This document shows, piece by piece, positions 1 to 64,000 of a DNA stretch of 64,000 bases; position 1 is the stretch's first letter, and each line of letters begins with the position of its first letter. The stretch covers positions 1,007,791-1,071,790 of the forward strand of contig JBGASG010000001.1 in assembly GCA_044229845.1 (NCBI GenBank), read 5' to 3'. The stretch is from Candidatus Obscuribacteraceae bacterium. GTDB lineage: Bacteria > Cyanobacteriota > Vampirovibrionia > Obscuribacterales > Obscuribacteraceae. Below the pieces are notes generated by a model that worked only from the letters and a program-made list of their open reading frames with translations, was not told where the DNA came from and ran no database searches. The position numbers and the translations under genes are program-made.

Positions 1-557
1 TTGAGCAAGGGTTTGCCGTCCCAGAGATGTTTGACGTTTTCACGCGCACAGAAATAGAAGATGCACATGCCGACTATGTTGACGGCGGTGTGCTTTGGAT
101 CGGCATCTCGGAAGAGTTCGGCTTTCACGCCGCGCTCGATGATGTGCGCGATCGTTCCATATAAAGTGATCACGCCGAGCTTGTTGTAGTACTTGCCCTT
201 GTTCTGGATGGCTTCATACATAAAAATGGCGGATAGCCGGGTGTGCTCGGCCGCACTGTCTATAAATTGATCAATCACCACCCGCAGAGCTTCATCGGCG
301 GGCAGCGACTCCAGCTCCAGTCCTTGCAGCGCGCGCAGTCGGTCAAGAAAGGCACGTTCCAGAACCGCTTCGTACAGGCCTTCCTTGCTCTTGTAGTAGT
401 AGTGAATCATTGCCTTGGTCACGCCTGTGCGTGCGGCGATCGACTCGGTACGCGCCCCTAGGAGTCCGTTCTGGGCGAACTCCTCTTCGGCTGCATCGAG
501 AATGCTGGCCTTAGTGGCTTCGGCATCGCGTTGGTGGGTGGCTGCTGGTCTTGGCAT
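1..557 (-). CDS. TetR/AcrR family transcriptional regulator (runs off the window start)
   Basis: Manual translation from ATG at 557: MPRPAATHQRDAEATKASILDAAEEEFAQNGLLGARTESIAARTGVTKAMIHYYYKSKEGLY, a typical TetR HTH. Divergent from the efflux genes. Absent from the ORF track because it has no stop in the window. Confidence 0.93.
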   Translation of the reverse strand, partial: MPRPAATHQRDAEATKASILDAAEEEFAQNGLLGARTESIAARTGVTKAMIHYYYKSKEGLYEAVLERAFLDRLRALQGLELESLPADEALRVVIDQFIDSAAEHTRLSAIFMYEAIQNKGKYYNKLGVITLYGTIAHIIERGVKAELFRDADPKHTAVNIVGMCIFYFCARENVKHLWDGKPLL

Positions 558-581
558 GGCTGGATGGCTCACTGGCGCTTA

Positions 582-599
582 ACTTACCATTTAGTAAGT
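582..599. promoter_or_regulatory. Putative TetR operator 1
   Basis: Palindrome ACTTAC-CATTTA-GTAAGT just upstream of tetR; similar to operator 2. Confidence 0.65.
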
Positions 600-641
600 A
601 TATCACGGGTGTCGCCGTTCGGCTTAGTTCTAAACAGGGGC

Positions 642-690
642 TTGCCATTTGGCGTTTTAAGAGGTAGTATAACTAACAGACTGGTTAGTT
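642..690 (+). promoter_or_regulatory. Sigma70-type promoter of the efflux operon plus putative TetR operator 2
   Basis: TTGCCA(642-647)-N17-TAGTAT(665-670), followed directly by the palindrome AACTAAC-AGACTG-GTTAGTT (671-690). Confidence 0.7.
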
Positions 691-707
691 AATAGAATAA
701 CCCAGCT

Positions 708-2027
708 TTGGAAATCCTGTGCATCATGCAAGCTTTAAAAATCCCAACTCCGAATGCCCTGCCCGAACTAAAAGAGATTCTGATTTCGCCGGCGCCGGTG
801 AAGAAACTGGCGAACAAGCGCAATCTCAAATGGCTCATCGGTGGTTTGGCGGCCGGGGTGTTGGTTACCGGCGGATTGACCTACTGGCATTTTGCTTCCA
901 TGTGGGAAGAAACCGACAATGCCACCATCACCGGTCACGTTCATAACATCTCCTCGCGCGTTGAAGGTGTCGTCACTGATGTGCTCGTCGACGACAATCA
1001 GGTAGTTCCGGCGGGAACGCCGATAGTTCGCCTCGACACTCGCGACTTCCAGACGCAAGTAATGAATGCACAAGCGTCACTCGATCGCGCGCGCAGTCAA
1101 TTAGATGTTGCCTCGCAAACGGTTGAGTCCACCGGGACATCAGCCGATGCCGCCACCACCAGCGCTGCCAGCGATTACGCAGACGCAGTGGCCGACGTGG
1201 CGCGCGCTCAGTCAGCCGTCAGCGACGCCAGAGCCGGTGTCGCCATGGCTCAAGCGAAAATGAAACAACAAGAAGCAGAGGTCGTGCGCGCCAAAAATGA
1301 CTTCCTCAGATATAAAGATCTGGAAGCCGAAGGTGCCATCAGCACGCAGCAACTTGATTCGGCCAAGCGTGACTTGGATGTAGCCAACGCTGCCATGACC
1401 GGTGCCAAAGATAACTACACCCAGTCGGTGACGCGGGTGCAACAAGCCAGCGACAGCGTGAAACAAGCGCAAGCTAAAGTCCTGCGCTCACAGAGCACTG
1501 CACAGCAAGCCAAGTCGCAAGTGCAACAAACAGATGTACGTCGCAAGGAAGTTGCCGTAGCTAAAGCTGCCACCGAGGAGCAAGCTGCATCGCTGCGCTC
1601 CGCCCAGCTGAATCTGTCGTATGCCACCATCGTTGCTCCGGTGGAAGGAACCGTCGGCCGCAAGACAGTGGAAGTAGGACAACGCATCCAAGCCGGGCAG
1701 CCTCTCATGGCGCTCGTCAGCCCTGAGCGTTGGGTAGTTGCCAACTTCAAAGAAACACAACTGGCACGCATGAAGGCAGGACAAGAAGTCGAAGTTGAAG
1801 TCGACGCTCTGCCCGGCGCACACCTGAAAGGAACCCTGGATAGTTTCTCGCCGGCATCTGGTGCCCAGTTTGCCTTATTGCCGCCAGACAACGCGACCGG
1901 TAACTTCACCAAGATCGTTCAGCGGGTTCCGGTGAAAATCCTCCTCAGTAATGAGTCTATGAAGAAGTACGGCACTCGTATCACCCCTGGCATGTCTGTG
2001 ATCGCCAAAGTGAGAGTTGCCGACTAG
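708..2027 (+). CDS. emrA: HlyD/EmrA family efflux periplasmic adaptor
   Basis: N-terminal TM, ETDNA motif, long coiled coil, and the EmrA signature LLPPDNATGNFTKIVQRVPVKI. Start may be ATG 726. Confidence 0.93.
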   Translation: MEILCIMQALKIPTPNALPELKEILISPAPVKKLANKRNLKWLIGGLAAGVLVTGGLTYWHFASMWEETDNATITGHVHNISSRVEGVVTDVLVDDNQVVPAGTPIVRLDTRDFQTQVMNAQASLDRARSQLDVASQTVESTGTSADAATTSAASDYADAVADVARAQSAVSDARAGVAMAQAKMKQQEAEVVRAKNDFLRYKDLEAEGAISTQQLDSAKRDLDVANAAMTGAKDNYTQSVTRVQQASDSVKQAQAKVLRSQSTAQQAKSQVQQTDVRRKEVAVAKAATEEQAASLRSAQLNLSYATIVAPVEGTVGRKTVEVGQRIQAGQPLMALVSPERWVVANFKETQLARMKAGQEVEVEVDALPGAHLKGTLDSFSPASGAQFALLPPDNATGNFTKIVQRVPVKILLSNESMKKYGTRITPGMSVIAKVRVAD

Positions 2028-2038
2028 TTCTAAAACTT

Positions 2039-3685
2039 TTGAGAGCCCGAGTAATGTCAGCCCAATCACAACCGCAATCAAAATCGAATTTGCAAGCTGA
2101 AGCACAAGCGGTGACTAGACCCGATGCCGCCACGCTTGCCGATGCGGTGCCGATGAAAAGTTGGATCGCCGTTTTCGGTGTGGCACTGGGCGCTTTCATG
2201 GCGGTGCTCGACATTCAGATCACCAACTCGTCCATGGCCGATATTCAGGGCACACTTGGTGCCACTCTTGATGAAGGTTCATGGATCGCCACCTCGTATC
2301 TGGTCGCTGAGATTATGGTGATACCGCTGACAGCTTTGTTTAGCCGCGTCTTCTCAACTCGCCGCTATCTGCTGGCTACGGCCGCGCTTTTCGTTGTGTT
2401 CTCTGTTGCCTGTGCTTTCTCGTGGAACCTGCAAGCGATGATTGTTTTCCGTATGGCTCAGGGCTTCACAGGTGGTGCGCTGATTCCTATGGCAATGACC
2501 ACAATGATGACCCAGCTTCCCAAAGCCAAGCAGCCCATCGGAATGGCAATCTTTGGACTCACTGCGACATTTGCTCCGTCCATCGGACCTGCGCTGGGCG
2601 GTTGGTTGACCAGCAACTTCGGATGGAAATACATCTTCTTCCTCAACATACTGCCTGGCATCGCCATGATGTCCGCGATTGCTTATTCGTTTCCTAAACA
2701 AAAAATGCAGCTGGAAATTCTCAGGACAGTCGATTGGTTCAGCGTACTGGCAATGGCTGTCGGACTCGGTTCGCTGGAAGTCGTATTGGAAGAAGGCAAT
2801 CGCAAAGACTGGTTCGGTTCGCCTCTGATTCTCAATCTGGCAATTGTCGCCGCTATTACGCTGACGTTCTTCCTCTGGCGCCAACTGACCGCCAAGCAAC
2901 CATTTATCAACTTGCGTTTGCTTGGCGAACGAAACTTCGGCGTCGGTGCCACCGCTAACGTTATCCTGGGGATGGGCATGTACGGCTCGATCTACGTGCT
3001 GCCGATGTATTTGACCCAAATCCAGGGCTACGATGCGCAGCAGATCGGTGGCGTATTGATGTGGATGGGACTGCCTCAATTGTTTATCGTGCCGTTTATT
3101 CCTAAGCTGATGCAGAAGATCGATCCGCGCATCATGATCGCGGTCGGATTAATCGTTTTCGGCGGCAGCTCTGTTATGAACGCGTTCATGACTGCCGACC
3201 ACTCAGGCGATCAACTGGCTTTTGCCCAGGTGGTGCGCGCGCTGGGTCAGCCGTTGATCATGATTCCGCTCTCGTCTCTGGCGATGTCGCGTATCGCGCC
3301 TGAGCAAGCAGCGTCCGCCTCCGCACTCTTCAATATGCTGCGCAACCTTGGCGGTTCCGTCGGCATTGCCCTGATCTCCACATTCCTGACCCGCCGCGAG
3401 CAGTTTCATTCCAATATCATTGGACAGTCGGTGACGTTGTTTGATCCAGCTACGCAAGATAGGCTGAATCAAATGACGGCCAGCTTCGCTGCTCGCGGCG
3501 CGGACATGTGGACGGCGCATCAACAAGCCTTTGCCATGATCGACCGGCTGGTGCGCCGCGAGTCATTCATCATGGCGTTCAACGATTGTTTCTTCTTTTT
3601 TGGCTGTGTCCTGATAGTTGCCGCCGGCACCGCGTTTATTTTGAAAAAGGCGCAGTCAGGCGGGTCCGCCGCCGGTGCCCATTAA
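2039..3685 (+). CDS. emrB: DHA2/EmrB family MFS efflux transporter
   Basis: Multi-TM MFS with GAFMAVLDIQITN, WIATSYLVAE and LEEGNRKDWF motifs; directly follows emrA. Confidence 0.93.
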   Translation: MRARVMSAQSQPQSKSNLQAEAQAVTRPDAATLADAVPMKSWIAVFGVALGAFMAVLDIQITNSSMADIQGTLGATLDEGSWIATSYLVAEIMVIPLTALFSRVFSTRRYLLATAALFVVFSVACAFSWNLQAMIVFRMAQGFTGGALIPMAMTTMMTQLPKAKQPIGMAIFGLTATFAPSIGPALGGWLTSNFGWKYIFFLNILPGIAMMSAIAYSFPKQKMQLEILRTVDWFSVLAMAVGLGSLEVVLEEGNRKDWFGSPLILNLAIVAAITLTFFLWRQLTAKQPFINLRLLGERNFGVGATANVILGMGMYGSIYVLPMYLTQIQGYDAQQIGGVLMWMGLPQLFIVPFIPKLMQKIDPRIMIAVGLIVFGGSSVMNAFMTADHSGDQLAFAQVVRALGQPLIMIPLSSLAMSRIAPEQAASASALFNMLRNLGGSVGIALISTFLTRREQFHSNIIGQSVTLFDPATQDRLNQMTASFAARGADMWTAHQQAFAMIDRLVRRESFIMAFNDCFFFFGCVLIVAAGTAFILKKAQSGGSAAGAH

Positions 3686-3913
3686 ACAGATCTCTACCGG
3701 CGCCATTGGATCGAAGTCTCTGCGCCAGAGGGTCAAGCGGTCTGCATCAGTTTTGATGCAGGAGCTGTCGATTTTGCTTGCCGACTGCTCAAAAAACCGG
3801 TGTGCTGACGCAAAAATCGGGTTGGCTGCGTCAATACTGATGCAAACCATCTCGACGCACCCCTGAGCAGGTCGCAGCGCGCGTTGGTGTGGGACACCCT
3901 GTTGGTCAATGAG

Positions 3914-5236
3914 TTACGGTGTCAGGCGGTTGCGGTCGCGTGGAAATAGCGACGCCAGCTTGACGTTTGGCAGACCAAGCAGTTGTTTGGCCAGGCGTTC
4001 CAGACCGATCGCCAGACCGCCGTGTGGTGGCATGCCGTACTTGAAGCACTGCAGGTAGTCGCCGAAGTCGGCAGGGTTCATGCCGCGTGCGGCGATACTG
4101 CCGACCAGTTGCTCGTATTCATGAATACGCTGTCCGCCGGTTGTGATCTCCAATCCGTTGTAGAGCAAGTCGAAACTGTGCGTCATGCCCTCAGCAGTCG
4201 GCATGGCGTAAAACGGACGCACGTCCTTCGGATAACTGGTCACATAAACCAGCGGCACACCTTCAGCGGTTTGGAAATGCTCGCACAAAAGTTTCTCAGC
4301 GTCGGCATCGAGGTCGAGGCTCTCAGCGTCCGCAGGGCGCTTCCACCCAAGTTTTGTGCGCAGCAAAGTGTGCGCCTCTTCCAGAGTCAGCTGCGGTATT
4401 TGCGAAAACACGGGTACCGTGGCACCCCAGAGCGCTAACTCGTGCTCACAGTTCTCGCGCACCGAGGCAAACATGTGCTGCAGCAGTTTGACCTGCATTG
4501 CCATCACATCTTGCTCGCTCTCGATGAAACCCATCTCAAAGTCCATGCTGATGTATTCATTGAGGTGGCGTGTCGTGTCGTGCTCTTCGGCGCGGTACAC
4601 TGGTCCGATTTCGAACACGCGTTCGAACACGCCGACCATCATTTGTTTGTAGAACTGCGGACTCTGGGCAAGAAACGCTTTTTTGCCGAAGTAGTCGACG
4701 GCGAACAGCGCCGCACCGCCCTCGGTGCCGGTGGCGACCAGCTTTGGCGAGTGGATTTCGGTAAATTGCTGCCCGGTGAGAAACTCACGAAAAGCCCGGC
4801 AGAACTCGGCTTCCAGTTTGAAGACGGCGCGCACTTTCTCGGCGCGCAGGGTCAAGGGACGGTAGTCGAGCATCGCGGAGAGCGACAGACTGTCTACCTT
4901 GGAAGACTTGTTGACTTCGACAGGTATGGTTTCACGGGACGCCGAGAGCGGTTCCACGGAGATCAGGTGGATTTCGTTGCTCGCGGGTTTTCCGTTGCTC
5001 TGCGCCGCAGCCACCCTGCCGGTGACGCGGACCGGGGTTTCCAAACCAAGCCCCGACACCTGCGCGACCAGAGCCTCGTTGTCTGCAATCAACTGAATGA
5101 TGCCTGAGCGGTCGCGCAGCAGCACGAAGGCAATCTTGCCGAGTTTGCGAATGGCGTGCACGAAACCGCTGAGCGTCACTTCGCTGCCGACGCTCTGCTG
5201 GGGTACTTCTTCGACTAACGTCGCTTGGCTGTTCAT
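3914..5236 (-). CDS. aspS: Aspartate--tRNA(Asp/Asn) ligase, short archaeal-type, probably non-discriminating
   Basis: 440 aa; OB-fold N-terminus; LAQSPQFYKQ, motif 2 YRAEEHDTTRHLNEY and motif 3 GMPPHGGLAIGLERL; lacks the bacterial GAD insertion. Confidence 0.92.
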   Translation of the reverse strand: MNSQATLVEEVPQQSVGSEVTLSGFVHAIRKLGKIAFVLLRDRSGIIQLIADNEALVAQVSGLGLETPVRVTGRVAAAQSNGKPASNEIHLISVEPLSASRETIPVEVNKSSKVDSLSLSAMLDYRPLTLRAEKVRAVFKLEAEFCRAFREFLTGQQFTEIHSPKLVATGTEGGAALFAVDYFGKKAFLAQSPQFYKQMMVGVFERVFEIGPVYRAEEHDTTRHLNEYISMDFEMGFIESEQDVMAMQVKLLQHMFASVRENCEHELALWGATVPVFSQIPQLTLEEAHTLLRTKLGWKRPADAESLDLDADAEKLLCEHFQTAEGVPLVYVTSYPKDVRPFYAMPTAEGMTHSFDLLYNGLEITTGGQRIHEYEQLVGSIAARGMNPADFGDYLQCFKYGMPPHGGLAIGLERLAKQLLGLPNVKLASLFPRDRNRLTP

Positions 5237-5254
5237 GGTCTTCCTTTATCTCCA

Positions 5255-5290
5255 AAATAAAAAACCGCGAGGCTTGTGCTTCGCGGTCCT
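5255..5290 (-). terminator. Intrinsic terminator (attenuator 3:4 hairpin) upstream of aspS
   Basis: Minus strand reads AGG-ACCGCGAAGC-ACAA-GCCTCGCGGT-TTTTTATTTT, about 20 nt before the aspS ATG. Confidence 0.85.
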
Positions 5291-5315
5291 GACTTGTTTG
5301 ATGCTTCTTTGAGAA

Positions 5316-5447
5316 TTAGCGATGCAAACAGTAGGACCGCGAGCGGTCGTTATTGTCAGCATCGTTATTATTAGCGTTAGCCGCCGCAAAACTACCGAAG
5401 CTGGCGCTCCGGGCGTTATTTGCTTTAACTGTGGCTAGTGCTTGCAT
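5316..5447 (-). CDS. Asn/Asp-rich attenuator leader peptide (43 aa)
   Basis: MQALATVKANNARSASFGSFAAANANNNDADNNDRSRSYCLHR*: 8 Asn and 3 Asp, with 9 of 11 consecutive codons N/D. Its 3' end carries the antiterminator strand. Confidence 0.8.
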   Translation of the reverse strand: MQALATVKANNARSASFGSFAAANANNNDADNNDRSRSYCLHR

Positions 5448-5456
5448 ACAAGGCGA

Positions 5457-5486
5457 AGGATAATCCCGACCCCCCTGCCGCGTCAA
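5457..5486 (-). promoter_or_regulatory. Putative promoter for the aspS leader (near-leaderless transcript)
   Basis: Minus strand TTGACG(5486-5481)-N18-TATCCT(5462-5457), 9 nt before the leader ATG; no Shine-Dalgarno. Confidence 0.55.
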
Positions 5487-5510
5487 CTCATTGTGAATTT
5501 CTAAGGCCGC

Positions 5511-6782
5511 GTGTGGGGTATATTGGCTTTCGTGAGTTCGAATAAGCATCTCTACTATGTCACCAATCGCAAGGAGAGCAGCCCCGCTGGTGTCCACGCG
5601 GAGCCTGGGAAAAGCGGGCAGCGGTACAGGTTCTTTGGTCCTCATCGCAGTCAGGACCTTGCGGTCGGACAATTCGGAATCGAAAATGATGAGATCGTAC
5701 TCACCAATTTGGCTGGAATCGAGTCCATCGAGATCACTCCTGACTCGCGTGTTGTTGTCTTCGTTCCGGGATACAACACGCGTTTTGCCGACAGTCTGGT
5801 GGTCCTAAGTCAATTACACCAAGCCCTTCTGTCCACGAGCGATCTGGTTTGTATTCTGTTTTCGTGGCCTTCAATGGGGTCTGCGTTCGCGTACATGCAG
5901 GATGAATGCTCCGTCCAGTTCAGTTACCCGCACTTCAAACTGTTGATCGATTCGATTGCGAAGCGATTAAGCAGCCACTCTCAGTTAAGCCTTGTAGGGC
6001 ACAGTCTCGGCTGTCAGCTCGTGCATAGATATGTACTCGACAGAACTGCTCGCGAAGGCAAGTCTGCCGGCATGGTAGTTCTCTCTTCGCCTGACATAGA
6101 CTATCAAACCGCTACGCTCGAGTCAGAGCGGCTAAAGTTCTCCGCGGGTATAGACTCGGGCTTCATTCTGGTGAGCGACGTGGATGGTCCTCTGGAAGTC
6201 TCGCGTTCGCTGCATGGTTATACGCGGTTGGGAAGACCATCTCTTTCGACGATGCGCAGTCTCTTTTGGGGAACGTTCCGCACCGGATCGCTCACGAACA
6301 TTTTTTCCACCATTGCTCATGTCCCGATATTTCTGATGGAGCAAGCGATCCGCTGGGTGAAATGCGGACTCAAAGACCCAGATCAAGTCTGGCAGGAGCA
6401 AAACCAGGGTAATGGAATCGCTTTTGCGGACAACATCTCGCTGTTCGATTTCACCAGGGCGGATCGCATGCAAAGGCGATTTGGACACACCGTGTGTGTT
6501 GATCTGGTGGCATCGCTTTTGAGTTCCGGAAGCCCACCGGCAGGGTGGGACCAACGGACAATCGTAAAGATACCCGACGAATACGGATATCGAGAATGTT
6601 TCCTCCTGCCGTATTCTCGACACAATCCCTACGGGCAAGATCAGGTGACGCTATTTAGTTACCGCCAATTGATCCCTCCGGCAAATGGACAGCAGCAGCT
6701 ACATGGGGAGGCTGGGGGCGGGGTTGTCTTTGGTGACCTTGCTGTACCAGTCGCCGGGGTGGCGGACGACGATGCCGGCTAA
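5511..6782 (+). CDS. Alpha/beta hydrolase (DUF900-like esterase/lipase)
   Basis: VVFVPGYNTRF, FSWPSMG, GHSLG nucleophile elbow and SPDID. The 3' end overlaps dprA convergently by 84 nt. Confidence 0.75.
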   Translation: MWGILAFVSSNKHLYYVTNRKESSPAGVHAEPGKSGQRYRFFGPHRSQDLAVGQFGIENDEIVLTNLAGIESIEITPDSRVVVFVPGYNTRFADSLVVLSQLHQALLSTSDLVCILFSWPSMGSAFAYMQDECSVQFSYPHFKLLIDSIAKRLSSHSQLSLVGHSLGCQLVHRYVLDRTAREGKSAGMVVLSSPDIDYQTATLESERLKFSAGIDSGFILVSDVDGPLEVSRSLHGYTRLGRPSLSTMRSLFWGTFRTGSLTNIFSTIAHVPIFLMEQAIRWVKCGLKDPDQVWQEQNQGNGIAFADNISLFDFTRADRMQRRFGHTVCVDLVASLLSSGSPPAGWDQRTIVKIPDEYGYRECFLLPYSRHNPYGQDQVTLFSYRQLIPPANGQQQLHGEAGGGVVFGDLAVPVAGVADDDAG

Positions 6783-7961
6783 TTCGAGCATCGTCAGAGT
6801 CGCTGACATTTCACCGGCCGGCATACCGGTGCGTTCGCACAGTACATCAAAGTGGGTCGGAACTTCGACGAGCAGATCATAGATTTCTTTCTCGCGTCCA
6901 AATAGTTCAACGACTGTCGGTACCATATGTGGTGCTTCAACCTTCACCCAGTTCATTTCCTTGAGCAGGTCTTCGGCGCTGGCGATCAGGTGCGCTTTGC
7001 GATTGATTACCAGCGCATTCGATCCCTTGAACGTGGGGCTGTCGATACGACCGGGAATGACAAACACTTCGCCGCCACTGTCGAAAGCCATGTGGGCCGT
7101 GATCAAAGCGCCGGAACTCTCTGGTGCTTCGACGATCGTGATGGCTTGGGAAATGCCGGCTACGATGCGGTTTCTCTGAGGAAACATCCACTTGTCCGGC
7201 TGTGTGCCGGGGAAATATTCGGACACAACGCAACCGTTGTTGGACAGAATGGCGTCATAGAGTTTTTTATTGGGTGGTGGGTAAATCACATCGACACCGC
7301 CGGCCAGCACGGCAATAGTGACGCCACCACCTTCGATGGCGCCCCAGTGCGCTGCGGAGTCGATGCCTGACGCCATGCCGCTGGCGATGATGCACCCGGA
7401 CTGCACCAGTTGTTGCGAGATGTCCCTGGCAGTCTTCAAACCGTATTGTGTCGCCTTGCGAGTCCCGACAATCGCGCACACATAATTAAGCCGTTGCGGC
7501 GGCGGGAAGTTGCCGCGCGCGTAAATCACCATCGGTGGTTCGTGGGCATGCCGCAGCTTAAAAGGGTAGGCAGGGTCGACGAAGGTTATCGCTTCCACGT
7601 CGGTTTTGCGCAGCCGAGCCAGAATTTCGTCTGGGTTGCAAGTTTTGCGAAACGCGGCAAGTTTCTTGAGTATCACCGGAGTGAATAGGTCTGCGCTGAC
7701 GCCTCGCAATTCGTCATCCGAAGCATGCCAGGCAACTTCCATGCTCCGAAAGCGGTCCAAGAGCAACGCGATTTTCTTACTGCCCAGCAGGTTATGGTCC
7801 TGCGTGAGTGCAAGCCAGTATTTCAGCTCGTCGTCGGGGACGCGGTCGTCTTTGTTGCTATAGCCCATAGCGGGCAATTGTACCAACTGCCACGGGGGCA
7901 ATTCCTCACCTGGTTTTGCCCCTGGTTTTGCCCCACAGACAAAGGGTGAGCAGCATTTCAA
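6699..7961 (-). CDS. dprA: DNA-processing protein DprA
   Basis: AIVGTRKATQYG, SGMASGIDSAAH, FPQRNRIVAG and SGALITA motifs plus a C-terminal winged helix. The start may lie further downstream. Confidence 0.95.
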   Translation of the reverse strand: MKCCSPFVCGAKPGAKPGEELPPWQLVQLPAMGYSNKDDRVPDDELKYWLALTQDHNLLGSKKIALLLDRFRSMEVAWHASDDELRGVSADLFTPVILKKLAAFRKTCNPDEILARLRKTDVEAITFVDPAYPFKLRHAHEPPMVIYARGNFPPPQRLNYVCAIVGTRKATQYGLKTARDISQQLVQSGCIIASGMASGIDSAAHWGAIEGGGVTIAVLAGGVDVIYPPPNKKLYDAILSNNGCVVSEYFPGTQPDKWMFPQRNRIVAGISQAITIVEAPESSGALITAHMAFDSGGEVFVIPGRIDSPTFKGSNALVINRKAHLIASAEDLLKEMNWVKVEAPHMVPTVVELFGREKEIYDLLVEVPTHFDVLCERTGMPAGEMSATLTMLELAGIVVRHPGDWYSKVTKDNPAPSLPM

Positions 7962-8053
7962 CTTCCTTCGTAGATTCCCCAGTTACAGACCCCTGATTCA
8001 TTCCTATATTAGGTTCCTCATCTGCCGAACAATTTGAAAAGGTATCTCTGGAA

Positions 8054-8866
8054 GTGCGAATTCCCGGCTCTATTCCCGCCCTCATCGCCATGGCAGGCGC
8101 CACCCTGCTGCTGATGCTGGCGGGCGCGCAGATGCCGGTCGGAGCACAGCAGATGCAAGACTTTCAGCAACAGAGCGTCGACAACGCCAGTTTTTCTCTG
8201 CAAGCATCGATGACCGAGCGCCCGCGCCTGACCCGCGAAGAAGTGAATCCGGCGGCGGTGGGTGTGCCGACCATAGCTCAGTCTCCGTTTGGCGGAGCGT
8301 CCGTCATGCCGGTTGATCCGACCATCGCCCTCAACTCATTGCCGATCCAGGCAGCCGTGGCGCCTGCTCTGCCCCCGGCTACTCGCCCGGCGCTCAAATC
8401 CACGGCAGCGACAACGGTCCACAAAGTCCCGTCCGCCTCGCTCAACGCCCATGCCAAAGCTGGACCAAATGACGACCTCTACTCGGTCGATTGGTCGCAA
8501 TGGGTCACCCAGCTTGCTGATCGCTGGTTTTTTAACCTCAAGCGCCTGGAAACCATGACCGGGCGTGACTTCCACAGCCCGCGTGCGGCTCAAATTCGCT
8601 TTACCTGCTATCCTGACGGCACAATTGGGAATATTTCACTCGAGCAAAGCTCAGGGGTTCCCACTTACGATCAATTGCAGATCCAAGCCCTGGTCCAAAC
8701 CATGCCCGTGCACCCGTTCCCCCACGGCACACTGCGCAAAAGTGTGACACTTGTGCAAGGATGGGAAGCACATCCCCGGCGTCCGGGTGAATCCGACTTC
8801 CAACCCGGCAGTTTTGGACAAGGCTTTCCGCAGGAGAAAGTGAACAGATGGAATTTATCGCGGTAG
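8054..8866 (+). CDS. Secreted protein with a TonB C-terminal-like domain
   Basis: Signal peptide, Pro/Ala-rich linker, and IRFTCYPDGTIGNISLEQSSGVPTYDQ resembling TonB_C/TonB_2. Confidence 0.6.
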   Translation: MRIPGSIPALIAMAGATLLLMLAGAQMPVGAQQMQDFQQQSVDNASFSLQASMTERPRLTREEVNPAAVGVPTIAQSPFGGASVMPVDPTIALNSLPIQAAVAPALPPATRPALKSTAATTVHKVPSASLNAHAKAGPNDDLYSVDWSQWVTQLADRWFFNLKRLETMTGRDFHSPRAAQIRFTCYPDGTIGNISLEQSSGVPTYDQLQIQALVQTMPVHPFPHGTLRKSVTLVQGWEAHPRRPGESDFQPGSFGQGFPQEKVNRWNLSR

Positions 8867-10320
8867 CCGCGGTCTGCTTCAGATACGCAGTTTATTCACT
8901 GGTCGCACTTACCATTCTCTGCTCGACATCAATAAATATGCCGGCTCTAGCTGCTGATAAGTTGTCTGGTCAAGATGCCGCTATGGTTGGCGAACTCGAG
9001 CAGCGTCTCTTCTTCGTCAAATATGCCGACCAGGACGGCGAAGAACGGGTCGCTCGCATTGAGAAGCAAGTGTTCGGCGAAGCGATGCAGCAGCCATTTT
9101 CTGACCGTCTGGCTCGATTGCGCCAGATGCTCGAAGAGAAGAAGTCGCAAGAGGCTGCTCAACAAGAGGAGCAACAGCGCCAGCAACAAGCGTTGCAGCA
9201 AAAGCAGCAGCAGCAAAAACAACAAGTAATGCAGCAGCAACAGCAGCAGAACGATTTCGATCGCGCCCGCGAGAACATCATTAATGCTCGCGAGCAGGAA
9301 ATCGGACAACTGCTTTCAGAAGGTGTTGAGCTGTGGCGTCAGAAGCGCGCTCAGGAAGCAACCCAGCGATTTGAACAGGTGTTGCGCCTTGATCCTTCTA
9401 ATGCGGAGGCGCACTTCAGTCTCGGCATTATCGAAGAGTCGACCGGTAATTTTGTCGAGGCACTTTCGAGCTATCAGCAGGCGGCGCAGGCTCAACCGCA
9501 AGTAAAAGAGTACGGCGAGGCGGTAAAAACTCTCGAGAAGAAACTGGCGCAGAAGCAGGTTGCGCAGGGCCAGCAAGCGGCTCTGCGGATGCTGGCCGAA
9601 TCAGCTTCGGCCGCCTTCAAGCAAGGTGAGTATGTGAAAGCGCTGGACCTCTATAAGTCGCTTGACGCAAAGGCACCAAATCAGGCGCTCGTGAAATACA
9701 ACATCGGCACTTTGTATTTGATGGTCAAAGACTCGCAGAACGCTCTCAAATACTATGAGCAGGCCGTGAAGTTGAATCCTTCCGAGCAGCGCTATGTGAA
9801 AGCCTATTCCGAGCTGAAGGGACAGGTCGACATACTGAATGAGCGCATTGCGGAGAACAATCGCCAGTCAGAGCAATTGAAAAATCCCGGAAAGGCACCG
9901 AAAGCTAAGAAGGACAAAAACGGTAATTTCAAGCAGATGACACCGGATCAGATTCCGGCGTTTCCCGGTATGCCGAAAGGACGAGCTAGTTTTGGCGGCA
10001 ATTCGCTGCCGCAAGCGACTCAGGCGGCGCCGCAGAGCCCCGTATTTGGTGGCTACCTCAATACGCCATTGGCTGATGTGATGTCCAAGTATGGTCTCGT
10101 CGGCAAGGGTTCCAATGAAGGTGTGCGTGTCACCACTGTTGGTATCGCCAGTCGCGCTTCTGCCGCCGGCATTCAGCCCGGCGATTCGATTCGCGCGGTC
10201 GACGGCAACGAGGTCTACGATCCCAAGCAAGTCAATGAAATTCTCTCGCGCAAAGGATTCAATCAGCCCGTGCAAATGATGATTATGCGCAACGGCAACC
10301 TGGCAGTTATCAATCTATAA
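8848..10320 (+). CDS. Secreted TPR + PDZ domain protein
   Basis: Signal peptide, poly-Gln tract, several TPRs (LDPSNAEAHFSLG), C-terminal PDZ (SRASAAGIQPGDSIRAVDG). Confidence 0.85.
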   Translation: MEFIAVAAVCFRYAVYSLVALTILCSTSINMPALAADKLSGQDAAMVGELEQRLFFVKYADQDGEERVARIEKQVFGEAMQQPFSDRLARLRQMLEEKKSQEAAQQEEQQRQQQALQQKQQQQKQQVMQQQQQQNDFDRARENIINAREQEIGQLLSEGVELWRQKRAQEATQRFEQVLRLDPSNAEAHFSLGIIEESTGNFVEALSSYQQAAQAQPQVKEYGEAVKTLEKKLAQKQVAQGQQAALRMLAESASAAFKQGEYVKALDLYKSLDAKAPNQALVKYNIGTLYLMVKDSQNALKYYEQAVKLNPSEQRYVKAYSELKGQVDILNERIAENNRQSEQLKNPGKAPKAKKDKNGNFKQMTPDQIPAFPGMPKGRASFGGNSLPQATQAAPQSPVFGGYLNTPLADVMSKYGLVGKGSNEGVRVTTVGIASRASAAGIQPGDSIRAVDGNEVYDPKQVNEILSRKGFNQPVQMMIMRNGNLAVINL

Positions 10321-10324
10321 GTTA

Positions 10325-11164
10325 GTGAAACCGCGCTTTAGTCAGGGACACTTGCCTTCGTGCCAGACACTGGCGACGATTGGTGCGCTGTTGATGAACC
10401 AGCACGGTCAGCGAATGCTGCACGACATGGTGTCGCGGCAGGGTGACGATTACCTCGTCAAGTTTCCGGCGTTGAACGAGCCGGTACTGGTGCGAGCCGT
10501 GGAGTTTGGTACGCGTGCGCCGGTCGGCTGGGATGTTGAGTTTTGCAATCGAGCGATTACCGCTCTGCGCAATGAATTCGACGGGGACGGCTACCTGTGG
10601 GTGATGCCGCTCGATCGCGGACCGTATGTTTCCGGTGATGATCTGGTGCAGGTGCTCGAGATTGCCTATGCCCGCTATCAGAAGGCGATGTTTCCTGAAC
10701 GCTACGCCGACGTGCCTGAGCAAACTCCGCTCGAGGTTTATCGAAACGGCAATTTCCACTTCCAGGCCGACGAGTCGATGCGCGATTTTACCGGATGGAC
10801 GGTGAACACACTTTACGGTGGTGCCAATGCCGCCGATAGTGTTTTGTCAATTGCCGACTATGCGGTCGAAAATGCCGAACACCTGGAGGCTGTCGAAAAG
10901 AAACTGGAAGAGCTCGCCGCAAATCGAGGCGGCTACGTTGCAACAGCGTGTTCGATTGGCCATCCGGCTTCCAAGACATATTTGGATCCGGGCAGCAAAA
11001 TCAATCCATGGCATGACCATGTAATCAAGGAAGTGAACGCCAAAGAGCGAACTATTGCTCTAATCGACCCGTTCAACAGCCGAATTACCATGCTTCTTTA
11101 CTTCGAAGACTTCTTTCAGTACTTCTATTTGATTGCCGATGCTAAAGTACCCCTTAGTTCGTAA
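10325..11164 (+). CDS. Calpain/papain-fold cysteine peptidase-like protein
   Basis: SQGHLPSCQTLA resembles calpain QGxxGDCW; WHDHVI...LIDPFN resembles HAYS...RNPWG, giving a candidate Cys-His-Asp triad. Confidence 0.6.
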   Translation: MKPRFSQGHLPSCQTLATIGALLMNQHGQRMLHDMVSRQGDDYLVKFPALNEPVLVRAVEFGTRAPVGWDVEFCNRAITALRNEFDGDGYLWVMPLDRGPYVSGDDLVQVLEIAYARYQKAMFPERYADVPEQTPLEVYRNGNFHFQADESMRDFTGWTVNTLYGGANAADSVLSIADYAVENAEHLEAVEKKLEELAANRGGYVATACSIGHPASKTYLDPGSKINPWHDHVIKEVNAKERTIALIDPFNSRITMLLYFEDFFQYFYLIADAKVPLSS

Positions 11165-11191
11165 TTTAACTCACCGGTCAAATCTGATGTC

Positions 11192-12184
11192 ATGGGAATC
11201 AAAATAATGCGCCGTTTCCTCCTGCCCCTTTTGTCGGCCCTGTTTGTCGCTGCGCCGCTGGCGTTGGTGCCCTCTGCACCGTGCTATGCCGAGACAGTGA
11301 AAAGTCAGTTCTCTGTACCAAGCAATCAGGCAGGCATCGATATACCGGCGCGCAGCTGGATTGATAATTCCGCTGCACCGAGGGTGGTGCTGCTCTGCGT
11401 GCACGGGCTGGGATTGAACAGCGATTCTTACGACGACTTTGCCCGCCGCGTGGCACCTAAAGGTATTGCTGTGTACGGCATGGATGTGCGGGGCTTCGGC
11501 GAGTGGCAGAAGGAAAAGGGACACACCAAGCTCAACTTCCCGCAAACCATCGATGATGTCGCCACGATGTTGAAGTATGTGCGTGAGAAAAATCCGGGAC
11601 TGCCTGTGTTTTTGCTTGGTGAATCGATGGGCGGTGCGATTGCATTGCGCACGACGGCGCTGCACGGCGATCTGATGACCGGAACGGTTTCGTCGGTGCC
11701 GGCCAATGAACGCTTTCAGCAGAAAATCACCGACGTGAAAGTGGCACTGCATGCCCTCGAAGGACTGAAGAAGAAGTTTGACGAAGGACAGCAGGTGATC
11801 GATCAAGCGACAAAAAATCCGATGGAGCGGGAAGGCTGGAAAACCGATCCGCTGGATCGCTTGAATTTTTCACCGGTCGACTTGCTGCAGTTTCAAATAT
11901 TCTGCAATGAAAACCACGAAGACGCGAAGCTGATTACGAAGACGCCGATCTGCGTTTTTCAAGGTGGTTCTGATACCTTGATCAAGCCGGAAGGGACGGA
12001 GCATCTTTTCACGCAGATCGCGGTCAAGGACAAAATTATGATCGTCCTTGGTTATTCCGAACATTTGATGTTTGAAGAAACCCAATACATGGATCCCCGT
12101 CAGGCGATCGATCATCTGATGGCGTGGATAGAGGATCACCTGCATGGTCAGCATACGGACGAGAAAACAAACGACGGCGACTAG
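11192..12184 (+). CDS. Secreted alpha/beta hydrolase (lysophospholipase/Hydrolase_4-like)
   Basis: Signal peptide, VHGLG, DVRGFG, GESMGG, catalytic Asp/His region (GSDTLI...EHLMF). Confidence 0.88.
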   Translation: MGIKIMRRFLLPLLSALFVAAPLALVPSAPCYAETVKSQFSVPSNQAGIDIPARSWIDNSAAPRVVLLCVHGLGLNSDSYDDFARRVAPKGIAVYGMDVRGFGEWQKEKGHTKLNFPQTIDDVATMLKYVREKNPGLPVFLLGESMGGAIALRTTALHGDLMTGTVSSVPANERFQQKITDVKVALHALEGLKKKFDEGQQVIDQATKNPMEREGWKTDPLDRLNFSPVDLLQFQIFCNENHEDAKLITKTPICVFQGGSDTLIKPEGTEHLFTQIAVKDKIMIVLGYSEHLMFEETQYMDPRQAIDHLMAWIEDHLHGQHTDEKTNDGD

Positions 12185-12195
12185 TCTAGCCGCGG

Positions 12196-13398
12196 CTATT
12201 TTGCCGAAGGGTCGGCGATGTGTCCGACGAAGAGCAGTGTGTCGGTTTTGCTGTCGCGTAACGCGATGAAGTAGGGGCGATCAACAATCATGTTGAAGGG
12301 TTGCTCAGGCATATGCATGGTTGCCGTTTTCATCATGCCGACGGAAGTTACAGCCGCGGCTTCGGTGCCTTCTTCGTTTACTTCCATGTAGGTCTTGTGC
12401 AGCACTTCACTGATGCACGGATGCTCTGTTGAGTTCATGTCGGTGAAGTCGGCATTCTTTCGCGAGAATGCAACTTGCATGCCCATAGCCGAAAGCGGTG
12501 CCTTGAGTTTCATGTCGTCCGAGATGAGAAATTTCGGCATCGAGAGATTTCCTTCCTTGAAGCGAAATTGTCCCTTCCACTTACTCCAGGTCGTATCATT
12601 CAGTTGAGCTTCGAATGCATCGAGGGTTGTAGATTCTTTTGGCAGAAAGACATACATGCTGAGCCGCTTGTCTGCATAACCGAGATTGATCGCCTGGAAA
12701 TCTGATGTTTCGAAGTATCGAAAATCGCTGCGGTGCATGTTCATCATCGGCATGTCTTTGCTTTGACCGCCGGCAAGGTGAAATGCTCGGGGTTGGGTGG
12801 CGTTCTTATCGAATTTGTTTTCCCAATTGCCTTTGAAATAGATGGCATTCACCAGGTAGAGGATAGCGTCGTCGGGAATTTTGTCCACGATCCGGGTAAT
12901 CTTGCCGTGTGTGCTTTCAGAAACGAAGTTGTTGATTGCACCCGGACTCGATGGTGCCTTGAAGTCGAGCGCAGTAACACCGGCATTGAAGTACTGTTTG
13001 TTGGCGTTCAGAAACTGATCTTTGAATTTGATTTCCTTATCGGCAAAAAGCGCGTTGGCGATTGCTAGTTGGGTGTTAGCGCCAGGATTTTGCAGACTGT
13101 CCCGGACTTCTTTGCAGTGTGTCCCGATGTCAGCTTCGGTTCCCGTGAGATTAAGCACATCGCCCATGGCAGTTTTAGTGCCGCCGGCGGCACCCAGGTA
13201 GGTCATGGTGAGGGCGGTGGAGATGCTGTATGGAGAGATGAGCACGTTTTCGGTGCTGCGTCCTTTTGCCACCTCTTTGAAGATCTTGAGCGGAAAACTG
13301 GAGGTAACCGCTGTGGGTTGCGTGCCGGCAGCTTGCATTGCAGATGCTGCCCCCAGAACAGCGGTCAAAGCAATAGCCAGTGGGCGAGCGAGTTTCAT
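12196..13398 (-). CDS. Serpin (serine protease inhibitor family), secreted
   Basis: NVLISPYSI, NAIYFKGNW, hinge EEGTEAAAVT and DRPYF; signal peptide from ATG 13398. Confidence 0.95.
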   Translation of the reverse strand: MKLARPLAIALTAVLGAASAMQAAGTQPTAVTSSFPLKIFKEVAKGRSTENVLISPYSISTALTMTYLGAAGGTKTAMGDVLNLTGTEADIGTHCKEVRDSLQNPGANTQLAIANALFADKEIKFKDQFLNANKQYFNAGVTALDFKAPSSPGAINNFVSESTHGKITRIVDKIPDDAILYLVNAIYFKGNWENKFDKNATQPRAFHLAGGQSKDMPMMNMHRSDFRYFETSDFQAINLGYADKRLSMYVFLPKESTTLDAFEAQLNDTTWSKWKGQFRFKEGNLSMPKFLISDDMKLKAPLSAMGMQVAFSRKNADFTDMNSTEHPCISEVLHKTYMEVNEEGTEAAAVTSVGMMKTATMHMPEQPFNMIVDRPYFIALRDSKTDTLLFVGHIADPSAK

Positions 13399-13504
13399 TG
13401 CCAATCTCCGTAATTTGTCAGCCAAGAGCCAAAGGTCGCCAATAGCGCTAATTGTACGCCGTGGAAGTCGGCCTTAGTCCCGGGTTTTTACTGGCGTGTA
13501 TTTA

Positions 13505-15634
13505 CTACTTGGACTCTGCGAGGGGGTAGAACGCAGACATATGCAACTGTTTCTCTTTGATTCCGGCTAACTTCTTGAAAGTGGAACTGGTTTTTTGTTC
13601 GCCTTTTTGATCTAAGAATTTTGAGCACGCGTTCAAGGCGACAGCCGCTTCGCGCGAAGGACCGCAGATGTAATGAGCCAGCTTGCATGTCGCGACTGCA
13701 TCTCTATAAAACTGCTCAGCGTGAGGCTCATCACGCATCTGCTCGGACATCTTTGCGGATGAAACGAGAGTAGCAGCTAGCTGCCACGCATATAATCCAG
13801 GTTTGGTCTGATAGCTGTCGATCGCCAATTGATTCATTTCCATTGCTTTCGGAAGATTATTTTGCTTTCGATAGATGTTTGCAGCTTGTGTGGCCGCCAA
13901 CGCAAGCTCACCCACTGCATTGGGTTTGCCGGAGCATATTTTTATGGCTTGATCGAGATCAGATAAAGCCTGGGAATCGGAATCGAGCAAATTAGCATGC
14001 GCGATCAGAAGGACCGCGTAGGAAACCCATTGAGTTCCCTTAGCCTTCTTCCAGCGTTGCATGCATGCATCAAGTTTGGTCCGGGCAGTTTCAGTATCGC
14101 CTTGCTCAACGTACATCTGCGAAGTTTCTGCTTCGATAATAGCTTCTGGAAACGACTGATTGCTTTCTTCTGCTTTGACTATTTTCAAGGCGTTTTTCAT
14201 GTCCTGCCTTGCTGCCTCGAAATCGGTTGCCGATGCAGCAGCCAGTTCCAGCCAACCATGACCGCGCAGGTGGAAGGATTTGCTGTCTTTGCACTCTTCG
14301 TCGGGAAGTGCGGAGGTGGCTTTGCGAAAGTCAGCCAGTGCAGTTTTGGTCTGCCCCAATTCAAAGTGTACGAGACCCAGCTCTTCCCATGCCGACGCTG
14401 TGAGCCCAGCGTACTTTTTACTGTCGGGTATTTCGGCGAGACATCTCTGGTAAAGCTGGATAGACTCAGGAAATCGTTCTGCCGCATACATGTGCCTGGC
14501 TTCGAACAATGTCACCTGCGGCGCCGCTACGACCTGGCTAACGTCCATGCTGATACCGGGGAGAAGCTTTACAGCAATCAAGCCCGGATCTTTTTCTGGT
14601 AGCCACGACCGTGCTTTTTGCATCAACTGGGCGGCGGCCGCGAAGTCACCTTGAAAAACGCGGGTGTTAGCCGCGTGGATGAGTGCCATGGTTACATAAG
14701 GATCCCTGGTAATTCCTTTTTTGCGCAGGGCCGCTATGCGCCTGTCAGCCGCACTGACAACGCACTCTTCGGCTTCCTGGTATCTGCCTTTTTCGAGGAG
14801 CTTGGTCGCGAGGGCCATAGTGCAAAACAAGTGCCGACTGTCATCGGCTTCAAAGTGAGAGCTGACATCAGCGGCACTACTCCGCACTTGTTCGCTGGTT
14901 TGACTTTCGACGAGGCCGTCCTGAATGAACTGCGGAAGCAATATTAGCCAGGCAACTTCAAACGGACGCCAGATGAGAGGCGCTACCAAAGATAGTGCAA
15001 GTGCCATGGACACGATGCACTGGTTGAGCTTTCTTCTGTGAATCTTTGAGAGCGCGGTCGGATCTGTCTCGGTCAAGGACAAGATGATGTTTTCTTTTTG
15101 CAGCGCCAGTGGTTGTGTGGTTGTTGGTCCCAGAAAAAGCATCACTTGAGTTGAGCCATTGGCAGCGATTGTTTTGAAGCCTTTTCCACGCGCGGTGAAG
15201 AGTCTCTCTTCATCTGGTGCGGCATCGGCTGAGATCGCGGAAGCGGCTATTTTGATCAGCGGTACGCGTGTCGGCCAGGCGCCATCAAATTCCGCCGTGA
15301 CTTCGCATGAGCGAGCGTGCACAATCTGTTCCAAGGCCGATACTTCTTTGATCCGAAACAGATGGTTCCAGAATATGTAAGTGAGAAACGCGCCAGTGAG
15401 CACCAATGGCAAGACCGGATAAAGGAACAGCGTTGGAGCGAGGTGAAGGGTATTTCTAGTTAACGGCGGCAGAACGATGAGCAACAGGCATAGAAACAGG
15501 GCCAACACGAAAAATGCAAACATGGCGACTGCGGTCAGTCCCAGAATCAAGACATACCTGCGCCGCGCAACGGCTATGATTGACTTCGTCGTTGATTGCT
15601 TAAACGAAGCGTTGCTTTTTGAGTTCGGCATCAT
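13505..15634 (-). CDS. Membrane-anchored TPR repeat protein
   Basis: N-terminal hydrophobic helices followed by many TPR-like helical repeats. The upstream ORF extension overlaps the macro gene and is probably not translated. Confidence 0.7.
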   Translation of the reverse strand: MMPNSKSNASFKQSTTKSIIAVARRRYVLILGLTAVAMFAFFVLALFLCLLLIVLPPLTRNTLHLAPTLFLYPVLPLVLTGAFLTYIFWNHLFRIKEVSALEQIVHARSCEVTAEFDGAWPTRVPLIKIAASAISADAAPDEERLFTARGKGFKTIAANGSTQVMLFLGPTTTQPLALQKENIILSLTETDPTALSKIHRRKLNQCIVSMALALSLVAPLIWRPFEVAWLILLPQFIQDGLVESQTSEQVRSSAADVSSHFEADDSRHLFCTMALATKLLEKGRYQEAEECVVSAADRRIAALRKKGITRDPYVTMALIHAANTRVFQGDFAAAAQLMQKARSWLPEKDPGLIAVKLLPGISMDVSQVVAAPQVTLFEARHMYAAERFPESIQLYQRCLAEIPDSKKYAGLTASAWEELGLVHFELGQTKTALADFRKATSALPDEECKDSKSFHLRGHGWLELAAASATDFEAARQDMKNALKIVKAEESNQSFPEAIIEAETSQMYVEQGDTETARTKLDACMQRWKKAKGTQWVSYAVLLIAHANLLDSDSQALSDLDQAIKICSGKPNAVGELALAATQAANIYRKQNNLPKAMEMNQLAIDSYQTKPGLYAWQLAATLVSSAKMSEQMRDEPHAEQFYRDAVATCKLAHYICGPSREAAVALNACSKFLDQKGEQKTSSTFKKLAGIKEKQLHMSAFYPLAESK

Positions 15635-16214
15635 GAGCGCTGGCGGCTTCGACCGTGGCGAAGTTGGGCAATTGCCCCAGGACGATCTGGCAGTAGGCTT
15701 CGTACATTTGGAAGGCGGCAGTGGCCGGAGGCAGCCCGGTGCCCTGACCGAGATCGCCGAATGCCACGGAATCCAAACCCTCGGCACCGCGATGGCGGTC
15801 GGCTTCGCGAATGTATGCTGCCACCGCTCGCAGTGCGGCGCGCGTCGCCAGGTAGGCATTCAATCCCGGGTTAGTCATGCGCAAGGGCACGCGTGTCGTC
15901 GGCGTGAGCACAACGATGCGTGGACTGTCGATGCCACTGGTCATCACTTCAGCGTTGCCGACAGGCAGTTCGCCGGAGTACTTTTCAGTGATGATTTTTC
16001 GCGCTCGCGATTCTAAGAGTCCGTCGGTTTTCTTATTCAGGTCTTCCGACAGCCCTTCTTCCATGATGCCGAAACTGTTTATCGGCAACACGACCGCCGA
16101 CACGTCGAGTTCGAGAACGCTCTTGTCTTCGACTTTGACTCTGCCTGCGCGGTCGAAGAAGGACCGCCAGGCTTTGATGACATCGGGGTTGGTATCGGCT
16201 AGATAGACGTCCAT
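15600..16214 (-). CDS. Macro (Appr-1-p processing) domain protein
   Basis: AVVLPINSFGIMEEGL, ELPVGNA, TPTTRVP, NAYLATRAAL and GDLGQGTG match the macrodomain pattern; the glycine loop is degenerate. Confidence 0.8.
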   Translation of the reverse strand: MDVYLADTNPDVIKAWRSFFDRAGRVKVEDKSVLELDVSAVVLPINSFGIMEEGLSEDLNKKTDGLLESRARKIITEKYSGELPVGNAEVMTSGIDSPRIVVLTPTTRVPLRMTNPGLNAYLATRAALRAVAAYIREADRHRGAEGLDSVAFGDLGQGTGLPPATAAFQMYEAYCQIVLGQLPNFATVEAASAHDAELKKQRFV

Positions 16215-16235
16215 GATCGACTGTTATTCTACTCC

Positions 16236-19200
16236 TTACGTCGAGGCAGTCACGACATCTTTGGCGAGCGATTCGCACATCGGGCAACTGCGCAATTCCT
16301 TGGCAATCATGCGGCGCGATTCGTTTCTGCCTTTGCACTCTTTGCATTCCTTCAGTTGTCTGAAGCAACGAGGACACTTGGTGGCGTCCGGCGTCACCGG
16401 GCAACTGCAAGCATGACACAGCACGATCGGCGGGCTATCGAAGATACAACGGTCACTACCCTTGGTGCACAGTGTCAGTTTCTCCAGAGGCGCAGCGCAG
16501 TACGGGCAAATATCAGACCAGAGCGAACCGCAGAGGTCGCAACTGCAGCCACCGGGCATGGCTTCTTTCGGCAGGTTGATCACTTCCGGTTTCGGACGAC
16601 CCTCCGCCATACAGCCGGGGCAGTACTGTTTCTTCTGCTCGAGAATGGCCAGACACTCTGGGCACTTGCGGCTGCCTTCTTCGATGACCTTTTGACATTG
16701 CGGGCACATGATCTTGCCCGGCACGATGAAGGTCTTGATGCCGACGCGGAAGCAATCGGGGCAGAACTGGCGCAGTTCATTCAATGCCCGAGTAACATCG
16801 TGACCGCGAGCGCAGAGTTTCATTGCCGGCGGTTCTGGCTGCTTGTACGAGAGCCACTGCAGATATGGGTTGGGCTCAGCCACGAAGCGCACGTCAGTGT
16901 GCATAGGGTTGAGTTTGCGATCAGTGTTTTTGTAGAACGTCTCGTAATCGATGATCGATGTCAGCGATGCCAGTGAGTAGAGAGGATCGTATTGTTTGAC
17001 GACAATACGGGGCTCGACATCCGAGAGCACCACATCGGTCGGGCGGAATGTGGGCACCGACTTCTGCATTTCTTCCATCAGCTTTTCAGGCACCTTGGTG
17101 CCGTTCAGTCCGAGGAATGTGATCGGCGAAGTGGCGGAAGCGACCTGGTGCGTCTGCACGAACCAGAGCGGGCTGCTGTGAGCCAGCATCAGTTGCATCA
17201 GATTCTCTGGAGCAAACTCGAAGACGATGCTCTTGCCGTCGGCGTCGGCATATGTAGGTTCTTTGAGGCGACCGGTCGCCGGGTCGATCGGGAAGAGTTC
17301 ATCGAAGACACGCTGTTTAACGAATTGGTGCAACTCGTGTTTTTGTTTCTCAGGTTTGGCGGCATTCTCGATATCCGGGTCTGCTTCAATTTCGAGCAGG
17401 CGGTATGAGAGTTCCGCATTGATCCGTTGCTTCATGGTGTCAGACAACTCGGGCACCACAGCCTTCCAGTCGCCGTTCAACCAGATAGGTGTCAGCAGGA
17501 AGTTGAGGAAACGCTCCACTTCGCGTCTGCCGACCAGCGGTTTATCGATCAGCACGCGTTCGGTGCCGACGTCTTCCAATTCCGAAACCGCAGCCGAGAA
17601 GGCAGCGTCGTTTTTCTGATCTAGATCGGTGACCGAGGTGACCAGAGTCTTCAGACGTTCTTGAATTGTTTCCAGCACGGTGATCAGATCGCCATAAAGC
17701 GATCGCATCATGCCGTACTGGCGCGTTTCTTTGCCGAGCCCGTCATAGTAGTCGGCAACTCGTTCGACCAGGATAGAAACGGTGTCGTTGACGATCGGCA
17801 ATTGCATGTCGCTGCCGATGCGCTGCAACGAATCCAGCGCTTCCATCGGCCCGCGACGCGGGTCGCCGTCCATCTTCTTCTGAGCCGGCACTTGGGCTTG
17901 TTTTGTTTTGATGCCGGCCAAAAGTTCTGCCACCCATTCGGATACGAATATGTAACCGTAGCGGGGATCGACGCAGTACATGCGGATCGTCGAATTGAGT
18001 GAGTTTTTGAACGTCTGCAGCGTGTCCTTATAATAGGTGGCGTTGGCGCATTCGATTTCCAGCGGATTGTTGGGATCGACTTTTTCGGCTACGACTTGTT
18101 CGACCCACTGTTTGACGTTGTTCAAACACGCCGGTCTGTTGACACGAAACTCATCGAGGAAGTTGCGCGACAGGAAGCGGGCGTATGAGCTGTCATTGTT
18201 CAAGCTGTTGCGCAGCAGCAGGTGGTCTTCTACTTTGCCCAGGTGGTCGTTGATAAACTGTTTGGCGAGCACGCGTTCGGTGACGTCCGGATCGGGACGC
18301 AGCAGAAAATCGACAACGGTCTGTACGATGCGTTGTTCGAGAAGCGATTTGTACTCCGCAAGTGGTGGCACCTTTGCGGATGAGACGCCGACCGCAGAAT
18401 AAGAACGGTGCAAAGTGCGGTCATCAAATTGTTCAGGGTCACCGATATTGGTGAAGATGTTGCTGAGAATCGACTCGTTACGCTCGGTAATCGGCGACAG
18501 GATGTCTGTCATGATCGTTTCCGAGATGTATTGCGCTATGCGGTCATCCGCCGCCATCGGCGTGTCTGAAGAAACCTGTCGCTGCGACACCACGGCGCCG
18601 CGCTTGTTTTTATTGCTGAACAGAAACGCAAAGTCAAATGGTGTGACATCGCGTTCGAAATCGACGAAGGTGTGATCCTTGCCACGGATTTTGTAGCTGC
18701 GCATCGGGCTGTTCATCAAATAATCCAGCTCGCGCAGAGCAGCGTAAGTGTTTGCGTTGATGCGTTTTAAGTGCTGGTTCTCAACGACCGATTCATAGAC
18801 TTCGGGCAAAACCAGCATACCCACGAAGCGGCGCGTCGAGGGGTCGACGCCCACGAGTTTGCGCAGCATGTATGCGATGTCCAGAAACATGCCGCTGCCG
18901 GTGCCGCCGCACAGCGAGCAGATTACATAGATAAATTGCGTGCCGGGATCGATGGCGAATCCTTTGTATTCATCCCAGGCGGCCGGGTCTGAAACTTCCT
19001 GCGCGGCTTGCTGCAGCCAGCGGTAATTGGTGTAGAGGTTTTCGCCCTTGTAGAGTCCGATGCGGCCGAACATGCGCACCTGACCGGAGCCTTTGGCGGC
19101 CTTCGGAAAGTCGACGTTCATACCCGGGTCCGGATACCAATCTTTGATGTGGCGGTTTTCCGGAGCATCGAGGTTGGAGATGATTTTCGGCGTGTCGCTT

Positions 19201-19433
19201 TGATCAATGACACGCGTTTCGCTGATGCCCAGTTGCACAATCTCGCCGGTGAGTTGACTGATTACCGGCGGGTTGCTCACGGCACCATCATCGGTGTCGA
19301 TGGATAGCAGACGTACCCAGGGCAGATTGTCGCGCTGATAGGTGTCGAGAATGCGGCGCTTCAAATGCGTGAGTGCACGCTTGCCCGTGCCTCCCAGACC
19401 GACGACGAGTGACGGAATAGTGCGAATTGCCAT
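16236..19433 (-). CDS. FtsZ/tubulin-like GTPase (Tubulin_2/FtsZl1-like) with a C-terminal multi-zinc-ribbon tail
   Basis: VGLGGTG, IDTD, GSGQVRMFGR, tubulin signature GGTGSG, ANTYAALREL; long helical middle; 10 CxxC motifs at the C-terminus. Confidence 0.88.
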   Translation of the reverse strand: MAIRTIPSLVVGLGGTGKRALTHLKRRILDTYQRDNLPWVRLLSIDTDDGAVSNPPVISQLTGEIVQLGISETRVIDQSDTPKIISNLDAPENRHIKDWYPDPGMNVDFPKAAKGSGQVRMFGRIGLYKGENLYTNYRWLQQAAQEVSDPAAWDEYKGFAIDPGTQFIYVICSLCGGTGSGMFLDIAYMLRKLVGVDPSTRRFVGMLVLPEVYESVVENQHLKRINANTYAALRELDYLMNSPMRSYKIRGKDHTFVDFERDVTPFDFAFLFSNKNKRGAVVSQRQVSSDTPMAADDRIAQYISETIMTDILSPITERNESILSNIFTNIGDPEQFDDRTLHRSYSAVGVSSAKVPPLAEYKSLLEQRIVQTVVDFLLRPDPDVTERVLAKQFINDHLGKVEDHLLLRNSLNNDSSYARFLSRNFLDEFRVNRPACLNNVKQWVEQVVAEKVDPNNPLEIECANATYYKDTLQTFKNSLNSTIRMYCVDPRYGYIFVSEWVAELLAGIKTKQAQVPAQKKMDGDPRRGPMEALDSLQRIGSDMQLPIVNDTVSILVERVADYYDGLGKETRQYGMMRSLYGDLITVLETIQERLKTLVTSVTDLDQKNDAAFSAAVSELEDVGTERVLIDKPLVGRREVERFLNFLLTPIWLNGDWKAVVPELSDTMKQRINAELSYRLLEIEADPDIENAAKPEKQKHELHQFVKQRVFDELFPIDPATGRLKEPTYADADGKSIVFEFAPENLMQLMLAHSSPLWFVQTHQVASATSPITFLGLNGTKVPEKLMEEMQKSVPTFRPTDVVLSDVEPRIVVKQYDPLYSLASLTSIIDYETFYKNTDRKLNPMHTDVRFVAEPNPYLQWLSYKQPEPPAMKLCARGHDVTRALNELRQFCPDCFRVGIKTFIVPGKIMCPQCQKVIEEGSRKCPECLAILEQKKQYCPGCMAEGRPKPEVINLPKEAMPGGCSCDLCGSLWSDICPYCAAPLEKLTLCTKGSDRCIFDSPPIVLCHACSCPVTPDATKCPRCFRQLKECKECKGRNESRRMIAKELRSCPMCESLAKDVVTAST

Positions 19434-19526
19434 GTTTTGTCTTTCAACTCCGCTTATGCGAAAGAGGTGCCGAGCTACATGCTCGGACTAATTACCTGTC
19501 CTATCGAGTTACCAAACCAACGTGCA

Positions 19527-19733
19527 TCAATGACTGAAGAATACGGCCTTCCCAACCAGCAACAAAACGCCGATACCGAGTGTGATACCACTTGTGAGAT
19601 TGGCCAGCTTGGTGGCTTTTTCCGGCAACCAGCGATTGTGTTTCACAAGAATGGTGTACACGGCGAAGCGCTCGATAATTGCGATGACAATAACCACGAC
19701 GCCAAGTATTACGTACCAGCTTGTCAATTCCAT
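19527..19733 (-). CDS. Small two-TM membrane protein
   Basis: MELTSWYVILGVVVIVIAIIERF...LGIGVLLLVGKAVFFSH; purine-rich RBS; lies between the vWA and tubulin genes. Confidence 0.6.
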   Translation of the reverse strand: MELTSWYVILGVVVIVIAIIERFAVYTILVKHNRWLPEKATKLANLTSGITLGIGVLLLVGKAVFFSH

Positions 19734-19859
19734 TGCGATGTTGTCCTTTTCCTGCGCCCTGCGCAAGTATAGCGAGATTGATCTTGATATAGCTGATACC
19801 CTTGCGGCCTGCCGATCAAACGCTTGAGAAGACGAAGAATTTGTGAATATGCTTGGTTT

Positions 19860-21668
19860 TCAGCGCCTGAGCCGCGCTACGGTCAAGATAAAACCTAAGA
19901 CGAGCATCAGCGTCAGAAGCGCGATTAGCGGGATTGCGACCGGGCTTATTTCTTCCCATGCACTGGGCTGAATGCGCACGGCGTATGGGATTTCGTCGAC
20001 AGACTTCATCGACGAATCGCCGTCGATGCGCACCTTAAAAACGCCGCGATACAGCCCTGGCGGCTGATCCGCCGGAACAGCCACTGGAATGGAAATCACT
20101 TTCGCTGTGTCGCCAGGTTCGAGTACTGCTTCGAACGGCTTGCCGCCGTTAATTTGGGACGGTTGAATCGTCGCAGATTGCTGCGCCGCGTCGTGGTGTT
20201 TTTCCGGAACGAATTGCGCCGGTTGCGGCGTCAAAACTACTTTCGTGTCCGATTGAACTTTTTTGCCCACTCGAGCGTTTATAGATAGAGGCACTTTCGT
20301 AGAAGTAGGTTCCGGAAAGAAAAATCCGGGCTTTCTGACAGCTGTCTGTTTCTCCGTTTCCTCGAACAAAATACGGGAGGGCACAGTCACGCAATAACAA
20401 ACCAATTCCGGGACCAGTGCGGTCGATACCAGGCGCACGGCACCAAAATAATTTCCTGGCTGGCATTTCGGGTCTACTTCAGCTACCAGTTCGATCGGTT
20501 GCCAGCTGGCGTTATTGTTTTTTTGCTTGAACGCCGGTGCCAGTTCGTACTGAGATTCTTTCAGATGAACTTTCATCATGCCGGACGGCAAAGTCGATGC
20601 TGGTTGTAGCGGTCCGGAGATCGACTTGCCGTTTTGTTTTACAGCGGTGAGCAGTTTCTGGCGCTCTGTCGGCGTCAGTCGCGGGGTTTCATCCGAAAGA
20701 CCGGTAACCTTTTCCGGATAGCAAGAGCGCGAAGCTGCCTTGATTTCCGTCAGGCTTTGCGCGCCTTTGATTTCGCCGAAGTCGGCCAGTCCGCCGCTGG
20801 CTGCGTCCGCTATGTCGATTTTGGCGCGTAAGTCCGCGATGGTTTTCTGCACGGCCCGGTAGATGCGGTTGGCTACCGTCGAGCCGCCTTCGGTTGTCAC
20901 GTCAAGGAAATCGCCACCCAATATGGTGGCAAGTTCTTTGGCGGTAGTGGTGCCTGCCTTGCGATCAGGCAGGCGCTGCAACCCGATCACGCGCACTTGC
21001 AGTGTGTTGACGCCCAGCTTATCGGTAAGGGCGCGCTGCTTGTCGACAAAAGTTCTGGCCACATCTTTCACTTTCAGTGATGCACCGGGTGGCGGTTCAT
21101 CCCAGCCATCGGTGAGCATCACTACGAACGTGGTGGCACAGGGGTCGGCGCCTTTCGTCAACTCTTCAATCTTCGTGTACGCACTATCAAGTGCGCCGGC
21201 CATATAAGTATCACCGTGTTTGTCTGCTTGCAGCTCGGCGTTGTTTGAGATGTGCGCCACCAGTTGCGCTCGATCGTCCGGCGAAGCGATGCTCGCCGGC
21301 CAGTCTGTTTTTGGTTCGATGGCGGTGCCGAATGTAATAAACGAGAGCTTGCTGTTAGGTGGTATCACGCGCTCGTCGTTGACGATGGCGCGCAGCGCAT
21401 CGCGCAGTGCTTCAAACAACGTCACCTGCTTGCCGCCGGCACCGGTGACCATGGTGCGTTTCGATACCATGCTGCCCGAGACATCAATCAGAAATATATA
21501 GTTGATCGGACGTTCAGCGGATTCGGATGGACCGGGAGACACGGTCGTTGAGGGTGCACCGATCTGGGCATGCGCAGGCGTAAATCCCGGCCACGGCAGC
21601 AACCAAGACATCGACACCGCCAGCAAAAATGCCAGGGTGATGATGCGGCGACTCGACTTGCTGCGCAC
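19860..21668 (-). CDS. vWA domain protein, exported with a C-terminal TM anchor
   Basis: Signal peptide, MIDAS DVSGS...T...LTDG, beta-rich region, C-terminal TM followed by RLRR. Confidence 0.85.
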   Translation of the reverse strand: MRSKSSRRIITLAFLLAVSMSWLLPWPGFTPAHAQIGAPSTTVSPGPSESAERPINYIFLIDVSGSMVSKRTMVTGAGGKQVTLFEALRDALRAIVNDERVIPPNSKLSFITFGTAIEPKTDWPASIASPDDRAQLVAHISNNAELQADKHGDTYMAGALDSAYTKIEELTKGADPCATTFVVMLTDGWDEPPPGASLKVKDVARTFVDKQRALTDKLGVNTLQVRVIGLQRLPDRKAGTTTAKELATILGGDFLDVTTEGGSTVANRIYRAVQKTIADLRAKIDIADAASGGLADFGEIKGAQSLTEIKAASRSCYPEKVTGLSDETPRLTPTERQKLLTAVKQNGKSISGPLQPASTLPSGMMKVHLKESQYELAPAFKQKNNNASWQPIELVAEVDPKCQPGNYFGAVRLVSTALVPELVCYCVTVPSRILFEETEKQTAVRKPGFFFPEPTSTKVPLSINARVGKKVQSDTKVVLTPQPAQFVPEKHHDAAQQSATIQPSQINGGKPFEAVLEPGDTAKVISIPVAVPADQPPGLYRGVFKVRIDGDSSMKSVDEIPYAVRIQPSAWEEISPVAIPLIALLTLMLVLGFILTVARLRR

Positions 21669-21672
21669 TACT

Positions 21673-22119
21673 TCACGACTTCAAAACGAAGGGGCACCGG
21701 GTGCAGAACGCTTTGGCAAACTGCACCGGTTTCTCTTCAATATCAAGTGCATTCTGCACGCTGCAGTGCAGAGTGGCACCACACTTGGGGCACTCCAGTT
21801 CGCGGTTGCCCATCAGAATTGAGCGAATCAACTGCTGCTCCTGCGCCGCGGTGCTTTCTTCGTTGAAAGCTGTGCGCACCTCTACTTCTTGTAGCAGCGA
21901 TGGCTCAATCACCAGAGCCTTGCACAAAATCTGGCGGTCGGCTGCCGAGAGCCAGCCCTCCAGCCCTGCCTCAAGATCCTCTATGCGTTGCACCGTGAAG
22001 CGGCAAGACTTCGCAAGATCTTTCGTGGTCAGATTGCGGAATTCCCGCAGCTGTCTAAGGCGCTGCGCCAGAGTTGACGCCAGCGGCATATCCGAAGGTA
22101 GTCGTTTGATTTGTGCCAT
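21673..22119 (-). CDS. XRE-family HTH regulator with a C-terminal zinc ribbon
   Basis: LAQRLRQLREFRNLTTKDLAK HTH; CPKC...CTRC; ends 4 nt before the vWA start. Confidence 0.75.
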   Translation of the reverse strand: MAQIKRLPSDMPLASTLAQRLRQLREFRNLTTKDLAKSCRFTVQRIEDLEAGLEGWLSAADRQILCKALVIEPSLLQEVEVRTAFNEESTAAQEQQLIRSILMGNRELECPKCGATLHCSVQNALDIEEKPVQFAKAFCTRCPFVLKS

Positions 22120-22269
22120 GCGTAATTTCTAGCACGAATCGCCCGCCAAGATGTGGAGTACCGCAGACGACCAGAAGCCACGGAGCAACACAGATGCCCC
22201 GTGGCTATAAACTTCTTAATGCCTGACCGCCGCGCTATCTTGCATTGACGCGACGGAAAGATTTTGTTC

Positions 22270-22473
22270 TCAGCTGGCTTCGCTGGTGTCGTTTGCGATT
22301 TCGCTGGTTTTACTGCTGTGGCCGATCATCTTGTCGATCAGCTCGAAAATCGCCGCCGCCTCTTCCGACTTGCCTCGCGAGTGATACATGAACGCGATGG
22401 CTTTGAGCTCGGCGACTTCTCGTTCGTTGAGGGACTTCGGGTGTCCTGATTTGTTGCTCTTATCTGTGTTCAT
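22270..22473 (-). CDS. Small hypothetical protein (single TPR-like hairpin)
   Basis: ELKAIAFMYHSRGKSEEAAAIFE is TPR-like; a hairpin lies downstream at about 22176-22205. Confidence 0.45.
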   Translation of the reverse strand: MNTDKSNKSGHPKSLNEREVAELKAIAFMYHSRGKSEEAAAIFELIDKMIGHSSKTSEIANDTSEAS

Positions 22474-22667
22474 AGGACTCAACCCGGTGAAGTAGGCAAC
22501 CCACGTGCCTGAGCGCGGGCGCCTATGAGTCAATTAAAATCCTCCTGGCACCGGGAAGGTAGATATGTTTTCCATATAGGAGTACATGTTTCCCGGAATC
22601 ATGCGCAGGCGCGGCGCTTTCGGCTTCGTTAGACGCGCTGCATTACACGAAAATACTGCGTTAGACT

Positions 22668-23900
22668 GTGACAATGCGCAAATTTGAGAGAAGCCACCCC
22701 TGCGTTCTGTCGCCCGACGCCTTCAAGCAGGCGTTGCAGAAGTACGCCGTGCGGCATGTCAAGGGTGAGGCTGTATTTTCGCTGATCTCCGTGCGAGTGA
22801 CGAATTTTGCCGATCTGTCGACTAAATACGGAGCAACGGCCACACTTGTGGCTGGTGACTCGTTGCTCGGAGCGTGCTTAAAAGGATTGCGCCAGCAGGA
22901 CCGTGTTTGTCTACCTGCTGACGACTTTTTCCTGTTTCTTCTGCCGGAAGCTGATCAAAGTGGGGTCGAACAGGCCTGCGCGCGCATTATTCAGATTATT
23001 GCCGACGCGAAGTTGAAGCACGACGGCAATACGTTGAAGCCGGAGGGTGAGGTGCTCTCGACCCATCTCGGCGACGCAGTTTGTGACATTGATGCGATGT
23101 TGCATGACGTGGGGGCCACCCTGGACGAGCATGGAGAGATCATCAGGCGCACGCCTGAAGCTCAACAACGCACGATTGCCAGTGCGAATCTGGAGAGCTG
23201 GTTGCTGCGATATGAAGGCTTTTCTGGACGAGACGGCGACAGCCCGCGCCCAGTCGTAGCGCGCGATTGCTGGAGCACCAGCCGCGTCAACATAAGGCGT
23301 GCGATACCACAGGCGGAGACCGCTGTGCGCGCCGCTTGGGAAGATGTGGTTAAGCGTGCGCGTGTTCTTCAACACATCGAACATCCCTGCTTGAATCGGC
23401 TGATCGATTTTCACCCTGATGAGACGCACAGCAGTTTGTTTGTTGTCTGGCGATGTTTAGAGGGCGAGACTCTGTCCACCGCTCTAGCAAAAAAGTCCCT
23501 CCCGGTCAGCAGCGCCTTGCGCTGGATCGGCGAGCTGATCGGTGCGCTCGCTTACTTGCAGGGGTTGGTACCGCCGGCGGTGCCCTCCGAATTGACATCG
23601 CAATGTGTGACGATACTTGGGGATGACATTGTCATTGACTGCAGTTTCGATGCATATGTCTTCAACGAGAATCCACCGGCGGAAGAGACATCGAGGCGTT
23701 TGCTGCTGCAGACCGCCGGGCTGATGGGCGAGATCACTGATGCTACCGAGAGTTCGCAGTTGCCGGCGGAGCTCACTCAGATCATTGATGACCTAAAAAA
23801 GGACAAGTTGCCGCCGGCTCTCAATACGATGCACAAATTGCGTTCGGCGGTGCGCAAAATCATAGAACGCGCCGAAACCGAGGTGAAAAAACATGCTTAA
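22668..23900 (+). CDS. Degenerate GGDEF-like domain fused to a pseudokinase domain
   Basis: GGDEF-like fold with RQQD I-site and ADDFF in place of GGDEF; kinase-like part (LQHIEHPCLNRLIDF, LEGETLS, ALAYLQ) has no HRD or DFG. Confidence 0.65.
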   Translation: MTMRKFERSHPCVLSPDAFKQALQKYAVRHVKGEAVFSLISVRVTNFADLSTKYGATATLVAGDSLLGACLKGLRQQDRVCLPADDFFLFLLPEADQSGVEQACARIIQIIADAKLKHDGNTLKPEGEVLSTHLGDAVCDIDAMLHDVGATLDEHGEIIRRTPEAQQRTIASANLESWLLRYEGFSGRDGDSPRPVVARDCWSTSRVNIRRAIPQAETAVRAAWEDVVKRARVLQHIEHPCLNRLIDFHPDETHSSLFVVWRCLEGETLSTALAKKSLPVSSALRWIGELIGALAYLQGLVPPAVPSELTSQCVTILGDDIVIDCSFDAYVFNENPPAEETSRRLLLQTAGLMGEITDATESSQLPAELTQIIDDLKKDKLPPALNTMHKLRSAVRKIIERAETEVKKHA

Positions 23901-25083
23901 CTTCGGGAGATTGATGCCGCAGATTGCGGAAGTCGGGCAGGAAAGCGTCAACGAGCTTGACTCGCAAGAGGCGCGTCTTTTGGCTGCGCAGGAAACATTC
24001 GACGAGGTCACAGAAAATCCGGACTCCTTCGCAGTGCGCATGCTCGATAACGTCGATCATGCGCAGTGGCCGCTGTCGATTCCGCTGGAGCCGATTTCCA
24101 CACAAAAATCCGTACAACCGCTGGCGTCACCGCATACGGTGGTAGCCTGCGACGGCTCGCAAATTCTGCCCAGCCATCACGAGGTCTATAGCTGTTATCT
24201 ACTCAACATCGGCAGTGCGTTGATTACCTACGGTACTCTGCAGCCGCCTATTCTGGAATCGCAACCGCATCTGTATCACCGCCCGCATGAGTTGTATCCG
24301 TTGATCAATGGCCGGCGCATGCATGTCGATGAACAGTTTGTCGCCCTCGAACGCAATTTACTGGAATTGGAACAGGTCTGTCAGCGGGCCATTGCTGCTC
24401 GTGAGCGTTTGCAACCGGTGGTGGCATTCGTTGACGGCAGCCTGATTCCCTGGGGCATGCACGACATGCCATTGCCCTATCAGACCGAGTTCACCGTCCG
24501 CATCATCGGTGCATTGGAGCGCCTCAGGCAATATCAGGTGCCGATTGTCGGATACATCAGTCATAGTCGCAGTTCAGATTTGATCAACGATCTGCGTGTC
24601 TGGCGTTGTCCTTATCCCAAGGCGCGCTGTCGCGACCACTGCGGCTCGCTCAATGAGGAAGAGTACCCATGTTCGTCTCTCTGGCCGATGACCGACCGAC
24701 AACTGTTGATGGCGGCGTTGCCCAAGCATCGTCGCACCTGCGTCTTCAAATCGTCGGCCGCGGCGCTTGATGCGTTTCCTTTGCCTGAGAAAACCTGCTT
24801 TGCGTATCTCAACGTCGGACACGAAGTGGCGCGTCTGGAGTTTCCTCACTGGGTGTTCGCCGACCCGAAGTACTTCGAATTAATGCTATCGGCGACGCTC
24901 ACTCAGGCTGACAAGGGTATGGGTTATCCAGTCGCGCTGTCAGAAGCACATAATTTGGCTGTAATTCGCGCCAGTGACCGCAGCAAGTTTTTCGATCTGC
25001 TAACCAAACATCTGGTCAGCCTGGGGGTCGGAAAAGTCCGCGTAAGCCCCAAAGAATCACGCAAACGGCGCAGCATAATCTAA
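23893..25083 (+). CDS. nurA: NurA domain nuclease
   Basis: VACDGSQI, FVDGSLIPW, ARLEFP, GYPVALSEAHNLAVI; overlaps the previous gene by 8 nt. Confidence 0.88.
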   Translation: MLNFGRLMPQIAEVGQESVNELDSQEARLLAAQETFDEVTENPDSFAVRMLDNVDHAQWPLSIPLEPISTQKSVQPLASPHTVVACDGSQILPSHHEVYSCYLLNIGSALITYGTLQPPILESQPHLYHRPHELYPLINGRRMHVDEQFVALERNLLELEQVCQRAIAARERLQPVVAFVDGSLIPWGMHDMPLPYQTEFTVRIIGALERLRQYQVPIVGYISHSRSSDLINDLRVWRCPYPKARCRDHCGSLNEEEYPCSSLWPMTDRQLLMAALPKHRRTCVFKSSAAALDAFPLPEKTCFAYLNVGHEVARLEFPHWVFADPKYFELMLSATLTQADKGMGYPVALSEAHNLAVIRASDRSKFFDLLTKHLVSLGVGKVRVSPKESRKRRSII

Positions 25084-25202
25084 CGAAATTCTCAGCGAGC
25101 GCAGACCTAAAATGGCGCACATTCGCGGGTTGTCAGTTAGTGCTAATATCCGAGCAATTGCCAGTCTGCGTGACGTGCGCGGCAAGTTGTAAGGAGTCTG
25201 TT

Positions 25203-26384
25203 GTGTCTTTAGCTCTCGAAAAAGCTCTGGTGGCATCTCACCCCCTCAACGACATCGCTAAGAAAGTCGTTGCCGGAGAACGTATCTCCAAAGCAGACGC
25301 CATGCGTCTCTATGAGTCGAACGACATGGTGACGATTGGTGCTCTCGGCGAACACGCGCGTCAGCGCAAGGCAGGCGCCGGCAAAGAGAACTACGTCTAT
25401 TACATCCACAACATGCATCTCAACCCGACCAACTTCTGTGTTGAGACGTGCCGTTTCTGTTCGTACTCCAATCCGCTCAGCAAGTCTTATACATGGAACG
25501 TTGAGCAAGTCATGGAAAAAGCGCGTCAAGGCGTTGCTGATGGTATCAATGAAATCCACATGGTGGGCGGACTGAATCCCAAGTGCGACCTCAACTACTA
25601 CGAAGAAGTCTTCCGCTCGATCAAAAAAGAATTTCCGCATTTGCATTTGAAAGCAATGACTGCGGTTGAGATCGAATACCTCGCCAATCTGGCACAGATA
25701 TCTCAGCGTGAGTGCCTGGAACGCCTGATTCAAGCCGGTCTCGGCTCAATGCCGGGCGGCGGCGCCGAAATATTTGATGAGTCGGTACGCAAGAAAATGC
25801 GCGTCAAGAAAACTCCTGCCGATGTCTGGCTGGGGGTGCATGGTATCGCTCACGATCTCGGATTGAAGAGCAATGCCACCATGCTTACGGGTATCGGTGA
25901 AACAGATGAACACAAGATCGACCACATGATGCTCCTGCGTGAACAGCAAGACAAATCGGGCGGCTTCATGTGTTTCATCCCGTTGAAGTGCTACTACGAA
26001 GGCACCACTATCGAGCCGGGCGAAGTGCAAGAACCGAGCGGCTACGATTTGCTCAAAGATGTCGCGATATCACGGATGGTGCTGGATAACTTCCCGCATA
26101 TCAAAGCATATTGGATTCAGCTTGGTGAGTCGCTGGCGCAAGTGGCGCTCTCCTTTGGAGCCGACGACATGGACGGCACCATTCAAGAAGAGAAGATCAC
26201 ACACGCCGCCGGAGCCAAAACGCCGCTGCAACTGGCTAAAGAGCGCATGGAGTTTTTGATCGCCGAAGCCGGCTACACGCCCGTCGAGCGCGATACTCTC
26301 TATAACATCGTGCGCGTTGCGCAAGTGCAACCGACCTTCGGCGCTCCGCTGCCGGCAGCCAAAGTGCCGGTAGGCATCAGCTAA
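25203..26384 (+). CDS. mqnE: Aminofutalosine synthase (radical SAM, CofH/MqnC/MqnE family)
   Basis: CxxxCxxC (CVETCRFC), HLKAMTAVEI, MPGGGAEIF, HIKAYWI; GTG start after AAGGAG. Confidence 0.82.
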   Translation: MSLALEKALVASHPLNDIAKKVVAGERISKADAMRLYESNDMVTIGALGEHARQRKAGAGKENYVYYIHNMHLNPTNFCVETCRFCSYSNPLSKSYTWNVEQVMEKARQGVADGINEIHMVGGLNPKCDLNYYEEVFRSIKKEFPHLHLKAMTAVEIEYLANLAQISQRECLERLIQAGLGSMPGGGAEIFDESVRKKMRVKKTPADVWLGVHGIAHDLGLKSNATMLTGIGETDEHKIDHMMLLREQQDKSGGFMCFIPLKCYYEGTTIEPGEVQEPSGYDLLKDVAISRMVLDNFPHIKAYWIQLGESLAQVALSFGADDMDGTIQEEKITHAAGAKTPLQLAKERMEFLIAEAGYTPVERDTLYNIVRVAQVQPTFGAPLPAAKVPVGIS

Positions 26385-26601
26385 GATTTGCGAAAAGAAG
26401 CGCTGCCGCGGTGACGCCGCCGAGCAGCAGTCCCAGCGACGGCTCGCACTCGTCTCCGGCACTGGTCTTCGATTGACTGGTGGCCCTGTAGTGGGCCGCC
26501 CAACCTTCTCCTTTCGATAAAACGAGCCCTCGTGGCCCAGTGTTGGGCCAGATCATCGTATTCCGGCCGCGTAGTGGGCCAGTCACTAATGACGCAGCGT
26601 A

Positions 26602-27231
26602 TTACTTGCTCTTCTTAGCTGTTGTCGTCGGTGCGGCTTTGGCTTGCATTGCCTGCAGACCCTTGTGCTGCGCCGGTGCTGCCGCCGGTTTGTGCTGGGC
26701 AACTTTGTGTGCGACCGGACGCCGCGCTCGCCGTGCACCACCGCCGCCACCGCCCCAACTGCCGCTGGGACCGGCGCTCGATGTTTCAATCGAACCGTCG
26801 GCATTGCGTTTGACCGTGACACCACCGCCGCCACCATAGGATCCGCCACCGCCACCGCCGCCGGAATAACCTCCGCCGTCGCCGATCGGACCGTCATCGG
26901 TGAAGCCGCCGGGCGGGATGACTCCGCTGGGACCGGCACTATAAGTCTCTATGGAGCCGTCTTTGTTTCTGTGCAGCGATACGCCGCCTCCGCCTCCAGT
27001 ACGGAAATTGGTCTTACCTCCCGACCTGGCCGGCGCCGGGCTATAGACAGGTGTAGGTGGAGGCGCCGCAGCGCCCGCTTCAACGCTGTCGTCGTCGATG
27101 GCTTCCCACTTGGTCGAGCCATCTGCGTTTTTGGAAGAACGGACCGTGTTGTCGGCTAAAACTATGGGTGCCAGGGAAAACAAACATATCAGCGCGACAA
27201 GGGTAAATCGCGCAATCTTGAATTGCACCAT
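26602..27231 (-). CDS. Secreted Gly-rich protein with internal repeats
   Basis: Signal peptide; two copies of GGGGGV...N(K/A)DGSIET.SAGPSG; Lys/Ala-rich tail. Confidence 0.7.
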   Translation of the reverse strand: MVQFKIARFTLVALICLFSLAPIVLADNTVRSSKNADGSTKWEAIDDDSVEAGAAAPPPTPVYSPAPARSGGKTNFRTGGGGGVSLHRNKDGSIETYSAGPSGVIPPGGFTDDGPIGDGGGYSGGGGGGGSYGGGGGVTVKRNADGSIETSSAGPSGSWGGGGGGARRARRPVAHKVAQHKPAAAPAQHKGLQAMQAKAAPTTTAKKSK

Positions 27232-27610
27232 GGTTCGCCTCTTAGTAATTCATACAAGGGAAAAGTGAAACACCAGCGTAGCCTTGCCTGCCTGCGATGT
27301 CAAGCATTTAATCTTCTTGTGCCCAGTTCGGAGCAGCTTCAACTAACGGGCGACCAGCTCCATCAGTTCTTTGCCGAACAGCTCTCGAGTCAGCCGCAAC
27401 TGACGCGCTGGAAAGTCGCGCAGCGTCGCCGCACAACTGAGCCGAAGCTGCCAACCGCAAACGGGCGCCACTTCTTCCGCAGTTGGACGCAGCTGATTTC
27501 ATAATCGGACGGCGTATTTCACGCGTCCGCGTGCGTGGTTCTACTCTACCCAACCGGCCGTTGATGGCGTACATTTGGGCAAACCCGTTCCCCCACACTG
27601 AGGCAGCCCT

Positions 27611-29014
27611 ATGAGCGGCACCGGTAGGCTTTCAGACGCGGCATCCACAGACAGAGCATTGAAGTCAGCGGACATTGCAGCCGCATTCCTGAACGGGGAG
27701 CCTCCGACTCGCCGCCCCACAGCGACGCCGCAGTCCGTGGCTCCGGTAGAAACTGCAACCCAAGTTGGGGACGCGAGCACCACGGCAGCGGCTAAAGCGG
27801 CCTCTGCAGGAAACGGCGGAAAGCTCACCCGCCGCGACGAGATTACCCGTCTACTCGACCACCAGAGCAAGGAGCCGCTGTCCGACCGGGATCGGCGCGA
27901 AATGGGCGCCTGGTTGACCAGCCACTTTTCGCGACTGACTGAAGCCAACCTTGCCCTGGGCGATGGCGTCAGCAAAGACGATGTAATCGAAAGCTACGCA
28001 TCGGCCAAATGGAACGACAACAGTAGGTTCCTTTGGTCAGACATGCGCATGCTGAAGCGTGTAGCATCGCATTTCGATACTCTGGCGCTCGGCGGCACCA
28101 CGGCAGATTCCGTGGAGAAGGAAGACATCGACACGGTGATCAAGCGCGGCACCGTCAAACGCAGCGACAACGACGTGACCACGACATTCCCCGACGGTAG
28201 TCTCACGCGCCGCACCAATAGCGGTGACCTGTTCAAGAAGGACGCGGATGGCTCGATGCACTTTCAGGCTTCAACCGTGCAGATGGAGTTGGCGGCCAAC
28301 GGCTCCGGCTATCTACGTATGCAAGCGCCCAAGCTATTTGGCGGCGGTTCAGAGCCCAAAGAGATCAAACTGACCCGCGGCTCCAACAATGGCTGGTCGG
28401 GAGTAACAGAAAACGGCGATCCGCTGGAACTCTCAATCGATGATCATTCCGTGCGAGTGCGCAGCGACGACATGGATATGCTGCTCACCACCAATGGTGG
28501 CTATATCCGCGATCCGGGCGATCCGAATTTTGCAATCTTCATCAACACCGACGGATCTCTGACCATGAACGAGGATGGCAAAGTTGCCACCATCGCACGC
28601 AATCCGGAAAACGGCATTCTAATGTCCAAAGAACGCGACGGCAGCATCTCCGTCAAGTATCCCTTCGGTGCAGATTATTATCGCAACGCGGATGGCACCG
28701 CCGGTTTTGACGGCACCCACGGATTGCCGAACGTCGGCATCAAAGCAGACGGCACCATAACTGTCTTTGACAAAGAAGCAGTAAAGGAAGCCGCCGTCAC
28801 CAGGACGGCAGATGGTATCAGCCAAGCCAAACTGCAGAGCGGCGTGGTCGTCAATTACGACAGCGGGAAGAAACTCTTGTCGTTCGTCCTGCCGGTTGAT
28901 CCCGATGACCCGTCCGTGAATGTCACCATGTCCTACGATGAAGGCGGCACATTCTCGTTGCGTCCGCCCGTAGGCGATTCAATAGAAATGAAACCACCCG
29001 TCATCAAGTATTAA
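27611..29014 (+). CDS. Hypothetical protein with repeated DG(S/T) beta-hairpins
   Basis: 467-aa ORF with a low-complexity N-terminus and recurring xxDGS/DGT turns. Confidence 0.65.
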   Translation: MSGTGRLSDAASTDRALKSADIAAAFLNGEPPTRRPTATPQSVAPVETATQVGDASTTAAAKAASAGNGGKLTRRDEITRLLDHQSKEPLSDRDRREMGAWLTSHFSRLTEANLALGDGVSKDDVIESYASAKWNDNSRFLWSDMRMLKRVASHFDTLALGGTTADSVEKEDIDTVIKRGTVKRSDNDVTTTFPDGSLTRRTNSGDLFKKDADGSMHFQASTVQMELAANGSGYLRMQAPKLFGGGSEPKEIKLTRGSNNGWSGVTENGDPLELSIDDHSVRVRSDDMDMLLTTNGGYIRDPGDPNFAIFINTDGSLTMNEDGKVATIARNPENGILMSKERDGSISVKYPFGADYYRNADGTAGFDGTHGLPNVGIKADGTITVFDKEAVKEAAVTRTADGISQAKLQSGVVVNYDSGKKLLSFVLPVDPDDPSVNVTMSYDEGGTFSLRPPVGDSIEMKPPVIKY

Positions 29015-29029
29015 TCCAGCGTATCTCGA

Positions 29030-30703
29030 CTAATCCAGATTCGCCGCTTTGGCACGGTTGATGGCGGTGCGCACGTTTTTTGCGCCCTTGTCGTCATGGG
29101 CTTGCGTGAGCATCTTCACATAGTCCTCCATGGCGTATTCGTAGTCGAGCGGATTGGTCTGCAACACCCGTTTATACAGAGCCGTTGCGATGCGTTTGTT
29201 CGCCTGCGTAATCGGATGGTTCTCGCCCCAGAAATTACGCGACGACAGCCAGGCCGTATATTGCGAGTGCGCCAGCGTTGAAGCGGCGCTCAGCGAATCG
29301 CGAGATTCAGGACCTGCCGCCTGGTCGTCTCGCATCAACCGCACCGTCTCTGCCACCATCGACGTGCGATAGCTCTCACTTGGTGCGCAAGTAATCGAGT
29401 CCCAGTATTCGAGATTTGGTGTCAGCATATCTATCTGTGCGCAGAGTTTGTCTTCTTCGCGACCGGCATCGTCGCGTTTCTTCACGAGCTTGAATTTGTG
29501 ATAGCGCTCAGGTTTTGTGCTTGACCCTGGCGGATGTCCCCAGACCGATGCGTTGCCGCTGATTTCGTCGGCGCCGACCCAGGTCGATTCCAACCTCATG
29601 TTAGGCTCGCCGATGATGCGCATAACTAACTTGCCGTCGTCTCCAAAGATCCCTTCAACTCGTCCCCCGGCCGGAGTGAGTGTATCGCTGAAGTTGTAGC
29701 CTGAATATCCGTAGATGCGATCGCCGAGCTTCCAGAGTATCGCATGAATAACTGCCGGTCCTTCGGCCACGCCACCGCGCCTCGATAATCCATATTCAAC
29801 TTTGATCGGCGGATCGAGCTGCAATTCCCACGACCTGCCGAACTCCGGATCCGGTCTCTGAAACGCGGCGAGCTCAGGCGGCTGCGGTCGATTTGGATTG
29901 ATGTACGTAGCCATTCCCAGCGAACTGGTGTCTTCCTCGGGCACATCGAAACTGCTAATAATCGTCCCTTGATAGTTTTTTGGATCTGATACCGTAATCG
30001 ATGCGTTCGTTTTGCCGGTTGCCGCAACACGTGTCAATGTGACATGCGCGGGACCGATATCGAATTCCATATTGGTTGATGGTGTCTTGGTCGGTTCGTA
30101 CAAGGCTTTTATGTCTACAGTCTTAATGCCGAAGTTGGTAATCAGCATCACGTGCGTCGAAGCGTCCCTGCCAACCACCAGCAATGGACTGTGGGACACC
30201 AGCGTGTACCGCATACCTTCCTCAGTCCTGGTGGGATACACGGGGTGACCATCTTCCCATGCGAATGCTCCGGATGTTGCTTTGCTTGTGGCGGACATCT
30301 CGGGTGCCGGTGCGTCCTTTGAAGTGACGCGCACCGCATAAACAGGATCGTCGCTGTTTTCCACATCTCGTCGTAACCCGAGGCATTCGATGCTGAACGT
30401 CTTTCCCGAATCCCATACTTGCAAGCGATTGCTGAGCGGCAGCGAGTTGCCTTCTGTCCCCGCATAATTCAGGTGCACCACCGGACCTGATTCGTCGGCA
30501 TCGATGTGCAAATGCGGCGTAAGTTCAATAGTGGAATTTCGATCTACCGACTGGACGCCTGACGGAAGCGGATACTGTTCGCCGCCGCTCAAACCCATGC
30601 CGCAACCACTGAGCGAGCCGAGCACCGCGAACGCAATTCCGAGCCTTCGAATCATAAGGAATTTTGGCATCTCTAAAAGCGTAGCAAACGGCGTACTGCT
30701 CAT
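29030..30703 (-). CDS. Hypothetical lipoprotein
   Basis: Lipobox LSGC after a hydrophobic stretch; helical TPR-like C-terminus. Confidence 0.65.
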   Translation of the reverse strand: MSSTPFATLLEMPKFLMIRRLGIAFAVLGSLSGCGMGLSGGEQYPLPSGVQSVDRNSTIELTPHLHIDADESGPVVHLNYAGTEGNSLPLSNRLQVWDSGKTFSIECLGLRRDVENSDDPVYAVRVTSKDAPAPEMSATSKATSGAFAWEDGHPVYPTRTEEGMRYTLVSHSPLLVVGRDASTHVMLITNFGIKTVDIKALYEPTKTPSTNMEFDIGPAHVTLTRVAATGKTNASITVSDPKNYQGTIISSFDVPEEDTSSLGMATYINPNRPQPPELAAFQRPDPEFGRSWELQLDPPIKVEYGLSRRGGVAEGPAVIHAILWKLGDRIYGYSGYNFSDTLTPAGGRVEGIFGDDGKLVMRIIGEPNMRLESTWVGADEISGNASVWGHPPGSSTKPERYHKFKLVKKRDDAGREEDKLCAQIDMLTPNLEYWDSITCAPSESYRTSMVAETVRLMRDDQAAGPESRDSLSAASTLAHSQYTAWLSSRNFWGENHPITQANKRIATALYKRVLQTNPLDYEYAMEDYVKMLTQAHDDKGAKNVRTAINRAKAANLD

Positions 30704-31070
30704 TCAACCACGGGTTACGCCGAGTGCCACGGGGAGGAGTTCTGTTTTAATGCATACAGTCACTAGGGTAGGGCGTTCAGTTGGGATGTCGAGAAGGATT
30801 GAAATGCCGCCAATGTAGCGGAATGTGTCGCGTCTTATATGGTTTCCCACTACACAGAGCCGCTTACCGTGCGCCTCGGAGCGGGACTGACGTAGGCGAA
30901 TGCCCGCAACTCCCTCGCACGAATAATCGTGGAAAAGCGCACGCAGTGCAGCTTTCCTGGCACGCAAGCGCATGGGCAATTCGATGCTTCACCGCGGCCG
31001 GTGGCACTCTCCTCCGCTGGGGAAAGCCGCAGAACCTGCATTCCAAGCGCCTTTCCTACTTCTGCGTCCA

Positions 31071-31099
31071 TTGACAACCTTGTGAGCATTTGCTATTCT
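31071..31099 (+). promoter_or_regulatory. Strong sigma70-type promoter upstream of the rhs operon
   Basis: TTGACA(31071-31076)-N17-TATTCT(31094-31099) with an extended -10 TG. Confidence 0.7.
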
Positions 31100-31565
31100 A
31101 CACTTTAGGAAACCGCATCACGACCCGTCGGAGATGAGACTTGCGGTCGTAGTTGCAAAACATTTGCAGGAAGGCAGGGGAGATTGAAATAGGAGGAACC
31201 AAACTCACACTAGCAGGAATCGGTGTTTGTCCTTAGTACCACGAGCGATATCAACTTATCAGTTGATTGATGGCTAGATTGGCAGAAGTACGTAAGTACA
31301 AACAGCCGCTTCAGGAATTATTCAACGACAGAACACGCAGCACACGCTGGGGCTGGCAGAGCGAAGTCTCTGACGATGCTTGGCGGGTAATGGGAAGGAA
31401 GCCTCATTCCAAGACGAGGAAGGCGCCTTTTCTATCGACCTAAGCCAGCCTCAGCGTTGTTCCCAACAATCCTGACAAGGAGAGTTGTCGAAGTTCCGTT
31501 CTGGCAGCGAATAGAGCACTGCGAGACCCCATATCTCGCATATCCGAACTCATACTCGCACGGAG

Positions 31566-32039
31566 GTGTGGTGCGTCATGTTGCACGTCTTTAACGAGCA
31601 CCATAAGCGGTGCTGTGCTTCAAAAGCGAAGTTTCGCCGCTTCGACCTGATAGAACAAATACTCTGGCTCACGGTAGTCCTCGGGGCAATTCTGCTGTTG
31701 ATTTGTCTGGCGGCCCAGGCAGCCACCCGTGACCCCGTTTTCAGCCTGCCTTCCTCGACCTTGTCGAAGCCGGCTCAAGTGGCAATCAGTATTCCTTGTA
31801 ATGGAGAAACGCGCTACACCATCGACGGTACCACCCCCAGTGGCAGTAGCGCGCTCTATACAAAACCATTCCTGGTTAGCTGGACACAGACGGTAAAGGC
31901 TATCTCAATTGTGAGTGCTGTTTCTAGCAACGTCGTTTCCAAAACGTATACATTGGATTCGGCAAAGTTTCCCGCACCATCCGCTGGTGGCACCACCGCA
32001 CCAGTGATTAACTTACAACTTCCTACGACCGGTCAGTAA
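31566..32039 (+). CDS. Secreted chitobiase/beta-hexosaminidase C-terminal (Fn3-associated) domain protein
   Basis: Signal-like helix, then PVFSLPS...TRYTIDGTTPSGSSALYTKPF...TVKAI; lies directly upstream of rhs. Confidence 0.75.
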   Translation: MWCVMLHVFNEHHKRCCASKAKFRRFDLIEQILWLTVVLGAILLLICLAAQAATRDPVFSLPSSTLSKPAQVAISIPCNGETRYTIDGTTPSGSSALYTKPFLVSWTQTVKAISIVSAVSSNVVSKTYTLDSAKFPAPSAGGTTAPVINLQLPTTGQ

Positions 32040-32059
32040 TCTGACAAAGAAGGAGAACT

Positions 32060-35000
32060 ATGTTTCGCAGAGTCAATCGTCGCCAGATATTCAGACAAGT
32101 CACGAGTTCGCTCATGACACTTCTGATTGCTTACCCGCAGGTGGTAGTACCTGTGGTGGCAGCTGAGCCTCCACACCCCGCGAGGCGCTCGGTGCACGCA
32201 CCGAAGAAGAAACCTCACCATCCTATTGGTGCGGTCAGCGCTCAAGAGCGGGCGGCAATGGCGACGGCGCGAAAGCATCAGTTCGTTTTGTCAGCTGCTC
32301 CTACGGACGCAGAGATTTTCAGATCGAGGGCATTCTCAGAGCCACTGGTGCCTATGGCAGGATCACCAGTGGACGGAGAGAATGGCGAGCTTGCGAAGGC
32401 GCTGATTGCATTCAAGGCAAAGAATGACCTGGAAGACGTGTCCGCGATCACTGCCTTTATGGATCAGCATCCGAATTCGCGCTGGAATGCGGCACTAGCA
32501 CTAAATGTTGGACTAATTTGTAGAGAAACGGGCTTCATCAGTCGGGCGCTTGTACTCTTGAAGCGCGCCTGGGACGAATCAAAGAAGCGCAACGGCGAAG
32601 CGGAGTCCCGAATCGGGCAGCGAGCGATTTCGGAATTGCTATTTTTAGAAGGAACCATCGGTAGACTGGCTGAAATGAAGGCCGGGCTTCTCGATATCGG
32701 CGACCGTCCGATGGTCGGATCGAACCGAGAGAGGGTTGATGCAGCGCGTGACGCTGTTCAGGTTATGGAAAAGGCGCCAGGCGTTGCGTTCAGATGCGGT
32801 CCACGCGCCGTCCAGACGTTACTTGAGCAGAAGCAGGGCGCGCCTGTGCCCGCTGATTCGTTCATCAGATCGGCGCAGTCAACAAGCAAGGGAAACTCAT
32901 TGCTTGAGGTCAAGCAATTGGCTGAGCGAGGCGGTTTGCAAATGCAAGTAGCCAAGCGCGCGCCGGGTGCAGAAGTATTGCTGCCTGCTGTCATGCACTG
33001 GAAGGCAGGACACTATGGAGCATTGACAGCGTCGGCCGGCGATAAATTCCACGTTGAAGATCCGACTTTTGACCGTAACGGTCCGTTGTGGATAAGTAAA
33101 ACTGCAATTGATTCGGAGAGCGACGGGTTCTTCCTTGTGCGCGCTGGGCAGCTACCAGCCGGCTGGCAATCCGTATCAAATGAAGAGGCTGCGACTGTAT
33201 TTGGAAAGGGCTACATGCAAACGAGTAACGAGAATAAGAGCTCGTCTGCGCCGATCGTTTCGTTTGCCCCTCCAGGCAAACATGTTTGGGCAATAAGCGT
33301 GCCATCGCAGTCGCCAAGTAAAACGCCAAGCAACACGGCAAGCCCACCGCAGTCGTCGAATCCCGGCGACCCATCTGATGATGATTCGTGCACTGTGGGC
33401 AAGGGGGCGCACAATTTTGAAGCGCAGGACTGGAATGGCAATTGGACAGACATAACTCCTATGGCAGTGGCAGACTGCTGGGCCATGCAGTGCGAACTAA
33501 AGATCTCAGATGTGCCGCTAGGTTACAACTTGCCAATCGGACCTGCGATGGGCTTTTCTGTCAATTACAATCAGAATGAGATCGAGCAACCGACCACCTT
33601 TACTTTCTCAAATTTGGGACCGAACTGGTCGACAAACTGGGTGTCGTGGATCAGTGTAGATGGTTCCGATAAAGCAACAGTACATCTGCGCGGCGGCGGG
33701 GTTGAACCACACATATACAGTGGCAATTCGGGGGATCCATACTCACCGGATTTGTATTCGCAAGCTGATATCGAGGTCCCCAGTGCTGGCGTCTATCATC
33801 GGATGCTTGCTGATGGCTCCATCGAAGTATTCGACCTCGATGACGGCAACGACAATTTCTTTATGACAGAAGTAATTGATTCGTCGGGTAACTCGACGAC
33901 GATTCAATACGATGTCGACTTCCGAATCGCTTCTGTCACAGATATGAATGGCAATGTCAGCACGTTCGACCACGCTTCAAACAATCCACTCGATAGCGAC
34001 TTCTATTTGATCTCGGCGATCCACGATCCATTTGGAAGATCGTGTTCATTTTTCTATGATGGAAATGGATTTCTCGAAACGATCACCGATCTTGTTGGCA
34101 TCGAATCAAGCTTTACGTACGATGTTGGGACTGGCTTCATAGAGTCGATGACGACGCCATACGGCACGAGTTCATTTGACAGTTACTCAATTACAGCGGG
34201 TTACATTTATCCCGGTAGGGGTTTGAGTATTTCATACCCTGATGGCACCAGTTCTGTAATTGAGCACACATTGGATCACGAAAACGAAACGCATTATTGG
34301 GACCGCGAGGCCATGGCACGCTACCCAAATGATCCAACCAACCGGATATTTTCGCACTGCCGCAAGACAACGTGGTTTGCTGAGGGTTTCTCAGCTAATG
34401 TTGCGCCAATTGCACGTGCTTCAAAGAATCCGCTTGAGTCTCAGATTGCATACACGTACCCGAATCAAATCTTTTCAGGCTTCTACGACACACTAAACCG
34501 GCCGAGCGCAATCACGCAACGAAATGACTATAATTTGAAAGCGCGTTTTTCGATTACGGGCACCATCACGCCAGGAGATATTCTCTCGGTGCGGATCTGG
34601 AATAACCTGCTGCCGGGTACAGTGAATACGGTATCCTATACGGTGCAGAGCGGAGACACCGCCAACGATATACTCGAAGAATTGGGCGACCTGGTCAACA
34701 ACGACAGCGAATTTCTCAAGCGCGGAATCTACGCTGAAATGGACGATGGCTACCTGGTCGTAACTCCCGAAGATGTCTATTACAGTTATCCGCAGGCGCT
34801 GACATCAGGCGGCGCTACCGAGACTTTCACAGCGGAGCTGGAACAGGACTGGAGCCGCTCTCCCGTGAGCATAGTTTTCGGCGGCACACCAACTGCCGGT
34901 GACATTGTCTACTTGCACTCGGCTTATCCACCTACCTACCCAGTCTTCTCGTACACTGTCGTCAGTGGAGACACGCTGGAAACGATCGCTCAGAAAGTTG

Positions 35001-38000
35001 CATACATGCTAACGGATGACTCGTTCAGTCGTTCCCATAATTGCTCCTTCTCTGCGAGCGGTAACAAGATCTTTTGTCACTTGGGCTGGGGAGTCGGTGC
35101 GTTCTGGGCTAACTACTCAGGCAACACGACAGCCGGGACCAGCGCTGTGACCGATCAAACCCAATCGCTGTACGAGTGGAACGTACTTGGTTATCCCACC
35201 AAAGTCACCGATCCCGCCGGGCGCGAGATTTCCTACGAGTACGCCGCAAACAATATTGATTTGGAGGAAATTCACGAAACTCGCGACAGCAATGACTTCG
35301 TCCTTGCGACTTTTACATATAACAGCCAGCACCTGCCGCTGACAAAAATAGACGGCTCAGGACAAGAGACCGACATGACATACAATGTCTTCGGGCAGCT
35401 CACCTCTGTCACGGATACCCTGTCTAATGTGACGACGTACGAATATACCTCAACGGAGACAGCCACCATTGGCGGCACCATCAGCTCGGGCAACCAGGCA
35501 AGCATCACCGTGTCTGATCCGGATCTGCCTGGTGGCTCGGAGACGGTATCTCACACCGCTACGCCGGGGCAAACGGCTAGCAACGTCGCTGCATCATTGG
35601 CTTCCAATATCAATGGCAATACAGATCTGCAGACCCTCGGCGTTTCGGCGAGTGCAAGTGGTGCAGACTTGACCATCAAGTCTGTTTCGGTCAACGCGAC
35701 GAGCTATAGCCAGGCGGTAACTGGCGGCGTGACCGTCTCCCTGTCGCCGGTCGCCTATGGCTTCCTGACAAAAATAACCGGTCCGCTTCAAGAAGACGAT
35801 GTCACAACCCTGGTCTGGAATGAAAACGGAACGCTCGCGTCAAGCACGGATGCGGAAGGTTACACATTGTCGTTTGACTACGATGACATGGATCGTTTGG
35901 TCAAAACGACATTTCCTGATCAGACCACGCAGCAGATAGTGTTCCAAGACCTTGATGCGATCTTCTTCATAGATAGACTGGGGAGGACCACACAACGGTC
36001 ATTCGACAACATGGACCAGCTCGCATTCGAGATTGATCCGCTGGGCAGAAAGACATCCTATAACTGGTGCTCTTGTGGATCTTTGAGCACACTAGTCGAT
36101 GCTGTTGGACACACAACGACCTGGAATCACGATTTACAGGGACGAGTCATTGAAAAAATCCTGGAGGACGGTTCAACCACAAAGTACATCTGGGAAGCCA
36201 ATCGCAGCGTGCTTCAACTGAAGCGCGACGCTCTTGGACAAGAATCACAGTACTATCACAATTGGGACGGCAGTTTAAATTCCGTCCACTACGAAAATGC
36301 GGTGAACGCCACGTCCACCGTTCTCAATACGTACGACATGCATTTCAACCGTCTGATTCAAGCCCGCAATGGCTGGGGCACCTACGATTACGAATACAAC
36401 GATTACATTACTGACCCGACCGATCCTCCCATCACAGGTGGTGGCAGGCTGGCGACGATTACAAATACCGTTATCCCGAATTCCGACATAGCTTTTGAAT
36501 ATGACGAAATGGGAAGAACGACAAACCGCTCCATAGATGGTGCAAACAATTCCATCGATTGGGTTTACGATGGAATGTCTCGGGTCCTTTCAGAGACGAA
36601 CGAACTCGGGCAATTCGACTTCACCTATGTGGATGATGGCGTCGGCGTTTCCAAAGGGCAATCACGGCTCGCCAGCATCGCTTATCCGAATGGTCAAACG
36701 ACCAACTTCGATTGGTACGAAAACGATCAAGATCAACGCTTACGCGAGATAAAGAACTTAGATCCAAATTCGCAAGCTCTCTCGCAATTCAACTACGCGC
36801 AAGATCCTTCGGGACAGATCACCCGTTGGATGCAACAGCAGAAGAGTCGACACCTCGGTTTCGGACTTGATTACGATTCCGCAGGTCAACTCACCGGGGC
36901 GGTCAGTGGCAAGGGCGTTCTGCCCGCACCATTCGCAGACCAGCATTTCTTCTCGTACGACTCCGCTGCCAATCGCACCGGCGTGCAAACCAGCCAGGTC
37001 CAAAATCTGGTTATCGCTGGCAGTAAGACCACCAGTGATGTCATCACTGTCACGGCAACTGACAGCGGTCTGAGCGGCGGCACTGAAGCGGTCGCGTACA
37101 CAGTGCTTTCAGGAGACACGTTAACGACGATTGCGGCCAATCTGGCTGCAACGATTACTGCAAACTCCGATTGCCAGTCGGTCGGCATCGATGCCGTTTC
37201 GAGCGGCACAACCGTGACGATCAGATCGAAGTCACCGAATGTGACTACCTTTGCGACGAGCTTGAGTGGTGGTGCGACAGAAACCGCCAGCCTTGGTGTG
37301 AATGCCGCCGTGCATAACGCCACTATCGGAGGAACACCAACCACGAGCGACGTTGTTCAAATAACTGTCCACGACCCAGCTCTCGGCGGCGGTTCGACCA
37401 GCGTCAGCCGCACCGTCCAGGGCGGGGACACGTTGACCTCAATTGCGACTGCACTAACTTCCTCTATAAATGGAAGCGGCAGCCTCTCCGGCGCCGGCAT
37501 CACCGCTACATCTAATGGACCTGTGATCGCGATCCAGTCGCTCTCTCCGAATGTGACAACGTTCACGAAATCAGTGACGGGCGCAGGCACGGAAACCGTG
37601 GCTATGGGTCCAAGCCTCAACGGCACAGTCAAAGCATTGATTGCCGGGAGTAAGACAACATCAGATGTCTTAACGCTCACCGTTTTCGATCCGGGGCTAT
37701 CCGGCGGGTCTAAGGGTGTTTCGTACACAGTCCAAAGCGGAGACAACCTGACCTCTATCGCGAGCGGGTTCGCCTCCGCAATCAACGCGGACACGGATCT
37801 GCAAGGCATAGGCGTAACAGCCAGTGCCTCAAGCACCACGCTGACCGTGACATCCGTGTCTCGCAACGCCACCAGCTATCTTCCGTCGAGAAGTAGCAGC
37901 GCAACCGAAACCATTCTCTGGGACCTCCCAGCGAACGGCACGGTGACGGCTGTCATTGGCGGGACCAAGACAACAGGCAATGTACTCACGATAACGACCT

Positions 38001-39583
38001 ACGACGCTGGCTTGGCCGGCGGCTCTAAGGCCGTAAATTACACGGTCCAGAGCGGCGACACGCTGAATTCCATTGCTTCGGGAGTTGCGACCAACATCAA
38101 TGCCGACACGGACCTCCAAGGGGTAAGTGTGTCCGCTGTTGCGGTCACTCCGACCTCTGGCGTCTCGGTCGTCAACCTGATTTCAGCGTCCAAGAACGCG
38201 ACCACATATGCCAAGTCCCTGAGCGGAGGAGCTACCGAGACGATTGCGCTAAGCAAAAACGTCGGGGTTTCTCAAGCCACATTCAACAATGTGAACGAGC
38301 TGACCGGGGTTTCTGCCGGTGGCAACGCCCGATTCCAAGGAAACACGGACAGACCGGTCTTGCCGGTCACCGTGGCAGGCAATGCCGTTGACATGCCGAC
38401 ATCCCAGAGTTTCTCTGGAAATGCAGCTCTGTCGTCTGGCAGTAACAGCGTCTCTGTAAGCGCAACCGCCGGAGGCGGAAGCGGCACAACCACGAACGCG
38501 CACAAGCTGGAAGTGGTTGGTGCGGGCACTCAAACGCTCACCTTCGATGACAACGGCAACATGACCAGTGATGGTACGAATACCTTCGTATGGGACGCGG
38601 AAAACCGTTTGATTCAGATCACGTATCCAAGCGCGAACAACAAGACTGAGTTCACGTACTCGCCGACTGGGGGCCGGGTCAAGATTGTCGAGACGGTCTC
38701 GGGCTCTGTGACTTCGACGAAGCAATTTGTTAGCGGGGAGGAGCGTGATGGAAGTGGCAATGTGACTAAAATGTTTTTCTCGCAAGGAGTACAGGACGGA
38801 GCGGATAGCTACTTCTATACAAAGGACCACTTAGGCTCCATCCGCGCACTAGTGGATGATTCGGGAATTGTTCAGGGGGCATTCGCTTTCGATCCCTATG
38901 GCAGATCAACCCGACTTGAGGGCACCGTCGATAGTGATTTTGGATTTGCTGGCATGTATCTGCACGCCAGAAGCGGGCTGGGACTGACAGCGTTCAGAGC
39001 ATACAGCTCAACCTATGCACAGTGGTTGAGTCGAGATCCTGTTGCATCGGCTGGCGATTCATATACCTACGCGGGAAATAGACCCACAATAGCGAAGGAT
39101 CCATTGGGGCTGCTTTATACGCTCGAGATTGATCCTTCGGGAACAGAGGTTTGGATCACGCTGCCATTAAGTTTTGAGGGCGACGGGGTCTCGCAGGATC
39201 GCATCAATCAATACATCCAAGGGATTGAATCCACCTGGTCTAACCAGTTTGGAAAATACAATGTCCACATGAAAGTAGTTCAGCCGCCTAAGGGGCAACC
39301 GTGTAATTCCATCTCTTTGCGAAAGTTTGGTCGACGGTCAAAGAGCAGTTACGAAAAATCAAATGGTAAATGGATTAACTGGATTATGGACTTGATGGGA
39401 CCAGGATGGTCGGCGGCGCATGAAGCCGGGCATCTAATGGGGTTGGACGACACCTACTTTTTCATTGGCGACGTTGGCATTCCAGGAACAGGGTCCGACG
39501 ATATCATGGGTGGCAAGCCAGGGTCCAAGCCGAATGAAGGTGTAATTCAGCAAATTATCAACAACTCTACACCGATACCGTGA
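32060..39583 (+). CDS. Full-length Rhs/YD-repeat polymorphic toxin (Rhs1): signal peptide, C39-peptidase-like domain, inserted repeat domains, HExxH metallopeptidase tip
   Basis: FRCGP...MHWKAGHY (C39-like); YD repeats; core end WLSRDPV...DPLGL; tip AAHEAGHLMGLDD; RBS AAGGAG. Confidence 0.92.
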   Translation: MFRRVNRRQIFRQVTSSLMTLLIAYPQVVVPVVAAEPPHPARRSVHAPKKKPHHPIGAVSAQERAAMATARKHQFVLSAAPTDAEIFRSRAFSEPLVPMAGSPVDGENGELAKALIAFKAKNDLEDVSAITAFMDQHPNSRWNAALALNVGLICRETGFISRALVLLKRAWDESKKRNGEAESRIGQRAISELLFLEGTIGRLAEMKAGLLDIGDRPMVGSNRERVDAARDAVQVMEKAPGVAFRCGPRAVQTLLEQKQGAPVPADSFIRSAQSTSKGNSLLEVKQLAERGGLQMQVAKRAPGAEVLLPAVMHWKAGHYGALTASAGDKFHVEDPTFDRNGPLWISKTAIDSESDGFFLVRAGQLPAGWQSVSNEEAATVFGKGYMQTSNENKSSSAPIVSFAPPGKHVWAISVPSQSPSKTPSNTASPPQSSNPGDPSDDDSCTVGKGAHNFEAQDWNGNWTDITPMAVADCWAMQCELKISDVPLGYNLPIGPAMGFSVNYNQNEIEQPTTFTFSNLGPNWSTNWVSWISVDGSDKATVHLRGGGVEPHIYSGNSGDPYSPDLYSQADIEVPSAGVYHRMLADGSIEVFDLDDGNDNFFMTEVIDSSGNSTTIQYDVDFRIASVTDMNGNVSTFDHASNNPLDSDFYLISAIHDPFGRSCSFFYDGNGFLETITDLVGIESSFTYDVGTGFIESMTTPYGTSSFDSYSITAGYIYPGRGLSISYPDGTSSVIEHTLDHENETHYWDREAMARYPNDPTNRIFSHCRKTTWFAEGFSANVAPIARASKNPLESQIAYTYPNQIFSGFYDTLNRPSAITQRNDYNLKARFSITGTITPGDILSVRIWNNLLPGTVNTVSYTVQSGDTANDILEELGDLVNNDSEFLKRGIYAEMDDGYLVVTPEDVYYSYPQALTSGGATETFTAELEQDWSRSPVSIVFGGTPTAGDIVYLHSAYPPTYPVFSYTVVSGDTLETIAQKVAYMLTDDSFSRSHNCSFSASGNKIFCHLGWGVGAFWANYSGNTTAGTSAVTDQTQSLYEWNVLGYPTKVTDPAGREISYEYAANNIDLEEIHETRDSNDFVLATFTYNSQHLPLTKIDGSGQETDMTYNVFGQLTSVTDTLSNVTTYEYTSTETATIGGTISSGNQASITVSDPDLPGGSETVSHTATPGQTASNVAASLASNINGNTDLQTLGVSASASGADLTIKSVSVNATSYSQAVTGGVTVSLSPVAYGFLTKITGPLQEDDVTTLVWNENGTLASSTDAEGYTLSFDYDDMDRLVKTTFPDQTTQQIVFQDLDAIFFIDRLGRTTQRSFDNMDQLAFEIDPLGRKTSYNWCSCGSLSTLVDAVGHTTTWNHDLQGRVIEKILEDGSTTKYIWEANRSVLQLKRDALGQESQYYHNWDGSLNSVHYENAVNATSTVLNTYDMHFNRLIQARNGWGTYDYEYNDYITDPTDPPITGGGRLATITNTVIPNSDIAFEYDEMGRTTNRSIDGANNSIDWVYDGMSRVLSETNELGQFDFTYVDDGVGVSKGQSRLASIAYPNGQTTNFDWYENDQDQRLREIKNLDPNSQALSQFNYAQDPSGQITRWMQQQKSRHLGFGLDYDSAGQLTGAVSGKGVLPAPFADQHFFSYDSAANRTGVQTSQVQNLVIAGSKTTSDVITVTATDSGLSGGTEAVAYTVLSGDTLTTIAANLAATITANSDCQSVGIDAVSSGTTVTIRSKSPNVTTFATSLSGGATETASLGVNAAVHNATIGGTPTTSDVVQITVHDPALGGGSTSVSRTVQGGDTLTSIATALTSSINGSGSLSGAGITATSNGPVIAIQSLSPNVTTFTKSVTGAGTETVAMGPSLNGTVKALIAGSKTTSDVLTLTVFDPGLSGGSKGVSYTVQSGDNLTSIASGFASAINADTDLQGIGVTASASSTTLTVTSVSRNATSYLPSRSSSATETILWDLPANGTVTAVIGGTKTTGNVLTITTYDAGLAGGSKAVNYTVQSGDTLNSIASGVATNINADTDLQGVSVSAVAVTPTSGVSVVNLISASKNATTYAKSLSGGATETIALSKNVGVSQATFNNVNELTGVSAGGNARFQGNTDRPVLPVTVAGNAVDMPTSQSFSGNAALSSGSNSVSVSATAGGGSGTTTNAHKLEVVGAGTQTLTFDDNGNMTSDGTNTFVWDAENRLIQITYPSANNKTEFTYSPTGGRVKIVETVSGSVTSTKQFVSGEERDGSGNVTKMFFSQGVQDGADSYFYTKDHLGSIRALVDDSGIVQGAFAFDPYGRSTRLEGTVDSDFGFAGMYLHARSGLGLTAFRAYSSTYAQWLSRDPVASAGDSYTYAGNRPTIAKDPLGLLYTLEIDPSGTEVWITLPLSFEGDGVSQDRINQYIQGIESTWSNQFGKYNVHMKVVQPPKGQPCNSISLRKFGRRSKSSYEKSNGKWINWIMDLMGPGWSAAHEAGHLMGLDDTYFFIGDVGIPGTGSDDIMGGKPGSKPNEGVIQQIINNSTPIP

Positions 39584-40034
39584 ACTTAGAGGATGCGACA
39601 CAACGTTTTGTCTTCAGAATCGCTAGCCGGAGCAGTAGTGTTATCCCAATGATGGTGGAAACTATCAGAGTCAGAAGCGCTACACCCCAGCTATCTGAAG
39701 CAACCCAAGGCACATGATTTCTGTTCATAATCGTAATCGTGCTCTGGCGAAACTGCCAGGGCACGTGCACATACATGCAATCTGAAACAGGACGACCACT
39801 GAACTGGACTGACCACAGCTCTTGCAGATTGCAGGTAGAGGCATCCGCAAATCCCACGCGCTCGATCATCTTGGCTGATTGCGCATTCGAAATTAACGCC
39901 CTGAAATTGGCATAGTCAAGGCGGCGGCCATGCTGGGTAGGATCGTGCAACCAAAGGCAAGCCCACGCAATGACAATAGCAAGAGAACTCAAGCCAATCA
40001 GACGCCGCCACTTTCGCACCATCGCATCTTTCAT
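39567..40034 (-). CDS. Two-TM hypothetical protein convergent with Rhs1 (possible partner or immunity protein)
   Basis: N- and C-terminal hydrophobic helices; overlaps the Rhs1 stop region. Confidence 0.5.
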   Translation of the reverse strand: MKDAMVRKWRRLIGLSSLAIVIAWACLWLHDPTQHGRRLDYANFRALISNAQSAKMIERVGFADASTCNLQELWSVQFSGRPVSDCMYVHVPWQFRQSTITIMNRNHVPWVASDSWGVALLTLIVSTIIGITLLLRLAILKTKRCVASSKFTVSV

Positions 40035-40531
40035 CGGAGAACGCCCAAAGCAAAACGACTTTACTCCATAACAATAAACTGGAATTTTGTGGATGGGAAG
40101 CGTGTTTCTCCCACATTGCCGTGTTCCGACGGTGCCAGGCTACAGACTTTTGGTGATTTTAGTGGCTGATCGAACGCGGAACGGGCTACTTTGCGCCGCA
40201 TAGATGACCATTTCCGAGGACCTTTTTTCTCGAAAGTGGTATCAAAACCGGCACTTTGCCGCAATTCGACGCATGCACTTGTGTTTGAAGGACTACTGGA
40301 ACGAATCCGTACCCACTGCTGCACTCGCGTAGGGACCGCTGCCTGAAGCACCCGAAAGCGGACCACGCCTCCACCTCGCTTTGATGCTATCATCCTGAAA
40401 TAGCCTTGCTGGACAGCGCTTCCGATTATCACTCGTTGCTCTGGCGGGGCGGTTTTCGCTTGGAAAAAGACATGGGTGTGGGGACTCAGGGATAGTTGTG
40501 TCAGTTTTGACAGTGCGGGATCTGCTCTTAG

Positions 40532-40622
40532 CGCCTACCCTGCGCCTACCGTTTTGACTTCGCCCCAATATCACTACTGCCGCCTACCGTCGCCTACTTT
40601 TAATCTGCCTACCGCGCCTACC
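40532..40622 (+). repeat. Six YGCCTAC(C/T) direct repeats in three pairs (integrase 1 arm-type sites)
   Basis: Copies start at 40532, 40543, 40581, 40591, 40606 and 40615, directly upstream of int1. Confidence 0.75.
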
Positions 40623-40641
40623 GCTTTGGAGGAAACCAATC

Positions 40642-41883
40642 ATGCCCAGACTGACCGCCAACTTCATAAACACAAAAGTAGAAATGCCCGGACCTGGCAA
40701 AACCCTCTTCTACAGGGACTCTGAGCTTACCGGCTTCGGTCTGAAAGTGACCAGCACCAAGATGACTTACTTCGCTGAGGCCAGGGTGAATGGATGTAGC
40801 CGAAGAGTCACGCTTGGTAATGCAAAGTTATCACCACCTGAAGAAGCCAGAAAAATGGCATTAGCGATATTAGGGAAGATGGCAGCCGGTCATGATCCGA
40901 CGAAGGAGAAGCAGCGGCGCAAACGTGTGTCACTTACCTTGGGTGAGGCGTTCGATGAGTACATGGCGGCAAAGACGCTTCGTCCGAATACGGTTGCATC
41001 GTTCAATCGAGTGATGAATCAGAACCTAGGTGACTGGCTCGCCAAGCCAGTTACCTCCATCACTCGCAGCATGGTGCTGGAGCGGTACAGCCAGCTGGGC
41101 AGTGGCAGCAAGAAGGGAACATCCGGCAAAGCCAATGCCAATCTGACGATGCAGGTCTTGCGGTCCGTCCTCAATTACGTCTCCTACAAATATGCAGAGC
41201 AGGGTGAGCCGCTGATCGCCGATAACCCGGTTCGGGTCCTCCGGCAGACAAAGGCCTGGCACCGGATTCCTCAACGGCAGGGAATCATTCCAGATCACAA
41301 ACTTCGAGACTGGGTTTTGTCAGTTTTGTCACTAAGGAATCCCGCCGCTCGTGACTATCATCTCGTGCTCTTGTTCACAGGATTGCGGAGAAACGAAGGC
41401 GCTCAACTTGAGTGGCGTGATGTTGATTTGGAGGCGAAGACATTGACCATCAGGGCCGAGAACAACAAGAGCGCCAGGGAAGCAAGGCTACCGTTGAGCG
41501 ACTTCCTGTACGAGTTGTTTGCTCGCAGATTCGCGGAAAACAATGGATCTAGTTTTGTATTCGCTGGATGGAAAGGAAAGGGACGGTACTACGGGTGCTA
41601 CCAATCGCTTAGAAAAATGCGTGAGCAATCTGGATGCGATTTCATTTTGCACGATATAAGGCGGACGTTCCTGACCATGGCAGAGCGGCTGGACATTCCG
41701 CACTACGCACTGAAGAAACTGGCCAACCACACGATTTACGGTGATGTTACCGGCTCCTACCTCGTGATCGATGTCGAGCGCTTGCGTGAACCGATGCAGA
41801 AAATCACAGACCGGTTTCTGGAATTGATCGGCGAGATAGCGACACCCGGCACTAGAAATGTCCCAGAATCGTCTAACCGGTAA
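40642..41883 (+). CDS. Tyrosine integrase with an N-terminal arm-binding (DUF4102-like) domain (int1)
   Basis: YRDSELTGFGLKVT arm domain; TGLRRNE, HDIRRT and NH...TGSY catalytic residues intact; RBS GGAGG. Confidence 0.93.
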   Translation: MPRLTANFINTKVEMPGPGKTLFYRDSELTGFGLKVTSTKMTYFAEARVNGCSRRVTLGNAKLSPPEEARKMALAILGKMAAGHDPTKEKQRRKRVSLTLGEAFDEYMAAKTLRPNTVASFNRVMNQNLGDWLAKPVTSITRSMVLERYSQLGSGSKKGTSGKANANLTMQVLRSVLNYVSYKYAEQGEPLIADNPVRVLRQTKAWHRIPQRQGIIPDHKLRDWVLSVLSLRNPAARDYHLVLLFTGLRRNEGAQLEWRDVDLEAKTLTIRAENNKSAREARLPLSDFLYELFARRFAENNGSSFVFAGWKGKGRYYGCYQSLRKMREQSGCDFILHDIRRTFLTMAERLDIPHYALKKLANHTIYGDVTGSYLVIDVERLREPMQKITDRFLELIGEIATPGTRNVPESSNR

Positions 41884-42070
41884 AGGTTTTCATTAAGTTC
41901 GGTACAGTTGCCGCCCTCGGCTTGGGCGCATTTTATATGCGCTCTCTGCGGCCAATCAGCGGTCGTTTGAATATGCTGGCGGATCGCATACTCATGGTCG
42001 GATAGATCTGATGCGCATTCTTGGCAGCATCGACTACAATTGATCCGTTGGCTTACGAAAGGAAATTTGA

Positions 42071-43066
42071 ATGGGTTTCGCTGGTCTCCCGGTTGCATTC
42101 GGTGTGCCGCGCCGTTCGCGGATATCGCGAGCCTTTGCCGAAGCGGTAAGCCGTCTGGAACTGAACCCTGACAGAGTTGCCGAGGCATCTCAACATTATG
42201 GCGGTATCAAGGAGTTTATCGAAAGTGCTCTTCCTGGCGTTCGAGTGACGCAAGTCGGCTCATTCCAGCGACAAACTAAAATTCGTCCCGTCAGTTCTCA
42301 TCGGCTGCGCAACTTGCTTATAGATGCAGAGATCACGCCGATAGACTTGGACATTCTTGTTTCCTTTGGTCCGGTTACGCGTTGGGTAAATGACGGCAGT
42401 GCCAGTGGTCCCGAGGACCTGCTTCGAGTGCTCTACGCCGCAGTGCGGTCAAGCAAGCGTTATCAGGTGCTGGAGCCAACGATTGATTCGCCGGTCATCA
42501 CCATGTCGTATTCGAACGAGTTCAGCATGGAACTGATTCCATGCACGGTAGATCAAGTCTCATCATTGCCTCCGAGAATTTGTAGACCATATCTGGTGCC
42601 GTACAGCGGTGGATGGAAATGGGCTGACTACGATTACGACGCTGAACTGATAACGCGTTGCAACAAGCAAAGCGGTGGAAAACTGATCCCATCGATTAAG
42701 TTGTGCAAAGGCTTCGTGCGCAACCATGGATTGCCCTTCAAGTCGTTCCACGTTGAGATTTTGTGCGTCGCAGTTTTTGACCGGCTGATGCAAGCGTACA
42801 GGTATCATTGGTCTTACGAAGAATTTTTTGTGGAGTTCCTGAAGTTACTGCCAGTGGCACTCTTCGAACCGGCTAAATTAGCTGGGAGCTATTCCGACGA
42901 GCAAATGGTCGCCGGTCAAGATGCCTCTCAAAGCTTCCTCCTAGTCATGAAAATCGCAGAAGCTGCTGGAAGTTTGCTAGTACTGCCTGACACGGAAAAC
43001 ACAGTGTCTCTCTGGTCGCAGTTCTACGGGTATCCCTTTCCTTCGAGCACGCTGTGGCTGAGCTAA
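42071..43066 (+). CDS. SMODS/CD-NTase-like nucleotidyltransferase
   Basis: GSFQRQTKIRP...DLDIL, ELIP, IKLCKGF and FKSFHVEIL match the SMODS/cGAS-DncV-like pattern. Confidence 0.8.
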   Translation: MGFAGLPVAFGVPRRSRISRAFAEAVSRLELNPDRVAEASQHYGGIKEFIESALPGVRVTQVGSFQRQTKIRPVSSHRLRNLLIDAEITPIDLDILVSFGPVTRWVNDGSASGPEDLLRVLYAAVRSSKRYQVLEPTIDSPVITMSYSNEFSMELIPCTVDQVSSLPPRICRPYLVPYSGGWKWADYDYDAELITRCNKQSGGKLIPSIKLCKGFVRNHGLPFKSFHVEILCVAVFDRLMQAYRYHWSYEEFFVEFLKLLPVALFEPAKLAGSYSDEQMVAGQDASQSFLLVMKIAEAAGSLLVLPDTENTVSLWSQFYGYPFPSSTLWLS

Positions 43067-43593
43067 GGTTAGATGATTTGCTTTACCAGTGTCGCTCTCT
43101 GGAAGAGCAGTGTCTTTTCGCTGCGCAAGGTCATTACGAAACGGCAAAGACGAAAAAGAAGTTGCGGCTGATCTGTGTCGTGATACCGGCACTCATTGCA
43201 GCAGCCGGGTCCGGGGCAGCCTTGATGGGAGGAATTATCCCGTCAAATTTGCAGTCAACAGTGAGCGTTATTACCGCCCTTGCTGCGATAGTTGCGGCAC
43301 TTTCCGCCTTGTTTGAAGTCGATGGACAATCTTCCAAGCATCTCTACATTGGACACCAGTTCAATGCCCTGAGGTTGGAAGTAAATCACCTCCATAAGAT
43401 AGAAGCTTTGGCAATGCCACTGACTGAAACGAGTGCACGGTTAGAGCGATACCTAGTCGAATACAGGACGTTGGTTAGAACGAGCGATCTGACCGACCAA
43501 AAGGCTTTCGAACGAGCAAGAAAGGCCATCGAGGAGGGCATCCACGAGCCTTCTGAAATCGCTCCTTTGAAGCTGCCGCCCCCATCGAACTAA
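43054..43593 (+). CDS. SLATT domain two-TM effector
   Basis: EEQCLFAAQGHYETAK, two TM helices, FERARKAIEEG; overlaps the NTase by 13 nt. Confidence 0.78.
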   Translation: MAELRLDDLLYQCRSLEEQCLFAAQGHYETAKTKKKLRLICVVIPALIAAAGSGAALMGGIIPSNLQSTVSVITALAAIVAALSALFEVDGQSSKHLYIGHQFNALRLEVNHLHKIEALAMPLTETSARLERYLVEYRTLVRTSDLTDQKAFERARKAIEEGIHEPSEIAPLKLPPPSN

Positions 43594-43601
43594 CTGGCGA
43601 T

Positions 43602-43832
43602 TCACTTCACCAGGCTGACGCCAGCGAAAGTGACATCGACGTCAAATATCTGCGCAATGCGTACGAGAGTCCGCAAGCTCGGATTCTGCACGCCGCGTTC
43701 CAACTGCGAGACGTAAGCCCGGTCACACTCTAGTTCGCCGGCCAGGTCATCCTGTGTCCAGCTGTTCGCCTTCCTGAGTTCTCTCAGGCGGGCGGCGAAT
43801 CGTTCGACTGGGTCTGCTTGCTTCACAAGCAC
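43602..43832 (-). CDS. XRE-family HTH regulator
   Basis: FAARLRELRKANSWTQDDLAGELECDRAYVSQLERGVQNPSLRTLVRIA; start uncertain. Confidence 0.85.
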   Translation of the reverse strand: MLVKQADPVERFAARLRELRKANSWTQDDLAGELECDRAYVSQLERGVQNPSLRTLVRIAQIFDVDVTFAGVSLVK

Positions 43833-43927
43833 ATTTAATCTTCGGAAGCCATAGCTTTCCAGAAGTAATAACTTCCGCTCGCGGTATATTTTGAAAACCG
43901 CTACGCTGCGAACAGCGGGAGGATGCC

Positions 43928-45019
43928 ATGAGCGAAAGCCCCAAGTCTGAGGAAAAGCCGCAAACTGGAAAACCAGCAAAGAAATCGAGGGCCGCGCTGA
44001 TTGTCATCGCGTGCATACTTGTGCTGGGTTTGGCTGGCGCTGCAGCCATGGTTTTCATTGGCGGAGGGATTTGGTTGGTTAGCCAGCAATCCACTGTACG
44101 GAGATCGTTGGACCCGCTAGTGGGTTTTGGCCCGTATTTCATCGGAATGACCTTTGAGGAGTTCGAGAAAATACCAGCGCCCGAATCAGCTGGGGGTGTA
44201 AACGGGCTGCGTCCCATGCTGGAGAGATCAAACAATCCTGGTGGCATGCGATGCTACTTCGCACGAGGTGATGTTCCGCCGTTTATTGTGATGTCGCCAC
44301 CGGATTTCATTTTCGTCAAGCCGAGCGGTTCGGATCAGGCGAGCCTGGTGGGCATAAGAGGCTTTATTGACTGGAGCGATGTCGATGAACTAGTCGTCGC
44401 ATTGCGCAAGAGATACGGCACACCGACCGTTGACCATCCGAGAGACGCTTACAACAAGTTTCACCTGGAGTGGGAATCGGGTAGCAAGAGAGTTTTGTTC
44501 AAGAGCCAGGATTCGGGCTATTTGCCGCTGCTCAGATTTGAAGACCAAGAAATGTATGCCGTCTATGCGAAGGAAGAGACTGCTTGGGAAGAGCGGGTTC
44601 AGAAAGAGAAAGATGAACGCGAACAGCTCGCACGCCAGGCAGCTGAAGAAGCGGAAGCCACCAAGCAGAAGCAGAAACTCGAAGAGGAAACTGCGGACAC
44701 GATCAGACGACTGAAATCTCGCTTGATTGAAGTGCGTCAATGGATCACCGCGCATGACAAAATGGTCGCTGATGGCAAGGTTCAAAGACGCAAATTGCAG
44801 GCGTTTCGGTGGAAGCAGCAGCATCCTGACAGCGAGTACACCGATGAACAATTTGAACGCGACGAAGCTGACGATGTTGAGCAGCGAAAGTTAACGCAAA
44901 GCGAGACAGATCGGCTGAGTCAAAAAGAACAGGAAGTATTGTCACGACTGCGCGAACTTGGGGTATCTGAAACAGAGCTTTCAGCGGTGTCAGACGACAA
45001 TGCCGCTACAAATCCGTAG
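43928..45019 (+). CDS. Membrane-anchored hypothetical protein with a C-terminal coiled coil
   Basis: Single N-terminal TM, charged coiled-coil C-terminus, RBS GGAGG; divergent from the XRE gene. Confidence 0.7.
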   Translation: MSESPKSEEKPQTGKPAKKSRAALIVIACILVLGLAGAAAMVFIGGGIWLVSQQSTVRRSLDPLVGFGPYFIGMTFEEFEKIPAPESAGGVNGLRPMLERSNNPGGMRCYFARGDVPPFIVMSPPDFIFVKPSGSDQASLVGIRGFIDWSDVDELVVALRKRYGTPTVDHPRDAYNKFHLEWESGSKRVLFKSQDSGYLPLLRFEDQEMYAVYAKEETAWEERVQKEKDEREQLARQAAEEAEATKQKQKLEEETADTIRRLKSRLIEVRQWITAHDKMVADGKVQRRKLQAFRWKQQHPDSEYTDEQFERDEADDVEQRKLTQSETDRLSQKEQEVLSRLRELGVSETELSAVSDDNAATNP

Positions 45020-45572
45020 AGTCGCTTCTCTTTCGCTGAGCGATTTTCATTCTGACCAATTCCACGCAAAGGCGCTCCGCCTCTCTTTCTTCGGCAAAAG
45101 AGAATTGACTTGTGTCTTTTTCGGTTTCATCGCTGGCTTGAATTTGAGCGATTCGATCAAGCGTGTTAAAGCTCAACTCGGAAAGCTTGGTCAACCCAGT
45201 CACCAAACTCGATACCGCAATGCTGGCATTGTAGCTGGTGATTTTGTTCTTCCGGATTTCATCAGCCAGTTTCTCCATGATCATTTGCCCGATTCGATCA
45301 AGGCGTTCAATCTTGGTCAGCGTCTTGCGGCATTCATCGACCAGAGAGAGCGCGGTCGCTGCTGACCGGGAAGAATCGCTTACCTCAAAGAGCTTGCGCC
45401 ACTGGTAGATCTGGTTTGTCGGGATGCCGTGTTTCTTCGAGACCGCATACACGGTGCTGCCAGGTTCTGCGCACTCTTGGACGATTGCCATCTTCTCATC
45501 ATCAGTCCAGCGGCGACGACGAATCGGACCAGGTGAATTGATCTGTTCATTCTCATTGCCATTTTGTTCCAT
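45006..45572 (-). CDS. HTH_Tnp_1-like HTH protein with a helical extension (possible small-terminase-like protein)
   Basis: RRRWTDDEKMAIVQEC...VSKKHGIPTNQIYQWRK; no adjacent transposase. Confidence 0.55.
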   Translation of the reverse strand: MEQNGNENEQINSPGPIRRRRWTDDEKMAIVQECAEPGSTVYAVSKKHGIPTNQIYQWRKLFEVSDSSRSAATALSLVDECRKTLTKIERLDRIGQMIMEKLADEIRKNKITSYNASIAVSSLVTGLTKLSELSFNTLDRIAQIQASDETEKDTSQFSFAEEREAERLCVELVRMKIAQRKRSDSTDL

Positions 45573-45692
45573 CGAATTAGCTCCACTGCTTGTTACTAGT
45601 CGTCGCCGATATCTGTCTACCCTTGCCGCTTTCGCCGGTCGTCCCAGGTCAGCAAGGCGATGTGGGACACTTATCGATAACGAATGCCTCGC

Positions 45693-45878
45693 TCACTGTT
45701 GCGGGTATGCTGATATTCCGAGCGCCAAGGCAACGACCTCAGTGTCGGTCATCTCGCTCACGACAATTGCGTACCTGACAATGCCTTCGTATGGAAATTC
45801 AAGATCGGTGCGGAGGGCAAGTCCGATGGCGTCCGCAGAGAGATGTTTTTTGAATCCCTCAGGTCCGCTTTTGTACAT
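45693..45878 (-). CDS. Small hypothetical protein
   Basis: 61-aa ORF with a GAGGA RBS, co-oriented in the replication operon. Confidence 0.4.
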   Translation of the reverse strand: MYKSGPEGFKKHLSADAIGLALRTDLEFPYEGIVRYAIVVSEMTDTEVVALALGISAYPQQ

Positions 45879-45983
45879 TCAAAAGTTCCTCATTGAGTTG
45901 GATGCAGGCTGTGTTAGCCAATGATTCGCGAAAGATAAACTGCCAGGCAAAGATAAATGAAGAGCAGATACGCGCTCTGAAAT

Positions 45984-46898
45984 TCATGAGGCATTGCGCC
46001 TGCTTGCCAGCAACAGCCGAATAATGTCGCGGTTTCGATGAACCTGACTAGGTCCGCCGAAGACGCAGCAGAACTTCGACCCGTCTGCCTTGATGCGCAA
46101 ATTGTCTTGATGCCGATCATGTCCCTCAAGAGCGCAGATTGGGCATTGAGCGACTAACTCGCCACCACGGGAAATGGCATCCATGTAGTTGAGAATTTGA
46201 AACTGGACGCGCGGAGCGAACTGATTTCTGGGTGTTCTGGACAGATGCGGTGCTGGTCGGTGGGCTTCGGCTTCCCTAATGGCATCAGCCGCTTTGTTCA
46301 GCGGTTGACGCGCAAGCCACTCAAGTTGAACAGCTACGTCCCGTTCAACGCCATCGAACCAGGATCGTGCGCCATTGGCGTCCGGTTTCAGGTTGAATCC
46401 CAAGGGACCGCGAACCTGACTCAACCCTGTGGCAGATTTTGGGAAGCGTTCGATCCCGGAGACATTCGCAAGCCGCATGAATGTGTCTGCGAGGATTATC
46501 AATTCTTCGGCTGAAACCGGTGCGTCAAACAGGACCCATAGATGTCCGTCCCGTCCGGTTCTTCTGCCTTCGCGAATAACATGCACGCCCCATGATCGAA
46601 GAGAAGAGTCAAGTCTGTCCATGGAACCGTCTTCAACGTCAGAGTCAAAGCAGATCCATTTTGATCTAGCGTCACCGTCAATGGCTGGCCACGCACAAGT
46701 CACCCGCCCCTCCAGGTGATCCCGCACGAGTTCCGATGAGACGGGGCGATAGGAGAATGCGTCTTCCCGAGTTTTCATTTCCGGCTTCTGGCAGGCATAA
46801 CCACTGTTACCGGATGCCTGGTTGACCCACTGCCTCCCCCAGATATCAACTCGGTTTACGAAGCGCTCCATGTAGATCGCGATCAGGTCGTTGTTCAT
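45984..46898 (-). CDS. AEP-superfamily primase (TOTE-primase-like) with a C-terminal Zn finger
   Basis: From ATG 46898 (MNNDLIAIYMERF): DHLEG, WICFDSD, GHLWVLF and CPIC...HD...CC. Confidence 0.72.
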   Translation of the reverse strand: MNNDLIAIYMERFVNRVDIWGRQWVNQASGNSGYACQKPEMKTREDAFSYRPVSSELVRDHLEGRVTCAWPAIDGDARSKWICFDSDVEDGSMDRLDSSLRSWGVHVIREGRRTGRDGHLWVLFDAPVSAEELIILADTFMRLANVSGIERFPKSATGLSQVRGPLGFNLKPDANGARSWFDGVERDVAVQLEWLARQPLNKAADAIREAEAHRPAPHLSRTPRNQFAPRVQFQILNYMDAISRGGELVAQCPICALEGHDRHQDNLRIKADGSKFCCVFGGPSQVHRNRDIIRLLLASRRNAS

Positions 46899-46930
46899 CT
46901 TTATTGTCTTGTCTCCGTTATATTTGCAAA

Positions 46931-47062
46931 CACGCGTCCGACGCGTCCAGCCGCCCAAGACACATTTCATTTGGACGTGATGGGAAAGCAGCAGCGCCCT
47001 GACGCGTCCATCCTGATGTGCCATTCCGCCACCATCTGGACGCCTTGGGCGCTTTGGGCGCG
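46931..47062. repeat. ACGCGTCC iteron-like cluster (putative replication origin)
   Basis: Direct copies at 46931-46948 (tandem) and 47001-47009, with inverted TGGACG/TGGGCG copies, between helicase and primase. Confidence 0.55.
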
Positions 47063-47064
47063 TG

Positions 47065-48714
47065 CTAGCCGCCACCTTCACCATCCAATCTGGAAATGGA
47101 AATCTTCCGGCTACCACTTTTACTGAACTGGATTTCCAGTCCGTGACGTTGCCGCAGAAAAGGGGCCAATCGGCGCAACTTGCTGCTAAGCTGCTGTGCA
47201 TTGGTTGGAAACCATCGAGGAAGTTTGTCGCCTGGAGAGCCAGATTTTTCAATCAACAATTCCCGGAGGTCGGTGGCAGAATTTTGAATTGGTAGATCAA
47301 GGTCGAGTATCAACTGCGTTAACTGGTCATCCAATGCCACCGCTGCCAGTGCCTGACGATTGCCATTGTATACATCGAGGAAACGGCCGCCGGGTAACCC
47401 GAGCGCTCTTTCAACCGCCACCCCATACTTCGCAAAATCAGCCATTCTTGGGCTGCGGTCAATTTTAACCCCTGGTAGCTCTCGAAGGGTTTTCGACAAC
47501 ACAAACAAGATGGCTCCCAGAAATTTAGCTTCGTTGGCGTCGAAGTTTGTCCAGAATTCCGACTCCGGAAGACGATCCTTCTCATCAATTCTCGGACAAT
47601 CGATCTGAATCGCGCGATCAACCATGTCGTTTCTGAGGGACAGATCGTCAATGGTATTGAGAAGAACCAGGCGTTGAGCTTGAAAGATCGTCTCGCTTTC
47701 ATCTTGGTAGAGCGTACGGTAACTGCTACCTCCCCCCGTGGTTAACCGACAAATGGCGTCACTTATTTCAACGGAGATTCTGGAGACGTTGTCGAATGCA
47801 ACAATCCAGCCGTTGCTGGCTGCGATCCACAGATCCTGCTCACTCTTGGGAGCGGTTCGAAGTGGTGCCTTGGATGGATCTACCAGCTTGCGAAAGATCC
47901 GGCAAAGGGTGCTTTTTGCGCTGCCCTGCTCCCCGACGACCAGAACCACAACGTAAGGTCCAGCCGGACGGAATGCTGAAAGCAACGAGACTAGAAAAAG
48001 CAGCCACTCGCCATCATCCTTTATATTGCAGAAGTCTCGGAGCCGGTTCAGCGTCTCAAGGGCTTGTGCATCGTTTTCAGGTAGGATTGGGTTTGGCAGA
48101 ACCCGCATACCCGACTTGGTCAGGAAGCGCACAGACGCGTCCGATGCGTCCGACGCGTCCACCACCCCAAAACGATCAACCCTAAAGACTGTTCCTGCAT
48201 CATCGGCGAGGTGAAGGTAAGTTGTGGAGCTATCACCGGCAATGCGAACCCGAGTTTCGTGCTGAGGAGAATCGTATTTGGCCTTGCCTTCCAGCATTCG
48301 CAGCGTGTCTTCGACCGATTGAACGGATGGGACAACTTTGAAATCCCGAAAGACCCTCATGCACAGATAGTCTTTGAACTCTTTTGCGCGAATCTTCGTA
48401 TGCCATTTCTTGCCATTGATGCCGAAAGTGACAAAGGCTTCAAGCTCTGCATCGTGCCAAAGCTCGACAGAATCCGCGACCATCAGCAGCATGTCCTTGT
48501 GGGTGAATCCCTTTTCGTCCTTCGCAGTTTGCGCTGCACCTGATGTGGTGCAAACGCCAGCGTTGCATACATCTGTTTCCGAAGGCAGTCGAAAGCCGTC
48601 CACAGAGGGAACTGGCTCGGGTGCTGCGATTTCTTCAGCAAGATCAGATGTTTCGCTATCCGAGTGGGTTGCTACGTCTTGAGTTACCTCCCTTTCTTGT
48701 GTATAATTTTCCAT
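47065..48714 (-). CDS. P-loop ATPase / SF3-like replicative helicase
   Basis: Walker A GEQGSAKST, Walker B VAFDNVS, RTLY, LNTI, and RMADF motifs. Confidence 0.8.
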   Translation of the reverse strand: MENYTQEREVTQDVATHSDSETSDLAEEIAAPEPVPSVDGFRLPSETDVCNAGVCTTSGAAQTAKDEKGFTHKDMLLMVADSVELWHDAELEAFVTFGINGKKWHTKIRAKEFKDYLCMRVFRDFKVVPSVQSVEDTLRMLEGKAKYDSPQHETRVRIAGDSSTTYLHLADDAGTVFRVDRFGVVDASDASDASVRFLTKSGMRVLPNPILPENDAQALETLNRLRDFCNIKDDGEWLLFLVSLLSAFRPAGPYVVVLVVGEQGSAKSTLCRIFRKLVDPSKAPLRTAPKSEQDLWIAASNGWIVAFDNVSRISVEISDAICRLTTGGGSSYRTLYQDESETIFQAQRLVLLNTIDDLSLRNDMVDRAIQIDCPRIDEKDRLPESEFWTNFDANEAKFLGAILFVLSKTLRELPGVKIDRSPRMADFAKYGVAVERALGLPGGRFLDVYNGNRQALAAVALDDQLTQLILDLDLPIQNSATDLRELLIEKSGSPGDKLPRWFPTNAQQLSSKLRRLAPFLRQRHGLEIQFSKSGSRKISISRLDGEGGG

Positions 48715-48792
48715 ATTGAGATTCCCTTTTTATCTTGCCGCTGCCCGTTGCAGCGGCTTTCTGCTTTTGGTTTAGCACCGTAACCGGTGCCC

Positions 48793-49020
48793 TCATGTGC
48801 TAGCTTCACCTCCTTCACGTTCTTCTTGTTTGACGAGTCGTTCTTCAATCCACATGACCAAATCCTCAACCCGGTACCGTATCGCCCTGCCGGAGATGCG
48901 CACGTAACTTGGACCACCGCCGCGCGTGCGGCGGGCTTCCAGCATTCTCGGCGTATACCCCAGAACAGCGGCAGCTTGAGCGGTGGTTAGCAACCTGGTA
49001 TCTTTGTGTGCTTCGGTCAT
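48793..49020 (-). CDS. AlpA/HTH_17 excisionase-like DNA-binding protein
   Basis: LLTTAQAAAVLGYTPRMLEARRTRGGGPSYVRISGRAIRYRVEDLVMWIE. Confidence 0.85.
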   Translation of the reverse strand: MTEAHKDTRLLTTAQAAAVLGYTPRMLEARRTRGGGPSYVRISGRAIRYRVEDLVMWIEERLVKQEEREGGEAST

Positions 49021-49143
49021 TCTTGGTGCCCCTTGGTGTCACAATTGAATTGAACCAAAATGAGCCGCAGTTCGATACACGGTATAGGTGGCCAATTTCT
49101 GGCCCATTTAACCCGGACTTCTAAACTGCCTTGCAGCGCTGAG

Positions 49144-49857
49144 CTACCGAGACTTTTTCTTCCGTGTCGTTTTCGCTGTTTTCTTCGCAGCTTTGGTGGT
49201 GCGAATTTCTTCGAGCGTCTTGCCCGTCTGGTGCTCGTCAATCATCTCGGCTATAGTTCGATAGCGAAAAGGTCGTCCAATCAAAACATCGGTATGTGGC
49301 GTATCCCAGGCCTTGTTTATGGCAGCTTCGATAGCGGATTCATCCACACCAATAGCATGGAAGACAATTCTCACAACTTCATTGAACTGAATGCCGTGTC
49401 TCGTGGGCACTATGCCGTGTTGAAGCAATACTTCTGCAATCCGGTACACCACTACATCGAGATCTGTTTCAGGATTTCCGCTTGCCCCCTCTGCGTCAAG
49501 AACCTCATCTAGTGCCTGCTCCAGCGATCTCAGTCCCTCAAGCGCCTGCATGCGGGGCAACTCAAGATGAGGATTCATCAAAAAAGTGTGCTCATCCAAG
49601 GTAGAGATTTCATCTGCAAATTTGGACAATCTCTCCCGGAAACGTTTTAGCTGTCGTTTTCGTTCTTTACCTGATGGCAATCCGTGTTGATAAGCAATGA
49701 ACCCAAGCTGCATACCAGGCTCCGACAGCTGGTTGATTGCCTGAGGCGATAGCCCACCCTTTGCCAAAGCACGCTTGTGCTCGGCATTCAGCTGTAGAGA
49801 CGAGCTAACCTTTTGCTTGATGGCGCGCTTTGTTTTTGGCTCGCTTCTCTTTTCCAT
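49144..49857 (-). CDS. Hypothetical protein
   Basis: 237-aa ORF co-oriented within the element operon. Confidence 0.55.
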   Translation of the reverse strand: MEKRSEPKTKRAIKQKVSSSLQLNAEHKRALAKGGLSPQAINQLSEPGMQLGFIAYQHGLPSGKERKRQLKRFRERLSKFADEISTLDEHTFLMNPHLELPRMQALEGLRSLEQALDEVLDAEGASGNPETDLDVVVYRIAEVLLQHGIVPTRHGIQFNEVVRIVFHAIGVDESAIEAAINKAWDTPHTDVLIGRPFRYRTIAEMIDEHQTGKTLEEIRTTKAAKKTAKTTRKKKSR

Positions 49858-49869
49858 CGGCGAAATCTG

Positions 49870-50145
49870 CTAGCGGTTGGACAGGTAATCAGAAAGCAAC
49901 TCAGCCAGATCGGCTGCCAACTTGCTCTTTCGCTTTCGTCCAAGCCAATCGCGGAAATCCTCCAGCACACCGCCCGAGGTGGCATCTTCAATTTTCAATC
50001 CAGCCAGTCTGGCTGCTTTGACGATGCGCGAAACCGTGTAAGACTCAGAAGGTCCTTTCAGGCTCTGCACCCAATCGAAGTCGTCTGGATCAAGAGAGAC
50101 CGAAATCCGGGGGCGTTTTCCATCGTCACGACGACGCTGAACCAT
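49870..50145 (-). CDS. Small ribbon-helix-helix-like DNA-binding protein
   Basis: PRISVSLDPDDFDWV...; overlaps the recombinase 3' end. Confidence 0.5.
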   Translation of the reverse strand: MVQRRRDDGKRPRISVSLDPDDFDWVQSLKGPSESYTVSRIVKAARLAGLKIEDATSGGVLEDFRDWLGRKRKSKLAADLAELLSDYLSNR

Positions 50146-50995
50146 AGTTGACCTTTTCCATTGCCGCGATCTTCACAGACCCCGATGGTAGCGTGTACCG
50201 CCTGGAGGTTTCAAGCCTGGAATGACCGGCTATCTCGGCAACCGTCACGATATCCACGCCAGCCCGTACAAGCCGAGTAAGGCAGGTGTGCCGCAGGCAG
50301 TGGCTACTGAGATCTACCCCCGCATCCCGCCCAAATTGCCGGATAATCTGATCTACCGCTTGCACCGATATTCGGTTGCCTTTCTGGCTGACGAACAAAG
50401 CCGCCGCTGGATCGCTCAGTGGGCGCTGTGCCAGGTAGTCATGAAGGATGCCAGCCAGATCCGAATTAATGGGCACGGTTCTGCGCTTGGCATTTTTGCC
50501 GCACCTGACAATCAATTCCCGCTTCCGAGCGCTTAAGAGAACATCGGCAACGTTAAGCGCAGCCACTTCTGAGATGCGCAGACCGCAATGCAACATGACC
50601 AATGCCAGCGCTTTGTTCCTGGTGGATTTGCTTTGCGCAACCACCTTGATCAGCCGCCGTTGTTCTTCTGGCTCCAGCGCCCGAGGCGCCTGGTTCGGCA
50701 GATCTTGGCGCTTCACCTTGGCCGTTCCCATTCCTTTATATAGGTAGAAGTTGTCGATTGCCGCCAAAGTAGCATTGACGGTGTTTGAAGCCTTACCGGA
50801 TTGCAGCAGCCAGGATTTATAGTCCTGAACAGCGAAGTCTCGGTCAACCGTTTCTGCCAGTGCCTGGGTTCCGTCAGGGCAATCGGCAAGCCACTGAAGG
50901 TATTGCCGCACGCGCAGCAGATAGTTTCTTCTCGTATGGGCTGATATGGGCAGCGTGCTCAGATAGATTTGGTAGCCTTCAAGTTCACCGTGCAT
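50126..50995 (-). CDS. XerC/D-like tyrosine recombinase
   Basis: From ATG 50995 (MHGELEGY) after GAGG; SAM-like N-terminus; GLRISE, GKNAKRR, HCLRH and GHSRLETSRRY. Confidence 0.9.
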   Translation of the reverse strand: MHGELEGYQIYLSTLPISAHTRRNYLLRVRQYLQWLADCPDGTQALAETVDRDFAVQDYKSWLLQSGKASNTVNATLAAIDNFYLYKGMGTAKVKRQDLPNQAPRALEPEEQRRLIKVVAQSKSTRNKALALVMLHCGLRISEVAALNVADVLLSARKRELIVRCGKNAKRRTVPINSDLAGILHDYLAQRPLSDPAAALFVSQKGNRISVQAVDQIIRQFGRDAGVDLSSHCLRHTCLTRLVRAGVDIVTVAEIAGHSRLETSRRYTLPSGSVKIAAMEKVNYGSASS

Positions 50996-51259
50996 GTTCC
51001 AGCACCTCAATGCATTGCCCGGCATCATCATACACACTGTGTGCACTGTGTTAACCGTCCCGAAAATTAAATCAGCGGCGCATGTTGCGCACCTTACACA
51101 CCTTGGTGGCTGGAAAACGGTTGATACTAATGAATATCCCTCGTTTCTTCCCAAATAACGATTGATATTAGTCGGAACTCCTTGGTGTAACCGGCTCAAA
51201 TCGCTTGTGATATTAGGGAGAACCCGTGCAGATTCCAATATCACCCATTTGGAATTTGC

Positions 51260-51278
51260 CGCGTACTGCCTGCCTACT
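51260..51278 (+). repeat. Paired int1-type arm motif near the right end of element 1
   Basis: CGCGTACT-gcc-TGCCTACT with 11-nt spacing, as in the 40532/40543 pair. Confidence 0.5.
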
Positions 51279-51383
51279 GAAATCGATAAGCAACCAAAAG
51301 GCACACTCTGCACATAGTGTGTACAGCCTCTAGTAAGCGTTTCCTGAGGAGATTTCCGCCCCGGGCAGGCAGGTGTACCCTAA

Positions 51384-54235
51384 ATTGGGTTTATGACGGC
51401 ATGTCTCGCGTCGTTTCTGAAACAAACGAACTCGGACAATTCGACTTCACCTATGTAGATGATGGCGTCGGCGTTTCCAAAGGGCAATCACGGCTCGCCA
51501 GCATCGCTTATCCGAATGGTCAAACGACAAACTTCGATTGGTACGGAAATGATCAAGATCAACGCTTGCGCGAGATAAAGAATCTTGATCCGAATTCGCA
51601 GGCTCTTTCTCAATTCAATTACGCACAAGATCCTTCGGGACAGATCACTCGTTGGATGCAGCAGCAAAAGAGTCGGCACCTGGGCTTCGGTTTGGATTAC
51701 GACTCCGCAGGTCAGTTGACCGCAGCGGTGAGCGGCAAGGGTGTTCTACCAGCGCCATTCGCAGACCAGCATTTCTTCTCGTACGACTCGGCTGCAAACC
51801 GCACCGGCGTGCAAACCAGCCAGGTCCAAAATCTGGTAATCGGTGGCAGCAAGACCACCAGCGATGTCATCACAGTCACCGCAACTGACAGCGGCTTGAG
51901 TGGAGGCACCGAGGCTGTCGCGTACACAGTGCTTGCAGGAGACACGCTGACGACGATTGCTGCCAACCTGGCTGCAACGATAACGGCGAACTCTGATTGC
52001 CAATCGGCTGGAATTGATGCCATTTCGAGTGGAACAACTGTGACGCTGCGGTCGAAATCGCCAAATGTCACGACATTCACCACCAGTTTAAGTGGTGGCG
52101 CGACAGAAACCGCCAGTCTTGGTGTGAATGCCGCCGTGCATAACGCCACTATCGGAGGAACACCAACCACCAGCGACGTTGTTCAAATAACTGTCCACGA
52201 CCCAGCTCTCGGCGGTGGTTCGACTAGTGTCAGCCGCACCGTCCAGGGTGGAGACACGGTAACTTCCATTGCCACTGCTCTGACTTCTTCCATTAATGGA
52301 AGCGGCAGCCTTTCCGGAGCCGGCATCACTGCGACATCTAATGGTCCAGTGATCGCCATTCAATCACTCTCGCCAAACGTGACGACCTTCACCAAGTCGG
52401 TGTCGGGCGCAGGCACGGAAACTGTGACTATGGGCCCAAGCCTCAACGGCACAGTCAAAGCATTGATCGGCGGGAGTAAGACGACAGCAGATGTCTTGAC
52501 ACTCACGGTCTTCGATGCAGGCTTGTCCAGCGGACAGAAAGGCGTCTCTTATACGGTTCAGAGCGGAGACAACCTGACCTCAATTACGAGCGGGTTCGCC
52601 TCGGCAATCAACGCTGACACCGATCTGCAAGGCATAGGAGTAACCGCTAGTTCTTCCGGCACTCTCCTGACTGTCAATTCTGTTTCGAGAAACGCAACCA
52701 GTTATCTTCCGTCGAGAAGTACTAGCGCAACCGAAACCATTCTCTGGGACCTCCCAGCGAACGGCACGGTGACGGCTGTTATCGGCGGGACCAAGACAAC
52801 AGGAAATGTACTCACGATAACGACCTACGACGCTGGTTTGGCTGGCGGCTCTAAAGCCGTCAATTACACGGTCCAGAGCGGCGACACTTTAAATTCCATC
52901 GCTTCGGGATTGGCGACTAACATCAATGCCGACACAGACCTCCAAGGGATAAGTGTGTCCGCTGTTGCGGTCACTCCGACCTCTGGCGTCTCGGTCGTCA
53001 ACCTGATTTCAGCGTCCAAGAACGCGACCACATATGCCAAGTCCCTGAGCGGAGGAGCTACCGAGACGATTGCGCTAAGCAAAAACGTCGGCAACGCTGT
53101 CGACATGCCGACATCTCAGAGTTTCTCTGGGAACGCGTCGCTGTCGTGGGGGAGTAACAGTGTCAACGTCAGCGCCACTGCTGGCGGCGGAAGTGGTACA
53201 ACTACAAATACCCAAAAGCTAGAGGTGGTGGGGGCTGGCAGCCAGACGCTGACCTACGACAACAATGGCAATTTAACCAGCGACGGAACGAATTCCTTCG
53301 CATGGGATGCCGAGAATCGCCTGATTCAGATCACTTACCCCGGAATGAATAATAAGACAGAGATGACTTATGGTCCGACCGGCGGGCGGGTGAAAATTGT
53401 AGAAACGGTGTCCGGCTCCGTGACCAGTACTAAGCAGTTCATTGGCGGCGAAGAGCGCGATGGCAGCGGGAATGTGACTAAGCAATTCTTCTCTGAAGGA
53501 CAAATTAGTGCCACTACGAATTACTTCTACAGCTTCGACCACCTTGGTTCAGTTCGCACGCTAACCGACGATAGCGGCGTCGTACAGTCCGATTGCAGCT
53601 TCGATCCTTTTGGTCGGACAACAAAGCTGCAGGGATCGCAAGACAGCGATTTCGGCTACGGTTCGATGTACATACACGCCAGAAGCGGACTCCATTTCAC
53701 ACGATTCAGAGCCTACAGTCCTGTGTTAGGAATATGGCTCAGTACGGACCCAGTTGCCGCCAAACAGAGTTATGACTTCGTGGCCGGCGACCCCATCAAT
53801 CTTACGGATCCATTGGGGTTAGCACCGACTCCGCGGCAGATTGTTTGCCCTTGCGGCAGAATCGTAGAGCTCACAGCGGCTGCTGTTGCGCACATCACAC
53901 AGCGGCACGGACCTGGTCAAGAACCTCAAGGTCCGAACGTTGAACCTCGTGGTAACTTCACAAATGAGTCCTGGTTGCCTCAGATCATTGACCGCATTAT
54001 TCAAGAGGCCGTCTGTGGCACCAGAGTCACACATCAAGCCAACGGAAGAGATGCTTATCGTGTTAGCGGCCGCGTTTGGACGAGGGTGGATGGTGTCCCG
54101 GTTCCTGAGCCTCCGCCTAGAGCACCTGGAGTCGTCTTCCCACCTGGCGGGTACGGACCTCCGGCACCGACGGACACTGTCGTGGTTGTCGTTGATCCGA
54201 CTACAAACACTATCATCACAGCGTACCCAGAATAG
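51384..54235 (+). pseudogene. 5'-truncated Rhs2 (orphan module) with a putative nuclease-type tip
   Basis: Homology to Rhs1 begins abruptly at 51384 (= 36558); frame open to the stop; tip after DPLGL contains HITQRH...IITAYPE. Confidence 0.88.
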
Positions 54236-54287
54236 TCCGACGTGGACTCGTGAGATCTGGAGTAGAATGACTAAGTGACAGCGAAAG

Positions 54288-54836
54288 GTGACACGGGTGC
54301 AGAACTCAATTCTAACGCTTGATATAGAACTGTCTGCGTGGATTCTTGCAGACGGAAATTATGAGTTCGTTTCATTCGCAGTTGGAAAGACGGCTAAGTT
54401 CGCTTTGGAGTTTTGCCAGAAAGGTTACTCCCTGAGTACTGAACCTTTGTCGCTCGTCGCATCAACCACACCTTCCTTTTACGAGGCTACAGCTGACGTC
54501 GTTTATCGTGATGAATCAGCCTGGATATTGGACTTCGGACCCGTATCGGCGTACAGGACCGGCGCAAGCCCCGTGGACTTTGGCCAGCGGATCAAGAGTG
54601 AGATTAGTCTGCACATCGACCCATTTCAGTACTACGAGTCCTTATCGAAACTTGAGAATATTCCGCCGCTGATCTATGAGTGGCAATTAGTCGGTATCGA
54701 TATGTGCGTGAATGCGCCAGAGCAATTTATTGCAGTGGAGAAAATCGACCTTCAGAGTGACCGGCGAAACGGATCAACTGATAGTTACATTCTTCATTGT
54801 TCTCTTCAATCCGAAACAGCGACCAAGGTTTTCTAA
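54288..54836 (+). CDS. Candidate immunity protein for the Rhs2 tip
   Basis: 182-aa acidic ORF co-oriented directly after the toxin tip. Confidence 0.6.
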   Translation: MTRVQNSILTLDIELSAWILADGNYEFVSFAVGKTAKFALEFCQKGYSLSTEPLSLVASTTPSFYEATADVVYRDESAWILDFGPVSAYRTGASPVDFGQRIKSEISLHIDPFQYYESLSKLENIPPLIYEWQLVGIDMCVNAPEQFIAVEKIDLQSDRRNGSTDSYILHCSLQSETATKVF

Positions 54837-54942
54837 AGGTGCCTTCACCCACCGTTTGGAAGCGGATTGCTCTGCACTGCGAGCGAGTCGGACCGATTGA
54901 AGTCGCGATGTTATTGTCCAGCTTCAGCCTTACTTAGCGGCA

Positions 54943-56240
54943 GCAGGTTAAAGCAGGATAACATCCCGCTAAAAGCACACCCCGTGCCCATTACGCCGTT
55001 TGCAATTACTTTGCAGTTGTTATCGGCGGCAGCAATGTCTCGCACGGCAGACCCTTTCATAGTTAAAGCGGGAATGGACGATCCAGCGATAGCTCCCTGC
55101 AGTCCGGGTTCCAGGCAAATCAGAACGCGAAAATACTTCGCCGCCGCTCGGCGGAGGCGATGGTTGCCATGTTGCGACAGAGCCTGGCGTCGAGCCACCA
55201 GCGGCAGCACGAGCCTTCCAGGTCCCTTGGCGAGGCCACGGCGACGGTCAGCGAGCAGCATGCGCGCATGTTCGTCATTCTTTTTTCAATCCTGTGAGCG
55301 AAGGCGAACAGCAGGATAAAGCGATGATTTCATTTCGGCGTATGCACCGCAGGCGGTGCCTTGCCAGGGTTTCGGAAAGTACCCCACGTAATGCCGGGTA
55401 CCCCAAACAGGCTCCTGGAGGCCGCTGAACGGCAGTCGCCCATCAGTGCTGTGATTGAGGCACCATACTCCTGGCTTTCTCTTCCTTTCACGGCTTGCAC
55501 CTCGATGGCTCTAGCTCTCCGGCACTATATGTGGTGGCGTTCCAGGAACCATCCGCGATTTCCTGCGTCAACGGGAACTGACGAGCTTACGCGTCATCTC
55601 TCCTCGCTCTCAATTGAGGAGCCCAGCAAGCGACTTGCTTGCATCAACGTCCAAGCGCACTGCGCGCGTGTTCAGAGGTATGAATGCGTTTAAAACAAAT
55701 CTGTGTTCGCTTCCCCAAGGAGATGACAGAAGAAGTCACCCGGCTGGCCAAAGCGAACGGACTCACGCCCTCGGAAATGGTTCGTGTGCTGGTCCGCGAC
55801 GGAATCGTCGTCCGGGCGGAGGCAACTACCAACTCCCAGTTCGACTACGTAGAGAAGCGTCTGCGGCGAATGGAAGACCGATTCGCTGGCTGGATGATCA
55901 AACTCAGCAAAGCCATCTCGATGGTCTGGTTCTTCGTCGAGGAACTTGCGCTCTACGAAGTCGATGAAAACGACCAAATAGCATTGAAGGAAGCCGCAAA
56001 AGGCTTCGCGAGGCAATTTCTGCAACAAAAGACTTCCAGCCATCTCAAAGATGACCAGGAGCATCTGGACCAGGAATAGCAAGCCCGAGGAAGCCACCGA
56101 AAGCGTACCGCGCACTCAAACGGTGCCAAGGGCGGTTTCAGTGACTCCAAGGCTGCAATCAGCCTGACTTTCGGCGGTTCCACACCAGCCGCCGGAATCG
56201 ATCCGCTAAGCATCCATCCAGTAGTAGCGCGCGCCTGCGC
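54943..56240 (+). repeat. 1.3-kb module, copy A (conserved non-coding region + RHH gene)
   Basis: Colinear with 62596-63881 from GCAGGTTAAAGCAGGATAAC to GTAGCGCG(CG)CCTGCGC. Confidence 0.9.
55684..56079 (+). CDS. RHH (CopG/TrwA/MobC-like) protein, copy A
   Basis: QICVRFPKEMTEEVTRLAKANGLTPSEMVRVLVRDG; 131 aa; near-identical paralog at 63337. Confidence 0.7.
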   Translation: MRLKQICVRFPKEMTEEVTRLAKANGLTPSEMVRVLVRDGIVVRAEATTNSQFDYVEKRLRRMEDRFAGWMIKLSKAISMVWFFVEELALYEVDENDQIALKEAAKGFARQFLQQKTSSHLKDDQEHLDQE

Positions 56241-56380
56241 CATGCCCGGCTCAAGCCAAGCGGCGGACCCCTAGTGTCAAGGCTAAACCGCTTCGCGGTG
56301 GCTCCTTCGTCGCCAGCCTTGCACACCAGGGACCCGGTCCGCCGCTATTCGGGCATGAGGGCATGGCGTCTTGGCGCGCG
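56228..56380. other. Long GC-rich branched hairpin (sso/ssi-like)
   Basis: Nested complementary arms: CGCGCGCC/GGCGCGCG, CATGCCCG/CGGGCATG, AGCGGCGGACC/GGTCCGCCGCT and CAAGGCT/AGCCTTG, with inner TTCG-loop hairpins. Confidence 0.7.
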
Positions 56381-56453
56381 AATTTCTCCGAAGCCTCAAG
56401 CCTGGAAACGCACTGCCCATCGCCCATCCGGAACATTAGATTTTTTCCGAACT

Positions 56454-56473
56454 GCATACATTGTGCATACAAG
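56454..56473 (+). repeat. Paired GCATACA repeat upstream of the original int2 start (arm-type site)
   Basis: GCATACA-TTGT-GCATACA-AG; recurs at 60481-60500. Confidence 0.7.
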
Positions 56474-56585
56474 ACTTTTTTGCCCACCCCAAAATTCAAA
56501 GGCGCACGAATGCCCAAATGTGTGCGTCCGGTTCTTCACGTCCTAGGAAATTAAGGCGTGGCGTGGTTTCCTAAGGTAGTGAAAT

Positions 56586-58055
56586 TCAGGAGACTTTGTT
56601 TTGGTTTGGCGTCCACCGGTCCGGAAGAAGCTGCTCAAGCTCGCTGGTCTTCATGGAGTTGATGCGCGTAAACACGTCGGTGAGGTATGCACGTGGGTCG
56701 ATCTTGTTGCGCTTCGCAGAGGCAATGAGTCGGGAGAATGGCAATCGACTTACGCCAGCGTCCGAGCCTGCGAACGGAAGTGCCGATCAATCACAGAGTC
56801 TTTTTGATTTCTCACTTGCCTCAACGGCGTTGTTGTCGATAGTGATGGCAGGATCTTCGAAAGCGAGTGAGCGCCTGCCAGTGGTGAGAGCGTGTACAGT
56901 ACGGCGCGCATGACTGGATGTTTAGGAATTTCGATTTCTCACTAAGAGAGAGAACCAGGGCGTGAAGCTGCCCAACGAGTGGCTTCGATCGTGCTCGTCG
57001 CTCGGCCAGCTTCACTCCGCAGGACTCCGCGCGTCTTGATCTCCGCTTCGATGTCGTAAAGTTCGTGATAGATGTCCAGGATCGGGTTACAGCTTTGAGG
57101 ATCAATCACCAGCACTTCGTAGTACTTCTGCGCGAATGGGCGTTTAACCGGCTCGACTTTGATTGCCATCCTCGTACAGCTTGTCGAAGCCTTTGCGGCG
57201 TCCGGCTTGTACGATGCCGACAAACTGTTCGAGGAATGCAATGTTCCTGGTGAAGGTTGATCCGGAGAGAAGTCGAAGAGGCTACAAACTGCGATTCTCA
57301 TCCCCGCGGTAAACAGTCATTTGCCTTTGCGCAACGTGGCTTCCGGTCTCCGGATCTTGGTTCGCTGTCGTCCGTCTGTACGAGAAAGAGCAGGCGTCGA
57401 GTAACGAGATCGTACAGGGTTCAACAATAAACGAGGCAGCCAGCATCCAGTCGCCTGAGTGGACCGCGGTATGGTGGCACTCGCGTTTATCTTTTCTGTC
57501 TGTAGTTTGGAAGCCCGTCTGCAAGCTTGTTCACACAGACGTCCGCGAGCAGTCAGGTCCGGCGTAGCTGCAGGAATTGGCGAACAAGGTTTTTCTGCAG
57601 TGACGATGTACTTCCTACACTTCGGGCACGCCCGAACTTCCTGCTCATGCTGCGAATGTTTGAGCGTTTGAGTCAAGCGCTCCAACTGGTGGGTCCTTCG
57701 GTGCCGACGAAAACAGTGTCAACGATGCAGTGGGAGACAGGTTGCATCTTCCGGCTTAACGGTATGCGGAACAATCTCCGGGAAGGTTTTGCGGGAAGAT
57801 AATGCTTGATGTGATTGCGTGGTTTTGGAGTCGACTTTTCCTTAGCCGTCGGAGACAATTCGACAGCGGTGCCGGCGCGGATTGTGTCGTTCAGTCTTGT
57901 TGCCAAAGTCCTTGCGATTCAATTTTTGAATTGGACGATAAGGATGTCGAGTTTTTCTGGAGATCCTTCGCAGAGCGCGCGCAGCTCGCGCGACTGGCGT
58001 CATTAGCTTCTTGGAGCTGCTTCTCCATACGGTCAAAAAGCACGGAGCCGGGCAT
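56586..58055 (-). pseudogene. tnpC: IS66 transposase TnpC, multiply frameshifted
   Basis: Fragments FGNKTER, ACPKCRKYIVTAEKPCSPIP, TIDNNAVE and ELEQLLPDRW lie in different frames. Confidence 0.82.
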
Positions 58056-58339
58056 TTTTCTTTTTCTGAGGCGCGTATTTCGGAATGTTCGGATTTTGGC
58101 ACGGCAAATACCTGAGTGGTACCGTATATGGGTACTACTCAGGGTGACAAATTGCAGCTTAGATCTGGCTGATCCAGCTTACACCACACGCGGCGGCGAT
58201 ACCAGCGTCCGCATAGGAGGTATTATCGGCACACTCCGCGTTTCTCGGAAGTGCCACCGGATGGCGATCGGATATTTTGCTCACCTCACGGCGGGTACTT
58301 TTGGGGTGGCTTTTGGCTTGATCCCGGGCTTTCCCGGCG

Positions 58340-58679
58340 GTAGCGCTTCGGTCTATTCCTGGGAATCGGTGTCGATGCCGCCAGAAGCAGGAGAAGGTCG
58401 GATCGTTCCATCTCCGGTAGCCTGCTGCGCCGTTCCACAGGCCACCTCTGGAAAACGGAATGTTCCGACTTCGGACGCTTTGCAAAATGGCAAAGCCGTC
58501 GGGAATCCCTGAAGAATTTTGATGAAGTCCCGCGCCGACTGCGGAGAAACAGCGATCGAAATGGATCCGCGAATTACGAGCGATTGAACAAGTCGAACAG
58601 TCCGTCGAACGAACGCCGCATGTCGACCGGCTTTGTGCAAACGAAAATCCGCACCAGTGGTGACAGAAGAGTTAAACAC
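58340..58679 (-). pseudogene. tnpB: IS66 accessory TnpB, frameshifted
   Basis: IFVCTKPVDMRRSFDGL, IKIL, FCK..EVGTFRFP, DLLLLL and GID fragments. Confidence 0.8.
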
Positions 58680-59119
58680 TACGATTTCTCAGTGTGGTGA
58701 TTACCGAAGCGAGGAAGTCTGGAAGAACCTGACGGCGATCGAAAGAGTGATACCACTGGGTAGAATGATTTCCAACACCGTTAGTTGCGGCGGAAAGATC
58801 CTCTAACCTGCGTAGCTCGACCAGCCTCACTTCCCGGAATTCGAACTCCTGGGGGCCCCGGACCTCGCGTGGCAGAGACGGTCCACTTCCGTTTCCGTCC
58901 CGTCCCCGGTGTTTGCGACGCTGCAAGGAACTGATCCAGAGTGGATTTCGTGTTGCAAGCCGCCGGTAACCTTCACGAAGGGTAAGTCATACCTCCCCGT
59001 GCAACTCCAGATCGCCAGCATTGTTGGGAGAGACGCCGAGATCTCGGCAGCTTCGTTCCGTGTCAGGAGTACGTCGCCGCGTCGCCCGGGTACCTATCCG
59101 TTTTTCTTGCTCGTGCCAT
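58672..59119 (-). pseudogene. IS66 accessory TnpA remnant
   Basis: Position between the left IR and tnpB; CRDLGVSPN and QVLPDFLASVITTLR fragments. Confidence 0.5.
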
Positions 59120-59223
59120 GGCTTGCCCTCGGATACTCTTAGTGCAAGCGCTCTTCGCAGCTTCGAACTGGCAGCGCCGCATGTGCAATTAGCAAACCAC
59201 GGCGACGCAAAATTGCCTACGAC

Positions 59224-60447
59224 GTGGACTACCGGACGCACACGCCCAAATTGACCAAATTTTTCGTGGCGAATGCCAAGCCCCCAGAGAAGGGGCAGAT
59301 TATCTATCGCGATACGGCGGTAGTCGGCTTAGGTCTGCGCGTTACGCCCACCGGCTGCAAGAGCTATGTGGTAGAAGGTCGGGTGAACGGAGTGTTCCGC
59401 CGAATCAGCCTGGGCAGAGAAAATGAGTTGACGCCGACCGCTGCGCGAAAGAAGGCGCAGAAACTGCTGGCGACGTTGGCCGCCGGCAAGGACCCCACCA
59501 TCGAGAGAGCTAAGAAGAAGATCCGAGGAGTGACGTTGCAGGAAGTTTTTGAGCACTACCTGTCCGTGCGAAACCTGCGTCCGAACACAGTGCGGACCTA
59601 TAGAAACATGTTGCCGCGGTGCGTGGGTGACTGGCTCGCGCTCCCGGTGGTAGCGATTACCAGAGAGATGGTCGAGCAGCGTCACATGGATCTGCGCCGC
59701 ACCACGAGACAAGGCACAACAGGCGAAGCCCAGGCGAACACCGTCATGCACATTCTGGGTACGCTTCTCAACTTCGCTGCCGCTAACTACGAGATCGACG
59801 GCAAGCCAATCATCCTCGTCAATCCGATCAAGCGCCTGTCGAATAACCGCCGCTGGTATCCCGAGCAGCGTCGACAAACAATCATCCCGGACCACAAGTT
59901 GCCAGCCTGGTACAACGCCGTCATGTCGCTTCGGCATGAAACCGTCAGGGACTACCTGTTGCTGCTGCTGTTCACTGGGCTTCGCCGCAACGAGGCAGCC
60001 ACCCTGACCTGGTCTGACATCGATTTCGAGTCGAAGGTCCTAGTCATTCGTGCCACTATAGCGAAGAACGGCAAAGAACATCGATTGCCGCTAAGCGACT
60101 TTCTCTTCGAACTGCTGCAGCGCCGCTATCCAGAGAGAGGCGAATCGGAGTTTGTTTTCCCGGGGCGCGGCAGCAAGGGACACCTGGTCGATTCCGATCA
60201 TGTGATTCGCGGTGTAGCCGAGAAAGCGCAGTGCCCCTTCACGCTCCACGATTGTCGCAGAACTTTTTTGACGGTCGCGGAGAGGCTGGCGCTATCCTAT
60301 GTGGTGCTCAAGAAACTCGCGAATCACTCAGGAAAAAATGACACCACCTTCGGATATGTTGTGGTGGATGTCGAAAGACTTCGTGAGCCCATGCAAACCA
60401 TCACAAATGAATTTCTAAGACTGTGTAAGCCCAGCATCGCAGAGTAA
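59224..60447 (+). CDS. Tyrosine integrase int2 (paralog of int1); native start at 56510 separated by IS66
   Basis: YRDTAVVGLGLRVT arm domain; TGLRRNE, HDCRRT and NHSG...TFGY intact. Removing the IS and one TSD copy restores ATG CCC AAA TTG ACC (MPKLT; int1 is MPRLT). Confidence 0.9.
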   Translation: MDYRTHTPKLTKFFVANAKPPEKGQIIYRDTAVVGLGLRVTPTGCKSYVVEGRVNGVFRRISLGRENELTPTAARKKAQKLLATLAAGKDPTIERAKKKIRGVTLQEVFEHYLSVRNLRPNTVRTYRNMLPRCVGDWLALPVVAITREMVEQRHMDLRRTTRQGTTGEAQANTVMHILGTLLNFAAANYEIDGKPIILVNPIKRLSNNRRWYPEQRRQTIIPDHKLPAWYNAVMSLRHETVRDYLLLLLFTGLRRNEAATLTWSDIDFESKVLVIRATIAKNGKEHRLPLSDFLFELLQRRYPERGESEFVFPGRGSKGHLVDSDHVIRGVAEKAQCPFTLHDCRRTFLTVAERLALSYVVLKKLANHSGKNDTTFGYVVVDVERLREPMQTITNEFLRLCKPSIAE

Positions 60448-60480
60448 GCCTGAAATGGCGTTCGCCGCTTTTTGCGGCCC

Positions 60481-60500
60481 GCATACAATGAGCTTACAAG
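60481..60500 (+). repeat. Second int2-type paired repeat, downstream of int2
   Basis: GCATACAATGAGCTTACAAG matches 56454-56473 at 17 of 20 positions. Confidence 0.7.
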
Positions 60501-60583
60501 GCTTCCGCACCTCAGCACAATAGCGACCGGAAACCATGCGCCGCTGCACCTTGGCACCACCGGCGATGCGCACGCGTTCAAAA

Positions 60584-61512
60584 AGATCACTTATCCCGGA
60601 ATGAATAATAAATCGGAGTTCACCTATTCGCCGACCGGCGGCAGGATGAGGATTGTCGAGACTGTTTCCGGAAGCGTGACAAGCACGAAGCAGTTTATTA
60701 ACGGGGAAGAACGCGATGGCAGCGGCAACGTGACCAAGCAGTTTTTCTCGCGCGGCCAAAGAAACGGCTCCACAAACTACTTTTATGCGAAGGATCATCT
60801 TGGGTCCGTCCGTAGTATGGCCGACAACAGCGGAGCGGCAGTGTCTGATCGGGCATTTGACTCATTCGGAAACGCCCGGGTCATCAACGAGAGCGAAACG
60901 CCTGACTTCGGATATGCCGGAATGTATGTGCACGGAAGGAGTGGTCTCAACCTAACTACGCACAGGGCCTACAGTGCTTCGTTGTCTAGATGGCTATCGA
61001 GAGATCCGCTCAGCGAAGCCGTTTCTGGAAATCTATATAGCTATGTGTCGAATAACCCGGTCAATGCCGTGGATCCTAGCGGGCTACTGCAAATACTAGG
61101 CGTGGAGATCGCGGAACCATTCACTCCATACGTCAACGCACTGGTTAATTCTCATCCGGAGGTTACGAGTGACATGCGCAAATGCGTCATAAATAGACTA
61201 CGGCATAGCATCGGATCAGCAAAGCTTTCGAACATCTATGGTAACCCTGTTCAAACGATCGCCGGCGGAGTTGGATTCGAAGGATTCGAATTAGAGGTAG
61301 GGATCTACGGCACAATAGTCGGATCGTTGGTCAATATTTCGTTTCACGACACCAGGATTCTCAGGCGTTCGTCCGGTAACCTGAATGAGTGGTTCAGTAA
61401 GGATACGCTTGAAGACCTTGATGCGGACGTGGTAGGCGCGTTATGGGGGAACTTACCAACTGAGTTCTTAATTCAAGATGCAATCAAGAAGTGCAAACCA
61501 TGCAAAAAGTAG
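60584..61512 (+). pseudogene. 5'-truncated Rhs3 (orphan tip module)
   Basis: Homology begins at AGATCACTTATCCCGGAATG (ITYPGMNNK); WLSRDPL...DPSGL; distinct tip RLRHSIGSAKLS...EDLDADVVG. Confidence 0.88.
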
Positions 61513-61518
61513 CGGTGA

Positions 61519-62472
61519 TTACCGGCTTTCGTTTGGCAGTCCATCGAAGAGTTCAACAGACTTTACCTCACCTTGTTCGTCCTGCCCAGCAGCATCAACG
61601 TCCTCAGCGATTCCATCGAAAAGCAGGACGCTCGCGGCACCAACTTTCATCACTTGAGGTCCCAGCCTCGCGTAGTGCGATTTTCCGATAATTTCCGATC
61701 TTTTGGACTCACAATCAAGTATCTCAACGACGCGCGTTGACGAGTAGAGCGCGTCTGCAAGCTGCTCGGAAGACAACCCACAGACGATGATGACTTTAGA
61801 CTTCCCGACCTCAATCATGGCGTGCTGGGAGCGGGGAATCGACAAATCTCCACAAGAACTAAATGTATTGCTGATTGGATCAAAAATCTCGCACGACGCA
61901 AGAGGATGTCTGTAATTCTTTTGATAGCCGCCAGACACGACAACCTTTCCGTTTGGTAAAGTCGTCGCGGCAGCATCAATCCTTGAGTATATCATCACGG
62001 GTCCGAGTCGCACAGGACCGCCGCTAGCAGGTACAATCCAGCTGCAATTCAACGGCTGGACCTTTTTGGAATCAGCCAAATATCCACCAGCAATCAAAGT
62101 ATCGCCGTTCTTTAGTTGGCTCCACGCGAAGCGCCCTACCGGCTTGGTCTTGCTTTCAAATGGCAGAGATACGGCCCCCCACGAATCCGCCGCGCCCAAC
62201 TTTAGGGCTAGTGCTTTCTGTCTGGAAGCTGGAGTTTCGCCTAAAGTTTTGTCATTCAAACTGATGGTCGCAGCCTCATGAAATGACCATTTCCCTTGTG
62301 CTGATATCGCTTTTCCGAAGGCATCCACTAAAGAAATCTCAGATGGTGGGACTTGCCGAAAAGCGTTTGGGAGGCGTTCAACAAACTTTGCCTGTCGCAA
62401 CGACGGACCGCACCCACTCAAAAATGATAGAGCTACAAAGGTTGCGGAGAATCTTAGGACAAAGTTTTGCAT
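61519..62472 (-). CDS. Kelch-repeat (beta-propeller) lipoprotein, convergent with Rhs3
   Basis: Lipobox LSGC; Kelch motifs LIAGGY, VVVSGGY and CEIFDP. Confidence 0.8.
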   Translation of the reverse strand: MQNFVLRFSATFVALSFLSGCGPSLRQAKFVERLPNAFRQVPPSEISLVDAFGKAISAQGKWSFHEAATISLNDKTLGETPASRQKALALKLGAADSWGAVSLPFESKTKPVGRFAWSQLKNGDTLIAGGYLADSKKVQPLNCSWIVPASGGPVRLGPVMIYSRIDAAATTLPNGKVVVSGGYQKNYRHPLASCEIFDPISNTFSSCGDLSIPRSQHAMIEVGKSKVIIVCGLSSEQLADALYSSTRVVEILDCESKRSEIIGKSHYARLGPQVMKVGAASVLLFDGIAEDVDAAGQDEQGEVKSVELFDGLPNESR

Positions 62473-62595
62473 TTCTCCGACTAGTATAAACCGCCGCAGC
62501 TGCTAAATTACCGCACCGATTTTGCCGCTTCTTGTTCAGTTTAAGGTCGGTGAAGAGCAGATGCGCGAGAAGCAATCCGCCTCTGCGCGCCCGCG

Positions 62596-63881
62596 GCAGG
62601 TTAAAGCAGGATAACATCCCGCTACAAGCCACACCCCGTGCCCATTACGCTGTTTGCAATTACTTTGTAGTTGTTATCGGCGGCACCAAGGTTTCGCACG
62701 TCGGAACCTTTCATCGTTAACGCGACAATGGACGATCCAGCGATAGCTCCCTACAGTCCGGGTTCCAGGCAACTCAGAACGCGAAAATACTTCGCCGCCG
62801 CTCGGCGGAGGCAATGGTTGCCATGTTGGGACAGGGCCTGGCGTCGAGCCGCCAGCGCAGCACGAGCCTTCCAGGTTCGCTTGGCGAGGCCGCGGCGACG
62901 GTCAATGTGCGAGCAGCATGTGCGCATGTTCGTCATTCTTTTCAATCCTGTGAGCTTTGGCGAGCAGCAGGATAAAGCGATGATTTCATTTTGGAGCAGG
63001 CACCACGGGCGGTGCCTTGCCATGGTTTCAGAAAGTACCCCACATAATGCCGGGTACTCGAAATAGGCTCCTGGTGACCGCAGAACGGCAGTCGCCAATC
63101 CCTGCTGCGTTCCAAACATCATGTCCCTATCTTTCTCTTCCTTTCCCTGAATTCACCTCGATGCCTGTGGTCATCCGACACTATATACGGTGGCATTCTG
63201 GGAACCATCCGCCGTTTCCCGCGTCAACGGGAACTGATGAGTTTACTCGTCATCCCTCCTCGACCCGTCGAGGAACCGGCAAGCACCCTGCTTGCATCAA
63301 CGTCCAAGCGCACTGCGCGCGTGTTCAGAGGTATGAATGCGTTTAACACAAATCTGTGTTCGCTTCCCCAAGGAGATGACAGAAGAAGTCACCCGGCTGG
63401 CGAAAGTGAACGGACTCACGCCCTCGGAAATGGTTCGTGAGCTGGTCCGCGACGGAATCGTCGTCCGGGCCGAGGCACTGACCAACTCTCAATTCGCCTA
63501 CGTAGAGAAACGTCTGCGGCGAATGGAAGACCGATTCGCTGGCTGGATGATCAAACTCAGCAAAGCCATTTCGATGGTCTGGTTCTTCGTCGAGGAACTT
63601 GCGCTCTACGAAGTCGATGAAAAGGACCAAATAGCATTGAAGGAAGCCGCAAAAAGCTTCGCGAGGCAATTTCTCCAACAAAAGACCTCCAGCCATCTCA
63701 AGGATGACCAGGAGCATGTGGACCAGGAGTAGCAAGCCTGAGGAAGCCACCGAAAGCGTACCACGCACTCAACGCTGCGCAAAGGCGGTTTCAATGGCTC
63801 CGAGCAGGCAATTAGCCTGACGTTCCGTGGTTCCACACCACGCCGACGGAAATGGACCTCCTGGAGGTAGCGCGCCTGCGC
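62596..63881 (+). repeat. 1.3-kb module, copy B
   Basis: Colinear with 54943-56240; homology stops at the base of the copy A hairpin. Confidence 0.9.
63337..63732 (+). CDS. RHH (CopG/TrwA/MobC-like) protein, copy B
   Basis: 131 aa, near-identical to 55684-56079. Confidence 0.7.
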   Translation: MRLTQICVRFPKEMTEEVTRLAKVNGLTPSEMVRELVRDGIVVRAEALTNSQFAYVEKRLRRMEDRFAGWMIKLSKAISMVWFFVEELALYEVDEKDQIALKEAAKSFARQFLQQKTSSHLKDDQEHVDQE

Positions 63882-64000
63882 TCTTATATTGAACTTGACA
63901 GCTTTGATATGTGGTTAGGTAATTATTGAGAGATCGGAGAGAGGAGAGTAAACCGAGCCTGCGCCCAGTGCAAAACCTGTCATATGGAGATTTGCGACTC

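Follow-up and report, generated by a model that had tools for sequence, protein, structure and literature searches.

Site-specific recombinases can swap the C-terminus of a single protein, as in the R64 shufflon (Rci/PilV) and the phage tail-fibre invertases. For Rhs proteins, the acquisition of new tips with strings of old tips kept has been an open question since Jackson et al. 2009 put forward their model of C-terminal displacement, in which an incoming tip on a circle pushes the old tip downstream (PMC2935791). As presented there, the model had to take for granted that the circles are stable and recombine by homology, and an integrase was noted to be missing (PMC2935791). Effector displacement in V. 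cholerae also leaves arrays with older modules downstream, and the account of those arrays cites no evidence for an integrase (PMC5361080). Integrase-like genes near the rhs loci of Snodgrassella and Gilliamella were suggested by Steele et al. 2017 to aid toxin transfer (PMC5727410). Tyrosine-integrase islands in tRNA genes and icd have attP replacement blocks of up to ~250 bp that restore the same product, and HE-PICIs are described as carrying none (PMC10111431).

The window analysed here, a 64,000-nucleotide stretch of DNA from a Candidatus Obscuribacteraceae bacterium, contains a locus with the order rhs1, partner 1, int1, rhs2 fragment, partner 2, RHH module, int2, rhs3 fragment, Kelch partner 3, and RHH module. 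Open reading frames, domains, and coordinates confirm this order and the truncated rhs fragments described in the first-pass annotation. Comparative genomics supports the reading that int elements insert into the rhs genes of Obscuribacterales and swap toxin tips at exact codons, to which we assign a probability of about 0.85. A clade of arm-domain tyrosine integrases, kin of those of tRNA-targeting islands, would have been retargeted in Obscuribacterales to fixed rhs codons. The mobile unit, presumably a circle, would carry a single crossover core and behind it, in frame, the 3′ end of an rhs gene with a new tip; next would come the immunity gene of that tip, any cargo, the integrase gene, and, ~105 (or 125) nt ahead of the core, an arm site. 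Crossover at the identical core in a resident rhs gene, presumably catalysed by the integrase, would place the incoming tip on the delivery part of the host protein and shunt the old tip, together with its immunity gene, behind attR. Repeated integration would produce tandem arrays, and excision and re-integration would reorder them. The window would contain a 14.8-kb satellite-like int1 element in the WxYD core (36558/51384) and a 4.5-kb int2 element (7.3 kb including an insertion sequence) in the ITY core (53328/60584).

The full-length rhs1 gene (32060..39583, + strand) encodes 2507 aa, with an N-terminal C39-peptidase-like region, RHS/YD repeats, Rhs core, and tip 1. It is preceded by a small gene with a Pfam CHB_HEX_C/Fn3-associated match (31566..32039, +), homologues of which are located directly 5′ of full rhs genes on C3 and C18. 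YD/RHS repeats, an Rhs core, and a variable tip after DPxG are all present, as in a polymorphic toxin with orphan modules. The WxYD core of rhs1, located between 9-bp inverted repeats at the position where homology to the 51384 fragment starts, is the putative attL of the int1 element (36558..36570, +), and the free ITY core of rhs1 (38616..38626, +) may be a target of int2-type elements. The putative attR1 junction begins the displaced rhs2 fragment, which is open from WxYD to tip 2 (51384..54235, +); its 1708 bp from 51384 are 88% identical to 36558-38265. The ITY core in rhs2 (53328..53338, +) is the putative attL of the int2 element, and the putative attR2 junction begins the displaced rhs3 fragment carrying tip 3 (60584..61512, +). 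Logan contigs of run X8 cover 38338-51463 and those of run X2 cover 53278-55149, both runs being possible sources of this DNA. Given this coverage, the first junction is no artefact of assembly. The window contains no tRNA, and a PDB sequence search yielded a XerA-like chain alone.

Tip 1 (39143..39583, +; 146 aa) contains an HExxH motif and has weak M6/reprolysin-type matches below the cut-off. Partner 1 (39567..40034, −), which has no family, is antisense to tip 1 and is a putative immunity gene by position. For tip 2 (53819..54235, +; 138 aa), an RNase A-like/EndoU assignment at 0.87-0.88 is taken as a lead only. Partner 2 (54288..54836, +) is predicted to bind tip 2: the model of the pair reached 0.88, compared with 0.32 for the best control, with 100% agreement of contacts and a partner pLDDT of at least 88; the mark for such models was reached by 51 of 78 solved pairs and 2 of 108 mismatched pairs. 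Tip 3 (61084..61512, +) is followed by partner 3 (61519..62472, −), a Kelch-repeat protein with a putative immunity role. Its gene is antisense to tip 3, and the antisense orientation of partners 1 and 3 had been missed in the first-pass annotation. The tips are presumably toxic. The 70 tips compared are mostly unrelated to one another, and a Pfam match was obtained for 9 of 68 (TseH, SLT, DUF6973 three times; weak Ntox34, PLA2).

The int1 gene (40642..41883, +) encodes a tyrosine integrase with an Arm-DNA-bind_3 domain and an intact catalytic set R-K-HxxR-H-Y; integrase domains PF13356 and PF00589 score above the cut-off, and the catalytic columns are invariant in 15 aligned sequences. A shared left boundary lies upstream of int1 at ~40379. 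The element carries a CBASS-like cargo of a SMODS nucleotidyltransferase and a SLATT_4 effector (42071..43593, +), for which CBASS cyclase models score below the cut-off. A satellite-like replication module of an AEP primase, an ATPase/helicase-like gene, and an excisionase-like HTH_17 gene (45984..49020, −) is shared with the elements of genomes G088 and G111. The int1 element thereby contains the PICI-like satellite gene set of int, excisionase-like HTH, and primase-helicase, and no packaging gene was noted among its scanned ORFs. The WxYD junction occurs together with an int1-clade gene in four genomes, the one in the window, G088, G111, and G120, as had been expected of int1 relatives; the rows L041, L144, and L108, mislabelled by the search pattern, were excluded.

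At the right end of the large elements is a gene overlooked in the first-pass annotation, encoding a Xer-like tyrosine recombinase without an arm domain (50126..~51010, −), divergent from attR1 and 370 nt from junction 51384. For all close homologues (58% or more) with an available flank, in the window, G088, G111, G007 (two), G106, L234, and L235, the distance to an rhs junction is 180-430 nt; the more distant homologues in short loci are not placed in this way. This proximity raises the question of whether the Xer-like recombinase, and not int1, makes or helps the rhs crossover in large elements. We consider this unlikely, since the gene occurs with junctions at two distinct codons (WxYD and TKTN), the repeat close to 51384 belongs to the type found upstream of int1, and G120 combines a WxYD junction and an int1-clade gene with no Xer-like match. 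The Xer-like protein may instead resolve element dimers, and its involvement would alter the enzyme, not the outcome of the tip swap. The assignment of one site to each integrase is broken by the G001 hybrid, in which the island of an integrase 98% identical to int1 ends at an ITY junction and has an arm of int2 type there.

The int2 gene (56510..60447, +) encodes an arm-type tyrosine integrase. An insertion sequence of 2,724 bp (56520..59243), flanked by an 8-bp target duplication, interrupts this copy, whose true start is at 56510, after the third codon, a point missed in the first-pass annotation. The insertion sequence, which we take to be IS66-like from its ORFs, has further copies on C3, C13, C22, and C20. 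A long conserved DNA hairpin without an Rfam match (56238..56375, +; z = -5.8) is present 5′ of int2-clade genes in 21 of 30 cases. This genome has six int2-like genes, and behind every one lies an ITY fragment, at 139-183 nt in five cases and beyond 1.3 kb of cargo in the sixth. RHH module 1 (54940..56197, +), including a mobC/NikA-like gene at 55684-56079, is a probable relaxosome remnant without a relaxase, and the elements may be transferred by mobilisation in trans. RHH relatives are located ahead of relaxase-family genes in 4 of 11 loci; a search of this 88%-complete genome for two relaxase families, TrwC and PF03432, gave no match. Behind RHH module 2 (62593..63881, +; RHH gene 63337-63732), the sequence up to the end of the contig is the beginning of a 1.4-kb insert also seen ahead of int2 genes on C13 and C3, and the array therefore probably continues. 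The RHH module is present twice in the window and is genus-specific (mobC-like), and we rejected it as a defining part because close copies exist in only G000 and G001 of 104 genomes. A shared left boundary is located upstream of int2 at ~56240. This position was rejected as an att site: no rhs 5′ part adjoins it, and three copies have at this point the end of a 1.4-kb transposase element that was inserted there.

The tree places int1 and int2 in one clade of 75 arm-type tyrosine integrases with support of 1.0 (19 of 204 integrases, shorter than 330 aa, were left out). The link of the clade to rhs is observed: 59 of 62 informative members are rhs-adjacent, compared with 0 of 110 integrases outside the clade, and all 59 fall in this single clade. 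The three other informative members, such as L051, lack an rhs match. Proteobacterial integrases outside the clade include those of ordinary tRNA islands, and a displaced tRNA 3′ copy lies near int in 16 of the 19 outgroup loci having a tRNA. Homologues at tRNA sites had been named in advance as evidence against rhs targeting; they were found only among relatives outside the clade, and show the ancestry rather than refuting such targeting. At least four different junction codons are used, each with different integrase subclades. Arm-type integrases are repeated per unit and the site is inside the rhs reading frame, and some arrays (L148, L216) have a single integrase for several orphan tips.

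The positions of the junctions are fixed. In total, 46 orphan fragments from 19 genome/contig groups start at the same codon as 60584 (ITY junctions; the set omits one false junction, L135, and one edge site of 87), which bears out the proposal that int2 relatives lie beside fragments starting at one codon. A clade integrase is located within 3 kb upstream of 38 of the 46 and is absent from this distance at the other eight. Identity to the intact rhs core of the same genome steps from 0.31 at position -3 to 1.00 at -2 (n = 32), and the flanks to the left of the junction fall into 29 groups with no relation to one another (median identity 28%). The sequence to the right of the junction is of the host type, with the T/D/N residue agreeing with the host core in 31 of 32 cases; the core of the same genome ranked first in only 19 of 32. 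Both ends of the elements share a short core, and a 3′ fragment of the target gene is displaced. Together with the clade link and the reordered units described below, the fixed junctions support the proposal that they are att sites of tip-supplying elements.

Doubled repeats specific to each integrase precede the int genes and recur before the next junction, as had been reported, at frequencies above chance. Three doubled int1-type repeats precede the int1 start codon (40532..40622, +; motifs at 40533-40622; 3 found, 0.00 expected) and are conserved in G001, G088, G111, and G120. The putative arm site ~105 nt left of junction 51384 (51260..51278, +) contains the single exact recurrence of the int1 8-mer, at 51271, with a degenerate partner at 51260. 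The int2-type doubled 7-mer is present only before the int2 start codon (56454..56471, +) and at a putative arm site 105 nt left of the ITY codon (60481..60498, +; 2 found, 0.01 expected). The doubled motif matches the repeat upstream of the cognate integrase, at a fixed distance from the junction. It was found at -103 to -110 in 18 and at -123 to -126 in 7 of 32 tested ITY junctions (25/32), even with 0.7-2.7 kb of cargo in between, and is missing from this position in the other seven. The cognate score was 11.4, compared with 9.8 for permuted pairs, a difference whose p-value overstates the evidence because the compared sequences are mutually related. Kilobases separate the second motif set from the core, unlike in the HE-PICI attP; to the right of 36558 and 53328, the two left cores, the window contains no exact cognate doubled motif.

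That both motif sets flank the int region and not the left core could mean that the site-specific element extends just from upstream of int to attR, with the upstream rhs 3′ end rebuilt later by duplication or recombination and the tips outside the mobile unit. The shared boundaries at ~40379 (int1) and ~56240 (int2) agree with such an arrangement, which is nevertheless highly improbable: no rhs 5′ sequence adjoins either boundary, and the blocks moving among assemblies L125, L205, and L206 begin and end at rhs cores and include the tip and partner. Moreover, in G120 the upstream motifs follow the orientation of int and the junction motif that of rhs, which fits an operator role of the repeats upstream of int.

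In the near-identical assemblies L125, L205, and L206, tip-immunity-integrase units occur in the order A-B or B-A, and an identical unit end is joined at the core to two or three different tips. The partner switch falls within a stretch of 11-18 identical bases. A tip that lies behind an intact core in one assembly has been displaced in another. We rejected misassembly as the source of the swapped units, the shared exact block being 11-18 nt. Comparisons of the filled/empty type, as suggested in the first-pass annotation, thus exist for units of these assemblies. For the locus in the window there is no empty site, since tips 1-3, apart from a 42% relative of tip 1, are matched nowhere else in the fetched loci. 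Contigs of four runs over 36300-56299, two of them possibly from the source, contain no circle or empty-site joint, contigs being prone to drop rare forms, and among the loose ends listed none at 36558, 51384, or 53328 was informative.

The missing circle would be expected if the integrase had been joined once to an rhs fragment and is a passenger, the tips spreading by RecA-type homologous recombination as in the Jackson 2009 model. The fragments retain ~500 bp of conserved core, enough for such recombination, rhs1/rhs2 and G088 exhibit mosaic identity, and the G001 hybrid suggests that it occurs. This history is very unlikely given that unrelated left flanks meet a position fixed to the base, that the right side follows the host rhs, that at least four junction codons go with different subclades, that partners switch within 11-18 identical bases, and that the catalytic residues are invariant.

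It is rather probable that the elements constitute a dedicated and still active toxin-reprogramming mobilome, in which an integrase clade was retargeted to at least four in-frame rhs sites, the attP replacement sequence became a payload of toxin domain and immunity gene, and integrase-less tip cassettes are shuffled in trans, integron-like with the insertion site inside the reading frame. Our literature searches, whose coverage did not extend to the TIGER/Islander tables, found no description of integrase-driven rhs tip exchange. It would supply a dedicated enzyme for toxin swapping so far ascribed to general recombination, and extend the att-replacement principle to a target gene that is reprogrammed rather than repaired. 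With the enzyme family named, the sites placed to the base, and the arm repeats at set positions, the question becomes one for a plasmid assay, for which integrases with co-varying arm sites and several coding-sequence targets are a natural allele set.

The R64 shufflon and tail-fibre invertases invert resident segments, whereas here mobile units would integrate with new tips. The locus has in common with the Jackson 2009 model an intact rhs gene followed by orphan tips and the displacement of an old tip by a circle-borne one; unlike the variable core-fragment length and missing integrase described there, the junction classes here are fixed and linked to an integrase clade (PMC2935791). The report on Snodgrassella and Gilliamella, as far as its treatment of these loci goes, gives no att site, junction, or mechanism, unlike here (PMC5727410). 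Integrons and Bacteroidales rAID-1 are also recombinase-linked immunity or effector arrays with older modules downstream and reordering (10.1101/471110). They are described as using one fixed IntI/XerD-type recombinase, whole-gene cassettes, and intergenic sites, whereas the site here is in-frame inside a toxin gene and most units have their own arm-type integrase (10.1101/471110). Tyrosine-integrase islands and HE-PICIs share with the present elements a target inside a gene, a displaced 3′ fragment at attR, a doubled motif ahead of the crossover at a constant distance, and one clade retargeted to several sites (PMC10111431). Unlike in the HE-PICI attP, the region near +130 in the window gave no second doubled motif (PMC10111431). 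Unlike in the islands, the replacement would be coding DNA of 0.9-3 kb that brings a different C-terminal domain and a partner gene (PMC10111431).

Very probably (about 85%), att-replacement integration delivers a new toxin domain in frame to rhs genes, at several codons and in arrays that can be reordered. The first-pass annotation had proposed that integrative elements encoding two arm-type tyrosine integrases, int1 (40642–41883) and int2 (from 56510), insert inside rhs and thereby swap toxin tips, the variable C-terminal domains of Rhs. Its gene and junction positions were all borne out by gene calls and sequence comparison, and the paired repeats of int1 and int2 are real, with counts above chance expectation. 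Both integrases contain Arm-DNA-bind_3 and Phage_integrase domains, and the catalytic residues are invariant in the alignment (n = 15). In the window's int2 copy, a 2,724-bp insertion, flanked by an 8-bp target duplication, separates the first three codons from the rest. The first junction is spanned by contigs from public runs; most runs containing window DNA are metagenomes of sludge or bioreactors. The Rhs proteins (32060–33400) carry a C39-peptidase-like domain at the N-terminus (PF03412, above cut-off) and partial LysM matches in their internal repeats, and no match to a PAAR domain was found in them. Variable cargo at 42071–43593 includes a CBASS-like SMODS and SLATT_4 pair, and the int1 island of the related genome G001 carries other genes at that spot.

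The 87 ITY-type sites comprise 46 junctions (19 genome or contig groups), 39 intact cores and two that were dropped. Identity to the same-genome core jumps from 0.31 at position −3 to 1.00 at −2 (n = 32 junctions). The own core is top-ranked among the 19 groups in 19 of these 32 junctions (mean identity 0.82 vs 0.61), and the T/D/N residue agrees with the host core in 31. Across junctions, the 60 nt on the left side have a median identity of 28% (29 groups). Sequence to the right thus tracks the host gene, and the left sides do not come from one fusion. An integrase lies at most 3 kb upstream of 38 of the 46 ITY junctions and is missing from the other eight. The cognate doubled motif is positioned at −103 to −110 or −123 to −126 in 25 of 32 testable junctions, and its distance from the junction holds even where 0.7–2.7 kb of cargo separates it from the integrase. 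Motif scores were 11.4 for cognate, 9.8 for permuted and 8.2 for shuffled motifs, a comparison in which related sequences are not independent and three rows represent one element. The WxYD junction of 51384 also occurs in related genomes G088 (int1 identity 92%), G111 (59%) and G120 (54%); thus relatives of int1 as well as int2 adjoin rhs fragments with matching start codons, as had been anticipated. Further junction classes start 63–66 nt (four cases) or 129–141 nt (six cases) left of the ITY core. A second short motif, an inverted pair (51205–51245 and 40560–40575; also in loci L059, L130 and L235), recurs before int1 and, in large elements that carry an Xer-like gene, on the left-hand side of the junction. 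The Xer-like gene of the window (50126) is likewise tied to junctions and may contribute to the crossover.

Searching two sets of related genomes (61 and 104, with matches in 22 and 31) and scanning a genome collection (80 loci) and a metagenome collection (77 loci) once each gave 277 integrase matches, representing 204 distinct integrases. The closest relatives in the genome collection are in records titled Candidatus Obscuribacterales/Melainabacteria. In a tree of 185 integrases of at least 330 aa, a single clade (75 sequences, FastTree support 1.0) contains all 59 integrases with an Rhs-core HMM match within 12 kb. These are 59 of its 62 informative members, rhs being absent near three, vs none of 110 integrases outside the clade (79 informative); a very distant rhs could be missed, because the HMM was built from these very cores. 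A tRNA is present in 19 of 37 scanned proteobacterial loci, and in 16 of the 19 a displaced tRNA 3′ copy lies 200–310 nt before the integrase; the outgroup therefore includes textbook islands with the integrase beside attR. G120 has this geometry too, its int1-clade gene being divergent and 638 nt from the WxYD fragment. In a subclade (L119–L121, L097), the integrase is divergent from distant-type rhs fragments (27–30% to rhs1), an arrangement that occurs several times in G103. A further island in the same genome as the window (G000:C1:92279–100856, L007), with a distant integrase (37–39%), an AEP primase and a second integrase, is not at rhs and has no tRNA within 20 kb.

This genome (G000), in which the window forms the end of contig C1, encodes six int2-like genes, on contigs C1, C13, C22 and C3 (three), of which the other five are 72–84% identical to int2. 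Each is followed by an rhs fragment whose first codon is that of 60584, five of them after 139–183 nt and the sixth after 1.3 kb. The doubled 7-mer varies among alleles, and its upstream and junction-side versions agree within each. Two rhs/int2 arrays (G000:C3:66463–76328 and C22:403437–412696) meet head-to-head at a copy of the insertion sequence found in int2, which there interrupts an RHH gene; the arrangement suggests IS-mediated inversion. At G000:C13:49700–51700 an ITY junction gives way after about 15 nt to non-rhs DNA with reverse-transcriptase-like ORF pieces, presumably of group II intron type, and a similar piece (C22:402435–403430) precedes an rhs fragment whose start lies 27 nt to the left of the core. 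At G000:C18:332050 a second rhs fragment begins, without an integrase, at yet another codon (rhs1 1531), and 100 bp further downstream in the contig (335433–335533) match the int1 island's left end.

Reordering is seen in loci L125, L205 and L206, which are mutually 99.5–100% identical. The order is core-A-core-B-core in L125 and L206, and B-core-A-core in L205, where the contig end cuts the left end of B. Unit A (5,489 bp) comprises a tip, its partner and an IS; unit B (5,137 bp) a tip, partner, hairpin, integrase and two small genes. The right end of A joins two different tips and that of B three, and the alternatives share an exact block of 11–18 nt, which would be shorter than homologous recombination needs and too short to mislead an assembler working with usual word sizes. 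In one assembly the 183-aa tip of A lies behind an uninterrupted core, in another behind a junction. A two-unit circle excised at one core and re-entering at the other would produce the swapped order. Loci L148 (10981–19957), L216 and L040 combine one integrase with several orphan tips that lack an integrase and begin at a common position; these tips are possibly non-autonomous cassettes.

Of 104 genomes, only G000 and G001 have close copies of the RHH gene. Because distant relatives precede relaxase-family genes (4 of 11 loci), the module resembles a leftover of mobC that would serve mobilisation in trans. A hairpin at 56238 (z −5.8) recurs upstream of 21 of 30 int2-clade genes; our guess is a single-strand origin or a promoter. 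In several int2 units a 1.4-kb transposase element, presumably IS110-like, occupies the identical spot just before the hairpin (63882–64000; G000:C13:40861–42240; C3:88755–90068). The tips are diverse and mostly unannotated, with any Pfam match in 9 of 68. Tip 2 gave RNase-type leads, and its model with partner 2, the adjoining putative immunity protein, scored 0.88 vs 0.32 for the best control (contact agreement 100%, partner pLDDT at least 88). The score mark was passed by 51 of the 78 solved pairs and by 2 of the 108 mismatched ones. The modelled interface includes His25 and His30 of tip 2, and the model supports the predicted binding to partner 2.

The circles and empty-site joints that the first-pass annotation suggested looking for did not appear in four contig sets of public runs. 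In G001, an int1 of 98% identity is joined to an ITY end of int2 type, most plausibly a hybrid created by deletion. A pattern scan of the window revealed no cognate doubled motif immediately to the right of the inferred left cores 36558 and 53328. In contrast, HE-PICIs have a doubled motif at +132 (PMC10111431). The repeats before the integrases may function as operators or work from a distance. In the searchable full-text literature, with subscription papers outside its scope, integrase-driven exchange of rhs tips was not described. What is not found in print is the in-frame delivery of toxin domains at several codons in reorderable arrays; the enzymology, att-replacement integration, is already of a known kind.
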